64,000 nt of DNA from Candidatus Spongiihabitans sp. (GCF_965247905.1 NZ_OZ252047.1:124620-188619); one strand, 5' to 3'. Positions 1 through 64,000 are shown, counted from the first letter of the stretch. Notes: generated by a model from the sequence alone, not told the origin. A program made the numbers and translations.

Positions 1-3
1 GGT

Positions 4-988
4 TTGGTCATGAGTAACCATGCCGCTCTTTCACGCACGGAAAAACTGGTGGCGCACGCCGACATCCTGATCGCGATTCCAACCTGCATGCGTCCGAGAC
101 GATTGGCGCGATGTTTGGCATCAATGGCTACATTGAAGCTGCCGCCCAACAAACGAGTTGATTTGCTCGTCGCTGATAATGATTTCAGCATGAGCGCGCG
201 CGCGATGGTCGAAAACTTTTCACTTCAATCGCCATTCAATATTTATTATACGGTCGCACAAGAGCGCGGGCTTTGTCATGTCCGAAATCATATTTTTGAT
301 ACGGCGGTCATGATGAATACGGATTATGTCGCGACTTGCGATGATGATAACGCGGTATCGCCGGAGTGGTTGACGGAACTTTATTCGGCGTTAATTTCCG
401 AGCAAGCGGACTCATGCGAGGGCGTGGAAATCAACGACGCTGAAATTAAAAGCCGCGCTATCACCCCCCCCCCCCCCCCCCCAGAATCCGTCAAAGATCC
501 GCCAAGTCGATTGGCATTCCACATCTAACATTTTAATTTCAAGCCGCATATACAAAGATTTAAATCTGCGGTTTGATTTGAAGTACAACCTCACCGGCTC
601 CGAAGACGAGGAGTTTTTCCGCCGCGCCGGCATGAAAGGCGCAAAGATGATTCGAAACCGTTGCGCGTATGTTTATCCGCGCGGCATAGAAAAAAAAGCA
701 ACCCTGAAATGGATCGTTGTCGGAACTTACTGCCGATTCACGCAACGGGCTTACATCGCACGGCAATATAAAACCAAGTCGGTTCCGACAATCCTGCTCC
801 AAGCGCTCGCTAGCCTCATCGGTGGCGTGATTTTGCTCCCCTTTTGTCCGTTTCATAAACGAATACGAATCAAAACATTGCGATTGCTGATTAAGCCAGT
901 CGCATACATTCGCGGATTGTTTGGTCCGACTGATGTGAAATTATATGCGCATATCGGGGAGGGCGAAGGTGATGAAAATTGGACTTAA
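4..988 (+). pseudogene. GT2-family glycosyltransferase split by a frameshift at a C19 tract (phase-variable candidate or homopolymer error)
   Basis: ORF 4..528 (IAIPTCMRP, ADND, ATCDDDN) continues in the +1 frame after the poly-C at 464-482 as QNPSKIRQVDWHSTSNILISSRIY...LKYNLTGSEDEEFF to the stop at 988. The joined product is colinear with the intact paralogue at 1665..2639. Confidence 0.85.
464..482 (+). repeat. C19 homopolymer tract inside a glycosyltransferase gene
   Basis: 19 consecutive C counted in the sequence; removing one C restores the reading frame. Confidence 0.9.
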
Positions 989-1672
989 TCCGTTGTTGCG
1001 CCTATTCGGCTACAAAATGATTAAACCCTATCAGGATTCGCTCGTTTATCAGCACGAGTATCGAGGCGGCTATAAGGAATACAAGGAAACACAAATTTTT
1101 CATAACAAAAGGAAACTCGCACTCGTTTGGGCTGATAAAAAAACGCTCGGATTGGTTGCGGATCATTTGCGACGCCATAACAAACAAAAACTTATAGCGG
1201 CTTGTGCCACGGCGCGCGCAACGGTTTTGAAGTTGCATGGTTCAACGAACAACTCCCCGGCAAAACCATCGGCACCGACATATCAGATACCGCAAACCAG
1301 TTTCCGAATATGGTGACTTGGGATTTTCACGATGAAAATCCAGAATGGGTCAACAAGTTTGATTTTATTTACACCAATTCTCTTGATCAGGCGATGAACC
1401 CGCGCAAGGCGTTAGACGCATGGAGCATGCAAATTACATCGACAGGATTAATCTACATCGAACATACCGAAGAACATGCCCCGCAATCGGCGGGCGCAAT
1501 GGATCCGTTCGGAGCGCAAGCAATTTGCATGCCCTATTTATTTTTTCAATGGGGGAAAGGTCGTTATGAATTAGTTGACATTATTGAAGACCACAAAAGC
1601 AGTCACGGAAAAATTCCTGTATGGATTTTTGTATTAAAAGCAATCAAACGGCGGCAAAAAAGCGATGAATGA
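972..1672 (+). pseudogene. Class I SAM-dependent methyltransferase-like protein, frameshifted near the A-run at ~1186-1190
   Basis: ATG 972 frame (MKIGLNPLLR...HNKQK) switches to the frame reading TYSGLCHGARNGFEV...IGTDIS...WDFH...FDFIYTNSLDQ, which resembles Rossmann MTase motifs. Its start and stop overlap the neighbouring genes. Confidence 0.65.
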
Positions 1673-2639
1673 CAACCGTCCGTCCATTTTAATCACAATC
1701 CCAACTTGTCTGCGCCCGCGGATGCTGGCGCGATGCTTGGAGTCAATGGCGGTCATGGAACTGCCGCCAACGGCGGCGGTTTCGTTATTGGTCGCGGACA
1801 ACGATGCCAAGGAAAGCGCGCGCACGACGGTTGCCCGCTTTGCCAAAGTCGCGCCGTTCCCGGTCGCTTATACGGTCGCCGTCGATCGCGGGCTATGCCG
1901 GATAAGAAATCATATTTTCGATTACGCGGCTGAACATCGGGCTGATTACATCGCAACCTGCGATGACGATAACGTGGTAACGCCGAATTGGTTGAACGAA
2001 CTGTATGGCGTTTTGACCGAGCAACAAACCGACACGTGCAGCGGCGTGGTTATCGAGGCGCCGAATGGAATACCGGCGAAGCGAGCAAAACGCGCGCAAC
2101 CACCGGGCAATATTAAATGGGAAAAATCACATTCAACCTCAAACTTGCTTATTTCAAGCAAAATTTATGAAAAATTGGGGTTGCGGTTTGATTTGCGATT
2201 CAACTTCTCGGGCGCGGAAGATATTGAACTATTCGATAGAGCATACCAAGCGGGCGCAAGACTGATTAGAAATCGAAACGCGGTTGTGTATCACATAACG
2301 AATGAATCACGCCAATCCATGAAATACCGAATAGCGCGCATCTATAGCGGTTATGTTCAAAGTACTTATATCAGCAGATTGCGCAACAAGAAATCGGTCG
2401 CTGCAATTTTGCTCTCGGCGCTGAGCAACCTCATCGGGGGAATAATCACATTGCCGCTTTGCCCGTTTCATGTCGCAATGCGAAAACGCTGTTTGAAATC
2501 ATGGATTAAACCGGTTGCTTACATTCGCGGTTTGTTTGGATGCGGCAGATCAAAAACATACATCGACATCGCGGAGGATAAATACTGCCCGCTGATTCTC
2601 GATCCCGACGCCCGTCACGCGCCGGGCGGCGGTAAATGA
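1665..2639 (+). CDS. GT2-family glycosyltransferase
   Basis: ITIPTCLRP, VADND, ATCDDDN (DxD), GAED motif and hydrophobic C-terminus; paralogue of 4..988. Confidence 0.85.
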   Translation: MNDNRPSILITIPTCLRPRMLARCLESMAVMELPPTAAVSLLVADNDAKESARTTVARFAKVAPFPVAYTVAVDRGLCRIRNHIFDYAAEHRADYIATCDDDNVVTPNWLNELYGVLTEQQTDTCSGVVIEAPNGIPAKRAKRAQPPGNIKWEKSHSTSNLLISSKIYEKLGLRFDLRFNFSGAEDIELFDRAYQAGARLIRNRNAVVYHITNESRQSMKYRIARIYSGYVQSTYISRLRNKKSVAAILLSALSNLIGGIITLPLCPFHVAMRKRCLKSWIKPVAYIRGLFGCGRSKTYIDIAEDKYCPLILDPDARHAPGGGK

Positions 2640-3601
2640 AACTCCCCATTATTCAATCGGTATGGGTTGGCAATCCGCTGTCGCGACTGGAGCAATTATG
2701 CGTAAAGTCATTCCTCGATCACGGGCATGAGTTTCATCTTTACACCTACGATGAAGTCGGAAACATACCGCTCGGCGCGACCATTAAAGATGCCAATAAA
2801 ATTGTCCCGAGAGATGAAATCTTCACTTATAAAGGCGGGAGTTTTGCCGGTTTTGGCAATCTGTTCAGATATGCCTTGCTGTCGAAAAAAGGAAATTTTT
2901 GGGTTGATATGGATGTTGTTTGCATCAAGCCGCTCGCCTTTGACGAAAAAATAGTTTTTGCCGCTTCGATTGATTCGGGTTACGAGTGCTCGGTTCTGGC
3001 TTTTCCTAAAGGGCATGCGTTGTGCGAACAATTAGAGCAAGCGTGCCGCCATCATAATTGGGACTTCCCCTGGGATGATCTCGCCGACAAAAAACGAAAA
3101 CGCAAAGCGCGCTGGCTGAAGCAACGCAAAGAGAAAACCGCCTTCGGAAAAATTGGCGGACCCGTTGTGTTCTCAAAGGCGGTCGATTATTACAAACTGC
3201 AATCGCACGCCAAGCCGTTCATGTATTTCTACCCGCTGCATTATCCAATCGGCGAGCATTATTTCACCGACAAGTTTCACGAAGGCATTCGGCTGTATCA
3301 CGACACCCACGCCGTTCACCTATGGAACGAACACATCCGCCGAACACCCGGATTCGACAAAAACGCGCGTTTTGACAAGCACTCTTTATTCGAGCAGTTG
3401 GCAAAAAAGCACGGCATAGAACCCGCGCCGAACGCGCCGCGCATAAAAAGCGCCGAATTAATTGCGCTGGTTAAGGCGCACAACAGCGAGGGCGCGAAAA
3501 GAAAACGGCGGCAACGGAAAATACTGCTGGCGTTGGCGCTGGCGGTGGTTTTTGGGATGGTTGCTGGGCAATATCTCGTAGGATTCTCAGGATTTGAATA
3601 A
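2636..3601 (+). CDS. DXD sugar-binding glycosyltransferase (GT32/alpha-1,4-GT-like) with C-terminal membrane anchor
   Basis: QSVWVG, LFRYALL, WVDMDVVC, AVHLWNE motifs; basic stretch followed by a TM helix; ATGA overlap with the upstream gene. Confidence 0.8.
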   Translation: MKLPIIQSVWVGNPLSRLEQLCVKSFLDHGHEFHLYTYDEVGNIPLGATIKDANKIVPRDEIFTYKGGSFAGFGNLFRYALLSKKGNFWVDMDVVCIKPLAFDEKIVFAASIDSGYECSVLAFPKGHALCEQLEQACRHHNWDFPWDDLADKKRKRKARWLKQRKEKTAFGKIGGPVVFSKAVDYYKLQSHAKPFMYFYPLHYPIGEHYFTDKFHEGIRLYHDTHAVHLWNEHIRRTPGFDKNARFDKHSLFEQLAKKHGIEPAPNAPRIKSAELIALVKAHNSEGAKRKRRQRKILLALALAVVFGMVAGQYLVGFSGFE

Positions 3602-4314
3602 TGAAAACTTGCATCATAAAACTCAGAAAGAAATGGCGGGTTCTATGGAATGTACAAGAGGTCACATACTATGGCGTAAAAATTTGCACCGCGAAAGACA
3701 AAGTTCCGAGTCTGGTTCGCTTAGGATTGTTTAAGGGTGATTATGAAAAATCCGAATGTGAGTTTGTTAATCGAGCGGTTACGCACGACTGCAGAGTGTT
3801 AGAGATCGGTGCAGGCATCGGTCTTGTGGGGATTATTGCCGCCAAAATATGCGGACCAGAAAATGTATTTTGTTACGAGGCAAATCCAGAATTAAAACCG
3901 ATGATTCATCACAATTATCGTCTTAATGGATTCACGCCAAATGTAACCATGTGTGCGGTCAGTTCGGATGGGCGAAAACTCACATTCTACAAAAATGACA
4001 ATGTTGTTTCATCAAGCATCTATGACCGCGGATTACAAACCAATCAAACATCAATCGAATCGCTTGCCATAAACACCTTAATTGAACGCCACTCGCCACA
4101 AGTAATTATTATGGATGTCGAGGGAGCGGAAGCCGAACTTCTGCCATCCGCGAATCTGTCAAAAGTAGACTCACTTGTCATTGAAATGCATCCGCAAGTC
4201 ATCGGTGATAAAGCGGTTGCTGGACTGACGGCGACACTGAAAGAAAAAGGATTCGACCTGATTGACGCAACAGGCAATGTTTATTTTTATAGCATTGGGA
4301 ATAAGGAAAAATAG
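3601..4314 (+). CDS. FkbM-family methyltransferase
   Basis: VLEIGAGIG, YEANP, IMDVEGAE, VIEMH motifs. Confidence 0.85.
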   Translation: MKTCIIKLRKKWRVLWNVQEVTYYGVKICTAKDKVPSLVRLGLFKGDYEKSECEFVNRAVTHDCRVLEIGAGIGLVGIIAAKICGPENVFCYEANPELKPMIHHNYRLNGFTPNVTMCAVSSDGRKLTFYKNDNVVSSSIYDRGLQTNQTSIESLAINTLIERHSPQVIIMDVEGAEAELLPSANLSKVDSLVIEMHPQVIGDKAVAGLTATLKEKGFDLIDATGNVYFYSIGNKEK

Positions 4315-4338
4315 CACTAAACTAAAATCGACCATTAA

Positions 4339-4965
4339 CTAAACAAGCCAAACCTCGGAATCGCGAAGAATTTCCTGTAAAACGCCATTGCGTCGCCACC
4401 GCACCGACATCGACCGAATCAATCGTCGCCATTTTCGGTTTGCTTTATAGCCGGCAAGATGTTTGTTCAGACTGAACACGGAAACAAACTCATTTGCCCC
4501 GAGGCTGTCGATTGAAAACAAACGGCCGGTTCCTTTTGTCGCGCCAAGCGCGTAGACATTATTCGGTAAATGACTGCTGGGTCCTATGATTCGGTTGTCG
4601 ATAAAATAACGACGATAGGCGCGCAAGTTGCCGAGGATGCTTTGGTAATGGGTTTCGGTGAATTCGCTCGAATGAAAATAATCCGTAATCGGCCTTGCGA
4701 CCGCGCCGCCATCATCGCGGATTAAATCGAAGACATAGCCGCGGCCGAAGTTGGTGTCAATACAGCCATGAAATCGTGTCATCATGTCAAACGGCGCGGC
4801 GCGCTGTTCAAGCCACCGGTAATACTTTATCTGCGCGGAAGTTTTGCGCTTCCGCGCATAGTGTCCTTGCACATAATCAATCTTGACGCACAAATCCGCG
4901 TTGTCGGGATGACGATAAACTTCGCGCACATCGCCCTTGCTGATCAGATCGGTGAGAATCATCAC
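4339..4965 (-). CDS. YrbL-family (kinase-like) protein
   Basis: KGDVREVYRHPDNADLCVKI, TNFGRGYVFDLIRD and IDSLG are typical of YrbL/PhoP-regulon proteins. Confidence 0.7.
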   Translation of the reverse strand: MMILTDLISKGDVREVYRHPDNADLCVKIDYVQGHYARKRKTSAQIKYYRWLEQRAAPFDMMTRFHGCIDTNFGRGYVFDLIRDDGGAVARPITDYFHSSEFTETHYQSILGNLRAYRRYFIDNRIIGPSSHLPNNVYALGATKGTGRLFSIDSLGANEFVSVFSLNKHLAGYKANRKWRRLIRSMSVRWRRNGVLQEILRDSEVWLV

Positions 4966-5086
4966 AAAGTCGTGAATTGAATTAAATCAGACGGTGAATA
5001 ATAGCACATTGACTTTCTCGAAGCGGCGGCAGCCCCCGTCCTGCGAATCCAAAATGCTGTTATTCCTGCCCTTACACCCCTGTCGT

Positions 5087-5133
5087 CATTCCAACGAAAG
5101 CATGTCCTCGTGAAAACGGGGGTTGGAATCCAG
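5087..5133 (+). repeat. CGTCATT...AATCCAG palindromic (REP-like) repeat with enlarged loop
   Basis: CGTCATTCCAAC...GTTGGAATCCAG. Confidence 0.7.
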
Positions 5134-5173
5134 TCAATCGTAAAGATAAGGGGACACAAACGTTAATTATTAA

Positions 5174-5853
5174 GGTTCAAGATACTTTAAGGTATAGTGA
5201 AATGGTCATACCTAATTGTTCTATAAATGAAAAACAAGGATGTCATTCGTTGCCGAATTTCCGAGAAGAAATTCAGGGCGATTCCACGGCTGTTTCGCCT
5301 TGATATCGAGGCTTGCAAAGTCGCACAAATCACTGGCATCTCTGGCCCGGCGACCAGCCGATTGTATATTCAAATCAGACAACGCATCGCCGGGCAATGC
5401 GAGCATATGTGTTCACTAATTCACTGCCCTGTTTTGTTCCTTTCCAGCGGTGTTTTAGCGCCGCCCTCTCGGCCGTCATTCTCGCATCGAACGGCGCGGC
5501 ATCAAAGCAAAGGAGTCCGGCTGCGCCGGACGGCATATTCCACTGGATTGCCCGGCCAATAATAATATGGGCCGGGCAATGACGAATTAAGGTAATAGAG
5601 CACGTTTTAATGTCACGCTTTGCGTGACACTTATTTACCATTGCCCCCTCAAAAGGACTCATCGCCTTCCGATTCACCGTTGTCCCCCCAGCCCGTCATT
5701 CTCGCCGCAGGCGGGAATCCAGTTAAAATATGTCGTCCGGCGTAGCCGGACCCCTTTGAAAGAGTGTGAGTTTCGCTTCCATATGCGCCACGAAAATGGG
5801 TGTCAATATCTGCTAAAATCTATCCGAAATCACCGCTTAAAGTATCTTGAACC
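5174..5853 (+). mobile_element. Non-autonomous IS1595-derived element, copy 1 (680 bp), with REP-like cargo
   Basis: TIRs GGTTCAAGATACTTTAAG / CTTAAAGTATCTTGAACC; 8-bp TSD ATTATTAA (5166-5173, 5854-5861); transposase N-terminal remnant MKNKDVIRCRISEKKFR and C-terminal remnant LKECEFRF. Confidence 0.9.
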
Positions 5854-5865
5854 ATTATTAAAATC

Positions 5866-5927
5866 GCCTAACTAAACACTCAAGCGGACGGGCAAAAACA
5901 GCCCGCCGTTTAGTTTTAATGTTATAT
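5866..5927 (+). other. attC-like integron recombination site
   Basis: GCCTAAC (RYYYAAC) ... central inverted repeat GCGGACGGGC/GCCCGCCGT ... GTTATAT (GTTRRRY-like); 62 bp. Confidence 0.7.
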
Positions 5928-5930
5928 GCT

Positions 5931-5959
5931 TTGACAACCGAGTCGTTACGCGTTACATT
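5931..5959 (+). promoter_or_regulatory. Sigma70 promoter of higBA (probably a leaderless transcript)
   Basis: TTGACA-17 bp-TACATT, ending 6 bp before the GTG start at 5966. Confidence 0.7.
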
Positions 5960-5965
5960 TCCTTC

Positions 5966-6244
5966 GTGATTAGAAGCTTCAGACACAAAGGGCTGGCAAA
6001 ATTTTTTGAAACTGGCGATACCGCAGGTATCCAGAATCAGCATGCAAAAAGGCTTCGTTTAATTCTCGGTAGATTGCATGTGTCTATTCAGCCACAAGAT
6101 ATGGGTTTGCCTGGATTACGGCTTCATGCGCTTTCTGGCAAACGAGCTGGTATTTGGTCGGTTTGGGTAAGCGGCAATTGGAGGATTACATTCCGCTTTG
6201 AAAACGGGCATGCCGAGACAGTCGATTATGAAGATTACCATTAG
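5966..6244 (+). CDS. higB: HigB (RelE/ParE superfamily) toxin
   Basis: [10 protein letters not shown]...LHALSG...[15 protein letters not shown]...DYEDYH signature. Confidence 0.92.
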
Positions 6245-6252
6245 GTGAAATT

Positions 6253-6570
6253 ATGCAAATGTTTAATCCCCCTCATCCTGGAGAAGTACTTAAAGCGCTT
6301 TGTCTTGAACCTGTCGGTATTTCTGTTACCGCTACAGCGAAGGCTTTGGGTGTTAGTCGTAAAACACTAAGTTCTATTTTAAACGGTCGTTCAGGTGTTA
6401 GCCCAGAAATGGCTATTCGCCTATCAATTGCTTTTGATACATCCGCAGAAAGTTGGCTTAATCAACAGTTGCACTACGATTTATGGCGGGCAGAAGAGCG
6501 CCGCAGTGAGCTTAATGTTCAAAAAGTTGTTGCGTCTTTAAGTCAAACTAATCAGCGTATAACAAGTTAA
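6253..6570 (+). CDS. higA: HigA antitoxin (HTH-XRE)
   Basis: [11 protein letters not shown]...LGVSRKTLS...SPEMAIRL...SAESWLNQQ. Confidence 0.92.
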
Positions 6571-6606
6571 TCCAGCTTACGGCGTCAGCTGATTGAAGCG
6601 TTATGC
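6557..6606 (+). other. Short or degenerate attC-like site closing the higBA cassette
   Basis: GTATAAC AAGTTAATCCAGCT...AGCTGATTGAAGC GTTATGC; GTATAAC is near-complementary to the upstream GTTATAT core. Confidence 0.55.
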
Positions 6607-6709
6607 GGCTGAAGAAACGAGATGAATAAGTTGTGTTTTTTGTCGAATTTGACGAATACCGACTGGGCTGCCTGGGTTCAGGCCGTTGGCTCTGTCCTAG
6701 CAATAATCG

Positions 6710-6942
6710 CAGCAATCCAAACGACATCAAAACCTTCGGCGTCGGCGCAACCTTCGTAACATCAACCGCGGTGGCGGAAGATGTCATCTACCAAATCGTC
6801 AAGGCGGTCTTCGATAATTTCGGAGATTTCAAAAAACTTCACCCGGCTTTCGGCGGGCTTGTCGAGTCCGAGATGATCAAAGATGTCTTGTCGGCGCCGC
6901 CGCGGCGCGGTTAAATACTACAAGGAACGCGGCTGGATGTAA
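6710..6942 (+). pseudogene. C-terminal fragment of a TAXI-family TRAP solute-binding protein
   Basis: KTFGVGATFVTS...VKAVFDNFGDFKKLHPAF, then a frameshifted GAVKYYKERGWM stop; no N-terminus present. Confidence 0.75.
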
Positions 6943-6956
6943 TCAAGCAAAACATC

Positions 6957-6981
6957 GGGGGGGGGCTTCGGCCCCCCCTTT
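6957..6981 (+). terminator. Rho-independent terminator-like hairpin
   Basis: G-run-CTTCGG-C-run hairpin followed by TTT. Confidence 0.6.
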
Positions 6982-7012
6982 GCACACAACTAACCAATTC
7001 ACATAAACGACC

Positions 7013-7357
7013 GTGCAACCTATCAAACACCTATCGTTCTTTTTTATCCCTTTTGTTATGCTTGTGGCCTGCAGTGAAAGCGAGGGACCAACAGGCGAGG
7101 AGCTAACAAAAGCCAGCGCGTCTGTTTACAATCAAGATATTCGCAAGGCAACAACAAGCAGGGATTTATCAAAAGCAGATTTGGCTTGGCATGCTCAGAA
7201 CACCTATGGGTGGGATTGTGCTGAAGTCGCATCAAAAAGGGAAAATACTTCTAGCGAGTACTTTATTATTGAGTGCGCCAGTGGAAAAAAACTCCGCGTT
7301 TATATGAGAGATGGAAAGCATCCTAAAATCACCAATGAAAGTGGCGGATACAATTGA
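7013..7357 (+). CDS. Hypothetical lipoprotein
   Basis: Hydrophobic signal peptide with lipobox LVAC; 114 aa. Confidence 0.6.
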   Translation: MQPIKHLSFFFIPFVMLVACSESEGPTGEELTKASASVYNQDIRKATTSRDLSKADLAWHAQNTYGWDCAEVASKRENTSSEYFIIECASGKKLRVYMRDGKHPKITNESGGYN

Positions 7358-7370
7358 AATGCTAATAACC

Positions 7371-7409
7371 ACATCCATACTCATGCCCAGCATGAGTATG
7401 GATGTTTTT
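7371..7409 (+). terminator. Perfect 16-bp stem hairpin between convergent genes
   Basis: ACATCCATACTCATGC-CCA-GCATGAGTATGGATGT followed by a T-run. Confidence 0.7.
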
Positions 7410-7437
7410 ATAAGAAATATACAATGAAATGAATATT

Positions 7438-8298
7438 TTACTTATCTAGGACAGCCCTATCTATTTCAGGCTTGGTCCCCAATGCGAGTTCTGTTACAAA
7501 TCCATGCAGGTTGTTCACGATCTGGTCGCTCTGCAGATTTTGCTCCAGTCCTTGTGCGATGCGTTCTATCAGTGCCGAGCCCACCACGGCGGCGTCGGCG
7601 ATGGATGAAATTTTGCGCACTTGTTGTTTGGTTTTGATGCCAAAGCCGACCGCGATTGGCAATGAAGTTTGACTTCTTATCCGGCGGATGGCGGTGTTCA
7701 CATCGGATGGTTGCGCCGAGCGCGTGCCGGTGATGCCGGCGATGGAAACATGATAGACGAAGCCGGAACTATTTTTCAGCACCGTCTTGAGCCGTGCGCG
7801 ATGCGTGGTCGGGGTGGTCAGCCGAATCCAGTTTAAGCCGGCGGTCAGGCAAGGATGGCACAGTTCGTCGTCCTCTTCCGGTGGCAGGTCAACGATGATC
7901 AGGCCATCCACGCCGACGCTGATGGCATCGTCCAAAAACCGTTGATTGCCGTAATGATAAATCGGGTTGTAGTAGCCCATTAATACGATGGGCGTTTGCG
8001 CGTCGCGCTGGCGAAACTGCGCCACCATGTCCAAGGTTTTAACCAAAGTCATGCCGCTTTTTAGCGCGCGCAGGCTGGCGGCTTGAATGGCCGGGCCGTC
8101 GGCCATCGGGTCGGAAAATGGCATGCCCAATTCAATGATATCCGCCCCGGCCGCGGGCAAGCCGTCCAAGATTTTTTGCGCGGTGTCGGCATCGGGATCG
8201 CCGGCGGTGGTGAACGTGATTAAGCCCGCGCGCCCGGCGGATTTGAGTTGCGCGAACCGCTGCGCCAGCCGTTCGCCGCGCATGACTTTTGTCATCAT
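7438..8298 (-). CDS. trpA: Tryptophan synthase alpha subunit
   Basis: [32 protein letters not shown] motifs. Confidence 0.97.
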
Positions 8299-8350
8299 AA
8301 CGGCATGCTCATAACTTCAGGTTCATAACTTTACGCTCATAACTTCACGC
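8295..8350. repeat. Four degenerate 14-bp tandem repeats at the trpB stop / trpA start junction
   Basis: TCATAACGGCATGC TCATAACTTCAGGT TCATAACTTTACGC TCATAACTTCACGC. Confidence 0.75.
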
Positions 8351-9593
8351 CGAGGGCATCGGCCACGGTGAATACATCCTTGTCGCCGCGGCCACACAGG
8401 TTCATGACAATAATTTTATCCTTCGTCATCGTGGGCGCAATTTTGGCGACCTGGGCCAGCGCATGCGCCGGCTCCAAGGCGGGGATGATGCCCTCGGTGC
8501 GGCAGCACAACTGGAACGCATCCAGCGCCTCAGCATCGGTAACAGAGACATATTGCACCCGCCCGATTTCATGTAGCCACGAATGTTCGGGCCCGATGCC
8601 AGGGTAATCCAGGCCAGCAGAAATGGAATGGGCATCGCAAATCTGGCCGTCGTCATCTTGCAAAAGATAAGTGCGATTGCCATGCAATACCCCGGGCTTG
8701 CCGCCGCTCAGCGAGGCCGCGTGTTGCCCGGTATCGATGCCATGGCCAGCGGCTTCAACGCCGATGATGGCTACGGCTTCATCGTCAAGAAAGGGATGAA
8801 ATAGACCGATGGCATTCGAGCCGCCGCCAATGCAAGCCAACAGGGTGTCTGGCAATCGATTTTCTTTTTCAAGAATTTGCTGCCTGGTTTCTCTGCCAAT
8901 GACGCATTGAAAATCACGCACCATTTCTGGATACGGATGGGGTCCGGCTACGGTGCCTATAATATAAAAAGTATCCTCAACATTTGACACCCAATCGCGC
9001 AATGCTTCATTCATGGCATCTTTTAAGGTCGCGGTCCCGCTGGCCACCGGTATGACCTCGGCACCCAAAAGTTTCATACGAAATACATTCGGCGCCTGGC
9101 GCTTGATGTCGGTCTCGCCCATATACACCACGCACGGCAAATCGAATAAGGCGCAGACGGTCGCGGCGGCGACGCCATGCTGGCCAGCGCCGGTCTCGGC
9201 AATGATGCGCCGTTTGCCCATGCGCTTGGCCAGCAAAATTTGTCCAAGGGTGTTATTAATCTTGTGCGCGCCGGTGTGATTCAGTTCATCACGCTTGAAA
9301 TAAATCTTGGCGCCGCCGAGTTCCTGGGTCAGGCGTTCGGCAAAATAAAGCGGGCTGGGCCTGCCGACGTAATCCTTGGCGTAATAATCCAACTCCTGCA
9401 GAAAATCCGCGTCATCGCGATATTTATTGTAGGTGGTTTCCAGATCGAGAATAAGCGGCATTAAGGTCTCGGCCACGAATCTGCCGCCGAAAATCCCGAA
9501 GTGCCCGCTATCGTCCGGACCGGATCGAAATGATTCTGGGCGAACTGATTCAGGCTCAAGACTGTCCATTAAGTTTTTGCTTGCGTTAGCCAT
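8337..9593 (-). CDS. trpB: Tryptophan synthase beta subunit
   Basis: [40 protein letters not shown]. Confidence 0.98.
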
Positions 9594-9660
9594 GTCAAAT
9601 TGTGATTAAAAACAAACACCGGATTATACAGATTCAAACCAGAAAAGACCGGCTGTACAA

Positions 9661-10006
9661 GAGTCTATTCCAATCCTAAAATGATACTGAACAAGGGGTT
9701 ATCGTTGGGGTGGCGGGGGTGATTCTTGGGCTCAGCGAAGCCGCGCTGTTTGATGCGAGAATCCAGACGCGGCGAAGCCGCGATAAAAGGAGTTCGGCTT
9801 CGCCGAACGGTTTAATAACTGGATTGCCCGGAACAAGCCGGGCAATGACGGATTGGGATACAATGGTAAATCGGAAGGCAATACTCCTTGTGAGACGCCA
9901 AAAGTGATCGAGAAAAAACTGTCAGCGAAATAGTGAACATATACAATTGCCGAAGTTCCCCGTCCAGTCCCGTTATCTCCAGGCCCGTCATTCCCGCGCA
10001 AACGGG
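9661..10006. repeat. Composite intergenic repeat: 31-bp IS-end-like motif plus REP modules shared with the IS1595-derived elements
   Basis: 9662-9692 is identical to 33515-33545; AAGGAGTTCGGCT.CGCCGAACGGTTTAATAACTGGATTGCCCGGAACAAGCCGGGCAATGACG is near-identical to ~22329-22391. Confidence 0.75.
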
Positions 10007-10184
10007 ACACCACATGAGCGCAGGGCTGCCAGCGGACCCATGATCATTGCCGGCCACACGATGGCTTGGATTGACGCCGCCGATGGCGCGCTGTCGGCAA
10101 CCCGCCCTGGCGACCTGATTTTGTCTCATATGCAGTGAACCCGGGCAATGCATGGACTTTTGAAAAAGGGGCTTTTATACTCCT

Positions 10185-11382
10185 ATGTTCACTGGCGCCA
10201 TGGCCCTGAGCAGCCTGCTGCCCAACCCGGCCTTGGCTTGCCCGCGCAGACAATCCCTCAACGTGGATAGCCGAGTGCTTGAAGTGCACGGCAAGCCGGC
10301 CAAGGTGTTTTCGCTGCTCAATCAGGGCGGCACACCCGGCCTGACACTCGATCCCGGTCAGCCCTTTAGCGTCCGTGTCTATAACCGGAGCGCCGCTTCG
10401 ACCGTCATCCACTGGCATGGACAAACCCCGCCCAACGACCAGGATGGCGTGCCGGATCTGACCCAGCCACCGATTAAGCCCGGCGCTTCTTATGATTACG
10501 ACTTCATGCCGCGCCCGGGCACGCACTGGATGCATTCCCACGTTGGCCTGCAGGAGCAGCGGCTTCTGGCCGCGCACAGCACCATGGACATGGACATGAA
10601 CATGAACATGGAAGGCATGGCTGGAATGGAGAATATGGCCGGGATGGAGGGCATGAGCGGGATGGTCCATCTCAACGATGTCGAATACGATGCCTACCTC
10701 GCGAACGACCGCACGCTTGACGATCCGGAAGTCATCCGGGTTGAGCTGGGCGGGCGGGTGCGGGTTCGTCTCATCAACGCGGCCAGTGCGACCAACTTCA
10801 CGGTTGATCTGGGTGAACTGCAAGGCCGTGCCGTGGCCGTTGACGGCAACGCCATCGCGCCCCTTGCCGCTCGGCGATTCCCCCTCGCCATCGCGCAGCG
10901 GCTTGATATCGAAATTGACCTGCCGGCTGGGAATGGCGCTTGGCCGGTCACGGCAATTCGTGAAGGCGCGGCGGCGCGCACCGGAATCGTGCTGGCCACC
11001 AGGAACGCGACGATTGCGAAACTGGCCGCCGAGGCGGACGAGCAAACCGGGCCGATAGACCCGATGTTCGAGCAACGCCTCCGACCCGCAACCCGGTCGC
11101 CCGCGCAAACCGCCGACCGGGCGAATATGTCACGCTGACGATTGGCAATCCAACCAGCATGGCGCACCCCACCCCATGCATCTGCACGGCGCGCATTTTC
11201 AGGTGCTGGCGCTCAATGGCAAACGATACGCCGGCGCCTTCCGCGATACGCTCCTGGTCCCAGCCAAAGGCATGGCGACAATCGGATTCCAAACCGATAA
11301 TCCCGGTCGCTGGGCCTTTCACTGCCACAATCTTTACCACATGGCGCAAGGCATGATGACGGAGGTGCGCTATATCGCCTGA
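10185..11382 (+). pseudogene. Multicopper oxidase (CopA/CumA-like), eroded
   Basis: Copper ligands HWHG, WMHSH, HP-MHLHG, FHCHNLYHM; Met-rich insert; apparent internal deletions and a 5-bp CACCC duplication near 11165-11175 split the frame. Confidence 0.8.
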
Positions 11383-11649
11383 ACCGCCTGTTGGAGAGAA
11401 ACGGTCGGGGCTGGTCGCGATGCCTTGCCCGCCCCAATCAAACTGCAGCCAATCAAGCCATCACCGACCATCGGCAAACTCGCTGACGCTGCCACAGCGG
11501 CAACGAGTCCTTCAACGACTGTGGGCATCCCTAACCCCCCAGTCCTTTTGACTGATGGGTGACCGAAAAAATACTGAATAGATTTATATCTTGTGGCGGT
11601 CCTGGATAACTACGTCATATCATCTCTAACCCATTGTTTAAATTGATTT

Positions 11650-11825
11650 AATATTAGAAGTAAATAAACTGTCCAGATTTGTAACGCGCAGATTGCCCGC
11701 TTTCGTTGGTTGCACAATCTGACCCTGTGAGTCATATCGGGCTAACCGTCTTGGCCGATACATGATCGATAAACCACCATCAAGGTGCCTGATGACCTCT
11801 ACCGTGACCTTCATGTAATGATGCT
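11650..11825 (-). mobile_element. Remnant of an ISNCY (IS1202-like) transposase 3' end with its right end
   Basis: HHYMKVTVEVIRHLDGGLSIMYRPRRLARYDSQG followed by GCGGGCAATCTGCGCGTTACAAATCTGGACAGTTT, resembling ISNCY ends. Confidence 0.55.
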
Positions 11826-11869
11826 GAAAAGCGGCATCCGTTCCCAACACCACCGCGGAGCGTATCGCA

Positions 11870-12135
11870 ACCCCCCGAACCCCCCTTGTCAGGGGGGCTT
11901 CGCATCGTCCGCTCGCAATGACGGCGGCGCGCTCAGTCTCCCCCCTGACAAGGGGGGGGGTTCGCGGATTGCTCCGTCTCCTCAAAGGCGGCCTGCGGTT
12001 CAATCCAGCGCGGCCTGGAAAATCACCCCCCACGGGGGAGTGATTATTAGGCTCGGCAAAGGCGCGCGTCGGCTTCGCCGCCAGATAATAACGGCCCGTC
12101 ATTATCGGGCTTGACCCGATAATCCAGTGAAACAC
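11870..12135. repeat. Cluster of palindromic repeats (CCCCCTTGTCAGGGGGG inverted pair; GTCATTATCGGGCTTGACCCGATAATCCAG)
   Basis: Inverted pair at ~11877-11897 and ~11940-11963; the REP at ~12098-12127 recurs in reverse at ~50092 and ~50644. Confidence 0.7.
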
Positions 12136-12202
12136 CCAGCGGCGACAGCCGCTGACCTTGCCCGACGGCGATGGCGGTTTTTCCATCCCGCAATCATCGC
12201 TA

Positions 12203-12231
12203 TTGACATAAACTAATCTCTGGACTATACT
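12203..12231 (+). promoter_or_regulatory. Sigma70 promoter upstream of the riboswitch and metZ
   Basis: TTGACA-17 bp-TATACT. Confidence 0.75.
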
Positions 12232-12237
12232 TCTGTT

Positions 12238-12292
12238 TCAGCGCCGATTTGATTATCAGCTTGCGGGCGCTTAAAAATACGGCTAAAGAGTC
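12238..12292 (+). ncRNA. SAM-II (SAM_alpha)-type riboswitch aptamer
   Basis: AGCGCC-GATTTG...TTGC-GGGCGCT-TAAAAAT..GCTAAAGAG matches the SAM-II layout; lies directly after the promoter and upstream of a Met-biosynthesis gene. Confidence 0.75.
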
Positions 12293-12424
12293 GCAGAACA
12301 AACCTGCTTTTTGCCTTGGCTTTTTGGCCTTTAGCACATCTCAATAGCAAAGCTGGAAGCGGGTTTTTTATGCCCGCGTCAATCATATGCAGATAAATAT
12401 GCGGATAATATTGAGGCGCGAAAA

Positions 12425-13621
12425 ATGTCAAAACAGTCACAAAAATACCACCGCCAGACTACGGCAATACGATGCGGTCATCGTCGGACTGCCGAGCAGG
12501 AGCACAACGAACCGATCTTCGCGACCTCGAGCTATGTTTTTGAAAATGCTCAGCAGGCAAGCGATCGGTTCAGCGGCGAGCAAGCGGGCAATGTTTACTC
12601 CCGATTCACCAACCCCACGGTAGCCGCATTCGAGGCGCGCCTGGCGGCCATGGAGGGCGCGCAATATTGCGTCGCCACCGCTTCGGGCATGGCGGCAATC
12701 TCCGGTCTGGTGCTTGCCTTGCTCAATGGCGGCGATCACATCGTCGCATCAACCGGCTTGTTCGGGTCGACCGTGTCGTTGTTCACCAAGTATTTCAGCC
12801 GCTTCAATATCAACACCACCTTCGTTAGTTTGACCGATATAGAACAGTGGAAACTTGCAATCCGACCCAATACCAGGCTGATATTTTTGGAAACCCCGTC
12901 AAACCCGCTGTGCGAAATCGCCGATATTGCCGCCATCGCCGCCATCGCCGACCAAGCAGGCGCGTGGCTGGCAGTGGATAACGCATTTTGCACGCCGGTG
13001 CTGCAACAGCCATTCTCGCATGGCGCGCACATCGTGGTGCATACTGCGACTAAATACCTTGATGGACAGGGCCGTTGCGTGGGCGGCGCGCTGGTGACCA
13101 ATGATGAAAAAATCTATGATGAATTGTTCGCCATGCTGCGCACTACCGGGCCGTGCCTGAGTCCGTTTAATGCGTGGACTTTTAGCAAAGGGTTGGAGAC
13201 GCTGGAGTTGCGAATGAAACAGCACTGCGAAAATGCGCTGACCGTGGCGCAATGGCTGGAGGCGCATCCGGCGGTCAGCCGGGTTTACTACCCGGGGCTT
13301 GCCTCCCATCCCCAACGAAAATTGGCGCAATCCCAGCACAGTGGATTTGGCGGCATTGTCTCGTTTGAAGTCAAGGGTGTGAAACACGAAGCTTGGCAAG
13401 TCATCGACGCCACCGAGTTCATATCCATCACCGCCAATCTGGGCGACACAAAAACCACCATCACCCATCCTGCGAGCACCACCCACTCAAGAATTACGCA
13501 ACAGCAACGCGACCGCGCGCGCATAACGGATTCATTGATTCGAGTTGCGGTGGGCTTGGAACATGTTGACGACATCATCGGCGACCTGAAAATCGGCCTA
13601 GACAAAATTAGTCATGAATAA
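12425..13621 (+). CDS. metZ: O-succinylhomoserine sulfhydrylase
   Basis: EHNEPIFATSS, YSRFTNPT, TASGMAA, ETPSNP, HTATKYLDGQGR, ITANLGD. Confidence 0.93.
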   Translation: MSKQSQKYHRQTTAIRCGHRRTAEQEHNEPIFATSSYVFENAQQASDRFSGEQAGNVYSRFTNPTVAAFEARLAAMEGAQYCVATASGMAAISGLVLALLNGGDHIVASTGLFGSTVSLFTKYFSRFNINTTFVSLTDIEQWKLAIRPNTRLIFLETPSNPLCEIADIAAIAAIADQAGAWLAVDNAFCTPVLQQPFSHGAHIVVHTATKYLDGQGRCVGGALVTNDEKIYDELFAMLRTTGPCLSPFNAWTFSKGLETLELRMKQHCENALTVAQWLEAHPAVSRVYYPGLASHPQRKLAQSQHSGFGGIVSFEVKGVKHEAWQVIDATEFISITANLGDTKTTITHPASTTHSRITQQQRDRARITDSLIRVAVGLEHVDDIIGDLKIGLDKISHE

Positions 13622-13660
13622 AATTAGTCATGAATAAAATTAGCCGTGGATAAAATTGCC
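13605..13660 (+). repeat. 16-bp tandem repeat spanning the metZ stop codon
   Basis: AAATTAGTCATGAATA x2, AAATTAGCCGTGGATA, AAATTGCC. Confidence 0.85.
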
Positions 13661-13682
13661 GACCTCGCCGTCGGGTAATGTC

Positions 13683-13810
13683 AGCGGCTACGCCGGGGTT
13701 TTTACTGGATTCCCGTTTTCACGGGAATGACGGGGGGTGAGTTGTGAAGGGCGGGGATGACGGCTTCGCTGAGCCTAACAATCCCGCCTGAGAGGGATGA
13801 CGGCGGGGTC
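13683..13810 (-). repeat. REP-like composite repeat
   Basis: CTGGATTCCCGTTTTCACGGGAATGACG plus a GGCTTCGCTGAGCC module also seen (inverted) at ~9720-9742. Confidence 0.65.
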
Positions 13811-13874
13811 TGAAGTGGGTGAAGCGAAGCTATTCTCCGAGTCCGTCGGTCTATTGTTTTAGCAGGTCATTCCC

Positions 13875-14396
13875 TTAATTTGAATAATGCTGCAGGTTTT
13901 TATACTGTGGTATGCGGCTGACATAAATTTCCGCAGCGCGTTTTACGTCCGCAACCTCTTGGTCGGTCAGTTTTCTGACCACCGTGGCCGGGGCGCCCAA
14001 AATCAAGGTTCGATCCGGGAATGCCTTATTTTCCGTAACCAGAGCATTCGCCCCCACCAAGCAGCACTCGCCGATGATCGCTTTATTCATAATGACGCTG
14101 CCGATGCCGATTAAACTGCCGGTTTTAATGTGGCAGCCATGCAGCATGCTGCCGTGCCCTATCGTGACATTGTCTTCGATGGTCAGCGGCAGGCCCGGAT
14201 CGGTGTGCAAAACACTGCCGTCCTGAACATTCGAGCGATTGCCAATGCGGATTAATTCGTTGTCGCCGCGCAGCACCGCATTGAACCAGACGCTGGCCTG
14301 TTCGCCGATGCGCACCAGACCAATGACATCCGCGCTAGGTGCGACGAAACTGCTGATCGCTATTTCCGGTATTCTGTCGCCGAGTGCATAAATCAT
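13875..14396 (-). CDS. Gamma-carbonic-anhydrase-family hexapeptide protein
   Basis: SVWFNAVLRGD, SNVQDGSVLH, VTIGHGSMLHGC. Confidence 0.9.
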   Translation of the reverse strand: MIYALGDRIPEIAISSFVAPSADVIGLVRIGEQASVWFNAVLRGDNELIRIGNRSNVQDGSVLHTDPGLPLTIEDNVTIGHGSMLHGCHIKTGSLIGIGSVIMNKAIIGECCLVGANALVTENKAFPDRTLILGAPATVVRKLTDQEVADVKRAAEIYVSRIPQYKNLQHYSN

Positions 14397-14421
14397 AGGG
14401 CATCATGGGCTATGCTGCCGC

Positions 14422-15489
14422 CTACATCAGCAACGGCTTGTCCACATCCTGAACCAGCTTGCTCTGCTGCCGCCATTTCAGGGTCATTAACTGCGACAGT
14501 TTTTCCACCATCGTTTGCTTCTCGGAGTATTCGATCAAAATAAGTTCGGCATCGTTGCGCAGCGACATCAAATAATCATCGCTGGTTTGCAGCAGGTCAA
14601 CCAAACCAAGTTCCAAGGCCCGGGTGCCGAGCCAGTGCTCTCCGGTGGCCACCTTGTCCACATCCAGGCCCGGGCGCTGGGATTTCACAAAACTCTTGAA
14701 CAACGCATGGGTTTCTTCAAGTTCCGCCTGCATTTTGGCGCGCCCCTTGGCCGTGTTTTCGCCAAACAGCGTCAACGTGCGCTTGAACTCGCCGGCGTAT
14801 AATTGCTCAAAATCAACATCATGTTTTTTCAAGAGGCGATTTAGATTGGGTATTTGCGCCAGCACGCCAATCGAGCCGATGATGGCAAAGGGCGCGGCGA
14901 TGATCTTGTTGGCGACGCAGGCCATCATATAGCCGCCGCTGGCCGCCACTTTGTCAACGGCAATGGTCAGCGGGATGCCTTGGTCGCGGATGCGCTGCAG
15001 CTGCGAGGCGGCCAAGCCGTAGCCGTGCACCGTGCCGCCGCCGCTTTCCAAGCGCACCAGCACTTCATCCTCCTTATCGGCGATGGTCAGCAATGCGCTG
15101 ATTTCCTGGCGCATGTTTTCCACATCGGTGGCTTTTATGTCGCCGTCGAAATCAAGCACGAACAATCGTTTTTTCCGGGACTCATCAGCCTTGCCGGCCT
15201 CTTTTTTAGCGGTCTTTCCGGCTTTCTTTTCCGCTTTCGCGGCTTGCTTCTCCTTTTTCTGGTCGGCCTTCATTTTCCGCTTTAATCCCACCTCGGTTAA
15301 GGCGGCGGCGGCAATGGTTTTTTCCATTTCCTCGTAGCGGGGGTTGAGGTGAGTTATTTCCAATCGTTTTTCCGTGCTCTTTTTTTGACGCATTGCCAGG
15401 GAGATAATGCCGCCCACAACGATCAGTATGGTGACGACAATGGTGATGGCTTTGGCCAGGAACAGGCCGTATTCAGCGAGAAATTGCAT
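14422..15489 (-). CDS. sohB: Protease SohB (S49)
   Basis: EYGLFLAK, LESGGGTVHGYGLAASQL, VAASGGYMMACVA, VATGEHW. Confidence 0.95.
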   Translation of the reverse strand: MQFLAEYGLFLAKAITIVVTILIVVGGIISLAMRQKKSTEKRLEITHLNPRYEEMEKTIAAAALTEVGLKRKMKADQKKEKQAAKAEKKAGKTAKKEAGKADESRKKRLFVLDFDGDIKATDVENMRQEISALLTIADKEDEVLVRLESGGGTVHGYGLAASQLQRIRDQGIPLTIAVDKVAASGGYMMACVANKIIAAPFAIIGSIGVLAQIPNLNRLLKKHDVDFEQLYAGEFKRTLTLFGENTAKGRAKMQAELEETHALFKSFVKSQRPGLDVDKVATGEHWLGTRALELGLVDLLQTSDDYLMSLRNDAELILIEYSEKQTMVEKLSQLMTLKWRQQSKLVQDVDKPLLM

Positions 15490-15560
15490 AGTGGTTTCGT
15501 TGCCTTTTTTGTGAGTTTGTGCTTTTGTGAATGATTGCTTTTAGGGTTACGCCTTTATGA

Positions 15561-17228
15561 TTATCTGGCGATTCTGGCCCAGGCATCGCGCAAAGTTACA
15601 ATGCGATTATAAATGAGATTTCCGCTGTTGCTATCCTGGTCGGCGTAGAAATAACCCAGCCGTTCAAACTGGTATCGGGTATCCGCTTTGGGCGATGCCA
15701 AACTGGCTTCCAGTTTGCACTGCGGCAATATATGCAGGGAATCTGGATTAAGCGCCTGTTTGAAATCTCGGCTTTTGTCTGCTCGAGGATTCGCTTCCGA
15801 AAAAAGCCGATCATAAAGCCGCACTTCGGCCTCGACGCAATGACTGGCTGACACCCAATGAATAATGCCTTTCACTTTCCGGCCACCCGGCGCACGACCG
15901 CGCCGCGTATCAGGATCGTATTGACATCTTAATTCCATGACCTCGCCGGCTGGGTTTTTAATCACCTCGGTGCAGCGAATCACAAAACCATAGCGCAGAC
16001 GCACTTCACGGTCGGGCGCAAGACGAAAAAACTTGTCCGGCGGGCGCTCCATGAAATCATCTTGCTCGATGTAAATTTCCCGGCCCAGAGCGATTGTTCG
16101 CGTCCCCATGGACGCATCCCGCGGATGATTCGGCGCCTGGATTTGTTCATGCTCGCCTTCGGGGTAGTTTTCAATGATAACTTTAAGCGGCCGTAAAACC
16201 GCCATGGCGCGCGGCGCAATGGGCTCTAAATCCTCGCGCACGCTGTTTTCCAAAACGCCCATTTCGATCATATTGTCGCTTTTGGTAATCCCTACGGCGG
16301 CGATGAAATTGCGGATGGACGCGGGCGTGAAACCGCGCCGCCGCAATCCGCAAATAGTCGGCATTCTCGGATCGTCCCATCCTTGTACGCTTCCGTTTTC
16401 CACCAACTGAGTGAGCATGCGCTTGCTCATCACCGCGTAGTTGAGATTGAGCCGGGAAAACTCGATTTGCTGCGGATGGCACGGCGCGGAAATGTTGTCC
16501 AGCAGCCAGTCGTACAGCGCGCGATGGTCTTCAAATTCAAGCGTGCACAACGAATGGGTCACGCCCTCGATGGCATCGCTGAGTCCATGGGTGAAATCGT
16601 ACATCGGATAGATGCACCAAGTATTGCCGGTGCGTTGATGATCATGGTGGCGGATACGATAAATCACCGGATCGCGCAAGTTGATGTTGGGCGACGCCAT
16701 GTCAATTTTCGCGCGCAGGACCTGCGCCCCGTCGGCAAACTCGCCGGCGCGCATCTGCGCGAACAGATCGCGGTTCTCGGCCACGCTTCGCCCGCGATAG
16801 GGGCTGTCCTGGCCGGGCTCGGTCAGGGTGCCGCGATACTGCCTGATTTTTTCGGCGTCCAGACTATCGACATAGGCAAGCCCTTTGTCGATCAACTCGC
16901 AAGCGAAACCGTGCAACTGCTCAAAGTAGTCCGATGCGTGGGCGATGCGCTGCCATTGATAGCCCAGCCAACGCACATCCTGTTCAATGGCGGCGACAAA
17001 TTCCGCTTGTTCCCTCGCCGGATTGGTGTCGTCGAAGCGCAAGGTGCATTTGCCGTTATAATCATCGGCGATGCCAAAATTGAGCCAAATTGATTTGGCA
17101 TGTCCAATATGCAAATAGCCATTCGGCTCCGGCGGAAATCGCGTGACAATGACATCATGTTTTCCCGATGCCAAGTCGCGGTCAATGATTTGACGGATAA
17201 AGTTGGTCGGTTTGGCGGCGGCGGACAT
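15561..17228 (-). CDS. glnS: Glutamine--tRNA ligase
   Basis: [32 protein letters not shown]. Confidence 0.97.
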
Positions 17229-17504
17229 GGGCAGTTGGGCTTGACCAACGGGCGGTTTGATAAATGGGCGTGGAGTATAGCGAATTTCAAGCGGTCAGGC
17301 ATTGATTGCATTGTCAGTCCCATTTCGACCGAAACAGCACACTAGCCCGGCGCAAGGCAGGCAAAAGCAACACGGACAATCACCTGGTAAGTTTTCGCCC
17401 ATTTGATAATTGGCCGATTAACTAGTCGATTAACCGGCCTGTTAACTGGTACTATCGCCAGCATTGAACAAGCATAATGAGCGGAAGATATTTCGATACC
17501 AGTT

Positions 17505-18437
17505 TTGAGTAAATTTGACCGCAACCTCGGCCTGAGGCAACTACGCAATGCCTTTGGGACATTTCTTACCGGCGTTACTGTGGTGACTTGCCGGGAAGAA
17601 AGCGGGATTCCACGCGGTTTTACCGCTAATTCATTTACCTCAGTTTCACTGCACCCGCCGAGGTTGTTAATTTGTGTCGATAAGACGGCGGAAAGTTTCG
17701 ATGTATTTACCCAATCGAAAGGGTTCGCAGTCAATATTTTGGCAGAAACCCAGATTGAAATTTCGGGGCTGTTTGCTTCAAAGCGCGCGGATAAATTTGA
17801 CATTGCAGATTGGTCAGAAAGTGAAAATGGCAATCCAATATTGGAGGGCGTGTGTGCATGGTTTGATTGCAAATGTGACCCGGTGATCGATGTTGGCGAT
17901 CATATTATCTTGATTGGACGGATCGAGTCCTATGACTATAACGGAAACATGGGTCTTGGTTATGTCCGGGGCGGTTATTTAAGCCTTGGGCTGGAACAAT
18001 CCGCGGTCGAGGCCGTTGGCGGCGATGCTGACGTAATTGTCGGAGCGATTGTCGAGTACGATGGAAAAGTTTTACTGATCGAAAATGCCGTTACCGGGGA
18101 ATTGCATGTGCCCGCCAGTGGATTGGATGGCACCTCCGGTTCGCTTGGCAAATTACAGAACTACTTGACTCAGTTGGGAATTGGTATATCACTGAGCGTT
18201 CTGTTTGCTGTTTTTGAGAACGAAAAAACCGGGCAGCAGTCAATTTATTACCGTGCGAAAGCCGATTCCGATTTGGTGGGCAATAAATTTTGGTCATTCG
18301 ATGAAATTCCGTGGCAGCGTATCGGATCGGATGCGATTAAAATAATGCTACAAAGATATATTGATGAATCCAAACGCCAACGCTACGGAATATATTTCGG
18401 TAGCGACCGCGACGGCGCAGTTGAAACATTACGGTAA
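17505..18437 (+). CDS. Flavin reductase with C-terminal extension (TgnA-like)
   Basis: LRNAFGTFLTGVTVVT, FTANSFTSVSL, GDHIILIG; first gene of a cluster with an LLM monooxygenase. Confidence 0.8.
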   Translation: MSKFDRNLGLRQLRNAFGTFLTGVTVVTCREESGIPRGFTANSFTSVSLHPPRLLICVDKTAESFDVFTQSKGFAVNILAETQIEISGLFASKRADKFDIADWSESENGNPILEGVCAWFDCKCDPVIDVGDHIILIGRIESYDYNGNMGLGYVRGGYLSLGLEQSAVEAVGGDADVIVGAIVEYDGKVLLIENAVTGELHVPASGLDGTSGSLGKLQNYLTQLGIGISLSVLFAVFENEKTGQQSIYYRAKADSDLVGNKFWSFDEIPWQRIGSDAIKIMLQRYIDESKRQRYGIYFGSDRDGAVETLR

Positions 18438-18521
18438 TTATTCATCAAGACAAAGTTAAAATAACAACCCGAACAACACCAAATATCCAGCCCATATATC
18501 ATATCCAGACGAGACATCGGC

Positions 18522-19559
18522 ATGAAAATATCCCTGTTTGCGCATATGGAGCGTGATGACCCGAATCATTCCTATGCAGCACTATATGCACAGTTTTTGG
18601 AATTGTGTGAAATGGCCGATCGAGGCGGTTTTAGCGGGATATGGGTGGGTGAGCACCATGGGATGGATTTCACCATTGCGCCGAACCCGTTTGCACAACT
18701 ATGCGACCTGGCCAACCGAACATCAAACCTCAGGCTAGGGACTGCTACCATAGTCGCGCCATTTTGGCATCCCATCAAATTGGCTGGAGAAATAGCGATG
18801 GTGGATATCATCACCGACGGACGGCTTGAAGTCAGTATTTCAAGAGGCGCTTATGAATTTGAATACGAGCGTCTGTCGCCGGGCCTGGATGCCTGGACAG
18901 CGGGAGAAATGTTGAGGGAAATTGTCCCGGCAATCAAGGAAATCTGGAAAGGTGATTATGCCCACGACGGCAAGCACTGGAAGTTTCCTGCGGTAACTTC
19001 AGTTCCTGCGCCAATGCAGGATCCTCATCCGCCGTTATGGATTGCCGCCCGAAATCCCGACAGTCACGATTTTGCAGTGACCAGTCAATGCAATGTCCAG
19101 GTGACGCCGCTATGGCAAAATGATGGTGAAGTGGCAGATTTGATGGACAAATTTAACACCGCCGTAACAAACAATCCCAATGTGCCGCGCCCAAAAATTA
19201 TGGTGCTTCGTCATACCTATGTGGGCGCGAATGAGGCCGACCTAAGCCGTGCCGCGAAAAAACTAAGCGAATATTACTGCACCTTTGGAGCCTGGTTCAA
19301 GAATAGCCGACCGGTACACAATGGCAGAATTGATCCATTGTCCGCCGAAGAGCGCGCCCAGATCGAAATGTTTTCACCCGATAATATGCGCGCCAATAAT
19401 ATCGTCGGCAGTCCGGATCGGGTTATCGAAAGACTAAAACATTATGAATCTCTGGGCTACGATGAATACGCTTTTTGGATTGATACGGGAATGAGTCACG
19501 AGACAAAAAAGAAATCGCTACAGTTATTCATTGATGAAGTGCTGCCGGAATTTTCCTGA
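18522..19559 (+). CDS. tgnB: LLM-class flavin-dependent monooxygenase, trigonelline monooxygenase TgnB-like
   Basis: SLFAHMER, GEHHGMDFTIAPNPF, APFWHPIKLAGE, FEYERL, YDEYAFWIDTGMS, as recalled for Acinetobacter TgnB. Confidence 0.75.
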   Translation: MKISLFAHMERDDPNHSYAALYAQFLELCEMADRGGFSGIWVGEHHGMDFTIAPNPFAQLCDLANRTSNLRLGTATIVAPFWHPIKLAGEIAMVDIITDGRLEVSISRGAYEFEYERLSPGLDAWTAGEMLREIVPAIKEIWKGDYAHDGKHWKFPAVTSVPAPMQDPHPPLWIAARNPDSHDFAVTSQCNVQVTPLWQNDGEVADLMDKFNTAVTNNPNVPRPKIMVLRHTYVGANEADLSRAAKKLSEYYCTFGAWFKNSRPVHNGRIDPLSAEERAQIEMFSPDNMRANNIVGSPDRVIERLKHYESLGYDEYAFWIDTGMSHETKKKSLQLFIDEVLPEFS

Positions 19560-19574
19560 GCGGCCAGGAAATGA

Positions 19575-20426
19575 ATGAAATACGGCATGAATAAAAAAGT
19601 GCATCAGGGCAGCGGTTATCGGTTAGTGGGTAATCCGTCAACAAAGCCGGTATTGGCGCTTATTCATGGCGTAGGGTTGAATCAGGATATGTGGTTGCCC
19701 TGGATACCGATTTTGCAACCGGGCTTTTGTGTCTTGACCTTTGACCTGTTAGGTCATGGGCAGTCCCGCAACCCAACCGGCCACAGAACCGCAATTGATT
19801 TTGCTGACCAACTGCATGAATTGCTGGCGCATTTAAAGGTCGATCGATTGGCACTGGCCGGGTTTTCGTTGGGTGCGCTTATTGCCCAAGCCTTTGCTGC
19901 GCTGCATAGCAGTCGGCTGACGCATTTAGTATTGCTGCACAGCGTCTATCAACGCACCGAAGAGCAGTGTCAGCGCGTGCGAGAACGCTACCAAATCGCC
20001 CGCGAGCAAGGCCCGATGGCGACCGTGGAACTGGCTATTGCCCGTTGGTTTTCCGAGTCATATCGCGCTGCTAATCCGGAGAAAATGGATCAATTGCGAG
20101 AAATATTTTCCAGGCATACTGATGACGGTTACCTGAAAGCATACTATCTTTTCTGCAACGCCGAAACGGAAATGCAAAACTATCCCCTTGAGCAGGTCAA
20201 TTGCCCGGCGTTGGTGATTACCGGTGCTGATGATGCGGGCTCCACAGCGGCGATGTCTGAGGCCTTGGCTCGGGATCTGCCCAATGCCGAATTAATCATT
20301 AACCCGCGCCAGCGGCACATGGGTCCGGCGGAATTTGCTGAAATGATGGCTAATCAAGTGCTATGCTTTCTAACCGCTAATGGTCAAAACCAAGACGCGC
20401 AAACCAGCATGAGCAAGCCGACATGA
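19575..20426 (+). CDS. Alpha/beta hydrolase (TgnD-like)
   Basis: IHGVGL, DLLGHG, GFSLG nucleophile elbow; position within the cluster. Confidence 0.75.
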   Translation: MKYGMNKKVHQGSGYRLVGNPSTKPVLALIHGVGLNQDMWLPWIPILQPGFCVLTFDLLGHGQSRNPTGHRTAIDFADQLHELLAHLKVDRLALAGFSLGALIAQAFAALHSSRLTHLVLLHSVYQRTEEQCQRVRERYQIAREQGPMATVELAIARWFSESYRAANPEKMDQLREIFSRHTDDGYLKAYYLFCNAETEMQNYPLEQVNCPALVITGADDAGSTAAMSEALARDLPNAELIINPRQRHMGPAEFAEMMANQVLCFLTANGQNQDAQTSMSKPT

Positions 20427-21910
20427 GCAAAAAAATAACGCGATACCAACATTATATTGACGGCCAATGGGGCGATGCCGCTGACGGCGCCACGCTGACC
20501 ACCATCAATCCAGCAAACGAGGAAGTCTGGGCCGAAGTGCCGGCGGCCAGTGAAGCAGACGTTAACCGCGCGGTCGCGGCCGCCAAAACCGCACTGCACG
20601 AAGGCCCATGGGCGACCATGACGGCCACGGCCAGGGGCAAGTTGCTGCGGCGGTTGGGCGACCTGATTATCGAGCAAGCGCATCACCTCGGCGATATCGA
20701 GACCATCGATAGCGGAAAACTGCTGAAAGAAACCCGCGGGCAGACCGGCTATGTGTCGGACTACTATTATTATTTCGCCGGCCTGGCGGACAAGATCGAG
20801 GGCGCGACCCTGCCGATTGACAAGCCGGATATGCATGTGTTCACGGCGCGCGCGCCGATCGGCGTGGTGGCGGCGGTGGTGCCGTGGAATGCCCAAATGT
20901 TTTTGACTGCGACCAAGTTGGGGCCGGCGCTGGCCGCTGGCAATACGGTGGTGCTGAAAGCGTCTGAAGATGCGCCGGCGCCGATGTTTGAATTTGCGAA
21001 AATTGTCGACCAGGCGGGCTTCCCGCCGGGCGTGATCAATGTAATCACCGGTTATGGCGAGCCCTGCGGTCGTGCCTTGACCGGGCATCAGGATGTGGCG
21101 CGGGTGGCCTTTACCGGCGGGCCCGAAACCGCGTCCAAAGTCATCCACAACACCAGCAATAACTACGCCGTGGTCTCGCTGGAACTCGGCGGCAAATCGC
21201 CGATTGTGGTGTTTGACGATGCCGACATTGAGGGCGCGGTCAACGGCATCATCGCCGGCAATTTTGGCGCCGCGGGTCAAAGTTGCGTGGCTGGGTCTCG
21301 GGTTTTTATTCAGCACGGAATTTACGACCGGATAGTGGATGCGCTGGTGCGGCGCGCTCAGCGAATTCGCATCGGCGACCCGCGCCAGGAGGATACCGAG
21401 ATGGGACCCTTGGCGACAAAAGCGCAAGTGGATCGCATTATTGCCGCAGTCGGGAAATCTCAGATTCAGGGCGCGGAGTTGCTTCATGGTGGCAAACAGC
21501 CCGAGCAATTTGATAAAGGTTATTACTTTGAGCCGACCATTCTCAGCTGTCCAAACCAGGACATCGAGACCGTGCGCAACGAAATGTTCGGCCCGGTGTT
21601 GAGCGCGCTGAAATTCCGCGACGAAGACCAGGGCATCACCATGGCGAATAATACACGCTTCGGGCTTGGTGCCGGGATCTTCACGGAAAACCTGGCGCGC
21701 GCCCATCGGGTCAGCGCGAAAATCCGCGCCGGCATTATCTGGATCAACACCTATCGCGCGGTGTCGCCGATCGCCCCGTTTGGCGGCTTCGGCCACAGCG
21801 GTTTTGGGCGCGAAGCCGGCATTGAAGCGGTGTTGGATTACACCCGAACTAAAACCGTCTGGATTAGCACCTCCAGCGCACCCATGGCCAACCCTTTTGT
21901 CATGCGGTAA
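20423..21910 (+). CDS. Aldehyde dehydrogenase (TgnC-like)
   Basis: VPWN, FTGG, LELGGKSP, GQSCVAG, EMFGPV, ANPFVMR C-terminus. Confidence 0.88.
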   Translation: MSKKITRYQHYIDGQWGDAADGATLTTINPANEEVWAEVPAASEADVNRAVAAAKTALHEGPWATMTATARGKLLRRLGDLIIEQAHHLGDIETIDSGKLLKETRGQTGYVSDYYYYFAGLADKIEGATLPIDKPDMHVFTARAPIGVVAAVVPWNAQMFLTATKLGPALAAGNTVVLKASEDAPAPMFEFAKIVDQAGFPPGVINVITGYGEPCGRALTGHQDVARVAFTGGPETASKVIHNTSNNYAVVSLELGGKSPIVVFDDADIEGAVNGIIAGNFGAAGQSCVAGSRVFIQHGIYDRIVDALVRRAQRIRIGDPRQEDTEMGPLATKAQVDRIIAAVGKSQIQGAELLHGGKQPEQFDKGYYFEPTILSCPNQDIETVRNEMFGPVLSALKFRDEDQGITMANNTRFGLGAGIFTENLARAHRVSAKIRAGIIWINTYRAVSPIAPFGGFGHSGFGREAGIEAVLDYTRTKTVWISTSSAPMANPFVMR

Positions 21911-21934
21911 TCGAACCGCGTGCTTTTTTAGTCT

Positions 21935-23114
21935 ATGCGGGAATCGGGTGTGGACGGCAATAAACAGCGTTACCGGCAACTGGCATTAAAAAAGGTTCAA
22001 GATACTTTAAGGTATAGTGAAATGGTCATAACTAACTGTTCTATAAATGAAAAACAAGCATGTCATTCGCTGCCGAATTTCGGAGAATAAATTCAGGGCG
22101 ATTCCACGGCTGTTTTGCCTTGATTCGAGGCTTGCAAAGTCGCTCAAATCACTGGCATCTCTGGCCCGGCGACCAGCCGATTGTATACTCAAATCAGACA
22201 ACGCATCGCCGGGCAATGCGAGCGTATGTGTTGTCTGATTCATTGCCCGTTTTGTTCCTTTCCAGCGGTGTTTTAGCACCGCCCTCTCGGCCGTCATTCT
22301 CGCATCGAACGGCGCGGCATCAAAGCAAAGGAGTTCGGCTACGCCGAACGGTTTAATAACTGGATTGCCCGGAACAAGCCGGGCAATGACGTCCCTTATT
22401 TGCCGGGCAATGACGACCCTTATTTGTCATTCTCGCAGGCAGGCGGGAATCCAGAGTGGCGTAGCCGCCGGTTGTGTCACGCTTTGCGTGACAATTATTT
22501 ACCATTGTCCTCTCAAAAGGACACATCGCCTTTCGATTCACCATTGTCCCCCCAGCCCGTCATTCTCGCCGCAGGCGGGAATCCAGTTAAAATATGCCGT
22601 CCGGCGTAGCCGGACTCCTTTGAAAGAGTGTGAGTCTCGCTTCAATATGCGCCACGAAAATGGGTGTCAATATCTGCTGAAATCTATCCGAAATCGACCG
22701 CTTAAAGTATCTTGAACCTTAAAAAAACCGGAAGCCTATGAGGATTTTCCGTTCAAACTGGATGTGGCGGTCTATAAAGTGCGCGGGAAAATGTTTGCCA
22801 CGTTGTCCCGAGTGCAAGGTATTTGGAACATGAATCTAAAATGCGACCCCAATCAGGCACAATTATTCAGGGAAATTTATGATGCGGTCATTCCAGGATG
22901 GCATATGAACAAAAAACACTGGAATACGCTTTTGCTGGATGGGTCGATACCGGAAAACGAAATCCAATACATGATTGATCACTCTTATATGCTGGTAGTG
23001 CAAGGGCTAATGAAAACTGATCGGCAATACCTGGCGTTAAGGTACAGTGAACTGGAACTTTATGGGCTATCCACTGACCGAATGTGGCACGCAGGCGGAT
23101 CGAGTCTGAAGTAA
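21935..23114 (+). pseudogene. MmcQ/YjbR-family DNA-binding protein interrupted by the element at 21994-22718
   Basis: Removing the element and one TSD joins MRESGVDGNKQRYRQLALK to KPEAYEDFPFKLDVAVYKVRGKMFA...NLKCDP...PGWHMNKKHWNT in frame. Confidence 0.85.
21994..22718 (+). mobile_element. Non-autonomous IS1595-derived element, copy 2 (725 bp)
   Basis: Same 18-bp TIRs; TSD TTAAAAAA (21986-21993, 22719-22726); transposase end remnants; REP cargo differs from copy 1. Confidence 0.9.
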
Positions 23115-23176
23115 CAATGTTTGCGGTGACCGGATAATGACGGTAAACTGGGCCGACTCCAGATTAAGGCAGACTG

Positions 23177-24688
23177 ATGCAATTTTTTAGTTTCATTGAT
23201 GACTCCCAGGCGCAAGCCGTTCACCAAGCGTCCTTGGAGATACTGGAGGAAACCGGGCTGCTGGTGCGCAACGAAAAAGCCCGGCGTCGATTTGCCGAGT
23301 TTGGCGCCAAGCCAGACCCCGATTCCGAGATCGTGAAAATCCCGTCTGCTGTGGTTGAGCATTTCCGTTCGATGGTGCCGCCGACCATTACCTTTCGTGC
23401 GCGTAATCCTGATTACGATATTACCTTTCCGAGAGAGTTGCCAGTCATTGCCACCGCGAGTTCGGCGCCGGATATTGTCGACCCGGTAAGCGGGATTGCT
23501 CGTCGAGCCACGTCGCACGATATTGCGAATATCGGGCATCTGGTTAATCACTTGTCTGGATTCGATGTGTTTTCCATATCGGTATTGGCGGATGATGCCC
23601 CGAAAGATCAATTCAGCCTGTCGCGGTTTTATCCGGCGCTGAAGAATTGCATAAAACCGGTGCGCACCTCGGTCATCGATGCGCGTGAAGCACGGCAGGT
23701 GCTGAAACTGGGCGAGTTGATCGCCGGCTCGAAAGAAGCCTTTTGGCAACGCCCGTTCATCAACTTCGGCTACTGCTCCATCGTTTCGCCCTTGACCATG
23801 GACTACGACAGCACCGAAATGCTGATGTTTTACGCCGAGAATGGCATCACCGCCTATGGCACCATTGCGCCGATGGGCGGGCTCAGCACGCCGTTGACCC
23901 TGGCCGGGATGTTGACCATAATGAACGCGGAGTGGTTGGCGGCGGCGACCTTGGCGCAAATGTCCAGGCCCGGGACGTCGCTGATCTACAATTTCCTGCC
24001 GGTGTTCGCGGACATGCGCGATGGCGCCTATGCGCCGGGGGCTATCGAGATCGGCATGATGAATGCCGCAGTGTGTCAAATGGGGCGGTATTATAATGTC
24101 CCCTCGGGCGGTTATCTGGGGCTGACCAACTCGAAGATCAGCGATGCCCAAACCGGGTTTGAAAAAGGCATGTCACCGCTGTTGGGCGCGGTATCCGGGG
24201 TCGGATTCATCGTGATGGGTGGGTTATTGGATGCCTTGATGTCGTTTGATTTTGGGCAGGTTGTTATTGACAACGAAATTGCGCTGATGATCAAGCGGGT
24301 GCGGCAGGGATTCGATTTTTCCACAGAAAACATGGCGCTGGACGAAATCAAGAAGACCGGACCGGCCGGGGTGTTTGCCGCCAATCCTGAAACTCTGGAG
24401 CGGATGACCACCGCTACTTTTATGCCGGAAATAGCAGATCGAAAGTTGCGTGAAACCTGGGCCGAAGAAGGGGCTTCCACGAGCCATCAACGGGCCATGG
24501 ACAAGGCGCTGGATATTCTGTCGACCACCAATGTCGCCGCGCTGGATGAACCGGTGGATGCACAGATACGCGCCGAATTCGATGATTTGGTCAAGGGTGA
24601 CTCGGTGCTGCCTGAGGGCTGGGCGCGAACGCAGGCGGTGAAAGAGGCGCGCAAACGGCGCATTAATCGGCGTCGCTTGGCCAGCTGA
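23177..24688 (+). CDS. Trimethylamine methyltransferase (MttB) family protein, non-pyrrolysine type
   Basis: VHQASLEILEETG, ARNP, TPLTLAG, DMRDG, SKISDAQTGFEK, VIDNEI; no in-frame amber codon. Confidence 0.85.
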   Translation: MQFFSFIDDSQAQAVHQASLEILEETGLLVRNEKARRRFAEFGAKPDPDSEIVKIPSAVVEHFRSMVPPTITFRARNPDYDITFPRELPVIATASSAPDIVDPVSGIARRATSHDIANIGHLVNHLSGFDVFSISVLADDAPKDQFSLSRFYPALKNCIKPVRTSVIDAREARQVLKLGELIAGSKEAFWQRPFINFGYCSIVSPLTMDYDSTEMLMFYAENGITAYGTIAPMGGLSTPLTLAGMLTIMNAEWLAAATLAQMSRPGTSLIYNFLPVFADMRDGAYAPGAIEIGMMNAAVCQMGRYYNVPSGGYLGLTNSKISDAQTGFEKGMSPLLGAVSGVGFIVMGGLLDALMSFDFGQVVIDNEIALMIKRVRQGFDFSTENMALDEIKKTGPAGVFAANPETLERMTTATFMPEIADRKLRETWAEEGASTSHQRAMDKALDILSTTNVAALDEPVDAQIRAEFDDLVKGDSVLPEGWARTQAVKEARKRRINRRRLAS

Positions 24689-24780
24689 ATTTTCCCAGCG
24701 CAACAGCCATGTCCGATAACAGCCCGGGCCCGATTTCCCGCTCAGTGCCGCATTGCCGTTATTGGCGGCGACCGGTATTG

Positions 24781-26835
24781 TCAGGTTACCCGCATTCCAG
24801 GCACGGCGCCGTCATCCGGGCTAAGCAGATACAAATCCTCTCCGCCTGGCCCGGCGCACAGAACCATCCCTTCGGACACGCCAAACTTCATCTTTCGCGG
24901 CGCCAGGTTGGCGACCATCACGGTCAGCCTGCCGTCTAATTGTTCAGGCCGGTAAGCGGACTTAATGCCGGCGAACACATTGCGGGTCTCATAGCCAAGA
25001 TCGAGGGTGAGTTGCAACAATTTATCCGCGCCATCAACCGTTTGCGCTTTCAGGATTTTCGCGATGCGTAAATCCAGTTTGGAAAAATCATCCATATTGA
25101 TTTGCTCGGCAACAGGCGACTCAGCCAGTGGCCGCTTGACGTTATCTGCGGCTTGATCTTTTTCCTGATCGGCCTTGGTTTCACCGATCATGTTTTGGAT
25201 TGACTGGTTTTCGATTCTGGTCAGCAAGGGCTTGAAACGATTGATTTCGTGATTCAGCAACGGCATCCGGCTGTCGGCCCAGGTCAATGGCGCGATCTGC
25301 AAAAATTGCTCCGCGTTTTCCGCGGTGCGCGGCAAAACCGGTTTCAAATAGATGATCAACAATCGAAATAAATTGAGCCCCTGGGTACAGACAGGCTGCA
25401 CTTGCGCCCTTGTTTCATCCTCCCTGACCAGAACCCAGGGCTTTTGGCGGTCGATATACTGGTTCGCCTTATCGGCTAAAGCCATAATCTCTCGCATTGC
25501 TTTGTGATATCGTCTCGACTCGAAAGCTTCTGCAATACTATCTCCTGCAACCACAAATTGATCGAACAGCTTTTGATCGGGCAAGGAATCGCTCAACTTG
25601 CCGTCGAAGTTTTTCGAAATAAAACCGGCGCAACGGCTGGCGATATTAACTAGTTTGCCGACCAGATCGGAATTCACCCGGGTTTGAAAATCGTCCAGAT
25701 TGAGGTCAAGGTCATCAATGGAATTATCCAGTTTGGCGGCAAAGTAATAGCGTAGATATTCTGGATTGAGGTGGTTCAAATAAGTCCTGGCAATGATGAA
25801 AGTGCCTCTCGACTTGGACATTTTCTGGCCATTTACGGTCAAAAAACCATGTGCCCATACCCCATCTGGGGTGCGAAAATCCGCACCATACATCTGCGCC
25901 GGCCAGAACAGGGTATGGAATCGGGCGATATCCTTGCCAATGAAGTGGTAGAGTTCGCATTCGCTGCCCACGTTGAAGTATTCATCAAAATCCAGATTTT
26001 CGCGGTCGCACAGGTTTTTGAAGCTGGCCAGATAGCCGATGGGGGCATCCATCCACACGTAAAAGTATTTGTCCGTCTCGCCTGGAATTTCAAAGCCCCA
26101 ATAAGGCGCATTGCGCGAGATATCCCATTCGAACACTTCTTCGTCGAACAACTCCTTTTGCTTGTTGGCGATTTCCCGTTGCGTATGGCCTTCGAGCCAG
26201 TTCAACAGAAAATCCTTGAAATCACCGAGTTTGAAGAACAGTTGCTCCGATTCGCGCTGCACCGGGGTCGCCCCCGAGAGCACGGATTTTGGCTCAATCA
26301 AGTCGGTCGGCGCATAAGTGCTGCCGCAAACTTCGCAATTGTCGCCGTATTGATCCGCGGATTTGCATTTGGGGCAGGCGCCGATGACAAAGCGATCGGG
26401 CAGAAACATTTGTTTTTGCGGATCGAAAAGCTGTTTTATAGTTCGTCGGGCAATATGTCCTTTGTCATTGAGGCGCTGATAAAACAACTCGGAAAAATAT
26501 TTATTCTCCGGGGAATGGGTGCTGTAATAGTTATCAAAAGAAATCAGGAATTCATCAAAATCACGTTTATGTTCTATGCTGACTCGATCGATTAGTTCCT
26601 GGGGGGTGATGCCTTCTTGCTCCGCTTTGAGCATTATCGGCGTGCCATGAGCATCATCAGCGCACACCAGATAACATTCGTGTCCGCGTAACCGTTGGAA
26701 TCGGGCCCAGATGTCGGTTTGAATATATTCCAATAAGTGGCCCAGATGGATTTGACCGTTGGCATAGGGCAAGGCACTGGTGACCAGGATTTTTCTGGTG
26801 GCCGGAGTTTTTCTAATGGGATGCGTCATGGACAT
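24781..26835 (-). CDS. metG: Methionine--tRNA ligase
   Basis: [13 protein letters not shown], Zn-knuckle CPKC/CEVC, KMSKS, C-terminal tRNA-binding domain. Confidence 0.97.
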
Positions 26836-27099
26836 AAAAATGAAGACGGAAAATATGGAGACAGAAAAAAATTAGGGTCGTTGCCAGTATTGTTGCCTGT
26901 ATTATTAAGATACAATATTATATTTGAACCTGTCCTTGAACGGTTAAATATAAACGCCATCCTGGGTATTTTGCCTGGGTATTTTACTTAGCGCCTATAA
27001 TGCGGATAAGGCAGGCGGTTTACGATTGCAGCATAAGATTGGTTTGGAAACTTAAGTTGAAAAAATTCTCAAGATAGGTAAGTTGACCCAGGTATTAAA

Positions 27100-28188
27100 A
27101 TGAAAAATTTGAACCGAGAGGCGGTTGAAGAAATTTTAAGCAGCGTTATCGATCCCCATACTGGCCAGGATCTGGTGTCGAGTAAGGAGGTGAATGAAAT
27201 TACTGTTGACGGCGATAAAGTGCGCATCGATATCGTGTTGGGTTATCCGGCAAAGAGCTGGGAGCCCGAGTTGATCAAGATGATTGAAGCGGCTATGATT
27301 GAAGCGGCGGTCGAACGGGCGACGGTCACGGTGTCGTCCAATACCGTCTCCCACGAAGTGCAGGAAGGGGTAAAACCCATGAAGGAGGTCAAAAATATTA
27401 TCGCCGTGGCCTCGGGAAAAGGCGGCGTCGGTAAATCAACGCTGTCGGTGAACTTGGCATTGGCGCTCTCGGCGGAAGGGGCCAGAGTCGGCATTCTGGA
27501 TGCGGATATTTATGGGCCAAGCCAACCGCGCATGCTGGGCATAAGCGGCCAACCTCAATCCAAGGACGGCAAGAGCCTGCAACCGATGAACAGTTATCAT
27601 ATCCAGGCCATGTCCATCGGCTTTTTGGTGGATGAGGAGTCGCCGATGATTTGGCGCGGCCCGATGGTTACCCAGGCACTGGAGCAACTATTGAATGATA
27701 CCCGATGGGATGATCTGGATTATTTGATTGTGGATATGCCGCCTGGAACCGGTGATACCCAATTGACTCTGGCGCAAAAAGTGCCGGTGTCCGGTTCGGT
27801 AATCGTCACTACGCCCCAGGATATTGCCCTGATCGATGCGCGCAAGGCTTACAAGATGTTTGAGAAAGTGGATATTCCGGTACTAGGCGTGGTGGAAAAC
27901 ATGAGCACGCACATTTGTTCCAACTGCGGCCACGAGGAACATATTTTTGGCGCCGGCGGCGGGATGAGCATGGCCAAGCAGTATGGCACGGATTTCCTCG
28001 GCCAGGTTCCCCTGGATCGATCCATCCGCGAAGATGTTGATGGCGGTCGCCCGACGCTGGTGGCTGATCCGGATGGCGCGATTTCCGACAACTACAAATT
28101 GATTGCCCGCAATACTACGGCAAAACTGGCGATGCGCAAAAAGGACTTCAGTTCAAAATTTCCGAATATCGTAATTCAGCAAAATTAG
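27100..28188 (+). CDS. apbC: Fe-S cluster carrier ApbC/Mrp
   Basis: SGKGGVGKST, DADIYGPS, WRGPM, DMPPGTGD, CSNC. Confidence 0.95.
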   Translation: MKNLNREAVEEILSSVIDPHTGQDLVSSKEVNEITVDGDKVRIDIVLGYPAKSWEPELIKMIEAAMIEAAVERATVTVSSNTVSHEVQEGVKPMKEVKNIIAVASGKGGVGKSTLSVNLALALSAEGARVGILDADIYGPSQPRMLGISGQPQSKDGKSLQPMNSYHIQAMSIGFLVDEESPMIWRGPMVTQALEQLLNDTRWDDLDYLIVDMPPGTGDTQLTLAQKVPVSGSVIVTTPQDIALIDARKAYKMFEKVDIPVLGVVENMSTHICSNCGHEEHIFGAGGGMSMAKQYGTDFLGQVPLDRSIREDVDGGRPTLVADPDGAISDNYKLIARNTTAKLAMRKKDFSSKFPNIVIQQN

Positions 28189-28206
28189 TCATGCCCATTA
28201 AAAGCA

Positions 28207-28773
28207 ATGGCCATTAAACCTGATCGGTGGATTCGGCAAATGGCTGAAACCGAAGGCATGATAGAGCCGTTTGAACCGAGCCAGATTCGCGAGTCCGAAA
28301 ACGGCCGGGTGATTTCCTATGGGACATCGAGCTACGGATACGATATTCGGTGTTCCACCGAGTTCAAGATTTTCACCAATATCAATTCGGCCATCGTTGA
28401 TCCAAAACAATTCGACGAAAGCAGTTTTGTGGATTTTGTCGGCGATGTTTGCATCATCCCGCCGAATTCATTTGCCTTGGCGCGAACGGTCGAGTATTTT
28501 CGTATTCCACGCAATGTGTTAACGATATGCTTGGGGAAAAGCACTTATGCGCGCTGTGGAATCATCGTCAACGTCACGCCATTGGAACCTGAATGGGAAG
28601 GGTATGTCACGCTGGAGTTTTCCAACACCACGCCGTTGCCGGCCAAAATTTATGCCAACGAGGGCATCGCCCAAGTGATTTTTTTCCAATCCGACGAACC
28701 CTGCGAAATCTCGTACCGGGACCGAGACGGCAAGTATCAGGGACAAACCGGGGTCACCCTGCCAAAGGCCTGA
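28207..28773 (+). CDS. dcd: dCTP deaminase
   Basis: [28 protein letters not shown]. Confidence 0.96.
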
Positions 28774-28913
28774 ACTAAACATAAACTAAACATGAACCAA
28801 AAAAGACCAGCCCATGTATAGCGCAACGACCCTTTCCGAATATCTTGCGCTATTGGATGAGGCGTTATCCATCAACCGCGCCTGAGACCTGAACCTGAAA
28901 CCTGAGCCTGAAA

Positions 28914-30098
28914 ATGACCGCCAAAAACCTGCCATTCGAAAGAGCCGAATATGACCTGCGGCTGGCGCGCGTGCGCAACAGCATGGCTGAAAAATCCCTG
29001 GACGCCCTGATCGTCAGCGACCCATCGAATATGTCCTGGCTAACCGGCTACGATGGCTGGTCATTCTACGTTCATCAGTGCGTGATTGTATCTATGGACG
29101 GAAATCCACTCTGTTTTGTGCGCGCCCAGGATGCCAATGGCGCCTATCGAACCGTTTGGATGCCCGATGACGATGTGCATGGTTACGACGAAAAACTGGT
29201 GCAGAATTTACCCCTCCACCCCATGCAGGAACTGGTTGGCGTACTAAACGGCCGCGGTTTTGCCGCAGGGCGTATTGGCGTGGAAATGGACAATTATTGG
29301 TATTCCGCCCAGGCCCATGTTGAATTGGTTAATGGACTGACTGAGGCAACGCTGGTTGACGCCACCGGATTGGTGAACTGGCGGCGCGCCATCAAAAGCG
29401 CGCGGGAAATCCGCTACATGAAAATCGCTGGGCAAATTGTCACTGACATGCACCGCCGCATTCGCGAGCGTATCGAACCCGGCCTGCCCAAGAACGAACT
29501 AGTGGCCGAGATTTATCATGCTGGCTGCATGGGCATTGATGGGCATGGCGGCGATTATCCCGCCATTGTGCCATTGGTGGCGTCTGGCGCGGATGCGTCG
29601 GCAGCCCATTTAACCTGGAACGACCAGCCCTTCAAGTCGGGCGAAGCCACCTCCTTCGAGATCGCCGGTTGTTACAAACGTTATCACTGCCCAACCGCGC
29701 GCACCATTTTCCTCGGCCACCCGCCGCAACGGTTTCTCGAGGTGGAAAAAGCCGTGGTGGAAGGCATTGACGCCGCGCTTGAACAAGCCAAGCCGGGCAC
29801 TCAGTGCCAGGACCTTGCCAATACCTTCTGTGCGATACTCGAAAAACGCACCGGCATCAAAAAACAAAGTCGCTGCGGCTACCCGATTGGCATATCCTAT
29901 CCGCCGGACTGGGGCGAACGCACCATGAGCCTGCGTCCGGGCGACCAGACGCCACTACAACCGGGCATGACTTTTCATTTCATTCCTGCGGTTTGGCGGG
30001 ATGACTGGGGACTGGAAATCACCGAAAGTTTTGTGGTCACTGAAAGCGGGGCTGAAACGCTGTCGAATGTGCCGCGGGAATTGGTCATAAAGGAATGA
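28914..30098 (+). CDS. doeA: Ectoine hydrolase DoeA/EutD-like (M24 family)
   Basis: DPSNMSWLTGYDGWSFYVHQ, GGDYPAIVP, HLTW, CGYPIGISYPPDWGERTMSLR. Confidence 0.82.
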   Translation: MTAKNLPFERAEYDLRLARVRNSMAEKSLDALIVSDPSNMSWLTGYDGWSFYVHQCVIVSMDGNPLCFVRAQDANGAYRTVWMPDDDVHGYDEKLVQNLPLHPMQELVGVLNGRGFAAGRIGVEMDNYWYSAQAHVELVNGLTEATLVDATGLVNWRRAIKSAREIRYMKIAGQIVTDMHRRIRERIEPGLPKNELVAEIYHAGCMGIDGHGGDYPAIVPLVASGADASAAHLTWNDQPFKSGEATSFEIAGCYKRYHCPTARTIFLGHPPQRFLEVEKAVVEGIDAALEQAKPGTQCQDLANTFCAILEKRTGIKKQSRCGYPIGISYPPDWGERTMSLRPGDQTPLQPGMTFHFIPAVWRDDWGLEITESFVVTESGAETLSNVPRELVIKE

Positions 30099-30105
30099 CG
30101 GCGAC

Positions 30106-30402
30106 ATGACGGCCGGCATGACGACATGGGCGATTTACATTATCGAGGCAAGCGATAATTCGTACTACACCGGCATCGCCACCGATGTCGAGCGGCGGTT
30201 TGAGGAACATGCTGTTGGCGAGCATGGCGCCAAATATTTTAACGGCAGAACGCCAATCAGAGTGGTCTATCAGGAATATGGGCATACGCGTAGCAGCGCC
30301 GGCAAGCGAGAGGCCGAAATCAAAAAACTGAGCCGCCGCCAAAAAGAAACGCTGATTGCCAGCCGCCCACGCGCCACCCACGAGTGTGAACAGGCGGGAT
30401 GA
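30106..30402 (+). CDS. GIY-YIG nuclease family protein (UPF0213/YhbQ-like)
   Basis: IYII...SYYTGIATDVERRFEEH...GAKY...REAEIKKL. Confidence 0.88.
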   Translation: MTAGMTTWAIYIIEASDNSYYTGIATDVERRFEEHAVGEHGAKYFNGRTPIRVVYQEYGHTRSSAGKREAEIKKLSRRQKETLIASRPRATHECEQAG

Positions 30403-30492
30403 AGCAGGCTGCACGGTCATTGCCGTGCTGCGACCGTGAGTACGACGTGATGCGCGCTTTGTTCGCGGCATCCACGCCCACGCAGGCGAGCG

Positions 30493-30999
30493 TTATTGTT
30501 CGGGAGGGTGTATGAGCAACACGGGAATTTTTGCTTTTCGGGCTAACAGATCGGCTATATTCCTGAAAAAGAAGCGAGTCACGCCGACCCGGGCACGGGT
30601 GGACATAGCCACGAGATTGATTTTGCTCTCGGCGATGACGCGCACAAGCGCGGCCACCGGGTCTTTGCCGAAATCCACCACCAGCGAAACCTCATAACCC
30701 GCTTGCTTGAGCCGGTTGGTTACCGGCATCAGTTCGGCCTCGACATGGGCTTTTATGCTGTCTTGCTGCTGGGAAGCGTAAATGGGGTGGAGTGTCGGTC
30801 TTACCGGTTCATCACCGGGCATCGGCACATAACCGGCCCCCAGGTCGGGTTCGCCAAAGCCGATGCCACTGGGTGGCTTGGTCACAAAAAATAAAATTAA
30901 CTCATTCTCGTTAGCAGAAATAAATTTTTCCACATGAGGTAATATTTTTTGGCTAAGCGCGGATTGATTCAGAGGAATCAGGACTTTATTCTTGGACAT
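30493..30999 (-). CDS. Universal stress protein
   Basis: KVLIPL..S, LVAMSTRARVG, IPVLLI. Confidence 0.8.
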   Translation of the reverse strand: MSKNKVLIPLNQSALSQKILPHVEKFISANENELILFFVTKPPSGIGFGEPDLGAGYVPMPGDEPVRPTLHPIYASQQQDSIKAHVEAELMPVTNRLKQAGYEVSLVVDFGKDPVAALVRVIAESKINLVAMSTRARVGVTRFFFRNIADLLARKAKIPVLLIHPPEQ

Positions 31000-31317
31000 G
31001 GTTAAATCCTCCTGATAACAATCGTAAAATTAGTATGTGTCATGTGCATCATGGGCAAGATTATAAAATATTTGTGCGCGGTAGGCAAAGCGCAATTCGG
31101 TATTTAGGTGGTTGAGAATCTACGCCATTGTACACATAAATTCGATCGATGCGCCATCATTCAACGTACGTTCTGTGAACGTCCGGGGTGAAGCAGCGAA
31201 CCGCCGTGCCAGAGTTGGGCCGGACGCCCCTTGCGCTGCCGTTATGCTACCATTGTCGGTGACCGTGGCAGCCACCTGAGGCATCCCGGCCAGCAATACA
31301 AACAACCGGACACGACG

Positions 31318-31506
31318 ATGAAAATGCAAAAACACTGGTATCTTGGTTTTTTAGGCTTGATCGGGATTTATAAAGTTTCGGCTGTGCTTGATTTTTTCCA
31401 AGGATTCGGCCAATGGTGGGAGTTGCTCAATTTACTATGGTTCATATGGTTTCTCTACTTTATTCCTGAAGGAAAAAAGGCGAAAATTGAAAGCGGCCAA
31501 AAATGA
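31318..31506 (+). CDS. Small hydrophobic membrane protein
   Basis: 62-aa two-helix ORF (YLGFLGLIG...WFIWFLYF); ATGA overlap with the next gene. Confidence 0.55.
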   Translation: MKMQKHWYLGFLGLIGIYKVSAVLDFFQGFGQWWELLNLLWFIWFLYFIPEGKKAKIESGQK

Positions 31507-32372
31507 ACGCCATTGACGCGCAGTTCGCGGCTTTCGCGGATACGTTTGCAGTACTCGAGTTAATCGGCTTGATTTTCCTGCTGGCTATCGTGTCGGAAAC
31601 GCTTTGGGATATCCTTACCGGCCAGCGCAAGAAACTCGGTCAGACGGTTGCCAATTTTGCCATCGCGCTCGGCAATCATTTTCTTGAACGCACCCTATAT
31701 GGTTTGGTCTTTATTTTCGGCTTGTTCTTGGCTGCGCCCTTTGCGCCTTTTTCGATTCCAATAACATGGTGGAGTTGGGCGTTGGCGCTGATTGCGGCTG
31801 ATCTGACTTACTACTGGATGCATCGCTGGGAGCACGAAATTCGTATTCTATGGGCCTATCACAGTGTGCATCACTCATCATCCGAGTTTAATCTGACCAC
31901 CGGGCTGCGCCTGGCCTGGGTTGAAGGCTTAATCGAATGGGTGTTTTTTGTGCCGATGATCCTGATTGGGTTTGACGTTGTGCAGACGATCATCGCTCTG
32001 GTCATCGTGGTCGCCTATCAGACTTGGATACATACCGAAAAAATAGGAAAATTAGGCTGGGCCGACCGCATTTTCAACACGCCCTCCGTGCATCGCGTCC
32101 ATCACGGGTCTAACAGGAAATACATCGACAAAAACTACGGCGGAATATTGATTGTTTGGGATAGGCTTTTCGGAACCTATCAGGCAGAAGAGGAAAAGGT
32201 GATTTATGGATTAACTTATCTGCTTGGCACCTCAAATCCGCTAACGATTAACGTGCATGAGTATTGGCAAATCATCAAAGACGCGCGGCGCTCAAAGAAT
32301 ATTCACGAACTTTTTGGATATGTTTTTCGACCGCCCGGATGGAAACCAAACAACCGCTTGCAAAATGAATGA
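31503..32372 (+). CDS. Sterol desaturase / fatty-acid hydroxylase family (alkylglycerol monooxygenase-like)
   Basis: His boxes YYWMHRWEH, HSVHHS, WIHTE, HRVHHG; KNYGG...WDRLFGT. Confidence 0.88.
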   Translation: MNAIDAQFAAFADTFAVLELIGLIFLLAIVSETLWDILTGQRKKLGQTVANFAIALGNHFLERTLYGLVFIFGLFLAAPFAPFSIPITWWSWALALIAADLTYYWMHRWEHEIRILWAYHSVHHSSSEFNLTTGLRLAWVEGLIEWVFFVPMILIGFDVVQTIIALVIVVAYQTWIHTEKIGKLGWADRIFNTPSVHRVHHGSNRKYIDKNYGGILIVWDRLFGTYQAEEEKVIYGLTYLLGTSNPLTINVHEYWQIIKDARRSKNIHELFGYVFRPPGWKPNNRLQNE

Positions 32373-32668
32373 TTGCGCTTTAATGGGCCGCCGATAAAGC
32401 ATAAACCACGCACAGTCTTTTGGGCGCGATTTCCTCGCTCAACGGCATGCTGGACATGCCTTTGTGGGCTGTGGATAGCAGATGCATCGGATAAAGCCAT
32501 TGTTCAATGGCAAAAACCCCGCCCCACAAAAAACAAAATCCGGGCCGGGTTTATTCGCTCAGGTCCATTCGCTCAGGTTCATTCGCGCGGGCCTAAGGCT
32601 TATTCTAAATTTATCTTGTCCTTTGTTAAATTCGCGCGTTAAAACAATGCGCTTTGGAATAAAATGAA

Positions 32669-33340
32669 TCAGTCGTCGCCGCCAAATAGCCCGAAAATGC
32701 TCAACAAACTGAGGAACAGATTATATATCGCAACATAAAGGGTTACTGTTGCGGAGATATAGTTGGTCTCGCCGCCATGCAGGATTTGGCTGGTCTGAAA
32801 CAAAATCAAGCCCGACATGAGCAGGATAAACATCGCGGACACCGCCAAACTCAAAGCCGGCATAGGGAAAAACAGCGTCGCCAGTCCAGCGAGAAAAGCA
32901 ACCAAAATCCCGGCCATGAGCATTCCGCCCATAAAACTGAAATCTTTTCTTGTGACCAAGACATAAACGGAAAGGGACGCGAAAATCGCGCCGGTGCCGC
33001 CCAGCGCGGTCATCACAATTTGGCCGCCGTTGGATAGCGTGTTTATGTAGAAATTCAGTATGGGACCGAGGGTCAGCCCCATAAACCCGGTCAATGCAAA
33101 GACAAATAATATGCCGAGCGTGGAATTTCGAAATTTGCTGGTTAAAAACAACAACCCGAAATATCCCGCTATGGTAATAATCATACCCATTGGCGGGAAA
33201 TTCATCGCCATAGACACGCCCGCGGTTACGGCGCTAAATAGCAGTGTCAGCGAGAGCAATAAGTAGGTATTTCGCAATACCCGGTTGAGTTCTATACCAC
33301 GGGAAACCGGTCTTGTAACCGCAGCTTCAAATCTAGCCAT
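32669..33340 (-). CDS. yccA: Bax inhibitor-1/YccA family membrane protein
   Basis: NRVLRNTYLLL, GGETNYISAT, YNLFLSLL; SD GAGG before ATG 33340. Confidence 0.9.
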   Translation of the reverse strand: MARFEAAVTRPVSRGIELNRVLRNTYLLLSLTLLFSAVTAGVSMAMNFPPMGMIITIAGYFGLLFLTSKFRNSTLGILFVFALTGFMGLTLGPILNFYINTLSNGGQIVMTALGGTGAIFASLSVYVLVTRKDFSFMGGMLMAGILVAFLAGLATLFFPMPALSLAVSAMFILLMSGLILFQTSQILHGGETNYISATVTLYVAIYNLFLSLLSIFGLFGGDD

Positions 33341-33451
33341 TTCAATACCTCTTATAAGGATTAGCAAATCAGGTTTATGCCACACCACTTAGTGCGCGCA
33401 TTATAGCGCACATCTTAATTGCGCGACGATATCACCTCGTATTGTATATTA

Positions 33452-33478
33452 AATATTGGCAAACACACAAATTTCAAG
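33452..33478 (-). promoter_or_regulatory. Possible sigma32-type promoter for yccA
   Basis: CTTGAAA-N12-CCAATATT on the minus strand; -10 match is imperfect. Confidence 0.3.
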
Positions 33479-33514
33479 TGGTTATCCTGTCGATATCAAA
33501 TAAACGAGAGATAC

Positions 33515-33545
33515 AGTCTATTCCAATCCTAAAATGATACTGAAC
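33515..33545 (+). repeat. 31-bp dispersed repeat (IS-end-like)
   Basis: AGTCTATTCCAATCCTAAAATGATACTGAAC is identical to 9662-9692; an inverted variant lies at 37888-37912. Confidence 0.75.
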
Positions 33546-33606
33546 CGGGGATTACCATTAATGACATGGGGTTGAAATTATTGTTGCCAGCAAATAGGAT
33601 AAAGCG

Positions 33607-34116
33607 GTGCAATACCATAGCCAAAAACAACAAATAGACCAACAGGGTTATCGGAAGAATGTCGGTATTATTGTCTGCAATAATCAGCATCAGGTGTTAT
33701 GGGCGCGGCGTGCCAAACACGATGGCTGGCAATTCCCCCAAGGCGGTGTTGAGCGCGGGGAATCGGCGCTGGATGCGGCATTTCGGGAATTACACGAGGA
33801 AGTCGGCCTCGCAAGCGCGCACGTAAAACTTTTGGGCAGCACCGAAAACTGGTTGCGCTACGAGGTGCCCTACGCGACAAAAAACCAACATTATCTAACC
33901 ACCAAACAATTTCGTGGCCAAAAGCAACGGTGGTTTTTATTCCATCTGCTGGCCGAGGAATCCTGCGTTAAACTGGATATTGCAAAGAACCCGGAGTTTG
34001 ACCGCTGGCGCTGGGTGGATTATTGGCGGCCATTGGCGGAAATTGTGGAATTTAAGCGCGGTGTTTACAAAAAAGCGCTCACGGAACTGGAGTCGTTGCT
34101 GCCCGCCGCCGTTTAA
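33607..34116 (+). CDS. rppH: RNA pyrophosphohydrolase
   Basis: GYRKNVGI, WQFPQGG, Nudix box RELHEEVGL, GQKQRWF, EFDRWRWVDYW. Confidence 0.95.
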   Translation: MQYHSQKQQIDQQGYRKNVGIIVCNNQHQVLWARRAKHDGWQFPQGGVERGESALDAAFRELHEEVGLASAHVKLLGSTENWLRYEVPYATKNQHYLTTKQFRGQKQRWFLFHLLAEESCVKLDIAKNPEFDRWRWVDYWRPLAEIVEFKRGVYKKALTELESLLPAAV

Positions 34117-34140
34117 CCGGCGCGGGAATGGGCGTAAGTT

Positions 34141-35502
34141 TCACTTACCAGCCACGGTCATTTTTTCAATCAATATGGAGCCCGTTCTAACATTCCCGCG
34201 CTCATCGACATCGCTTCCAACCGCCGCGAATCCCTTGAATATTTCTGTTAGATTACCGGCGATAGTGAACTCCTGAACCGGGTACTGAATCTCGCCATTT
34301 TCAACCCAAAACCCAAACGCACCCCTGGAATAATCGCCGGTAACGGTATTTACCCCGAAGCCAATCAATTCACTTATCACCAATCCTTTGCCCATATCTT
34401 TTATCATTTTTTCGAGGCCATCATCGACGGTGCTTTCGATAGTCAGGTTATGCACACCTCCGGCGTTGCCGGTAGTCTTCAAACCCAACTTTCGTGCCGC
34501 GTAACAATTCAAGACATAACTTTCCAAAACGCCGTCGCTGACAATTTTATGTTCACTCGTGGCTACCCCTTCGCTATCGAATACCGCGCTTCCGGCCGCT
34601 TTCGACAACAGCGGTTGTTCATAAATTTGCACCGTTTGCGGGAAAATTTGCTGACCCCTCTTATCCAGCAAGAAACTTGCTTTTCGATACAAACTTGAAC
34701 CGCTAATAGCCGAAATTAAATGCGACAGCAGACTCGCTGCCACGCCCGGTTCGAAAATCACCGGGTGCTCACCGGTTTTGATTTTTCTGGCATCCAGTCT
34801 GCGAATTGTTCTGCGCGCCGCTTCCCGACCGATTTCGTCTGCCGGCATCAAGTCACCCGAACGCCGTTTGCTGTCGTACCAATAATCCCGCTGCATTGCA
34901 TCGCCGGCGCCGGCGATCACCGAACAACTGGCGCTATGCCGGCTGCCTCGAGCAAACCCTTTGAAGCCATTTGAATTGACATATAGATCAACACCATCAT
35001 GGCTGGACAGCGTCGCCCCTTCGGTATTAGATATTCTCGAATCGCTGGTCAGTGCGGCATCTTCACATAGAGTCGCAATTTCTATAGCCTGGTGCATATT
35101 TATCGCCCACGGATGGCTAAGGTCGAGATCTGGAAATTCTGTAGCCAATAACTCAATATCCGCCAAACCATTAAACTCATCTTGTTCGGTAAATTTTGCA
35201 ATGTTGCATGCAGAATTGACGCTGGATTTAATCGCATCAGAGGAAAAATCCGTAGTCGATGCGCTACCGCTTTTGTGTCCAAAATAAACAGTGACACCCA
35301 AATTTTTGTCGCGGTTGTATTCCACCGTTTCCACTTCACCCTGTCGCACAGTGACCGACATTCCCTGTCCCTGATCAATGGATAGTTCGGACATCCCCGC
35401 GCCCTGCCTTTTCGCTTCATCCAATGCAATCTCGGCGACCGCCAATAACTTTTGCTCCAGTTCGGACTGAGGCTGGGGATGCCATGCGCTCATCACCGTC
35501 AT
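34141..35502 (-). CDS. pmbA: Metalloprotease PmbA (TldE); true start ~35493-35502, not 35634
   Basis: VTVRQGEVETVEYNRDK, MQRDYWY, TGDYSRGAFG, FTIAGNL; lies downstream of tldD. Confidence 0.93.
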   Translation of the reverse strand: MTVMSAWHPQPQSELEQKLLAVAEIALDEAKRQGAGMSELSIDQGQGMSVTVRQGEVETVEYNRDKNLGVTVYFGHKSGSASTTDFSSDAIKSSVNSACNIAKFTEQDEFNGLADIELLATEFPDLDLSHPWAINMHQAIEIATLCEDAALTSDSRISNTEGATLSSHDGVDLYVNSNGFKGFARGSRHSASCSVIAGAGDAMQRDYWYDSKRRSGDLMPADEIGREAARRTIRRLDARKIKTGEHPVIFEPGVAASLLSHLISAISGSSLYRKASFLLDKRGQQIFPQTVQIYEQPLLSKAAGSAVFDSEGVATSEHKIVSDGVLESYVLNCYAARKLGLKTTGNAGGVHNLTIESTVDDGLEKMIKDMGKGLVISELIGFGVNTVTGDYSRGAFGFWVENGEIQYPVQEFTIAGNLTEIFKGFAAVGSDVDERGNVRTGSILIEKMTVAGK

Positions 35503-35512
35503 GATGCGACCA

Positions 35513-36973
35513 TTAAACCGCGGCCCCGCCGACGGTAAGTCCATCGATGCGCATGGTCGGCTGCCCCACGCCGACCGGCACACTTTGACCTTCCTTGCCG
35601 CAGACGCCGACGCCGCTGTCCAATGCCAGATCATTGCCTAACATCGAGACGCGGTTAAGCACCTCGGGACCATTGCCAATCAAGGTCGCCCCTTTCACCG
35701 GATAAGTCACCTTGCCCTGTTCAATCATATACGCTTCGGAAGCGCTGAACACGAATTTCCCCGAAGTAATGTCAACTTGCCCGCCGCCAAAATTGACCGC
35801 ATACAAGCCCTGGTCCACCGAGCCGATAATCTCCTGCGGGTCATGCTCGCCGGCATGCATATAGGTATTGGTCATTCTCGGCATGGGTAAATGGGCATAG
35901 GATTCTCGCCGCCCATTGCCGGTGGGCGGCATGTTCATCAGCCGGGCGTTTAGTTGATCCTGCATATAACCTTTGAGAATTCCTTGTTCAATAAGCACGG
36001 TATTTTGACTGGGCTGCCCCTCGTCATCAATGGACAGCGAGCCACGGCGGTTTGCAAGCGTGCCGTCATCCACCACGGTGCATAACGCTGACGCTACTTG
36101 CTCGCCGATTCGGCCGCTGAATGCTGAGGTGCGCTTGCGGTTGAAGTCGCCTTCCAAGCCATGACCAATCGCTTCGTGCAATAAAATTCCCGGCCACCCT
36201 GGGCCGAGCACCACAATCATTTCTCCAGCCGGCGCTTGCCTGGATTCCAGATTCACCAAGGCTTGCCTTACCGCTTCTTCGGCATATTCGTGGGCGCGGC
36301 AGATTCCACCATGTTGCTCGGTGAAATAGTGATAGGCATAACGCCCGCCGCCGCCCGAAGAGCCTTGCTCTCGCCGCCCCTTATCCTCGACAATGACGCT
36401 GACATTCATTCTCACCAGCGGCCGGATGTCAGCCGCCAGTTGGCCATCGTAGCGCGCCACTAAAATCACATCCTGAGAACCGGTCAGACTCACCATGACT
36501 TGCGCCACGCGCGAGTCCATGCGCCGTGCGACTTGTTCGACTTCCTTAATCAAGTTCACTTTGTCGCGGTCGGCCATTGAGCCGAGAGGATCATGCGGCT
36601 GGTAGCGTCTTTTGATATTGCGGTCATCGCCGTGAATCTTGATTTGCTGATGGTCGCGACCACTGCGCGCAATGGATTTCGCCGCTTCTGCCGCATCGGT
36701 GAGCGCCGGCAGCAAAATTTCGTCGCAGTAGGCGAAACCGGTTTTCTCGCCGCTTACCGCCCGAATCCCGACCCCTTGATCAATGCCGCAGCTTCCCGAT
36801 TTAACCGTGCCTTCGTCCATGTACCAGGCTTCATGCCGTGAATACTGGAAATACAAATCGGCATAGTCGATCTGCGACCCCATAACCCGGTTCAGGGTTT
36901 GAATCAGCTCATGGTCGCCTAAACCGGTGGGGCTTAGCAAGAGTTCGGTGGCTGTTTGCAGTTGGTCAGACAT
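35513..36973 (-). CDS. tldD: Metalloprotease TldD
   Basis: [44 protein letters not shown]. Confidence 0.96.
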
Positions 36974-37007
36974 AAAATATTAAGCTCTTGTCAGTGGTGC
37001 GGTTTTT

Positions 37008-37823
37008 TCAAAACAAGTCAGGCCGGCAGTGCTTTAACGATGGAAGTTGCTCACGGATACGCTGCAGCAAATCCAAATCAATGTCAGCGATGACAACGCC
37101 ACATTCAGATTGCAACTCGCTTATCACTTTCCCCCAAGGGTCAATAATAACAGTATGTCCCCAGGTTTTGCGTGCGCGGTTATGCACGCCGGTTTGCGCC
37201 GCAGCGACCACAAAACAACCATTCTCAATGGCTCTGGCGGTCAGCAGCGGCAGCCAATGACTTTGCCCCGTGGTCTGGGAAAACGCCGCCGGCACCACTA
37301 ATATCCGGGCGCCCAACTGAGTGAGTTTACGGTACATTTCGGGAAATCGCAGATCGTAACAGATGCTCAATCCGATTTTTCCCAGCGGTGAGTCCATGAC
37401 CTCGAATGAATTTCCCGGTTCGGTGTAATCCGATTCGCAATAACATTCGCCACCGGACAGGGTCACGTCAAACAAGAATATTTTGTCATAGCGCGCGACA
37501 CGATTGCCGTTGTTGTCGTAGGCCAACAAGGTATTGGTCACTTTGGTCGGGTGGCTGGATTTAAGCGGCACGCTACCGCCGATGATCCAAACATTTCGGC
37601 TATTGGCGATGGCCGACAAAAAATCCTGTATCTTTCCCTGGCCATCCTGTTCGGCGCATTGCAATAGCTGCCGCCGACTGCTTTGCATCAACCCAAAACA
37701 CTCGGGCAGTACAATTAATTCGGCGCCTTGCTCTTTTGCCCGATCAATTTGCGCCCGAACATCGACAAGATTTTGCTCAATATCATCACTGGCGTTGGTT
37801 TGAATCGCTGCAATCTTCGACAT
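37008..37823 (-). CDS. Carbon-nitrogen hydrolase (Nit1/deaminated glutathione amidase-like)
   Basis: LPEC, YDK, SICYDLRFPE triad; ARAIEN; usual tldD neighbour. Confidence 0.9.
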   Translation of the reverse strand: MSKIAAIQTNASDDIEQNLVDVRAQIDRAKEQGAELIVLPECFGLMQSSRRQLLQCAEQDGQGKIQDFLSAIANSRNVWIIGGSVPLKSSHPTKVTNTLLAYDNNGNRVARYDKIFLFDVTLSGGECYCESDYTEPGNSFEVMDSPLGKIGLSICYDLRFPEMYRKLTQLGARILVVPAAFSQTTGQSHWLPLLTARAIENGCFVVAAAQTGVHNRARKTWGHTVIIDPWGKVISELQSECGVVIADIDLDLLQRIREQLPSLKHCRPDLF

Positions 37824-37887
37824 ATCTATAGTTAATAACGGTTTTCGCGTTAACGCATCCTGTCCACACGGTCAGCCGGGGATCATA

Positions 37888-37912
37888 ATCATTCCAGGAT
37901 GGGAATAGACTC
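37888..37912 (-). repeat. Inverted variant of the 31-bp dispersed repeat
   Basis: Reverse complement GAGTCTATTCCCATCCTGGAATGAT, 22/25 identical to 9661-9685. Confidence 0.6.
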
Positions 37913-37938
37913 AAGCGAACATGACAATGGCAAACGGC

Positions 37939-38889
37939 TCAAATCGTGGAATGCGCCTGCACATCGGCGTGGTAGGACGATCTGACCATCGCTCCAGACG
38001 CGACATTGGCGAATCCCAGCGCCGCTCCAATCTCGCCCAATTCCGCAAATTCGTCCGGATGCCAATACCGTTGCACCGGTAAATGGTGGCGGCTGGGCTG
38101 CAAGTATTGTCCGAGGGTGAGCATTTCCACCTCATGCCGGCGCAAATCCTTCATTACCTCGATCACTTCATCGCGGGTTTCGCCGAGCCCCAGCATGATG
38201 CCAGACTTGGTCGGCACAGCCGGTTGGTTTCGCTTCATGCGTTGCAAAAGATCCAGCGAATATTGATAGTCCGCTCCCGGTCGCGCCTGTTTATACAATC
38301 GCGCCACCGTCTCCAGATTATGATTGAACACATCGGCCGGGGATTTTTCCAGAATCTCCACGGCAACGTCTATTCTGCCGCGAAAATCCGGCGTGAGAAT
38401 CTCAATTTTCGTATTTGGACACCGAGATCGAAGCGCGCGGATACACGCTACAAAATGGGTTGCGCCGCCATCGCGCAAATCATCGCGATCCACGGAAGTG
38501 ATGACCACATAGTTCAGGCCCATCGCGGCCACGGTTTCAGCGAGATTGCGCGGTTCATCCGCGTCCAGCGGGTTCGGGCGGCCGTGCGCGATAGCGCAGA
38601 ACGGGCAGCGCCGGGTGCAAATATCGCCCATGATTAAAAATGTCGCCGTGCCGTTGCCGAAGCATTCGCCGAGATTGGGACAGGCGGCCTCCTCGCAAAC
38701 GGTGTGCAATCCTTTTGACCGCAGTATTTTCTTGAGTTCCGAAACCGCTGGAGTGCCGGTGAAACTGGCGCGAATCCATTGCGGTTTTCTGAGCAGTTGG
38801 TGGCGCGCCAAGGGCGCAATTTTAACCGGAATGCGCGCCATCTTCGCGGCGCCGCGCAACTTCTCGCCTTTTACAATTGTTGTCGCCAT
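37939..38889 (-). CDS. lipA: Lipoyl synthase
   Basis: [27 protein letters not shown]. Confidence 0.97.
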
Positions 38890-38916
38890 ATTGTTATCCG
38901 TAGAAAAAAATTATCC

Positions 38917-39054
38917 TATCCGCAGATGACGCAGATTAACGCAGATAAAAAAAAGATTAATATTTGGATTGAAAAAAGCCATGCTTATCAATTTTGTAAC
39001 AACTCGTCTTGCATATAAAATTAAATCTGTGAAAATCTGCGTCATCTGCGGATA
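38917..39054. repeat. MITE-like inverted-repeat element (TATCCGCAGATGACGCAGAT...ATCTGCGTCATCTGCGGATA)
   Basis: ~30-bp terminal inverted repeats around an AT-rich spacer; second copy at 46783-46861. Confidence 0.8.
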
Positions 39055-39059
39055 ATTCT

Positions 39060-41918
<2,859 letters not shown>

Positions 41919-42013
41919 GGCGACTCCTGTTAGTTATGAGTTATGGTGATGCGGTGGCACATTAATATGTGGCGTGATGGTGGTGACGGCGACGGTGACA
42001 GGCGAGTTCATCG

Positions 42014-42388
42014 TCAATCCAACTCATCAACAAACTTTTTATACGCATCCGCGTCCATCAAGTCGTCAAGTTGCATCGTGTCATCGGCGCTCAGTTTATA
42101 AAACCAGCCATCGCCCTCGGGCGCATCGTTGACCAGTTCGGGCGCGCCATCCAGGTTGTCATTACGCTCGGTCACCGTGCCAGACAGCGGCGACTTGACA
42201 TCGGACGCGGCTTTGACCGACTCCACCACCGCGGCGTCATCGCCTTGCGCCAGCGTCGCGCCGACCGCGGGCAACTCGACGTAGACGATTTCGCCTAACT
42301 GCTCTTGGGCGTAGTCGGTGATGCCGACCGTATGCGCGCCGTCCTGCTCGCGCACCCATTCATGATCTTTGGTGTATTTAGTTGTCAT
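42014..42388 (-). CDS. gcvH: Glycine cleavage H protein
   Basis: YTKDHEW, GITDYAQEQLG, VESVKAAS (lipoyl Lys). Confidence 0.97.
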   Translation of the reverse strand: MTTKYTKDHEWVREQDGAHTVGITDYAQEQLGEIVYVELPAVGATLAQGDDAAVVESVKAASDVKSPLSGTVTERNDNLDGAPELVNDAPEGDGWFYKLSADDTMQLDDLMDADAYKKFVDELD

Positions 42389-42442
42389 CTGGTTACCTCG
42401 GTTTGGTTTTGACAGGGATTCGCTGTACGCGAGTATAAATTA

Positions 42443-43603
42443 TCAGCGGTAAAAATTGGGCGCCACGAACGGCAGTTTGGCGACCGTCACCGGCAGCAGT
42501 CGACCGCGCACGCGCGCTTGCAACGCGGTGCCGAGCGCGGCGTGTGCAAGGGCGACATAGCCCATGCAAATCGGCTTGCCGAGGCTGGGACTGAAGCCGC
42601 CGCTGGTCACCATGCCGACCGACTCCACATGGTCATCGCCGCCGTCGCTGGCAAAAAGTTCCGCGCCTTCGCGGATGGGCGCGCGTCCGTCCGGTAGCAG
42701 TCCGACTCGACGGCGTGCGCTGTGGTTCGGGATTTGCGGCAAAATAATGTCATCACCGGGAAAGCCGCCGGCGCGCTCGCCGCCACGGCGTCTTGCTTTG
42801 GACACGGCCCATAACAGATTGCCTTCAATCGGGGTGGTTGCGGTAGTAATATCGTGGCCATACAAACATAAACCGGCTTCCAGGCGCAACGAATCCCTGG
42901 CCCCCAACCCGACCCATTTGACCGCGGCGTCGGCCAGCAAGCGGCGTGCCACTTGTACGGCGTGCGCCGCCGCCATGGAGAGTTCAAAGCCGTCCTCGCC
43001 GGTGTAGCCCGAGCGCGAAGCGATGCAGGCGACGCCGTCAATATTCAACTCGCGCACACCCATAAACTTCATCTCGCCGAGGTCGTGACCGATATCGCAG
43101 CCGAGATTCGTCAGCACCGTGGCCGCGGCCGGGCCCTGCAACGCCAGCAACGCCAAGTCGTCGGCCAAGGCGAGTTGCTGGGTGGGCGCGAGGTGCTGTT
43201 GCAAATGCGCGAAATCGTTCGCCTTGCACGCGGCGTTGACCACCAGATTGAAATGCTCGCCCAAGTTCTGCACCATTAAATCATCAATGATGCCGCCATC
43301 GTCGTTGGTCAGCAGCGCATATTTCTGGCGCTGGCGCGGCAGCGCAACCAGGTCCACCGGCATCAGCGTCTCCAGCGCGTCCGCGGTACGCTCGACGCAC
43401 CCGTCTTTATCGCGCACCGAAATCTGCCCCATGTGCGAGACATCAAACAAACCGGCCGCCGCGCGGGTATGCAGATGCTCCTTGATGATGCCGTCGGGGT
43501 AGTTCACCGGCATTTCATAGCCGGCGAACGGCACGATTTTTGCGCTGGCCTCGCGGTGCAAGTCAAACAGCGCGGTGCGTTGCAGATTTTCGGATGAGTT
43601 CAT
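42443..43603 (-). CDS. gcvT: Aminomethyltransferase (T protein); likely start ATG 43603
   Basis: PFAGYEMPV, LFDVSHMG, SGYTGEDGFE, GARDSLRLEAGLCLYG. Confidence 0.95.
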   Translation of the reverse strand: MNSSENLQRTALFDLHREASAKIVPFAGYEMPVNYPDGIIKEHLHTRAAAGLFDVSHMGQISVRDKDGCVERTADALETLMPVDLVALPRQRQKYALLTNDDGGIIDDLMVQNLGEHFNLVVNAACKANDFAHLQQHLAPTQQLALADDLALLALQGPAAATVLTNLGCDIGHDLGEMKFMGVRELNIDGVACIASRSGYTGEDGFELSMAAAHAVQVARRLLADAAVKWVGLGARDSLRLEAGLCLYGHDITTATTPIEGNLLWAVSKARRRGGERAGGFPGDDIILPQIPNHSARRRVGLLPDGRAPIREGAELFASDGGDDHVESVGMVTSGGFSPSLGKPICMGYVALAHAALGTALQARVRGRLLPVTVAKLPFVAPNFYR

Positions 43604-43635
43604 TATCGAATGAGGACCGTCATTGCATATATTTT

Positions 43636-44586
43636 TCATTTTTCGGCACGCAGGTTTTTCGTGGATTGGCGATACTCGGCGCATGTTTCCAGATAACGCG
43701 CTGTGCTCACCGGCATCGGCACGCGCACATTTGCAATCCAGGTCATTAAATCTTTTCCCGAGCGCAACAAGATTGTGCCGCGTTTGATGTGTCTTTCCAA
43801 CTTATTGTTTGCATTTTCGGGAATAGTGGCGCGAAAGTCGAGGATTTTTTCGCCGTCAGCGATAAATTCCGGCCATATCGCCAAATAGTTTGGATCGCTG
43901 CGAAGGATTTCACATTCGTATTTGGCGATGCCGATGAAATCTTCCACCAAGGGCTTTGCTTGGGAGAACCATTGCAGGCAACAAAGCGTGGCTTGAATGG
44001 TCTCTCCGACTCGGTCAATTTCGCGCATGGCTTGGGCGATTTTGCGGTAGCGGCTACAGTAGTAATCGGCGATGGACATGGTGAACACTTTCACCGGCTC
44101 GCCCCAAAGCTCGTCCACGCCTTCTTCGCCGCTATGATGTTTTACATTGCCGGACAACGACAGGGCTTCCGAGAAACAACTGGAGCATTGACGCATGAAA
44201 TCATCGTCTTTGGTGATTTTGATGCCGCTTTCTTCAAGATCAACAATGGCAGTGAATATATCCGTGGCGCGATTAAACAGCGCGCCGGCCAGCATGGCGG
44301 CATTGACCCGCTTTCGATCAGGATTACTTTCGTTTTCATATGCCGCCCGAACCTCATCCAACTTTTCCCCGGGCGTGTTAATGCCGGGTTCGGTATGATG
44401 AAAGGTGCGGCGGGTCAGGGCGTCCAGCAGTTTCTTTTTTTCGGTGAGGGTTTCTTGCGGGGGCGGATAATAGCGAATCCAGTAGTCATCGTAAAAGATA
44501 TGCGCCACGCCATCGGTTTTGCTGATGGTGCCGTTTTCGATCTGAGTATTTTCCTCGATGGTCATTTTTGTTCGGAGACTTCGCAT
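43636..44586 (-). CDS. Hypothetical protein (~310 aa), co-oriented with gcvTHP
   Basis: Long ORF with protein-like composition; no family recognised. Confidence 0.7.
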   Translation of the reverse strand: MRSLRTKMTIEENTQIENGTISKTDGVAHIFYDDYWIRYYPPPQETLTEKKKLLDALTRRTFHHTEPGINTPGEKLDEVRAAYENESNPDRKRVNAAMLAGALFNRATDIFTAIVDLEESGIKITKDDDFMRQCSSCFSEALSLSGNVKHHSGEEGVDELWGEPVKVFTMSIADYYCSRYRKIAQAMREIDRVGETIQATLCCLQWFSQAKPLVEDFIGIAKYECEILRSDPNYLAIWPEFIADGEKILDFRATIPENANNKLERHIKRGTILLRSGKDLMTWIANVRVPMPVSTARYLETCAEYRQSTKNLRAEK

Positions 44587-44781
44587 AATAAACTTGTTTC
44601 AAGGGTGCAGTCGCGAACCCTGCGGAAAATTCTCTTGTTCAGCCCGATTTGGACAATATTTTAACATGATTGTACATTTTGCCTGTTGTCATTAGATGTG
44701 CATCAGCTGGAAAATTCATAAAAATCCATATTTAAAGAGGCATCCTAATGAAGTCATGGCTATTGTGCGGTAATCAAAAAA

Positions 44782-45442
44782 GGTTCAAGATACTTTAAGG
44801 TATAGTGAAATGGTCATAACTAACTGTTCTATAAATGAAAAACAAGTATGTCATTATTTGTCATTCTCGCCGGCAGGCGGGGATCCAGAGTGGCGTAGCC
44901 GCCGGTTGCGTCACGCTTTGCGTGACAATTATTTACCATTGTCTTCTCAAAAGGACACATTGCCTTCCGATTCACCACTGCCCCCCAACCCGTCATTCTC
45001 GCCGAAGGCGGGAATCCAGTTAAATATCTGTCACGCAAAGCGTGACTCTTTTTGGCATCCGGCTTTGCTAGACACAAACCGGCGGCTTCGCCGCATAAGG
45101 AGTCCGGCTACGCCGGACGGCATATTCCACTGGATTGCCCGGCCAATAATAATATGGGCCGGGCAATGACGAATGATAAGTAATAGAGCACGTTTTAGTG
45201 TCACGCTTCGCGTGACACTTATTTACCATTGTCTTCTCAAAAGGAATTATCGCCTTCCGATTCACCATTGTCCCCCCAGCCCGTCATTCTCGCCGCAGGC
45301 GGGAATCCAGTTAAAATATGTCTTCCGGCGTAGCCGGACCCCTTTGAAAGAGTGTGAGTTTCGCTTCAATATGCGCCACGAAAATGGGTGTCAATATCTG
45401 CTAAAATCTATCCGAAATCGACCGCTTAAAGTATCTTGAACC
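44782..45442 (+). mobile_element. Non-autonomous IS1595-derived element, copy 3 (661 bp)
   Basis: Same TIRs; TSD TCAAAAAA (44774-44781, 45443-45450); only ~7 codons of the transposase N-terminus remain; cargo module is duplicated. Confidence 0.9.
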
Positions 45443-45579
45443 TCAAAAAATGATGTAAGCAAATATGTCGGATTTGTATATAACAATCATACAGACATTA
45501 TTAGTGTGGTTCTGAACAATAATGCTGATTCAATTGACTATGTAGCCAAATCAGTCATACCTAAATTAGGAACATCCTG

Positions 45580-46191
45580 ATGTTTGATGCTCAATCTCTT
45601 TATGTTTATGTGGCGGCAGTCATTGTTTTGATGATTACTCCCGGGCCTGATATGGTTTATGTGGTTTCCAATGGTATCAGTTATGGGAAAAAAGGCGGGC
45701 TGTATTCCGCGTTGGGTGTCGGCATCGGCGGGTTAATGCTGACCTTGATATCGGCTTTTGGCGTTTCTGCTTTGGTGGAACTATTTCCCGGATCGTTGTT
45801 GCTTATACAGTACGCTGGCGCGTGTTATTTATTGTGGCTCGCCTATCAGGTATGGAGGTCGTCCGTCAGCGCGTACTCATTGGAAAACAGGACAACAAAA
45901 AAAGAATTATTGTTACGAGGAATATTGATTAATATTCTGAACCCAAAAGCCCTTATATTTTTTATGGCGTTCATTCCGCAATTTGTCAATGAAGAATTGG
46001 GTAATACCAGTTACCAAATAATTTTTCTCGGCCTATTGCTGACAGTAATCGGGACGACTATAAACTCATTATACGGTTTGTTTAGTGGGTCGATAGGAAA
46101 TTCGTTGTTAAAAAATGATAAGTATTTAAGGTATCAAAAATATTTGTTGTGCATTATTTTTGCTGGGTTGGCAATTAGACTTTTCTTTTAA
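45580..46191 (+). CDS. LysE/RhtB-family exporter
   Basis: TPGPDM, GKKGG, GACYLLWL, NILNPKA, FIPQFV. Confidence 0.9.
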   Translation: MFDAQSLYVYVAAVIVLMITPGPDMVYVVSNGISYGKKGGLYSALGVGIGGLMLTLISAFGVSALVELFPGSLLLIQYAGACYLLWLAYQVWRSSVSAYSLENRTTKKELLLRGILINILNPKALIFFMAFIPQFVNEELGNTSYQIIFLGLLLTVIGTTINSLYGLFSGSIGNSLLKNDKYLRYQKYLLCIIFAGLAIRLFF

Positions 46192-46215
46192 TCTGGAAGA
46201 AACACAGAATAATGA

Positions 46216-46635
46216 CTAAAAACATTCATGCTGGACAATCGTGGTATTAGCAAATGTTACGCCTTCTGTATTGTGTATATCCAATCTTAATTGATGCAAT
46301 TCTTTTATGCCGGAGACAGAAGCGAATATGACAAAATCGTATTCACCAAATACATAACTGCAATTTTTTGCCCCTTGTAGCGTTTTAAATTTCTCGGCGG
46401 CGTCAATGCAGTGTATTTTTTCGCATTTTATTACGATATAGGCTGATATTTTATGTATTCTATCAATGTCTCCACGTTCAATAGTGAACCTTTTTATGAT
46501 ACCTTTATTTTTTAGACCATTTATTAAGTTATAAGCAGTGCTTCTTGAGATATTCATATTTCTGCAGATTTTTTGAATAGATATTCGACTATCTTTTTCA
46601 AGCAACAATAAAATATTTTTTTCATTTGAGGTCAT
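46216..46635 (-). CDS. Lrp/AsnC-family regulator
   Basis: N-terminal HTH (LLEKDSRIS...GIIKRFT), GEYDF; AT-rich. Confidence 0.85.
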   Translation of the reverse strand: MTSNEKNILLLLEKDSRISIQKICRNMNISRSTAYNLINGLKNKGIIKRFTIERGDIDRIHKISAYIVIKCEKIHCIDAAEKFKTLQGAKNCSYVFGEYDFVIFASVSGIKELHQLRLDIHNTEGVTFANTTIVQHECF

Positions 46636-46657
46636 CGAATCTCACCGATTGCTTCTG

Positions 46658-46771
46658 TTAATGCCGGGGCGGATAATAGCGAATCCAGTAGTCATCGTAA
46701 AAGATATGCGCCACGCCATCGGTTTTGCTGATGGTGCCGTTTTCAACGGGCTTGGTCTTTGGCGTTGGCAT
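46658..46771 (-). pseudogene. Duplicated, internally deleted 5' end of the 43636..44586 gene
   Basis: MPTPKTKPV-ENGTISKTDGVAHIFYDDYWIRYYPP; ~80 nt identical to 44460-44538. Confidence 0.85.
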
Positions 46772-46782
46772 CGTAGAAAGAA

Positions 46783-46861
46783 TTATCCGCAGATGACGCA
46801 GATGAACGCAGATTTAATTATTAAATCTTTATCTGTGAATATCTGAGTCATCTGCGGATAA
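46783..46861. repeat. Second GCAGAT-type inverted-repeat element
   Basis: TTATCCGCAGATGACGCAGATGAACGCAGAT...ATCTGTGAATATCTGAGTCATCTGCGGATAA. Confidence 0.8.
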
Positions 46862-46881
46862 AATTATTCGGATGAAAAATC

Positions 46882-48252
46882 TTAGGCGGCGCTTTTGAGC
46901 GAAGCCAACGATTGATCCAGACTCGCCCAGGCGAGATCGTAAAATTCATCGATTTGTGCGCGGGTGATGATGAGCGGCGGGCATATCACCATTATATCCC
47001 CTACCGGGCGCATCACTAAGCCATTTTTCAGGCAAATTTCCCGGCACACAGTTCCAGCACCGCCATCCTCGTCAAATTTCTGTTTGGTGTCTTTGTTGGC
47101 GACCAGTTCCAAGCCGCCAAGAAATCCTGCGCCTCGTGCCTCTCCCACTAAAGGATGCTCCCCAAGTGCGGAAACCCGGGATTGAAAATAATCCATAGTG
47201 TTGTCACGCGCCCGCTCTATAATGCGCTCATCGCGTAAAATTTGAATATTTTTTAACGCCACCGCGCAGGCCACCGGATGACCGGAATAGGTGTAGCCAT
47301 GAGCAAACTCGCCGCCTTTGCTGTCCAGAACCTCGGTTATTCTATCGGCAACCATCACCGCGCCAATGGTTTGATAGCCTGAGGACAACCCTTTTGCCAG
47401 GGTCATCACATCCGCTTCAATGCTGAATGTGTCTGAGCCAAACCACTGGCCGGTTCGGCCAAAACCGCAAATCACTTCATCCGCGCACAGCAACACATCA
47501 TACTTTTTACAAATGCGATTGATTTCCGGCCAATAATTATCCGGCGGGATGATCACCCCTCCGGCCCCCTGAATCGGCTCGGCAATAAACGCCGCAACCC
47601 GGTCAGGGCGCACTTCCAGTATGCGCTGTTCGAGCGCCTGGGCGCGTTGCAAGCCAAATTCTTCCAGACTGAGATCACCCCCTTCAGCATAGAAATAAGG
47701 TTGATCGATATGCTCGATATTGGCAATGGGCAGTCCGCCTTGAGCATGCATGGCTTTCATTCCGCCCAGGCTGGCGCCGGCCATCGTGCTGCCATGGTAG
47801 GCATTGTTTCGACTGATAATGATATTACGATCTTCCTGATCTTGAACTTCCCAGAAGTAACGCACTAAACGCACCACGGTATCGTTGCCATCAGAGCCTG
47901 AACAACCAAAAAAAGTACGATTCATTTGTGGCGGCGCGACTTCGGCGAGAGCCTCCGCCAATTCCACCGCCGGCAACTGTGCGGTTTGAAAAAAACTATT
48001 GTAATACGGCAATTGCTCCATCTGTAATTTCGCGACTTCGGCTAATTCAGTCCTGCCATAGCCAATATTTACGCACCATAGTCCCGACATCGCATCGAGA
48101 TATTTATTGCCATCGCTGTCGTAGATATAAATATTTTCTGCGCCAGTAATAATGCGCGCGCCGTTTTCGCGCATGTCCTGGTGGTCGGTGAACGGGTGCA
48201 TATAATGCTTTGCATCGAGTTCGCGCAGTTGCGCGGTGTCGTAGGTTCTCAT
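46882..48252 (-). CDS. Class III aminotransferase (putrescine/omega-amino acid:pyruvate, SpuC-like)
   Basis: HPFTD, SGLWCVNIGYG, YHGST, EPIQGAGG, DEVICGFGRTG, AKGLSSGY, HGYTYSGHP. Confidence 0.9.
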   Translation of the reverse strand: MRTYDTAQLRELDAKHYMHPFTDHQDMRENGARIITGAENIYIYDSDGNKYLDAMSGLWCVNIGYGRTELAEVAKLQMEQLPYYNSFFQTAQLPAVELAEALAEVAPPQMNRTFFGCSGSDGNDTVVRLVRYFWEVQDQEDRNIIISRNNAYHGSTMAGASLGGMKAMHAQGGLPIANIEHIDQPYFYAEGGDLSLEEFGLQRAQALEQRILEVRPDRVAAFIAEPIQGAGGVIIPPDNYWPEINRICKKYDVLLCADEVICGFGRTGQWFGSDTFSIEADVMTLAKGLSSGYQTIGAVMVADRITEVLDSKGGEFAHGYTYSGHPVACAVALKNIQILRDERIIERARDNTMDYFQSRVSALGEHPLVGEARGAGFLGGLELVANKDTKQKFDEDGGAGTVCREICLKNGLVMRPVGDIMVICPPLIITRAQIDEFYDLAWASLDQSLASLKSAA

Positions 48253-48254
48253 GA

Positions 48255-48300
48255 TTTATTAGTCATGTTTATTAGTCATGTTTATTAGTCATGTTTATTA
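48255..48300. repeat. 13-bp tandem repeat immediately upstream of the aminotransferase start
   Basis: TTTATTAGTCATG x3 plus a partial copy. Confidence 0.85.
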
Positions 48301-48319
48301 TTCGGGGTTTATGCGCGGC

Positions 48320-48490
48320 AGCGGCGGTCGCTCCTGCGCATCCTGCGCCCGCGACAACGACCGCCAAGGACGGTGGAAGTGCAGATTTTGGCGGGAGCAA
48401 ATATCCGCCGACCGCCAGGGAAGGCGGAAGTGTCGATACCGTAGGGAACGAGTATCGACCATGCCGTCCATGGCAATAATGGCGATGGAT
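48320..48490. repeat. Composite intergenic repeat sharing modules with 49810-50692
   Basis: CGCTCCTGCGCATCCTGCGCCC; GACGGTGGAAGTGCAGATTTTG.CGGGA.CAAA, whose reverse complement lies at ~50175-50218. Confidence 0.7.
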
Positions 48491-48581
48491 TTAATCATGC
48501 TCAAATGATAACCTATCCCGCGTAGCCGAAACATCCCGTTTTCGCATCTGACCGCGCCGCTTTATTTTAATCACGACTGCA

Positions 48582-49712
48582 ATGACTTCACAGCCCAGCT
48601 TCACCATCGGCATCGAAGAAGAATACATGCTGGTAAATCCGCACACCGGCGACTTGGTGCGCAAGGCGCCGAGGTCGTTGATGCCGGCCATGAAAGCGAA
48701 ACTGGGCAGCCGGGTTTCGCCGGAATTCCTGCAATCCCAGGTTGAGGTGGGCACGCCGGTTTGCGCCTCATTACAACAGGCAAATGATGAACTGGGCAAT
48801 CTGCGGCAGTCCGTGGCGGAGGTGGCACAAGACCATGACCTGGCGATCATTGCCGCTTCCACCCATCCTTTCGCCCGGCCCCAGGATCAGGCGATCACCA
48901 AAAAAGCGAGATATGCCGAGTTGGCGCAGGACTTGCAGGCGGTGGTGCGGCGCTTGTTGATTAGCGGCATGCATGTTCATGTCGGCATTGATGATGATGA
49001 TTTGCGCGTCGATTTGATGAATCAAGCGACTTATATTCTTCCCCATCTGCTGGCGTTAAGTACCTCGTCGCCATTCTGGACCGGGGAGGACACCGGCTTG
49101 AAGTCGTATCGGATGTCGGTTTGGGATGAAATGCCGCGCACCGGATTGCCGCATGTGTTTGAGAGCTACTCGGAATATCAACGTCATGTCAATGTTTTAG
49201 TAGAAGCCGGCGTCATCGAGGATGCGACCAAGGTATGGTGGGATTTGCGACCGAGCGCGCGCTACCCGACACTGGAAATGCGGATTACGGATTTATGCGC
49301 CACGCTGAAAGACGCCATCTGCATCGCCGCGATTTATCAGTGCTGGCTGCGAATGTTATACCGGCTGCGCGCAAGAAACCAAAAATGGCGAAAATATTCC
49401 AACATGCTTCTGGACGAAAATCGCTGGCGCGCCCAGCGCTATGGAATCGATCAGGGATTAATAGATTTTGGCATCGGCAAGGTGGTCAATTATTCCGACT
49501 TGCTGTCGGAAATTTTAACCCTGATTAGACAAGACGCCATCGAGGCCGGATGCCTGCAGGAAATCAATCACGCAAAAACGATTGTCAAAAGAGGCACCAG
49601 CGCCCATAGACAACTTTCTGTTTATAAAAAATCATTGGAAAAAGGCGATTCCCATGAACTAGCCATAAAAAAAGTTGTGGATTGGCTGCGCCGCGAGACC
49701 TTGAATTGCTGA
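48582..49712 (+). CDS. Carboxylate-amine ligase (YbdK/GCS2 family)
   Basis: TIGIEEEY, GMHVHVG, ALSTSSPFW, WWDLRPS...TLEMR, NRWRAQRYG. Confidence 0.9.
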   Translation: MTSQPSFTIGIEEEYMLVNPHTGDLVRKAPRSLMPAMKAKLGSRVSPEFLQSQVEVGTPVCASLQQANDELGNLRQSVAEVAQDHDLAIIAASTHPFARPQDQAITKKARYAELAQDLQAVVRRLLISGMHVHVGIDDDDLRVDLMNQATYILPHLLALSTSSPFWTGEDTGLKSYRMSVWDEMPRTGLPHVFESYSEYQRHVNVLVEAGVIEDATKVWWDLRPSARYPTLEMRITDLCATLKDAICIAAIYQCWLRMLYRLRARNQKWRKYSNMLLDENRWRAQRYGIDQGLIDFGIGKVVNYSDLLSEILTLIRQDAIEAGCLQEINHAKTIVKRGTSAHRQLSVYKKSLEKGDSHELAIKKVVDWLRRETLNC

Positions 49713-49809
49713 GCGTAAAAATAAGCGCCCGCGCGGATGCTGACGCATCATTTCATCCGCAGGCCCGCATTGCGCCGTGGCAGTTAATTATCCACTTCAA
49801 TACGCGGGC

Positions 49810-50692
49810 GGTGTGGCGATTCGCACTTCCGCCATCCTTTCCCGGCCGTCATTCCCGCGCAAGCGGGAATCCAGTGAAACCATCCGTCCCCCGCTTCCGC
49901 GAGGGCAGGCCCGCGCAGCGGGACACAACCGCCATGGATGACGGGAGTGCAGATTGCCGCTCCTGCGCCCTCGGCATACATGCCATCCGTGGCAATATTG
50001 CCGGGAGCAAAAATCTGCCGACACCGCAAAGCCCAGAGCGAGTGCCGACCTTGCAGCCGGGGAATGCCGTGGCTTCGCCGCAGGTGTTTGACTGGATTAT
50101 CGGGTCAAGCCCGATAATGACGGGGGAGTGGGAACGACGGACGGGTGGCGGGTTCGTTATCAGCGAATGGACCGGCCGGCCGATTTTTGTTCCCGACAAA
50201 ATCTGCACTTCCACCGTCGGCTTTGGCTTCCTCGACAATTGTTCCTGCATTGCTCCACTAAGCTACGTCCATGTAGCGATGCGTCGCCCTACCTCCGCCA
50301 TCCATGGCATCGTCGTCCTTGGTGGTCGTATGCCACGGGTGAGGGACGCGCAGGTGTGGCGATTCGCACTTCCGCCATTCCTTCCCGGCCGTCATTCCCG
50401 CGCAAGCGGGAATCCAGTGAAACCATCCGTCCCCCGCTTCCGCGAGGGCAGGCCCGCGCAGCGGGACACAACCGCCATGGATGACGGGAGTGCAGATTGC
50501 CGCTCCTGCGCATCCTGCGCCCTCGGCATACATGCCATTCGTGGCAATATTGCCGGGAGCAAAAATCTGCCAACACCGCAAAGCCCAGAGCGAGTGCCGA
50601 CCTTGCAGCCGGGGAATGCCGCGGCTTCGCCGCAGGTGTTTGACTGGATTATCGGGTCAAGCCCGATAATGGCGGGGGAGTGGGAATGACGG
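49810..50692. repeat. Direct duplication of a ~335-bp REP-bounded composite (49810-50140 and 50353-50692)
   Basis: Near-identical copies (the second has a 9-bp insertion), each bounded by oppositely oriented GTCATT...AATCCAG palindromes. Confidence 0.9.
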
Positions 50693-50724
50693 TCACGTAG
50701 CGGCGATGATTAATACGACATTTT

Positions 50725-52629
50725 TTGCAGGAATATTCATTGGTTTTTAGTTTTTCTCTTTCCAGGTTTTTTCCGTTCCTGAGATGGGGGCGGAATCTCA
50801 CTGAAGAAACCGTTCGCGCCGACCTGTTGGCCGGATTGACCGGCGCGGCCATCGTATTGCCGCAGGGCGTTGCCTTCGCCGCCATCGCCGGAATGCCGCC
50901 TGAGTACGGGCTATACGCCAGCATCGTGCCGGCCATCATTGCCGCGCTTTTCGGCTCGTCCTGGCATCTGGTTTCAGGCCCGACCACGGCCGCGTCCATC
51001 GTCATGTTCTCGTCCCTGAGCGCCTTGGCATTGCCCGGCAGCCCGGAGTACATTTCCCTTGCCATCACTCTGGCATTCATGGTTGGCGTTACCCAGTTTG
51101 CGATGGGGGCAGTCCGGCTGGGCGCCCTGGTAAATTTTATATCTCACTCGGTCATTGTCGGATTCACTTCTGGAGCAGCACTATTAATCGCATCCAAACA
51201 AATTAAAATTTTTCTCGGCCTGGAAATCCCGGTTAAAGAGCATTTCCATGAGTCGGTGGTGTATCTGTGGGAGCATTGGAGCGCATTTTACCCGATGGTG
51301 ACGTTTGTCGGATTTTCGGCTCTGGCCGTGGTCATTATCCTTAGGAAAAAATGGCCAAAGTTTCCAGGCATGATAGCCGCCCTGTTTGTTGGCGGCGTAG
51401 TGGCCGCCATTTTTAATTTCATATTCGGTGCGGATAAGACCGGCATCCATATGGTCGGCGCACTGCCTCGACAATTGCCGCCGTTATCGATGCCGGATTT
51501 TTCAGCGGATGTGCTTCAAGAGTTGGCGCCATTGGCACTTGCCATGACCCTGTTTACCCTGACCGAAGCGGTGTCCATCGCCCGTTCAATTGCTCTTAAA
51601 ACCGGGCAACCCATTCAAGGCAATCAGGAATTTATTGGTCAGGGCCTGTCGAATATCGTCGGCAGTTTTTTCTCAGCCTATGTCGCTACCGGTTCATTCA
51701 ACCGCAGCGGGGCGAATTTTGAAGCGGGCGCGAGGTCGCCATTATCGGCAATTTTTGCCGGCCTGTTACTGATTCCGTTACTCATGGTGGTTGCGCCACT
51801 GACCGCATATTTACCTAAAGCCGCAGTGGCAGGTTTATTGATTTTGGTCGCCTGGCGAATCATCGATTTTGCACAAATCAGAAAAATTTTCGGTGCCGAC
51901 CGCAAGGAAGCGGCGATCATGGCGGTGACGTTCTTGAGCACAATTTTCTTCAAACTGGAATTCGCCATCCTGTTTGGCGTGATCCTGTCATTGTTAATCT
52001 ATCTCAGGAAAACCTCTCGACCGAGAATCATGCCACGGGTTCCCAATCCAGAATCGAAACATCGAAAATTCGGTTCCGGGGTGGCGTTGCCGGAATGTCC
52101 GCAGTTCAAGATGCTTCGACTGGATGATTCAATTTATTTTGGATCGGTGGCACATGTCGGCGAAATGTTTCGGTTGTATCGCGAACACTATCCAGAACAA
52201 AAACACCTGCTACTGCTCACCAAAGGGGTCAATCAGGTTGATGTTGGCGGTGCCGAACTATTAATGGCTGAAACCAGGGAAAGAAGAAAGATGGGCGGCG
52301 ATCTGTATTTGTATCGATTAAAAGACAGCGCCAGCAAAGTTCTCAAAGATGGCGGCTATCTGGATTTCATCGGCGAAGACAATATATTCGATTCTAAAGA
52401 GGAAGCGATTGGCAAGGTCTTTGATCGACTGGACCGGGATATTTGCAGCACTTGTGAAAATAGAATTTTTCTGGAATGTAAAACACTCGAATACAAAAAA
52501 CCTGAGGGTAAGGGACCCCAGGATAAGAAACCGACTAAAGTCAAAAGCACAACCACAACCACGAAAAGGTCCAGTAAAAAAACCAGTAAAACAGCAGCAA
52601 AGAAAACTACGAAAAAAGGCGCGACATAA
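50725..52629 (+). CDS. SulP-family anion transporter with STAS domain (start uncertain)
   Basis: DLLAGLTG, LPQGVAFA, YGLYAS, FGSS, GPT, NQEFIGQG, GSFNRS; Lys/Thr-rich tail. Confidence 0.92.
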   Translation: MQEYSLVFSFSLSRFFPFLRWGRNLTEETVRADLLAGLTGAAIVLPQGVAFAAIAGMPPEYGLYASIVPAIIAALFGSSWHLVSGPTTAASIVMFSSLSALALPGSPEYISLAITLAFMVGVTQFAMGAVRLGALVNFISHSVIVGFTSGAALLIASKQIKIFLGLEIPVKEHFHESVVYLWEHWSAFYPMVTFVGFSALAVVIILRKKWPKFPGMIAALFVGGVVAAIFNFIFGADKTGIHMVGALPRQLPPLSMPDFSADVLQELAPLALAMTLFTLTEAVSIARSIALKTGQPIQGNQEFIGQGLSNIVGSFFSAYVATGSFNRSGANFEAGARSPLSAIFAGLLLIPLLMVVAPLTAYLPKAAVAGLLILVAWRIIDFAQIRKIFGADRKEAAIMAVTFLSTIFFKLEFAILFGVILSLLIYLRKTSRPRIMPRVPNPESKHRKFGSGVALPECPQFKMLRLDDSIYFGSVAHVGEMFRLYREHYPEQKHLLLLTKGVNQVDVGGAELLMAETRERRKMGGDLYLYRLKDSASKVLKDGGYLDFIGEDNIFDSKEEAIGKVFDRLDRDICSTCENRIFLECKTLEYKKPEGKGPQDKKPTKVKSTTTTTKRSSKKTSKTAAKKTTKKGAT

Positions 52630-52682
52630 CACAGCGGGAATCATGCCAACCATCTACGACAACATTATTTTGGGGATAAGCA

Positions 52683-54339
52683 ATGCCAACTCTTGATTTC
52701 AAAGGCAAGCAACTGGTCTATGCGCATCACTTAACGGTGTCGGCGCGAACCCTGAAGATTGATGTCAACAAGTCGCATCCCTCAAAAAAACCGTCTCTTG
52801 ACGGCAACCTCATCATCCACGGCGACAACTTGCATGCGCTCAAAGCACTGATGCCGCGCTATGCCGGTCGGGTGAATTGCATTTACATTGACCCGCCGTA
52901 TAACACTGGCAATGAAAAATGGCTATACAACGACAATGTAAATAGCCCGATGATGCAGAATTGGTTGAAAGACAAGGGTCCGGTGGACGGCGAAGATCTG
53001 GAACGACACGACAAGTGGCTGTGCATGATGTGGCCAAGGTTGCAGTTGTTGCGCGAGTTGCTTGCCGAGGACGGCGTGATTTTTATTTCCATTGACGACA
53101 ACGAGCAACACCGGTTGCGGATGGTGATGGATGAGATTTTTGGGGGAGGGAAATTTTCTAGCTGATGTAGTTTGGCAACATCGCTACGGCAGAAGCAATA
53201 ACGCGAAGCTTTTTTCGAACCAACGCGAACATATCATTACTTACAGAAAATCAGATAAAGTCATGCATATTAGAGTCAAACGCAGAGAGAAGTTAGACGC
53301 AACATATGCTAATCCAGATAATGATCTGCGAGGAAAATGGTCATCCAGTTCTTACGTTAATCCAGCGACAAAAGAGCAACGGCCAAACTTGGTTTATCCC
53401 ATTATAAATCCACATACAGAAAAAATAGTTAACCATTCAACTCACGCATGGAAATACAGTAAAACTACACACGAACAACATAGTGAAAAAAATATGCTTT
53501 GGTGGGGGAAAAACGGAAATCTTAAATACCCTAGACTTAAAAATTTTCTATCCGATTCCGAAAAAAAAGGAATTGTGCCAATTGACTTAATGTTAGCGGA
53601 TATTGCTGGTACAACAGATGAAGGAACGCGACAGTTGCAAGAAGTTTTTCAAAACAACGCGCATGACTTCAACAATCCAAAACCAATCAAACTAATTAAA
53701 AATCTCATTGGAATTGCTGAAGGCGTATCGGATAAAGAGAATTTTCTAATTCTGGACTCCTTCGCTGGCTCCGGCACCACCGCCCATGCCGTCCTTGCTC
53801 TCAACAAAGAAGACGGCGGAAACCGCAAGTTTATTCTGGTGGAATGCGAAAACTACGCCGATAAAATCACCGCCGAACGCATCCGCCGCGTAATCAAAGG
53901 CGTTAAAAATGCAAAAGACGAAAACCTGAAAAACGGACTCGGCGGCACCTTCACCTACTGCACCCTGGGCGATGAAATCAGCATTGAAAAAATGCTCACC
54001 GGCACGCACCTGCCGGACTATGAAACCTTCGCCCGCCACTTGGTTTATATCGCCACCGGAAAATCACCGGACAAGATTCGCAAAGCGCGAGGCAAGGACG
54101 GATTTTTCTTCGAGATGCCCGACAGATTGTTCTACCTCATCTACGAACCGCGCCTAACTTTTCTGCGAAGTGCCGACTCCGCTCTGAACGGCGACCGCGC
54201 CGAACGCATCGCCAAACAAGCAAAGACAAAAAAGAAAACCGCACTGGTCTTCGCTACACATAAATTCATGGGGCAGAAAGAATTGACCGAAATGAATATT
54301 GTATTTTGTGGGTTGCCATATGGTAAAATTGATTACTGA
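52683..54339 (+). pseudogene. mod: Type III R-M DNA methyltransferase (Mod), frameshifted at G5 (53142-53146)
   Basis: MPTLDFKGK, IHGDNL, YIDPPYN, SIDDNE, PKP, LDSFAGSGTT; deleting one G gives DEIFGEGNFLADVVW in frame. Confidence 0.85.
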
Positions 54340-54367
54340 TTTGATTCCATTCGGAGGGCATACATCA

Positions 54368-54574
54368 ATGAAATTCAATGTAACTGTGGAGCGGGACGAA
54401 GACGGGGCATGGGTTGTTGAATGCCCGGCAATACCGGGCTGTGTCAGTCAAGGGAAAACCAGAGAACAGGCGCTCGATAATATCGAAGAAGCGATTGCGC
54501 TTTGTCTTGAGGTGCGCGCCGAAAAAGGGCTTCCGCTGACCGTTGAGACGCGGCAAGTCGAGGTCGTGATGTAA
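54368..54574 (+). CDS. hicB: HicB-family antitoxin
   Basis: DEDGAWVVECPAIPGCVSQGKTREQALDNIEEAI; SD GGAGG upstream. Confidence 0.88.
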   Translation: MKFNVTVERDEDGAWVVECPAIPGCVSQGKTREQALDNIEEAIALCLEVRAEKGLPLTVETRQVEVVM

Positions 54575-54614
54575 TGCCGGGCTTACTGTGGACGAGTTTT
54601 CCGCAGTGATATAA
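54574..54614 (+). pseudogene. Vestige of the HicA toxin gene (start fused to the last 12 codons)
   Basis: ATG overlaps the hicB stop; then GCC GGG CTT ACT GTG GAC GAG TTT... = AGLTVDEFSAVI stop, a typical HicA C-terminus. Confidence 0.6.
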
Positions 54615-54651
54615 GGCGGGCGAATCAAAAATTTTATGCGACACAATTATA

Positions 54652-54778
54652 ATACAACTCAAAAACTACCAGAAAAAACCACACTGGTCTTCGCACACAT
54701 AAATTCATGGAACAAAAAGAATTGACGGATATGAACATCACTTTTTGTCAGTTGCCATTTGGGGTGGTTGGCGGGTAG
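54652..54778 (+). pseudogene. Chimeric remnant: res 5' stub joined to a second mod 3' end
   Basis: ATACAACTCAAAAACTACCAG (compare ATGCAATTCAAAAACTACCAA at 56089), then ..LVFA.HKFMEQKELTDMNITFCQLPFG (compare mod C-terminus at 54235-54325). Confidence 0.75.
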
Positions 54779-54803
54779 ACTATGCGTGACCGGGGAGGGC
54801 ATT

Positions 54804-55610
54804 ATGACCGTTGATCGCATCATCTTGAAGATAGAAGGACCAGAAGCAAATAGGCGCCATGTGGAACTGCCTGTTTTTCTTGAAAAAGTCAGGAATTTTT
54901 ACCGAATGTTGAACGCCAACATCAAGAGCGATGAACGCAAAGGCATCGCGCTTAATGTTGTGCAGTTGTCCCATTCCAGCCCCGCGATTGTCGGATGCCA
55001 GCCGACGGTCAATGGACAGCCATATACCCCCTTGATACGAAATATTGGAGAAACGTTGTATGCCGTGAAAGAGGGGCGATTGGGTCAACTCAATGATGAT
55101 TTTTTGTCTGCCATGGAAAAACTGGCGAAGGACGAGCCGAAAAAAATTATGTCCAGCGAAATACAAATCACCGGAGCCAATCAAGAAGATTGGCATGTTT
55201 GCAGGCTGGATGATGAGTTTCGCGCCAAACTGGTGCAAGCACGAAGCGAGGAGCATATTCAAATAAGCACGATAGACGGCGTATTGGAAGAAATTAATAT
55301 TCATAGCAACCCGCATACTTTCAAAATTTATGATGCGAGCTTTGCTTCTGTCACTATCAGGTGTCAATTTCCAAAAGAATTGGTGGGGGATGTGCAGGGC
55401 GCTCTGGGGAATTTCGTTTCTGTTCGGGGTGAATGCTTTTATCGTCCCGATGCGGCGTTTCCCTACAAAATAGATGTTCGGGAAATGGAAATTTTACCGC
55501 CAAGCGAGGAACTTCCCTCCCTAAGCGATCTTCGTGGAATTGCCCCTGGCGCAACCGGGGACAAGCCTTCCGAACAGTTTGTGAGAGAATTACGCGACAA
55601 ATGGGGCTAA
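54804..55610 (+). CDS. Hypothetical protein, probable antitoxin partner of the PIN toxin
   Basis: SD GGAG before ATG 54804; C-terminal SEQFVRELRDKW resembles VapB-type tails; stop is 9 bp before the PIN gene. Confidence 0.6.
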   Translation: MTVDRIILKIEGPEANRRHVELPVFLEKVRNFYRMLNANIKSDERKGIALNVVQLSHSSPAIVGCQPTVNGQPYTPLIRNIGETLYAVKEGRLGQLNDDFLSAMEKLAKDEPKKIMSSEIQITGANQEDWHVCRLDDEFRAKLVQARSEEHIQISTIDGVLEEINIHSNPHTFKIYDASFASVTIRCQFPKELVGDVQGALGNFVSVRGECFYRPDAAFPYKIDVREMEILPPSEELPSLSDLRGIAPGATGDKPSEQFVRELRDKWG

Positions 55611-55619
55611 GGATATTCA

Positions 55620-56081
55620 ATGAAAAACGACCTGATTTGTTGGGATTCATCTGTTCTCATTGATCATATTAAAGGAGACGACAAGGACAGAATAAAAAAC
55701 ATAAATATGGTTGTTGAAAGCATGGAACAAGGCCGTCACAGGCTGGTTGTTTCCACGCTGGTTTATGCAGAAGTGCTTGAAAGCGCAATGCCTGACGGAG
55801 CTATTGAGAAATTTCGGCACTTTATGCAAAACAGAGAAAAGATAGAAATAGTCGCTGTTGATATTCGCGTTGCTGAAAAAGCCCAGGCAATACGCAACCG
55901 TAGCCGTAAATCAATATCTACGCCTGATGCCATTCATGTTGCAACGGCAATTGTCAGCAGGGCGAAGGTGTTCCATACATTCGATAAGAGTCTACTTTCG
56001 CTGAATGGGAAAGATGTAGTGGAAGGACTTGCGATAACAGCCTGCGAAATTTCGGGAATGTCTGCCTCACTGTTCGATTAA
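55620..56081 (+). CDS. PIN-domain (VapC-like) toxin
   Basis: WDSSVLI, STLVYAEV, TPDAIHVATA, TFD. Confidence 0.85.
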   Translation: MKNDLICWDSSVLIDHIKGDDKDRIKNINMVVESMEQGRHRLVVSTLVYAEVLESAMPDGAIEKFRHFMQNREKIEIVAVDIRVAEKAQAIRNRSRKSISTPDAIHVATAIVSRAKVFHTFDKSLLSLNGKDVVEGLAITACEISGMSASLFD

Positions 56082-56088
56082 CTGATTC

Positions 56089-56225
56089 ATGCAATTCAAA
56101 AACTACCAACAACAAACCCTTGAACACTTAGACCGCTGGCTGGATGCGCTCAAAGATGCACAATCGAAAAACGAAAAAGTGGCTACGGCAAGACATTACT
56201 CGGCGTTGCCGAACTGTCGGAGAGG
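56089..56225 (+). pseudogene. Eroded type III Res (DEAD/DEAH helicase) gene
   Basis: MQFKNYQQQTLEHLDRWLDAL N-terminus joined out of frame to GKTLLGVA (Walker A remnant) at ~56188. Confidence 0.6.
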
Positions 56226-56407
56226 TGTGCATCGCGGCAATGTATCTGGGATTGATGGGAGTGTCCAGTGGCGAGGTGGGTGGCGGTGGCAAGATGGGGG
56301 AGCATTAAAGCGGTCAAGGTAGTATATTTGCGCGTTGCTTTTAGTCCTGCAAATTTCATATTGCTTTGTTGGACTTTTGTTGGGAAAACCTCGTTGAGAC
56401 TACAACC

Positions 56408-59400
56408 ATGCCGACTATCTACGACAACATTGATGAAAAGTTGCTTGATGGCTTGAAGAACGCCCTGACGGTCGCTGAGCGCGGCGATTTTTGCGTTGGC
56501 TATTTCAACCTGCGTGGCTGGAAATGCATCGCGAAGGAAGTGGATACGCTTCCCAAACAAGAAGGCATCTCGCCTTGTCGTTTGATTGTTGGTATGAACA
56601 TCGATGTCAACCGCACCGTGCGCCGTTACTACAACCACGAGAGCAAAGATACCTCAAGTAAAGTTGTATTTGACCGTAAAAAGCAATTTGCTCTGTCTCT
56701 TGCACGGCAACTGACATTTGGAACACCGACTGCGAACGATCAAGTCGGTTTGAAACAATTAGCAACGCAATTAAGAAAACAGCAACTCCAAGTCAAATTT
56801 TTTGGTCGTTACCCGCTACACGCCAAACTCTACCTCGCCCATCGCGATGACAAGATCAACCCGATCATCGGCTATGTTGGCAGCAGCAACCTGACCCTTG
56901 CGGGTTTGGAAAAACAAGGCGAATTAAATGTTGATGTGCTGGACAAGGATGCCGCCGAAAAATTGGCGAAATGGTTTGAAGAGCGATGGGATGATAAATG
57001 GTGTCTTGATATTACCAACGATCTCGCCGACATCATTGAGAGTAGTTGGGCGGGCGGACCCATTGACCCTTACTACATATACATTAAAACCGCCTACGAA
57101 CTTTCCAAAGAAGCCATTGAGGGCGCGCGCGAATTCAAGGTGCCGAGCGACTTCGACAAGGTAATGCTGGAGTTTCAGAAGCAGGCAGTGTCACTTGCCG
57201 CTGAACGATTGAGTCGTCACCACGGTGTCATCATCGGCGATGTGGTGGGGCTGGGCAAAACACTGGTTGCGAGCGCTGTTGCAAAAACTTTTCAGCAAGA
57301 CCATGGCGATAATGTTCTCGTTATATGCCCGCCCAAACTGGAAAAAATGTGGAATGATTACCTACACAAATACACGATTGCCGGAGAAACACTTTCAACC
57401 GGCAAGACTCACCGTTTGTCTGATATGAGGCGTTTCCGTCTCGTGGTGATTGATGAAAGTCATAACCTGCGCAATCGCGACTCCAAACGTTACGCTCATA
57501 TCCATGACTATATTCGTGAAAATGAATCCCGCGTCATCCTGCTGACGGCAACGCCCTATAACAAACAATTCACCGACATCGGCAATCAGTTGCGCCTGTT
57601 CGTGGAAGCCGATGCCGACCTCGGCATAAGACCAGAGGGGTATATCGACTCCCTTAATGGCATTAACTTTTTCAAGGAAAAACATACCAACACTCTTGCC
57701 ACATCTCTGGCAGCGTTTGAGCATAGTGAGTCAGCCGATGACTGGCGCGAGTTGATGCGTATGTATATGGTGCGAAGAACCCGCAGCCACATAAAAGAAA
57801 ACTACGCAGAATATGACGAAGACAGAAAGCAACATTACTTGCTCTTTGATAACGGCGAGCGGTTTTATTTTCCGCACCGGACACCGAAGTGCGCCAAATT
57901 TAGTTTGGATGAATCTGATGGCAAAGATCAATACGCGCTGCTTTATTCCGAATCCGTTGTTGAGATAGTCAGCGGACTTAAACTGCCTCGTTACGGCATT
58001 GGAGAATATCTTTTAAGCAAGTATCAGGCCGATTCTCTACCTGATGAGTTAGACGAAGAAAAGCAAAAAATCATAAAAAACTTGAGTCGCGCAGGGAATC
58101 GATTGGTTGGTTTTGCCAAATCCGGTTTGTTCAAACGACTGGAAAGTTCCGGGCCCGCCTTCTTGCTTTCAGTCAAAAGACACATCGTTCGCAACGCGGT
58201 GTATCTGAGTGCGTTGGAGCAAGACGGTGCTTTCCCGATTGGCGATATATTCAGCGAACTTACGGATGAAACCGTGGAAGAAAGAGAGCCCGATCTATTG
58301 AATCAGGAAATGTTGGAGAAAAATTCAATAGAGTTCTTTCTCGAAGCAGGGCGTAATGTCTATAAAAAGTTATCCGATAAAGGCAGGGAGTGGTATCGCA
58401 AGTTTAATTGGATAGAAACCAATTTTTTTAAGGATCCGTTGCGCGATGCCTTGCGACATGATTGTGAGGCTTTGCTGGAAATCCTAAACAAAATACCGCA
58501 ATGGGATGTCGATGCCGACCGTAAATTGGCAGAACTCGCTCGTTTATGCAAGGAAGAACATCTCCATGACAAACTGCTGATTTTCACTCAGTTCAAAGAT
58601 ACCGCCGACTATCTCCATCGGGAATTGAAAAAACAGAAAGTTGATGGGCTTGCCATGGTGTTTGGTGGTATGGATGACATATCCAACTATGTAAAACGAT
58701 TTAGCCCCACTTCCAATGATGAACAATCTGGCAGGATCGATGAGTTGCGTGTGTTGATTACCACCGACACCTTGAGCGAGGGGCAGAACCTCCAGGATGC
58801 GCACATCGTGGTCAATTTTGATTTGCCCTGGGCAATCATTCGCCTGATACAACGAGTTGGCCGAGTTGACCGGATCGGACAAAAGGCAAAGGAAATTTTG
58901 TGCTACTGCTTTTTGCCGGAAGACGACATTGAGAAAGTGATAAAGTTGCGCGAGCGTTTGGACCAGCGAATGAGGCAGGCCGCCGAAGTGGTTGGCACGG
59001 ATGAAAGTTTCTTTGAAGGCGATACCATTAACCTGGAGCACGTGTATAACCAAACCATCAGTCTCGAAGAGCAAGAAGATGAAACCGATTTAATTTCTCG
59101 TGCCTACGATATTTGGCGGCAAGCAATAAAAGACAACCCGAAACTGGAAAAGAAAATTAAAGAACTGCCCCATGTGGTGTATTCCGCCAAGCATGCGGAC
59201 GACCAGAAAGACGGCGCGATTGCCTATATCAAAACCAGCAACAATCAACACCTTCTGTTGCAGTTGAATCAAACCGGCGAGGTGGTTTCACAATCTCAGT
59301 CTAAAATCCTGGGTTATCTCGCCTGCGAACCGAATGAACCGCTTGCTCCACCGGCGCAAAATCATCACGAGCTGGTTGATGCTGCAATAAGCCATATCAA

Positions 59401-59731
59401 GCAAGGGCAAGCCGAATTCGGCGGACAACTGGGTGGAACCAGAAGCATCCGTAATAAACTCTACAGCAAGTTGAATTTTATTAAGGAGCAGATAGAAGGA
59501 ACGCTTTTTGAATCGCCAACACTAAAAGCAGTGATTCAGCAGATTCATGATCATCCGCTCAAGGAAACCGCCCGGGACCGGCTTGCGCGCCAGTTGCGCA
59601 CCCATATTTCCGATGAAGATTTGGTACGGATGGCGGAAAATTTTTACGATGCCGATGATCTGTGTGCCACACCCAAAGAAGGCGAACCGATTGAATCGAG
59701 CATTATTTGCTCCATGGGGCTAATCAAATGA
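56408..59731 (+). CDS. PLD-nuclease / SNF2-type helicase fusion
   Basis: LHAKLY...GSSNLT (PLD), GDVVGLGKT, DESH, LTATP, SEGQNLQ, QRVGRVDRIGQ; ATG 56408. Confidence 0.88.
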   Translation: MPTIYDNIDEKLLDGLKNALTVAERGDFCVGYFNLRGWKCIAKEVDTLPKQEGISPCRLIVGMNIDVNRTVRRYYNHESKDTSSKVVFDRKKQFALSLARQLTFGTPTANDQVGLKQLATQLRKQQLQVKFFGRYPLHAKLYLAHRDDKINPIIGYVGSSNLTLAGLEKQGELNVDVLDKDAAEKLAKWFEERWDDKWCLDITNDLADIIESSWAGGPIDPYYIYIKTAYELSKEAIEGAREFKVPSDFDKVMLEFQKQAVSLAAERLSRHHGVIIGDVVGLGKTLVASAVAKTFQQDHGDNVLVICPPKLEKMWNDYLHKYTIAGETLSTGKTHRLSDMRRFRLVVIDESHNLRNRDSKRYAHIHDYIRENESRVILLTATPYNKQFTDIGNQLRLFVEADADLGIRPEGYIDSLNGINFFKEKHTNTLATSLAAFEHSESADDWRELMRMYMVRRTRSHIKENYAEYDEDRKQHYLLFDNGERFYFPHRTPKCAKFSLDESDGKDQYALLYSESVVEIVSGLKLPRYGIGEYLLSKYQADSLPDELDEEKQKIIKNLSRAGNRLVGFAKSGLFKRLESSGPAFLLSVKRHIVRNAVYLSALEQDGAFPIGDIFSELTDETVEEREPDLLNQEMLEKNSIEFFLEAGRNVYKKLSDKGREWYRKFNWIETNFFKDPLRDALRHDCEALLEILNKIPQWDVDADRKLAELARLCKEEHLHDKLLIFTQFKDTADYLHRELKKQKVDGLAMVFGGMDDISNYVKRFSPTSNDEQSGRIDELRVLITTDTLSEGQNLQDAHIVVNFDLPWAIIRLIQRVGRVDRIGQKAKEILCYCFLPEDDIEKVIKLRERLDQRMRQAAEVVGTDESFFEGDTINLEHVYNQTISLEEQEDETDLISRAYDIWRQAIKDNPKLEKKIKELPHVVYSAKHADDQKDGAIAYIKTSNNQHLLLQLNQTGEVVSQSQSKILGYLACEPNEPLAPPAQNHHELVDAAISHIKQGQAEFGGQLGGTRSIRNKLYSKLNFIKEQIEGTLFESPTLKAVIQQIHDHPLKETARDRLARQLRTHISDEDLVRMAENFYDADDLCATPKEGEPIESSIICSMGLIK

Positions 59732-62700
59732 GCGAGCGAATATCCAAAACGGAATTGAATTCGCTCATCCACGGTCGTGATTTTAAGGAATTGTTTGTGG
59801 AGTTGGGCTGGGATTTGGGTAACCTGTCACCGTCGCTGCCCTTAGATTTGCCCCATAACGATACTATTCAGATCAACAGAATCGTGCAAAAGCGCGGCTT
59901 TGTTATTTGCCTCTACGATGCCGGGGAAAACTACCCGACCGAAAAAAGTCAACGGCGACAAATCGTCAACCAACTCGCACGCCACCATTACGAGCACCTA
60001 CTCATCATCTGCGGTAGTCAAGGCAAACAATGCTGGACGGTTGCTATTCGTCCGCAGAATCGACCACTGCGCACGGCGGAAGTGGAGTGGAATGAAAGTC
60101 AGGACATTCAGCCGTTGATGGAAAAACTGAACGGCATGATTTTCGACATATCCGAAGAGGAAACGCTCGGCATTACCGATGTAGTGGACCGGGTGCGAAA
60201 CGTATTTATGGAAGGCGCCGAGAAGATCACCAAAAAATTTTACGGCGAATTCCGCAAGGAGTTGTCAGCCTTTGCCGAATTCATCGAAGGCATCAGCGAG
60301 TTGGTGTCCAAGGAATGGTATGCCGCTTTGATGCTCAATCGTCTGATGTTTATCTATTTCATTCAGAAGAAACAATTTTTGAACGGCGAAGTAAATTATT
60401 TGGAGAAGCGCCTTAAACAAACGCAAGAAAAATTCGGCGCTGACAAATTCCACGACCGCTTTTATCGTCATTTTCTGGTCCATCTCTTTTCCGAAGGACT
60501 CGGCAAGCCGGAATCATCGCGCGACCCGCAAATCAAAACAATGTTGGGCCAGGTGCCATATCTCAACGGTGGATTGTTTGATGTGCATCAAATAGAGCAC
60601 GAGAATGAGAATATCCAAATTCCCGACCAGGCTTTTGAAAAACTATTCGCCTTTTTCAATCAATACAACTGGCATCTGGACAGCCGCCCGGATGCCACCG
60701 GCAAAGACATCAACCCGGATGTCATCGGTTACATCTTTGAAAAATACATCAACGACCGTGCGGCAATGGGCGCCTATTACACCCAGGAGGACATCACCGG
60801 CTATATTGCCCGCAACACGATCATTCCGTTTCTGCTGAATCGTGCGCGAGAGAAATGTAAAAACGCTTTTGATTCCGAAAATGGCATCTGGCGGTTTCTG
60901 CGTGAAAATCCTGACAACTATATCTACGATGCCGTCAAAAAGGGCGGCGATATTCCCGATGAAGAAATGCCCGAAAACATTCGGCGTGGTATGGATACCA
61001 ATCAACCCAATCTGATGGAACGAAGAAAAGATTGGAACACACCAACAGATAAAAAATTTGCGCTACCCACGGAAATTTGGCGCGAGACCATAGCCCGGCG
61101 TCAACGCTATTTTGAATTGAAAGACAAAATAAAAAACGGCGCAGTCCACGACATCGACGACCTGGTCACCTACAACTTGGATATTGAACGATTCGCCGCC
61201 GATGCACTAAGCCACTACGAAGGCTCAGATTTTATTGATGCTTTTTTTGCCGCCATCGCCGGTAAAAAAGCCTTGCGATCCAATCACCACGACCAGCGTG
61301 GCATCACGGTGCTTGATCCGGCTTGTGGGTCGGGCGCGTTTTTATTCGCCGCCTTGAACATTTTGGAACCACTTTATGGAAAGTGCATAGAGAGAATGAA
61401 GGATTTTGTAGAGGAGGACGACAAACAAATCGACCAAAAACGCAAGAGCGCGAAAAAACATCCGCATTTCCGCGCGGTTTTGGAAGACATCGCCAAGCAT
61501 CAGAACGAAACATATTGGATTTACAAAACCATCATTCTCAATAATTTATACGGCGTGGATTTGATGAACGAGGCAGCGGAGATTGCCAAGTTGCGCTTGT
61601 TTCTCAAACTAGCGGCGGAAGCAGAATATGACCCAAGCAAAAACAATCTCGGTTTGGAACCGCTACCAGATATTGATTTCAACATCCGCTCCGGCAATTC
61701 GCTGGTGGGCTTTGCCAGCATGGAAGCGTTTGAGAAATCAATAGCACCGGACAAGGGACAACAACCTATGGATTTTAGCAAAGGACTGACTGATGAAATC
61801 CGGGAAGATGCCAAGTTGGTGCAGGTCGCCAACGATGCCTTCAAGCAGGCACAGGATAGTGGCGGCGGTGAGAGTTATCAGCAAGCGAAGGGAGAACTCA
61901 GCGATCGTCTTGCCGTTTTAAATGACAAGATGAATACGCATCTTGCCAGAGAATATGGCAAAGGCGACAAGCCGGCCGATTATAAAAAATGGCAGCAATC
62001 CCACCAACCCTTTCATTGGGTTGCGGAGTTCTACGGCATCATTGAACAGGACGGTGGTTTTGATGTGGTGATCGGTAATCCGCCGTACGTGGAATACAGC
62101 AAAGTTAAGAAAACATACACGGTCAAAAACTACGAGACCGAATCGTGTGGGAATTTGTATGCTTATTTTATGGAAAGAAGTAATACACTGAATGATAAAA
62201 GCGGGTGTTTCTCTTTCATTACACAAATGGCACTTATTACTACTAAGAGAATGAAATCAATTCGAGAAATATTGCGTATTGAATATGACAAATCATATTT
62301 CATTAATTTATCTGGTGACTGGCACCCGGGAAAGCTATTCGAAAATGTCAGGAGCCAATTCACAATCTATACTGGAATACGTGTTAATGCTATTGCTAAA
62401 ACATATACGACAAATTATGTACGTTGGTTTGGACTAGAAAGATCCGATTTGTTACAAAAAATTAAATTTACAGCGAATAAACATTGCCAGTGCGAAGAAC
62501 CATATCCTAAATTTGGACATGGAGAAGATGATCGAATTTGGATGAAGGTGAAAAACAAAAAAACTCAAATAGACACTTATTTACAAAATAGAGGGCATCC
62601 TTTCTTCTATAGAAACGCTGGGCTGGCTTATTATTTGATTGCTATTAATTTTCAACAAAGATTTTTTGTCAATGATAAAAAGCAAACTTCGTCGACATTG

Positions 62701-63108
62701 AAGACATGCTTTTGCGATTCTGAATTTGTCCGAGATTGCTTAACGTGCTTGTTCAACAGTAATTTATTTTATTGGTATTTTGCATCTTATTCCGATTGCT
62801 ATCATATAACAAAATCTGATATTCACCGATTCAGATTAGATATTGACCTTAATCAGATGAACGGTTTTGTCCAAATTTGTTCTTCACTTATGATGGATAT
62901 TGATAAAAATAGCATAACAAAAGAAACATTTTATAAGTCAAGAGGGAAAATAGTATATCAAGAATTTTATCCGCGTCATTCTAAAAGCATTATCGATAAA
63001 ATTGACACCATACTTGCTGAGCACTACAACTTCACCGAAGAAGAACTGGATTACATCATCAACTACGACATTAAATACCGCATGGGGTTAGGCAATGAAC
63101 GAAGATAA
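59728..63108 (+). CDS. Large N6-adenine DNA methyltransferase (Eco57I/type IIG-like) with C-terminal target-recognition region
   Basis: PYLNGGLF, GYIFE, GAYYT, VLDPACGSGAF, GVD, VIGNPPY; ATGA overlap with the helicase. Confidence 0.88.
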   Translation: MSERISKTELNSLIHGRDFKELFVELGWDLGNLSPSLPLDLPHNDTIQINRIVQKRGFVICLYDAGENYPTEKSQRRQIVNQLARHHYEHLLIICGSQGKQCWTVAIRPQNRPLRTAEVEWNESQDIQPLMEKLNGMIFDISEEETLGITDVVDRVRNVFMEGAEKITKKFYGEFRKELSAFAEFIEGISELVSKEWYAALMLNRLMFIYFIQKKQFLNGEVNYLEKRLKQTQEKFGADKFHDRFYRHFLVHLFSEGLGKPESSRDPQIKTMLGQVPYLNGGLFDVHQIEHENENIQIPDQAFEKLFAFFNQYNWHLDSRPDATGKDINPDVIGYIFEKYINDRAAMGAYYTQEDITGYIARNTIIPFLLNRAREKCKNAFDSENGIWRFLRENPDNYIYDAVKKGGDIPDEEMPENIRRGMDTNQPNLMERRKDWNTPTDKKFALPTEIWRETIARRQRYFELKDKIKNGAVHDIDDLVTYNLDIERFAADALSHYEGSDFIDAFFAAIAGKKALRSNHHDQRGITVLDPACGSGAFLFAALNILEPLYGKCIERMKDFVEEDDKQIDQKRKSAKKHPHFRAVLEDIAKHQNETYWIYKTIILNNLYGVDLMNEAAEIAKLRLFLKLAAEAEYDPSKNNLGLEPLPDIDFNIRSGNSLVGFASMEAFEKSIAPDKGQQPMDFSKGLTDEIREDAKLVQVANDAFKQAQDSGGGESYQQAKGELSDRLAVLNDKMNTHLAREYGKGDKPADYKKWQQSHQPFHWVAEFYGIIEQDGGFDVVIGNPPYVEYSKVKKTYTVKNYETESCGNLYAYFMERSNTLNDKSGCFSFITQMALITTKRMKSIREILRIEYDKSYFINLSGDWHPGKLFENVRSQFTIYTGIRVNAIAKTYTTNYVRWFGLERSDLLQKIKFTANKHCQCEEPYPKFGHGEDDRIWMKVKNKKTQIDTYLQNRGHPFFYRNAGLAYYLIAINFQQRFFVNDKKQTSSTLKTCFCDSEFVRDCLTCLFNSNLFYWYFASYSDCYHITKSDIHRFRLDIDLNQMNGFVQICSSLMMDIDKNSITKETFYKSRGKIVYQEFYPRHSKSIIDKIDTILAEHYNFTEEELDYIINYDIKYRMGLGNERR

Positions 63109-63934
63109 GCGTCAACCTTTTTCGGTTAGACATGGTTATAAACAATCCAAGGGTATCCAATTGGAAAGCATGGATAAGGATTTACGCATTGGACTATGGA
63201 ATGCGCTTATTGACTGTTTTACAACTACTGTAAATCCATTACTTGCAGGTCTGGAACTTTTAAAGCAAAGCCACCCAATATTTAAAAATATTTGGACTAA
63301 ATTTCTGAAGTGGCCTCTTGATGAATATGTAGAGCACCATAAAATTGATAGATGTTATGGAAAAATAAAAGGCGCATTTTTGCATGAATCATGGAACAAA
63401 ATGCTTGATTTGACAGAATTTGTCATTCACTATGGCTATCCCGAAACAGAAGATTTCATAGAGCAGTGCAATATCGTATTGGAAGAAGAAAATTCCGCAT
63501 ACAAAATTGTGGGAAAATTTGTTACAGAAATTACATCACAGGAAGAAATTGAATCCATAGAAACCGCAATGGCAACGCCATTTGCGAACGCAAATGAGCA
63601 TATAGGAAACGCGCTTTCTCTTTTATCTCGTCGTGAAAACCCTGATTATGCAAACAGCATCAAGGAATCGATCAGTGCCGTGGAATCCATCGCCAAAGAA
63701 ATCACCGGAAAGAAAAGCAAATCACTTAACGCCTTAACGCAGGGATTAAACCTCCCGCCTGCATTGAAAGCCGGACTTGACGCGCTTTACAACTGGACTA
63801 GTGTAGAGGGAGGCATCCGTCACGGAGCAAGTGGTGAACAACTCGCTCCAAATAAAAACACCGCCCGGTTCATGCTGATTATCTGCTCCGCCTTCGTCAA
63901 CTACCTAACCGCTGAAAACCCGAAAAACCCCTGA
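63095..63934 (+). CDS. AbiJ-NTD4 / HEPN-like abortive-infection protein
   Basis: FSVRHGY...IQLESMDKDLRIGLWN; C-terminal NSIKESISAVES...GGIRHG. Confidence 0.7.
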   Translation: MNEDKRQPFSVRHGYKQSKGIQLESMDKDLRIGLWNALIDCFTTTVNPLLAGLELLKQSHPIFKNIWTKFLKWPLDEYVEHHKIDRCYGKIKGAFLHESWNKMLDLTEFVIHYGYPETEDFIEQCNIVLEEENSAYKIVGKFVTEITSQEEIESIETAMATPFANANEHIGNALSLLSRRENPDYANSIKESISAVESIAKEITGKKSKSLNALTQGLNLPPALKAGLDALYNWTSVEGGIRHGASGEQLAPNKNTARFMLIICSAFVNYLTAENPKNP

Positions 63935-63950
63935 AAAATACGTCATCTTT

Positions 63951-63966
63951 TGTGACTAATATCACA
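63951..63966. promoter_or_regulatory. CRP/FNR-type palindromic site
   Basis: TGTGA-CTAATA-TCACA, an exact TGTGA-N6-TCACA. Confidence 0.5.
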
Positions 63967-64000
63967 TAAAATATACGAACTGCACCCATAATACGCATTG

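Follow-up and report, generated by a model that had tools for sequence, protein, structure and literature searches.

The elements are IS-derived shells that carry arrays of REP hairpins

The window, i.e., the whole stretch of 64,000 nucleotides that was analyzed, contains three copies of a transposable element, here called a shell, in which two insertion sequence (IS) ends enclose an array of short palindromic repeats. The explanation that we regard as probable is that the shells are deletion derivatives of a ~731-bp IS of the IS1016 subgroup, which captured a REP array, were mobilized in trans, and change internally through recombination between repeats. The three shells, and one repeat unit outside them, are located as follows:

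5174..5853, + strand, shell copy 1 (680 bp)
5174-5191 and 5836-5853, terminal inverted repeats (TIRs) of copy 1
5166-5173 and 5854-5861, target-site duplication (TSD) of copy 1, ATTATTAA
5174-5405, left IS arm of copy 1; remnant ORF starts at 5227, with 59 IS-derived codons
5406-5471, L2 segment of copy 1
5507-5585, unit with a B hairpin, copy 1
5611-5692, W segment with a GTCACGC hairpin, copy 1
5693-5758, inverted unit with an A hairpin, copy 1
5759-5853, right IS arm of copy 1
9769..9851, + strand, lone repeat unit not enclosed by a shell; its B hairpin is a CGTC-type REP
21994..22718, + strand, shell copy 2 (725 bp)
21986-21993 and 22719-22726, TSD of copy 2, TTAAAAAA
44782..45442, + strand, shell copy 3 (661 bp)
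44774-44781 and 45443-45450, TSD of copy 3, TCAAAAAA

The window contains exactly six occurrences of the 18-mer that forms the perfect TIRs (5174/5836, 21994/22701 and 44782/45425), relative to a shuffle expectation of 0, and each copy is flanked by its own exact, AT-rich 8-bp TSD. Both features had been described in a first-pass annotation of this DNA, as had the loss of all but the ends of the transposase: 59 N-terminal codons are kept in copies 1 and 2 and 7 in copy 3, and the last ~95 nt, with the LKECEFRF..MRHEN tail, persist in all three. The arms and junctions of copy 2 are those of copy 1, and its interior includes a short-loop B hairpin, plus an additional half-B and an additional A hairpin. 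In copy 3, the left arm ends at position 31 of the parent IS, at a GTCATTC common to the IS and the A module, that is, at the GTCATT where the remnant had been said to break off; the interior of this copy consists of two array periods. Another element, E2102758, shows the same loss of 231-232 bp between GTCATTC repeats.

The hairpin modules reported earlier are real and form stable hairpins in DNA, with z of ~-5 to -6.3 relative to shuffles for three of the four stretches folded; the stretch 5690-5760 folds less strongly (z -2.55, with 3/200 shuffles as good). The inner inverted repeat claimed for copy 1 is present, between 5508-5539 and 5727-5758 (32 nt, 91% complementary). The free unit comprises a GCGGC..GCCGC hairpin, a TTCGGC..GCCGAA hairpin and a short-loop B hairpin. 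No passenger protein-coding gene was found within the elements, where the longest ORFs are read-throughs of repeats. The remnant ORF 5227-5559 has no Pfam match, and no selection on it was seen (differences by codon position, 195/190/256). At gathering thresholds, no Rfam family was detected on the elements; the sole match, a SAM_alpha riboswitch, lies elsewhere.

An intact parent IS in a sister species

In the sister species G004, the identical 18-bp TIR bounds a 731-bp IS that has an 8-bp TSD and whose open gene of 224 aa matches PF12762 (E 5.8e-25) and contains the DESYFG..HINGIENFW..KECEFRFN pattern reported for IS1016 elements such as ISApl4, of 712 bp (PMC12561309). Members of the IS1016 subgroup have TIRs and an A/T-rich target duplication of 7-9 bp, usually 8 bp (PMC12561309); the shells have the same kind of ends and A/T-rich 8-bp TSD, and the parent is of like size. 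Missing from the shells, and replaced, is parent nt 188-600, which encompasses the DDE core. Unlike autonomous IS1016 elements, the shells are incapable of moving by themselves; they are non-autonomous derivatives of the IS1595 family, as originally proposed, and of its IS1016 subgroup.

The intact IS1595-type transposase with the same TIRs that the first-pass annotation had in view is therefore present in G004. It is absent from the window's genome, G000, where the parent is a fossil (516195-516892) that lacks the left TIR and carries two in-frame stops, and whose C-terminal part still matches PF12762 (E 2.8e-8). The ends of the further IS1016-type ISs of this genome differ from the shell TIR; those of a 232-aa IS1016-type paralogue, considered as a candidate source of a cross-mobilizing transposase, match it at 13/18 positions, in a comparison made by eye. 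Because G000 has no intact cognate transposase, the current mobility of the shells is only putative, and we infer that the transposase was supplied in trans.

The cargo consists of CGTC-tagged hairpins in a periodic array

A genome-wide search with the TIR, followed by segmentation of the copies, yielded 65 complete shells in G000 (368-1686 bp, median 808) and 23 solo ends. This genome has 133 exact TIRs, versus 0-2 in each of the six congeners. The constant length of 661-725 bp attributed to the elements describes the three window copies alone, since only 10/65 fall within that range. Shells make up 1.7% of the genome and hold 259 of its 591 unit matches.

The cargo is REP-like, as had been suggested. 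Its hairpins are tagged by CGTC (~82%) or TGTC (~18%), with 169 and 40, respectively, among about 207 of the A type, and 202 and 44 among about 247 of the B type. The stems are 9 bp long and start with AT (ATTCTCGCC/GGCGGGAAT and ATTGCCCGG/CCGGGCAAT), and a CCAG tail follows in 207 and 239 elements. The CGTC class of REPs is characterized by an unpaired CGTC/TGTC tag, an 8-9-bp stem from A-T pairs, a CCA tail and, with exceptions in some taxa, a loop of 4-5 nt; it has no known mobilizing enzyme (PMC3733652). The tag, stem and CCA tail of the cargo match this class, whereas its loops, of 3-4 nt in A and 6-19 nt in B (6 or 16-19 nt), do not. On these motifs, we assign the cargo to the CGTC-tagged REPs, a class that includes the dRS3 repeats of Neisseria, and its arrangement to NIME-like arrays.

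Modules had been reported to occur free as well, and we identified 102 free arrays in the genome, with the same grammar as the shell interiors. Within the cargo, one orientation is shared by 224/226 directional modules, h1 leads to B in 76/85 transitions, the pair 'A h1' precedes the right arm in 53/65 copies, and tandem periods of 180 bp occur within a shell. Copy number and linkers vary between shells, as claimed for module number; module order, also claimed to differ, is collinear and periodic. That is, the cargo is not shuffled, and follows one periodic grammar common to shells and free arrays.

Of the A hairpins, 134/209 (64%) lie in shells, or 164/209 (78%) when those near a solo TIR are included, compared with 92/237 B hairpins (39%). 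A unit type that combines the GTCACGC hairpin with B occurs 28 times free and never in shells, and over 100 B hairpins are remote from every TIR, with none in six congeners. Thus, modules have also spread without the shell, and this shell-free spread lies outside what the deletion-derivative explanation supplies.

Interior changes are mostly bounded by repeated modules

The 65 copies display 53 interior architectures. Indels are mostly bounded by repeated modules; exact direct repeats of at least 6 bp are found at 30/87 events, versus 1.8% of random placements. Such boundaries suggest that repeated modules recombine or slip against one another. No exact boundary repeat is seen at 35/87 events, and some changes may also stem from replacement, from gene conversion or from genuine insertion of modules. 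In the explanation that we favor, repeated modules would recombine unequally, slip and probably undergo gene conversion with one another, and the interior would thereby change quickly, because it is a periodic array of short palindromes, hundreds of which are also found elsewhere in the genome. The outcome would be variants in copy number and linkers with order and orientation unchanged; the IS arms would lose sequence from their inner sides where they happen to share microhomology with modules, e.g., the GTCATTC of copy 3, and a dedicated second enzyme would be unnecessary.

The first-pass annotation had instead envisaged a two-tier system, in which a DDE shell spreads the arrays and a second recombination process diversifies them. 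As a full rival, the second tier would be a dedicated site-specific recombinase or transposase that targets the CGTC hairpins, so that modules are inserted, deleted and exchanged in shells and at free sites alike. The first tier, the DDE shell, is borne out; the second we consider improbable, repeat recombination being simpler. Such an enzyme would account for the modules at more than 100 loci outside shells, absent from six congeners, for the unit types exclusive to free arrays, and for the many indel breakpoints within the hairpins themselves. A recombinase acting on Neisseria dRS3 hairpins has in fact been suggested, and integration at these repeats is carried out by a recombinase that a phage encodes (PMC1797815). 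Homologous recombination or slippage, however, predicts breakpoints in repeats equally well, and the modules retain their order and orientation instead of being scrambled. In addition, searches of G000 for Y1/RAYT and IS110 genes revealed no dedicated second recombinase linked to the modules. This genome has five PF01797 (Y1/RAYT-like) genes, none of which is within 600 bp of a unit; RAYT/Y1 genes flanked by the module repeat, which the annotation had called for, were therefore not found. All five Y1_Tnp matches are flanked by other, unrelated inverted repeats, and we reject a RAYT link. An IS110/Piv-type recombinase is likewise unsupported, the sole IS110 match being a pseudogene with a stop.

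In favor of such an enzyme, free arrays are placed where synteny with G004 and G002 ends, at 4/4 loci compared with these congeners, among them the free unit at 9769-9851; at these four loci, accordingly, neither a clean edge of the insertion nor a target signature can be read.

The shell arose once and moved with its cargo

The right IS/cargo junction lies at parent nt 601 or 603 in 65/65 copies, and the left junction at parent nt 187 in 48/65, the others being shorter except for two that are longer (nt 191). These shared junctions demonstrate that the shell is of single origin. We infer one ancestral event in which the DDE core was lost and a piece of an intergenic mosaic array, made of CGTC-tagged, dRS3-like REP hairpins and the spacer segments between them, was substituted. 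This chimera, with both 18-bp ends kept, would then have given rise to ~65-90 copies, inserted at 8-bp targets that are rich in AT and mostly intergenic. Between copies, the arms are typically ~94% identical, and the best whole-element pair reaches 98.7%; the burst of copying is thus not very recent.

The elements moved as units, cargo included, as the annotation had held. Exact 8-bp TSDs flank 50/65 copies, 47 of them distinct, with an A+T content of 92.7%. The copy 1 site is empty in G004, with a single ATTATTAA, and so is the copy 2 site, where both flanks overlap by exactly 8 bp; the comparison of empty with filled sites fails for copy 3, which is absent from G004 and G002, the adjoining flanks there having diverged. 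Furthermore, copies with collinear interiors are found at separate loci, in groups of 6, 4, 4 and 2.

It is far less probable that empty, MITE-like shells came first, and that REP modules later invaded each of them, the shells being preferred landing pads. REPs are known as insertion hot spots and as able to spread alone (PMC3116915, PMC3337134, PMC3733652), almost every copy has a different interior, and the genome G055, of another genus, has a cargo-less 155-bp MITE built from the same IS ends. Independent invasions would not, however, produce the identical junctions, the terminal 'A h1' pair common to 53/65 copies and the nearly invariant orientation. Nor is there a cargo-less copy among the 65 TIR pairs of G000, in which even the shortest shells (368 and 380 bp) carry modules.

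An artefact of assembly or annotation, through collapsed or chimeric repeats, has a negligible probability: the elements are highly repetitive, and short-read contigs of public runs end inside them, but G000 is a single 3.03-Mb contig with no N, every copy has unique flanks and a TSD of its own, an independent genome shows precise empty sites, and contigs of run X1 span both element/flank boundaries of copy 1. In X3, a 181-nt contig with 8 ambiguous letters joins 5165 to 5854; its two sides, of only 23 and 30 letters, fall below the 31-letter rule, and it is only a hint of an empty copy 1 site in another sample.

Relation to known repeat systems

The shells agree with MITEs in lacking a transposase gene and in having TIRs, a TSD, many copies and IS-derived ends. 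MITE sizes are given as 70-300 bp (PMC3733652) or 50-800 bp (PMC11602168); with a median of 808 bp, the shells exceed the classical range and are at or above the wider one. BrickBuilt of Porphyromonas gingivalis is similarly non-coding, with inverted ends, many mostly intergenic copies and variable repeated modules; compared with BrickBuilt (PMC4596501), the shells are larger, their ends are traceable to one IS with transposase remnants, and their interior samples a genome-wide REP mosaic rather than a private minisatellite.

With dRS3/NIME arrays, the cargo shares mosaic clusters with ~50-150-bp spacers, a variable repeat number and array length, the lack of a dedicated transposase, and a location at variable or rearranged loci (PMC3733652, PMC1797815). 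NIMEs are Neisseria-specific, with dRS3 (ATTCCCN8GGGAAT) flanking RS elements of 50-150 bp; the consulted passages of PMC3733652 and PMC1797815 do not describe, for NIMEs, hairpins inside TIR-bounded transposable units as seen here. The strict dRS3 consensus occurs 7 times in G000 and a relaxed form 177 times, and nine dialects of the Neisseria uptake sequence yield 0-1 matches. A Neisseria identity is rejected on the uptake-sequence counts; an NCBIfam search yielded housekeeping genes alone. REPIN/RAYT systems also involve short palindromic repeats, inverted pairs and non-autonomous spread (PMC3116915, PMC3337134). Their REPs flank a single-copy Y1 (RAYT) transposase gene, whereas the RAYT-like genes here are flanked by other repeats, and the shells spread via DDE-type ends with an 8-bp TSD.

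The individual parts are therefore known: IS1016 elements, MITE-like derivatives, CGTC REP/dRS3/NIME arrays, and MITEs with variable internal repeats. A further bacterial MITE with a variable internal repeat block is the pneumococcal BOX element, and in mobile insertion cassettes IS ends surround passenger genes, whereas the shell interior consists of repeat modules. The earlier claim that no description exists does not apply to these parts; it stands for their combination, in that searches of open-access main text turned up no IS-derived shell with a REP-array cargo. The elements are a MITE-like IS derivative with an unusual, fast-changing REP-array cargo.

The same IS and modules in one genome of another genus

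Among 69 family genomes, exact A and B module variants are found in two only, G000 and G055, and the same two have many copies of the TIR (143 in G000 and 19 in G055). Their arms and modules are 91-99% identical, versus 71% for the MetRS protein, and fragments in G055 carry the same IS/cargo junctions. The presence of the same IS and modules in a genome of another genus keeps open a hitch-hiking route for these REPs. We tentatively raise, as a rather unlikely extension, that CGTC-type REPs spread within and between genomes inside the IS1016-derived shell, which, whole or in parts, would have crossed the genus boundary and seeded the entire repeat family of this species, with shells as nurseries from which arrays reach free sites by recombination; the 78% of A hairpins in shells or near a solo TIR would fit this reading.

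REP/NIME-type repeats are abundant and shape recombination, transcription and genome rearrangement. In G000, CGTC arrays are packed between functional-looking IS ends in ~65 copies, and the shell may thereby serve as a vehicle for repeats without a known transposase; this packaging, together with the sharing of IS and modules with a genome of another genus, brings the hitch-hiking route within reach of a standard transposition assay. As dated copies, the 65 shells are also a natural experiment on the rate at which REP arrays are restructured, with 53 architectures at ~5% nucleotide divergence. If repeat recombination alone is responsible, the shells would still be a clean example of a MITE-like family forming around captured host DNA.

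For the C-terminal part of the parent, a comparison that leaves out the window's own genome gives best relatives of 78-87% identity, in records titled as MAGs of Candidatus Oxydemutatoraceae and Candidatus Poriferihabitaceae.

Shells carrying repeat arrays in the window and across the genome

The elements are MITE-like, non-autonomous derivatives of the IS1016 subgroup (IS1595 family) that captured a mosaic array of CGTC-tagged REPs and then amplified it. In the window, the 18-mer GGTTCAAGATACTTTAAG occurs six times, as three inverted pairs, while shuffled versions of the window give no occurrence. Each pair has its own exact 8-bp duplication; the perfect terminal inverted repeats (TIRs) and separate exact target-site duplications (TSDs) reported in the first-pass annotation are thus both confirmed. 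The three elements, referred to here as shells, and a related repeat unit are located as follows.

5174-5853: shell, copy 1
21994-22718: shell, copy 2
44782-45442: shell, copy 3
9769-9851: free repeat unit, outside the shells

When the three copies are aligned, the left ends are near-identical, as are the right ends (~250 bp), and the interiors are different. The cargo modules fold into stable DNA hairpins, with z of about -5 to -6.3 in three of four stretches; the DNA fold at window 5690-5760 is weaker (z -2.55).

The whole genome, G000, is a single 3.03-Mb contig that includes the window and has 51% G+C. It contains the exact TIR 133 times and, with up to two mismatches, 65 inward-facing TIR pairs and 23 solo ends, i.e., unpaired TIRs. 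The paired shells account for 1.73% of the genome. Their lengths range from 368 to 1686 bp (median 808, n=65), and only 10 of the 65 lie between 661 and 725 bp. The constant length that had been proposed is therefore a property of the window's three copies only, and their similarity in this respect is a coincidence. Exact 8-bp duplications were found at 50 of the 65 pairs, 47 of them distinct. These are 92.7% A+T, compared with 48.7% genome-wide, and show a preference for A immediately before and T immediately after; two of the 50 insertion sites lie inside a long open frame. Duplications of 8 bp, rich in A/T, are attributed to the IS1016 subgroup in the excerpted text of a published account (PMC12561309).

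The parent insertion sequence and a single origin of the shells

A search of G000 with the Pfam DDE_Tnp_IS1595 profile returned 18 matches, one of which belongs to the shell lineage. The right TIR of this fossil (516195-516892) is exact, and its N- and C-terminal peptides are those of the shells; it contains two in-frame stops, and its left end is degenerate. The remaining IS1016-type elements in G000 (219-, 221- and 232-aa groups) differ in their ends from the shell TIRs. An intact 731-bp IS with the identical 18-bp TIR is found once in the sister species G004, with TSD TTAAAATA and a 224-aa gene. The product matches PF12762 (E 5.8e-25) and resembles IS1016 elements in carrying the DESYFG..HINGIENFW..KECEFRFN pattern quoted for them in the excerpted account (PMC12561309). 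Outside the window, four open frames of 316 aa in G000 (G000:C1:196088, 326508, 1528607 and 1890506) match PF12762, all with the same score; the one that was translated has a zinc-ribbon-like N-terminus. These frames represent a second, probably active IS1595-family element, for which an inverted-repeat search found no TIR.

All 65 elements were placed on the fossil parent to map the IS/cargo junctions. The right junction is at parent nt 601 or 603 in all 65, and the left junction is at nt 187 in 48. Because these junctions are shared, we conclude that the DDE core was lost once. The other 17 elements have a shorter left arm, except for two in which it is slightly longer (nt 191); five stop at nt 166 and two, including copy 3, at nt 31. 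In two of the 65 elements the left-arm match is limited to the TIR. The break in copy 3 is a 231-232-bp deletion between an IS-native GTCATTC and the GTCATTC that opens an A module, one of the large hairpins of the cargo. The arms were eroded later, from the inside. In the remnant N-terminal ORF, differences by codon position number 195/190/256; of the 60 copies whose start can be recognised, 47 have a frame open across 59 codons. This ORF evolves neutrally.

Movement of the shells together with their cargo

Comparison with congeners provides empty sites. The target of copy 1 is uninterrupted in G004, with a single ATTATTAA, and the flanks of copy 2 overlap there by exactly 8 bp. Copy 3 is absent from both G004 and G002, in which the neighbouring flanks have diverged. 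Collinear interiors occur at different loci: among the 435 of 2080 pairs that were aligned, i.e., those differing in length by 60 bp or less, 16 elements form four groups (6, 4, 4 and 2), and 49 are singletons. Within the same length limit, the best whole-element pair is 98.7% identical; arm identity between copies is typically ~94%, with a low tail distorted by truncated copies. Among public sequencing runs, compared as assembled contigs, one 181-nt contig of run X3 connects 5165 to 5854 with 8 ambiguous letters; its sides are only 23 and 30 letters, and it hints at an empty site of copy 1. In run X1, one contig (depth about 4800, shorter side 36 letters) links right-arm position 5793 back to 5164, directly before the left TIR. 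This joint may represent a tandem junction, a circle junction or the flank of another copy.

Identity of the cargo

The basic unit of the cargo is ~75 bp long and combines a small hairpin (TCCGGC/TTCGGC..) with a spacer and one larger hairpin, which is either type A (ATTCTCGCC..GGCGGGAAT) or type B (ATTGCCCGG..CCGGGCAAT). From this anatomy it follows that two GTCATT/AATCCAG-bounded modules initially regarded as different are variants of one design, and that the inner inverted repeat noted in copy 1, which is real (32 nt, 91%), is two such units face to face. An iterated nhmmer profile gives 591 unit matches in G000, 259 of them inside paired shells.

In the correct orientation, the large hairpins have an unpaired tag, CGTC in ~82% and TGTC in ~18%; their 9-bp stem opens with AT, and their tail is CCAG. 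The cargo is thus REP-like, as had been suggested, and these hairpins fit the definition of CGTC-tagged REPs given in the excerpted source (PMC3733652). According to the same excerpts, this class is apparently without a dedicated transposase, and its Neisseria members are the dRS3 repeats, which occur there in large clusters (PMC3733652). In NIME arrays, as described in part of another source, dRS3 hairpins flank repeat segments of 50-150 bp, and repeat number is dynamic (PMC1797815). The G000 arrays resemble these in their architecture, whereas the strict consensus is not shared: dRS3 has 7 exact matches. G000 also lacks the uptake sequences of Neisseria.

The modules also occur free, as the first-pass annotation had stated and as the unit at window 9769-9851 shows; G000 has 102 free arrays. 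B hairpins number 92 in shells, 31 within 1.5 kb of a solo TIR, and 114 free; for A hairpins, the corresponding numbers are 134, 30 near a solo TIR, and 45. A unit type combining a GTCACGC hairpin with B has 28 free occurrences and none in shells. It follows that the modules also spread independently of the shell. Another repeat, of ~120 bp and with no relation to the shell modules, lies at window 10027-10150; its copies in G002 and G004 are numerous (76-85% identity).

In four of four loci examined (G000:C1:1396145, 1400773, 2175366-2176219, and window 9769), free arrays lie at the ends of synteny with G004/G002, which suggests, in this small sample, an association with rearrangement or island boundaries. 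Arrays are also found at G000:C1:519900-536800, outside the window, between about ten paralogous 329-417-aa genes for AAA_22/AAA_16 (STAND-like) ATPases, with some neighbouring pairs lacking an array; the same architecture recurs about every 7 kb. This arrangement recalls NIME arrays around variable genes.

Array order, restructuring and the search for a second enzyme

The first-pass annotation had envisaged two tiers, in which the shell spreads the arrays and a second recombination process shuffles their modules. Tokenising the 65 oriented elements yields 51 distinct strings with one grammar. Module h1 leads to B in 76 of 85 transitions, B is followed by A (56) or h3 (29), and A by h1 (66), h3 (48) or h4 (19). 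A common orientation is shared by 224 of 226 directional modules, 'A h1' precedes the right arm in 53 of the 65 elements, and the 102 free arrays have the same transitions. The order is thus periodic rather than shuffled.

Copies differ mostly by gain or loss of whole periods and by alternative linkers; one shell has three tandem 180-bp periods. A single pure indel is the only difference in 98 pairs, which represent 87 distinct events. Exact direct repeats of at least 6 bp (GTCCGGC, GTCATTC(TCGCC), ACTGGATTGCCCGG and GCCGGGCAATGAC) flank 30 of the 87, versus 1.8% of random placements, and 35 of the 87 have no exact boundary repeat. Such a pattern is what unequal recombination, or slippage, between repeats should produce; a hairpin-specific enzyme would also be compatible with it.

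Candidates for such an enzyme were sought in G000. A RAYT as driver of the cargo modules is rejected, since each of the five Y1/RAYT-like genes has unrelated inverted repeats on its flanks and no unit within 600 bp; the one IS110-type match carries a stop. Movement of arrays by the shell is well supported and the cargo does restructure rapidly, but no dedicated machinery was found for the second tier, and recombination among repeats is an adequate explanation. Outside the window, the RAYT-like Y1 transposase genes at G000:C1:14736-15443 and 24218-24931, and also at 2143464-2144129, have private inverted repeats on their flanks (GGGTCAGAGTAGAAAT type and GGGGACACAA type) and are a separate REP system within the genome. 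A GGGGACACAAAC motif is also present immediately to the left of copy 1 (window 5149-5160).

Distribution and indications of horizontal transfer

Within the genus (seven genomes), the exact TIR occurs 133 times in G000, twice each in G004 and G002, and not in the other four. With at most one mismatch, the 69 genomes of the family give 143 matches in G000, 19 in G055, a member of another genus, two each in G004 and G002, and one in G048, another genome of the family. Among the same 69 genomes, the B hairpin pattern is restricted to G000 (232) and G055 (88), as is the A pattern of exact type (205 and 93); related GTCATTCCCGC..GCGGGAATCCAG variants of A are present in five other family genomes. 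The IS arms and modules of G000 and G055 are 91-99% identical in nucleotide sequence, while the MetRS protein of G000 is only 71% identical to that of G055 (90% to that of G004). This disparity indicates that the IS and the modules moved horizontally between the two lineages.

In G055 the IS is present in three full-length copies, none with an intact frame (assembly errors are possible). One of these, locus L114 (G055:C1:276706-277445), has the same premature stop (..PIIR*), at the same codon, as the G000 fossil (G000:C1:516574 region); the shared stop reflects transfer of a dead copy or, alternatively, its own tolerance or recoding. A further locus contains only the left and right ends of this IS.

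G055:C3:939572-939726 (L119): cargo-less MITE, 155 bp

The same IS therefore gave rise to a classical MITE as well as to the cargo-bearing shell. Fragments in G055 have the same IS/cargo junctions as the G000 shells, and none of its 19 TIR matches belongs to a complete shell. The cargo segment beside the left arm, L2, is mostly shell-bound in G000 (49 of 58 matches, with 3 near a solo TIR and 6 free) and free in G055, a hint that the chimera arose in a background resembling G055. At G055:C2:67807-69067, six identical B hairpins with a strict 246-bp period form a free tandem array of the same modules.

The shells may serve as a vehicle for REPs that have no transposase of their own; the joint occurrence in G000 and G055 points in this direction, in two genomes only. 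Every component is already known, and we found no description of the combination of an IS-derived shell with REP-array cargo in the open-access literature. The nearest precedent found is a MITE with an internal minisatellite ('BrickBuilt'), as excerpted from its source (PMC4596501).

Other features of the window

12231-12307 (+): SAM_alpha (SAM-II) riboswitch match, barely over the Rfam gathering score (37.2 vs 36 bits), upstream of an ORF at 12425-13621
56366-63108 (+): two neighbouring very large ORFs, of 1121 and 1133 aa

The SNF2-helicase matches of the 1121-aa ORF to DISARM DrmD, DpdE and a phospholipase-D anti-phage model are partial and far under the cut-offs; the region may be a defence island.
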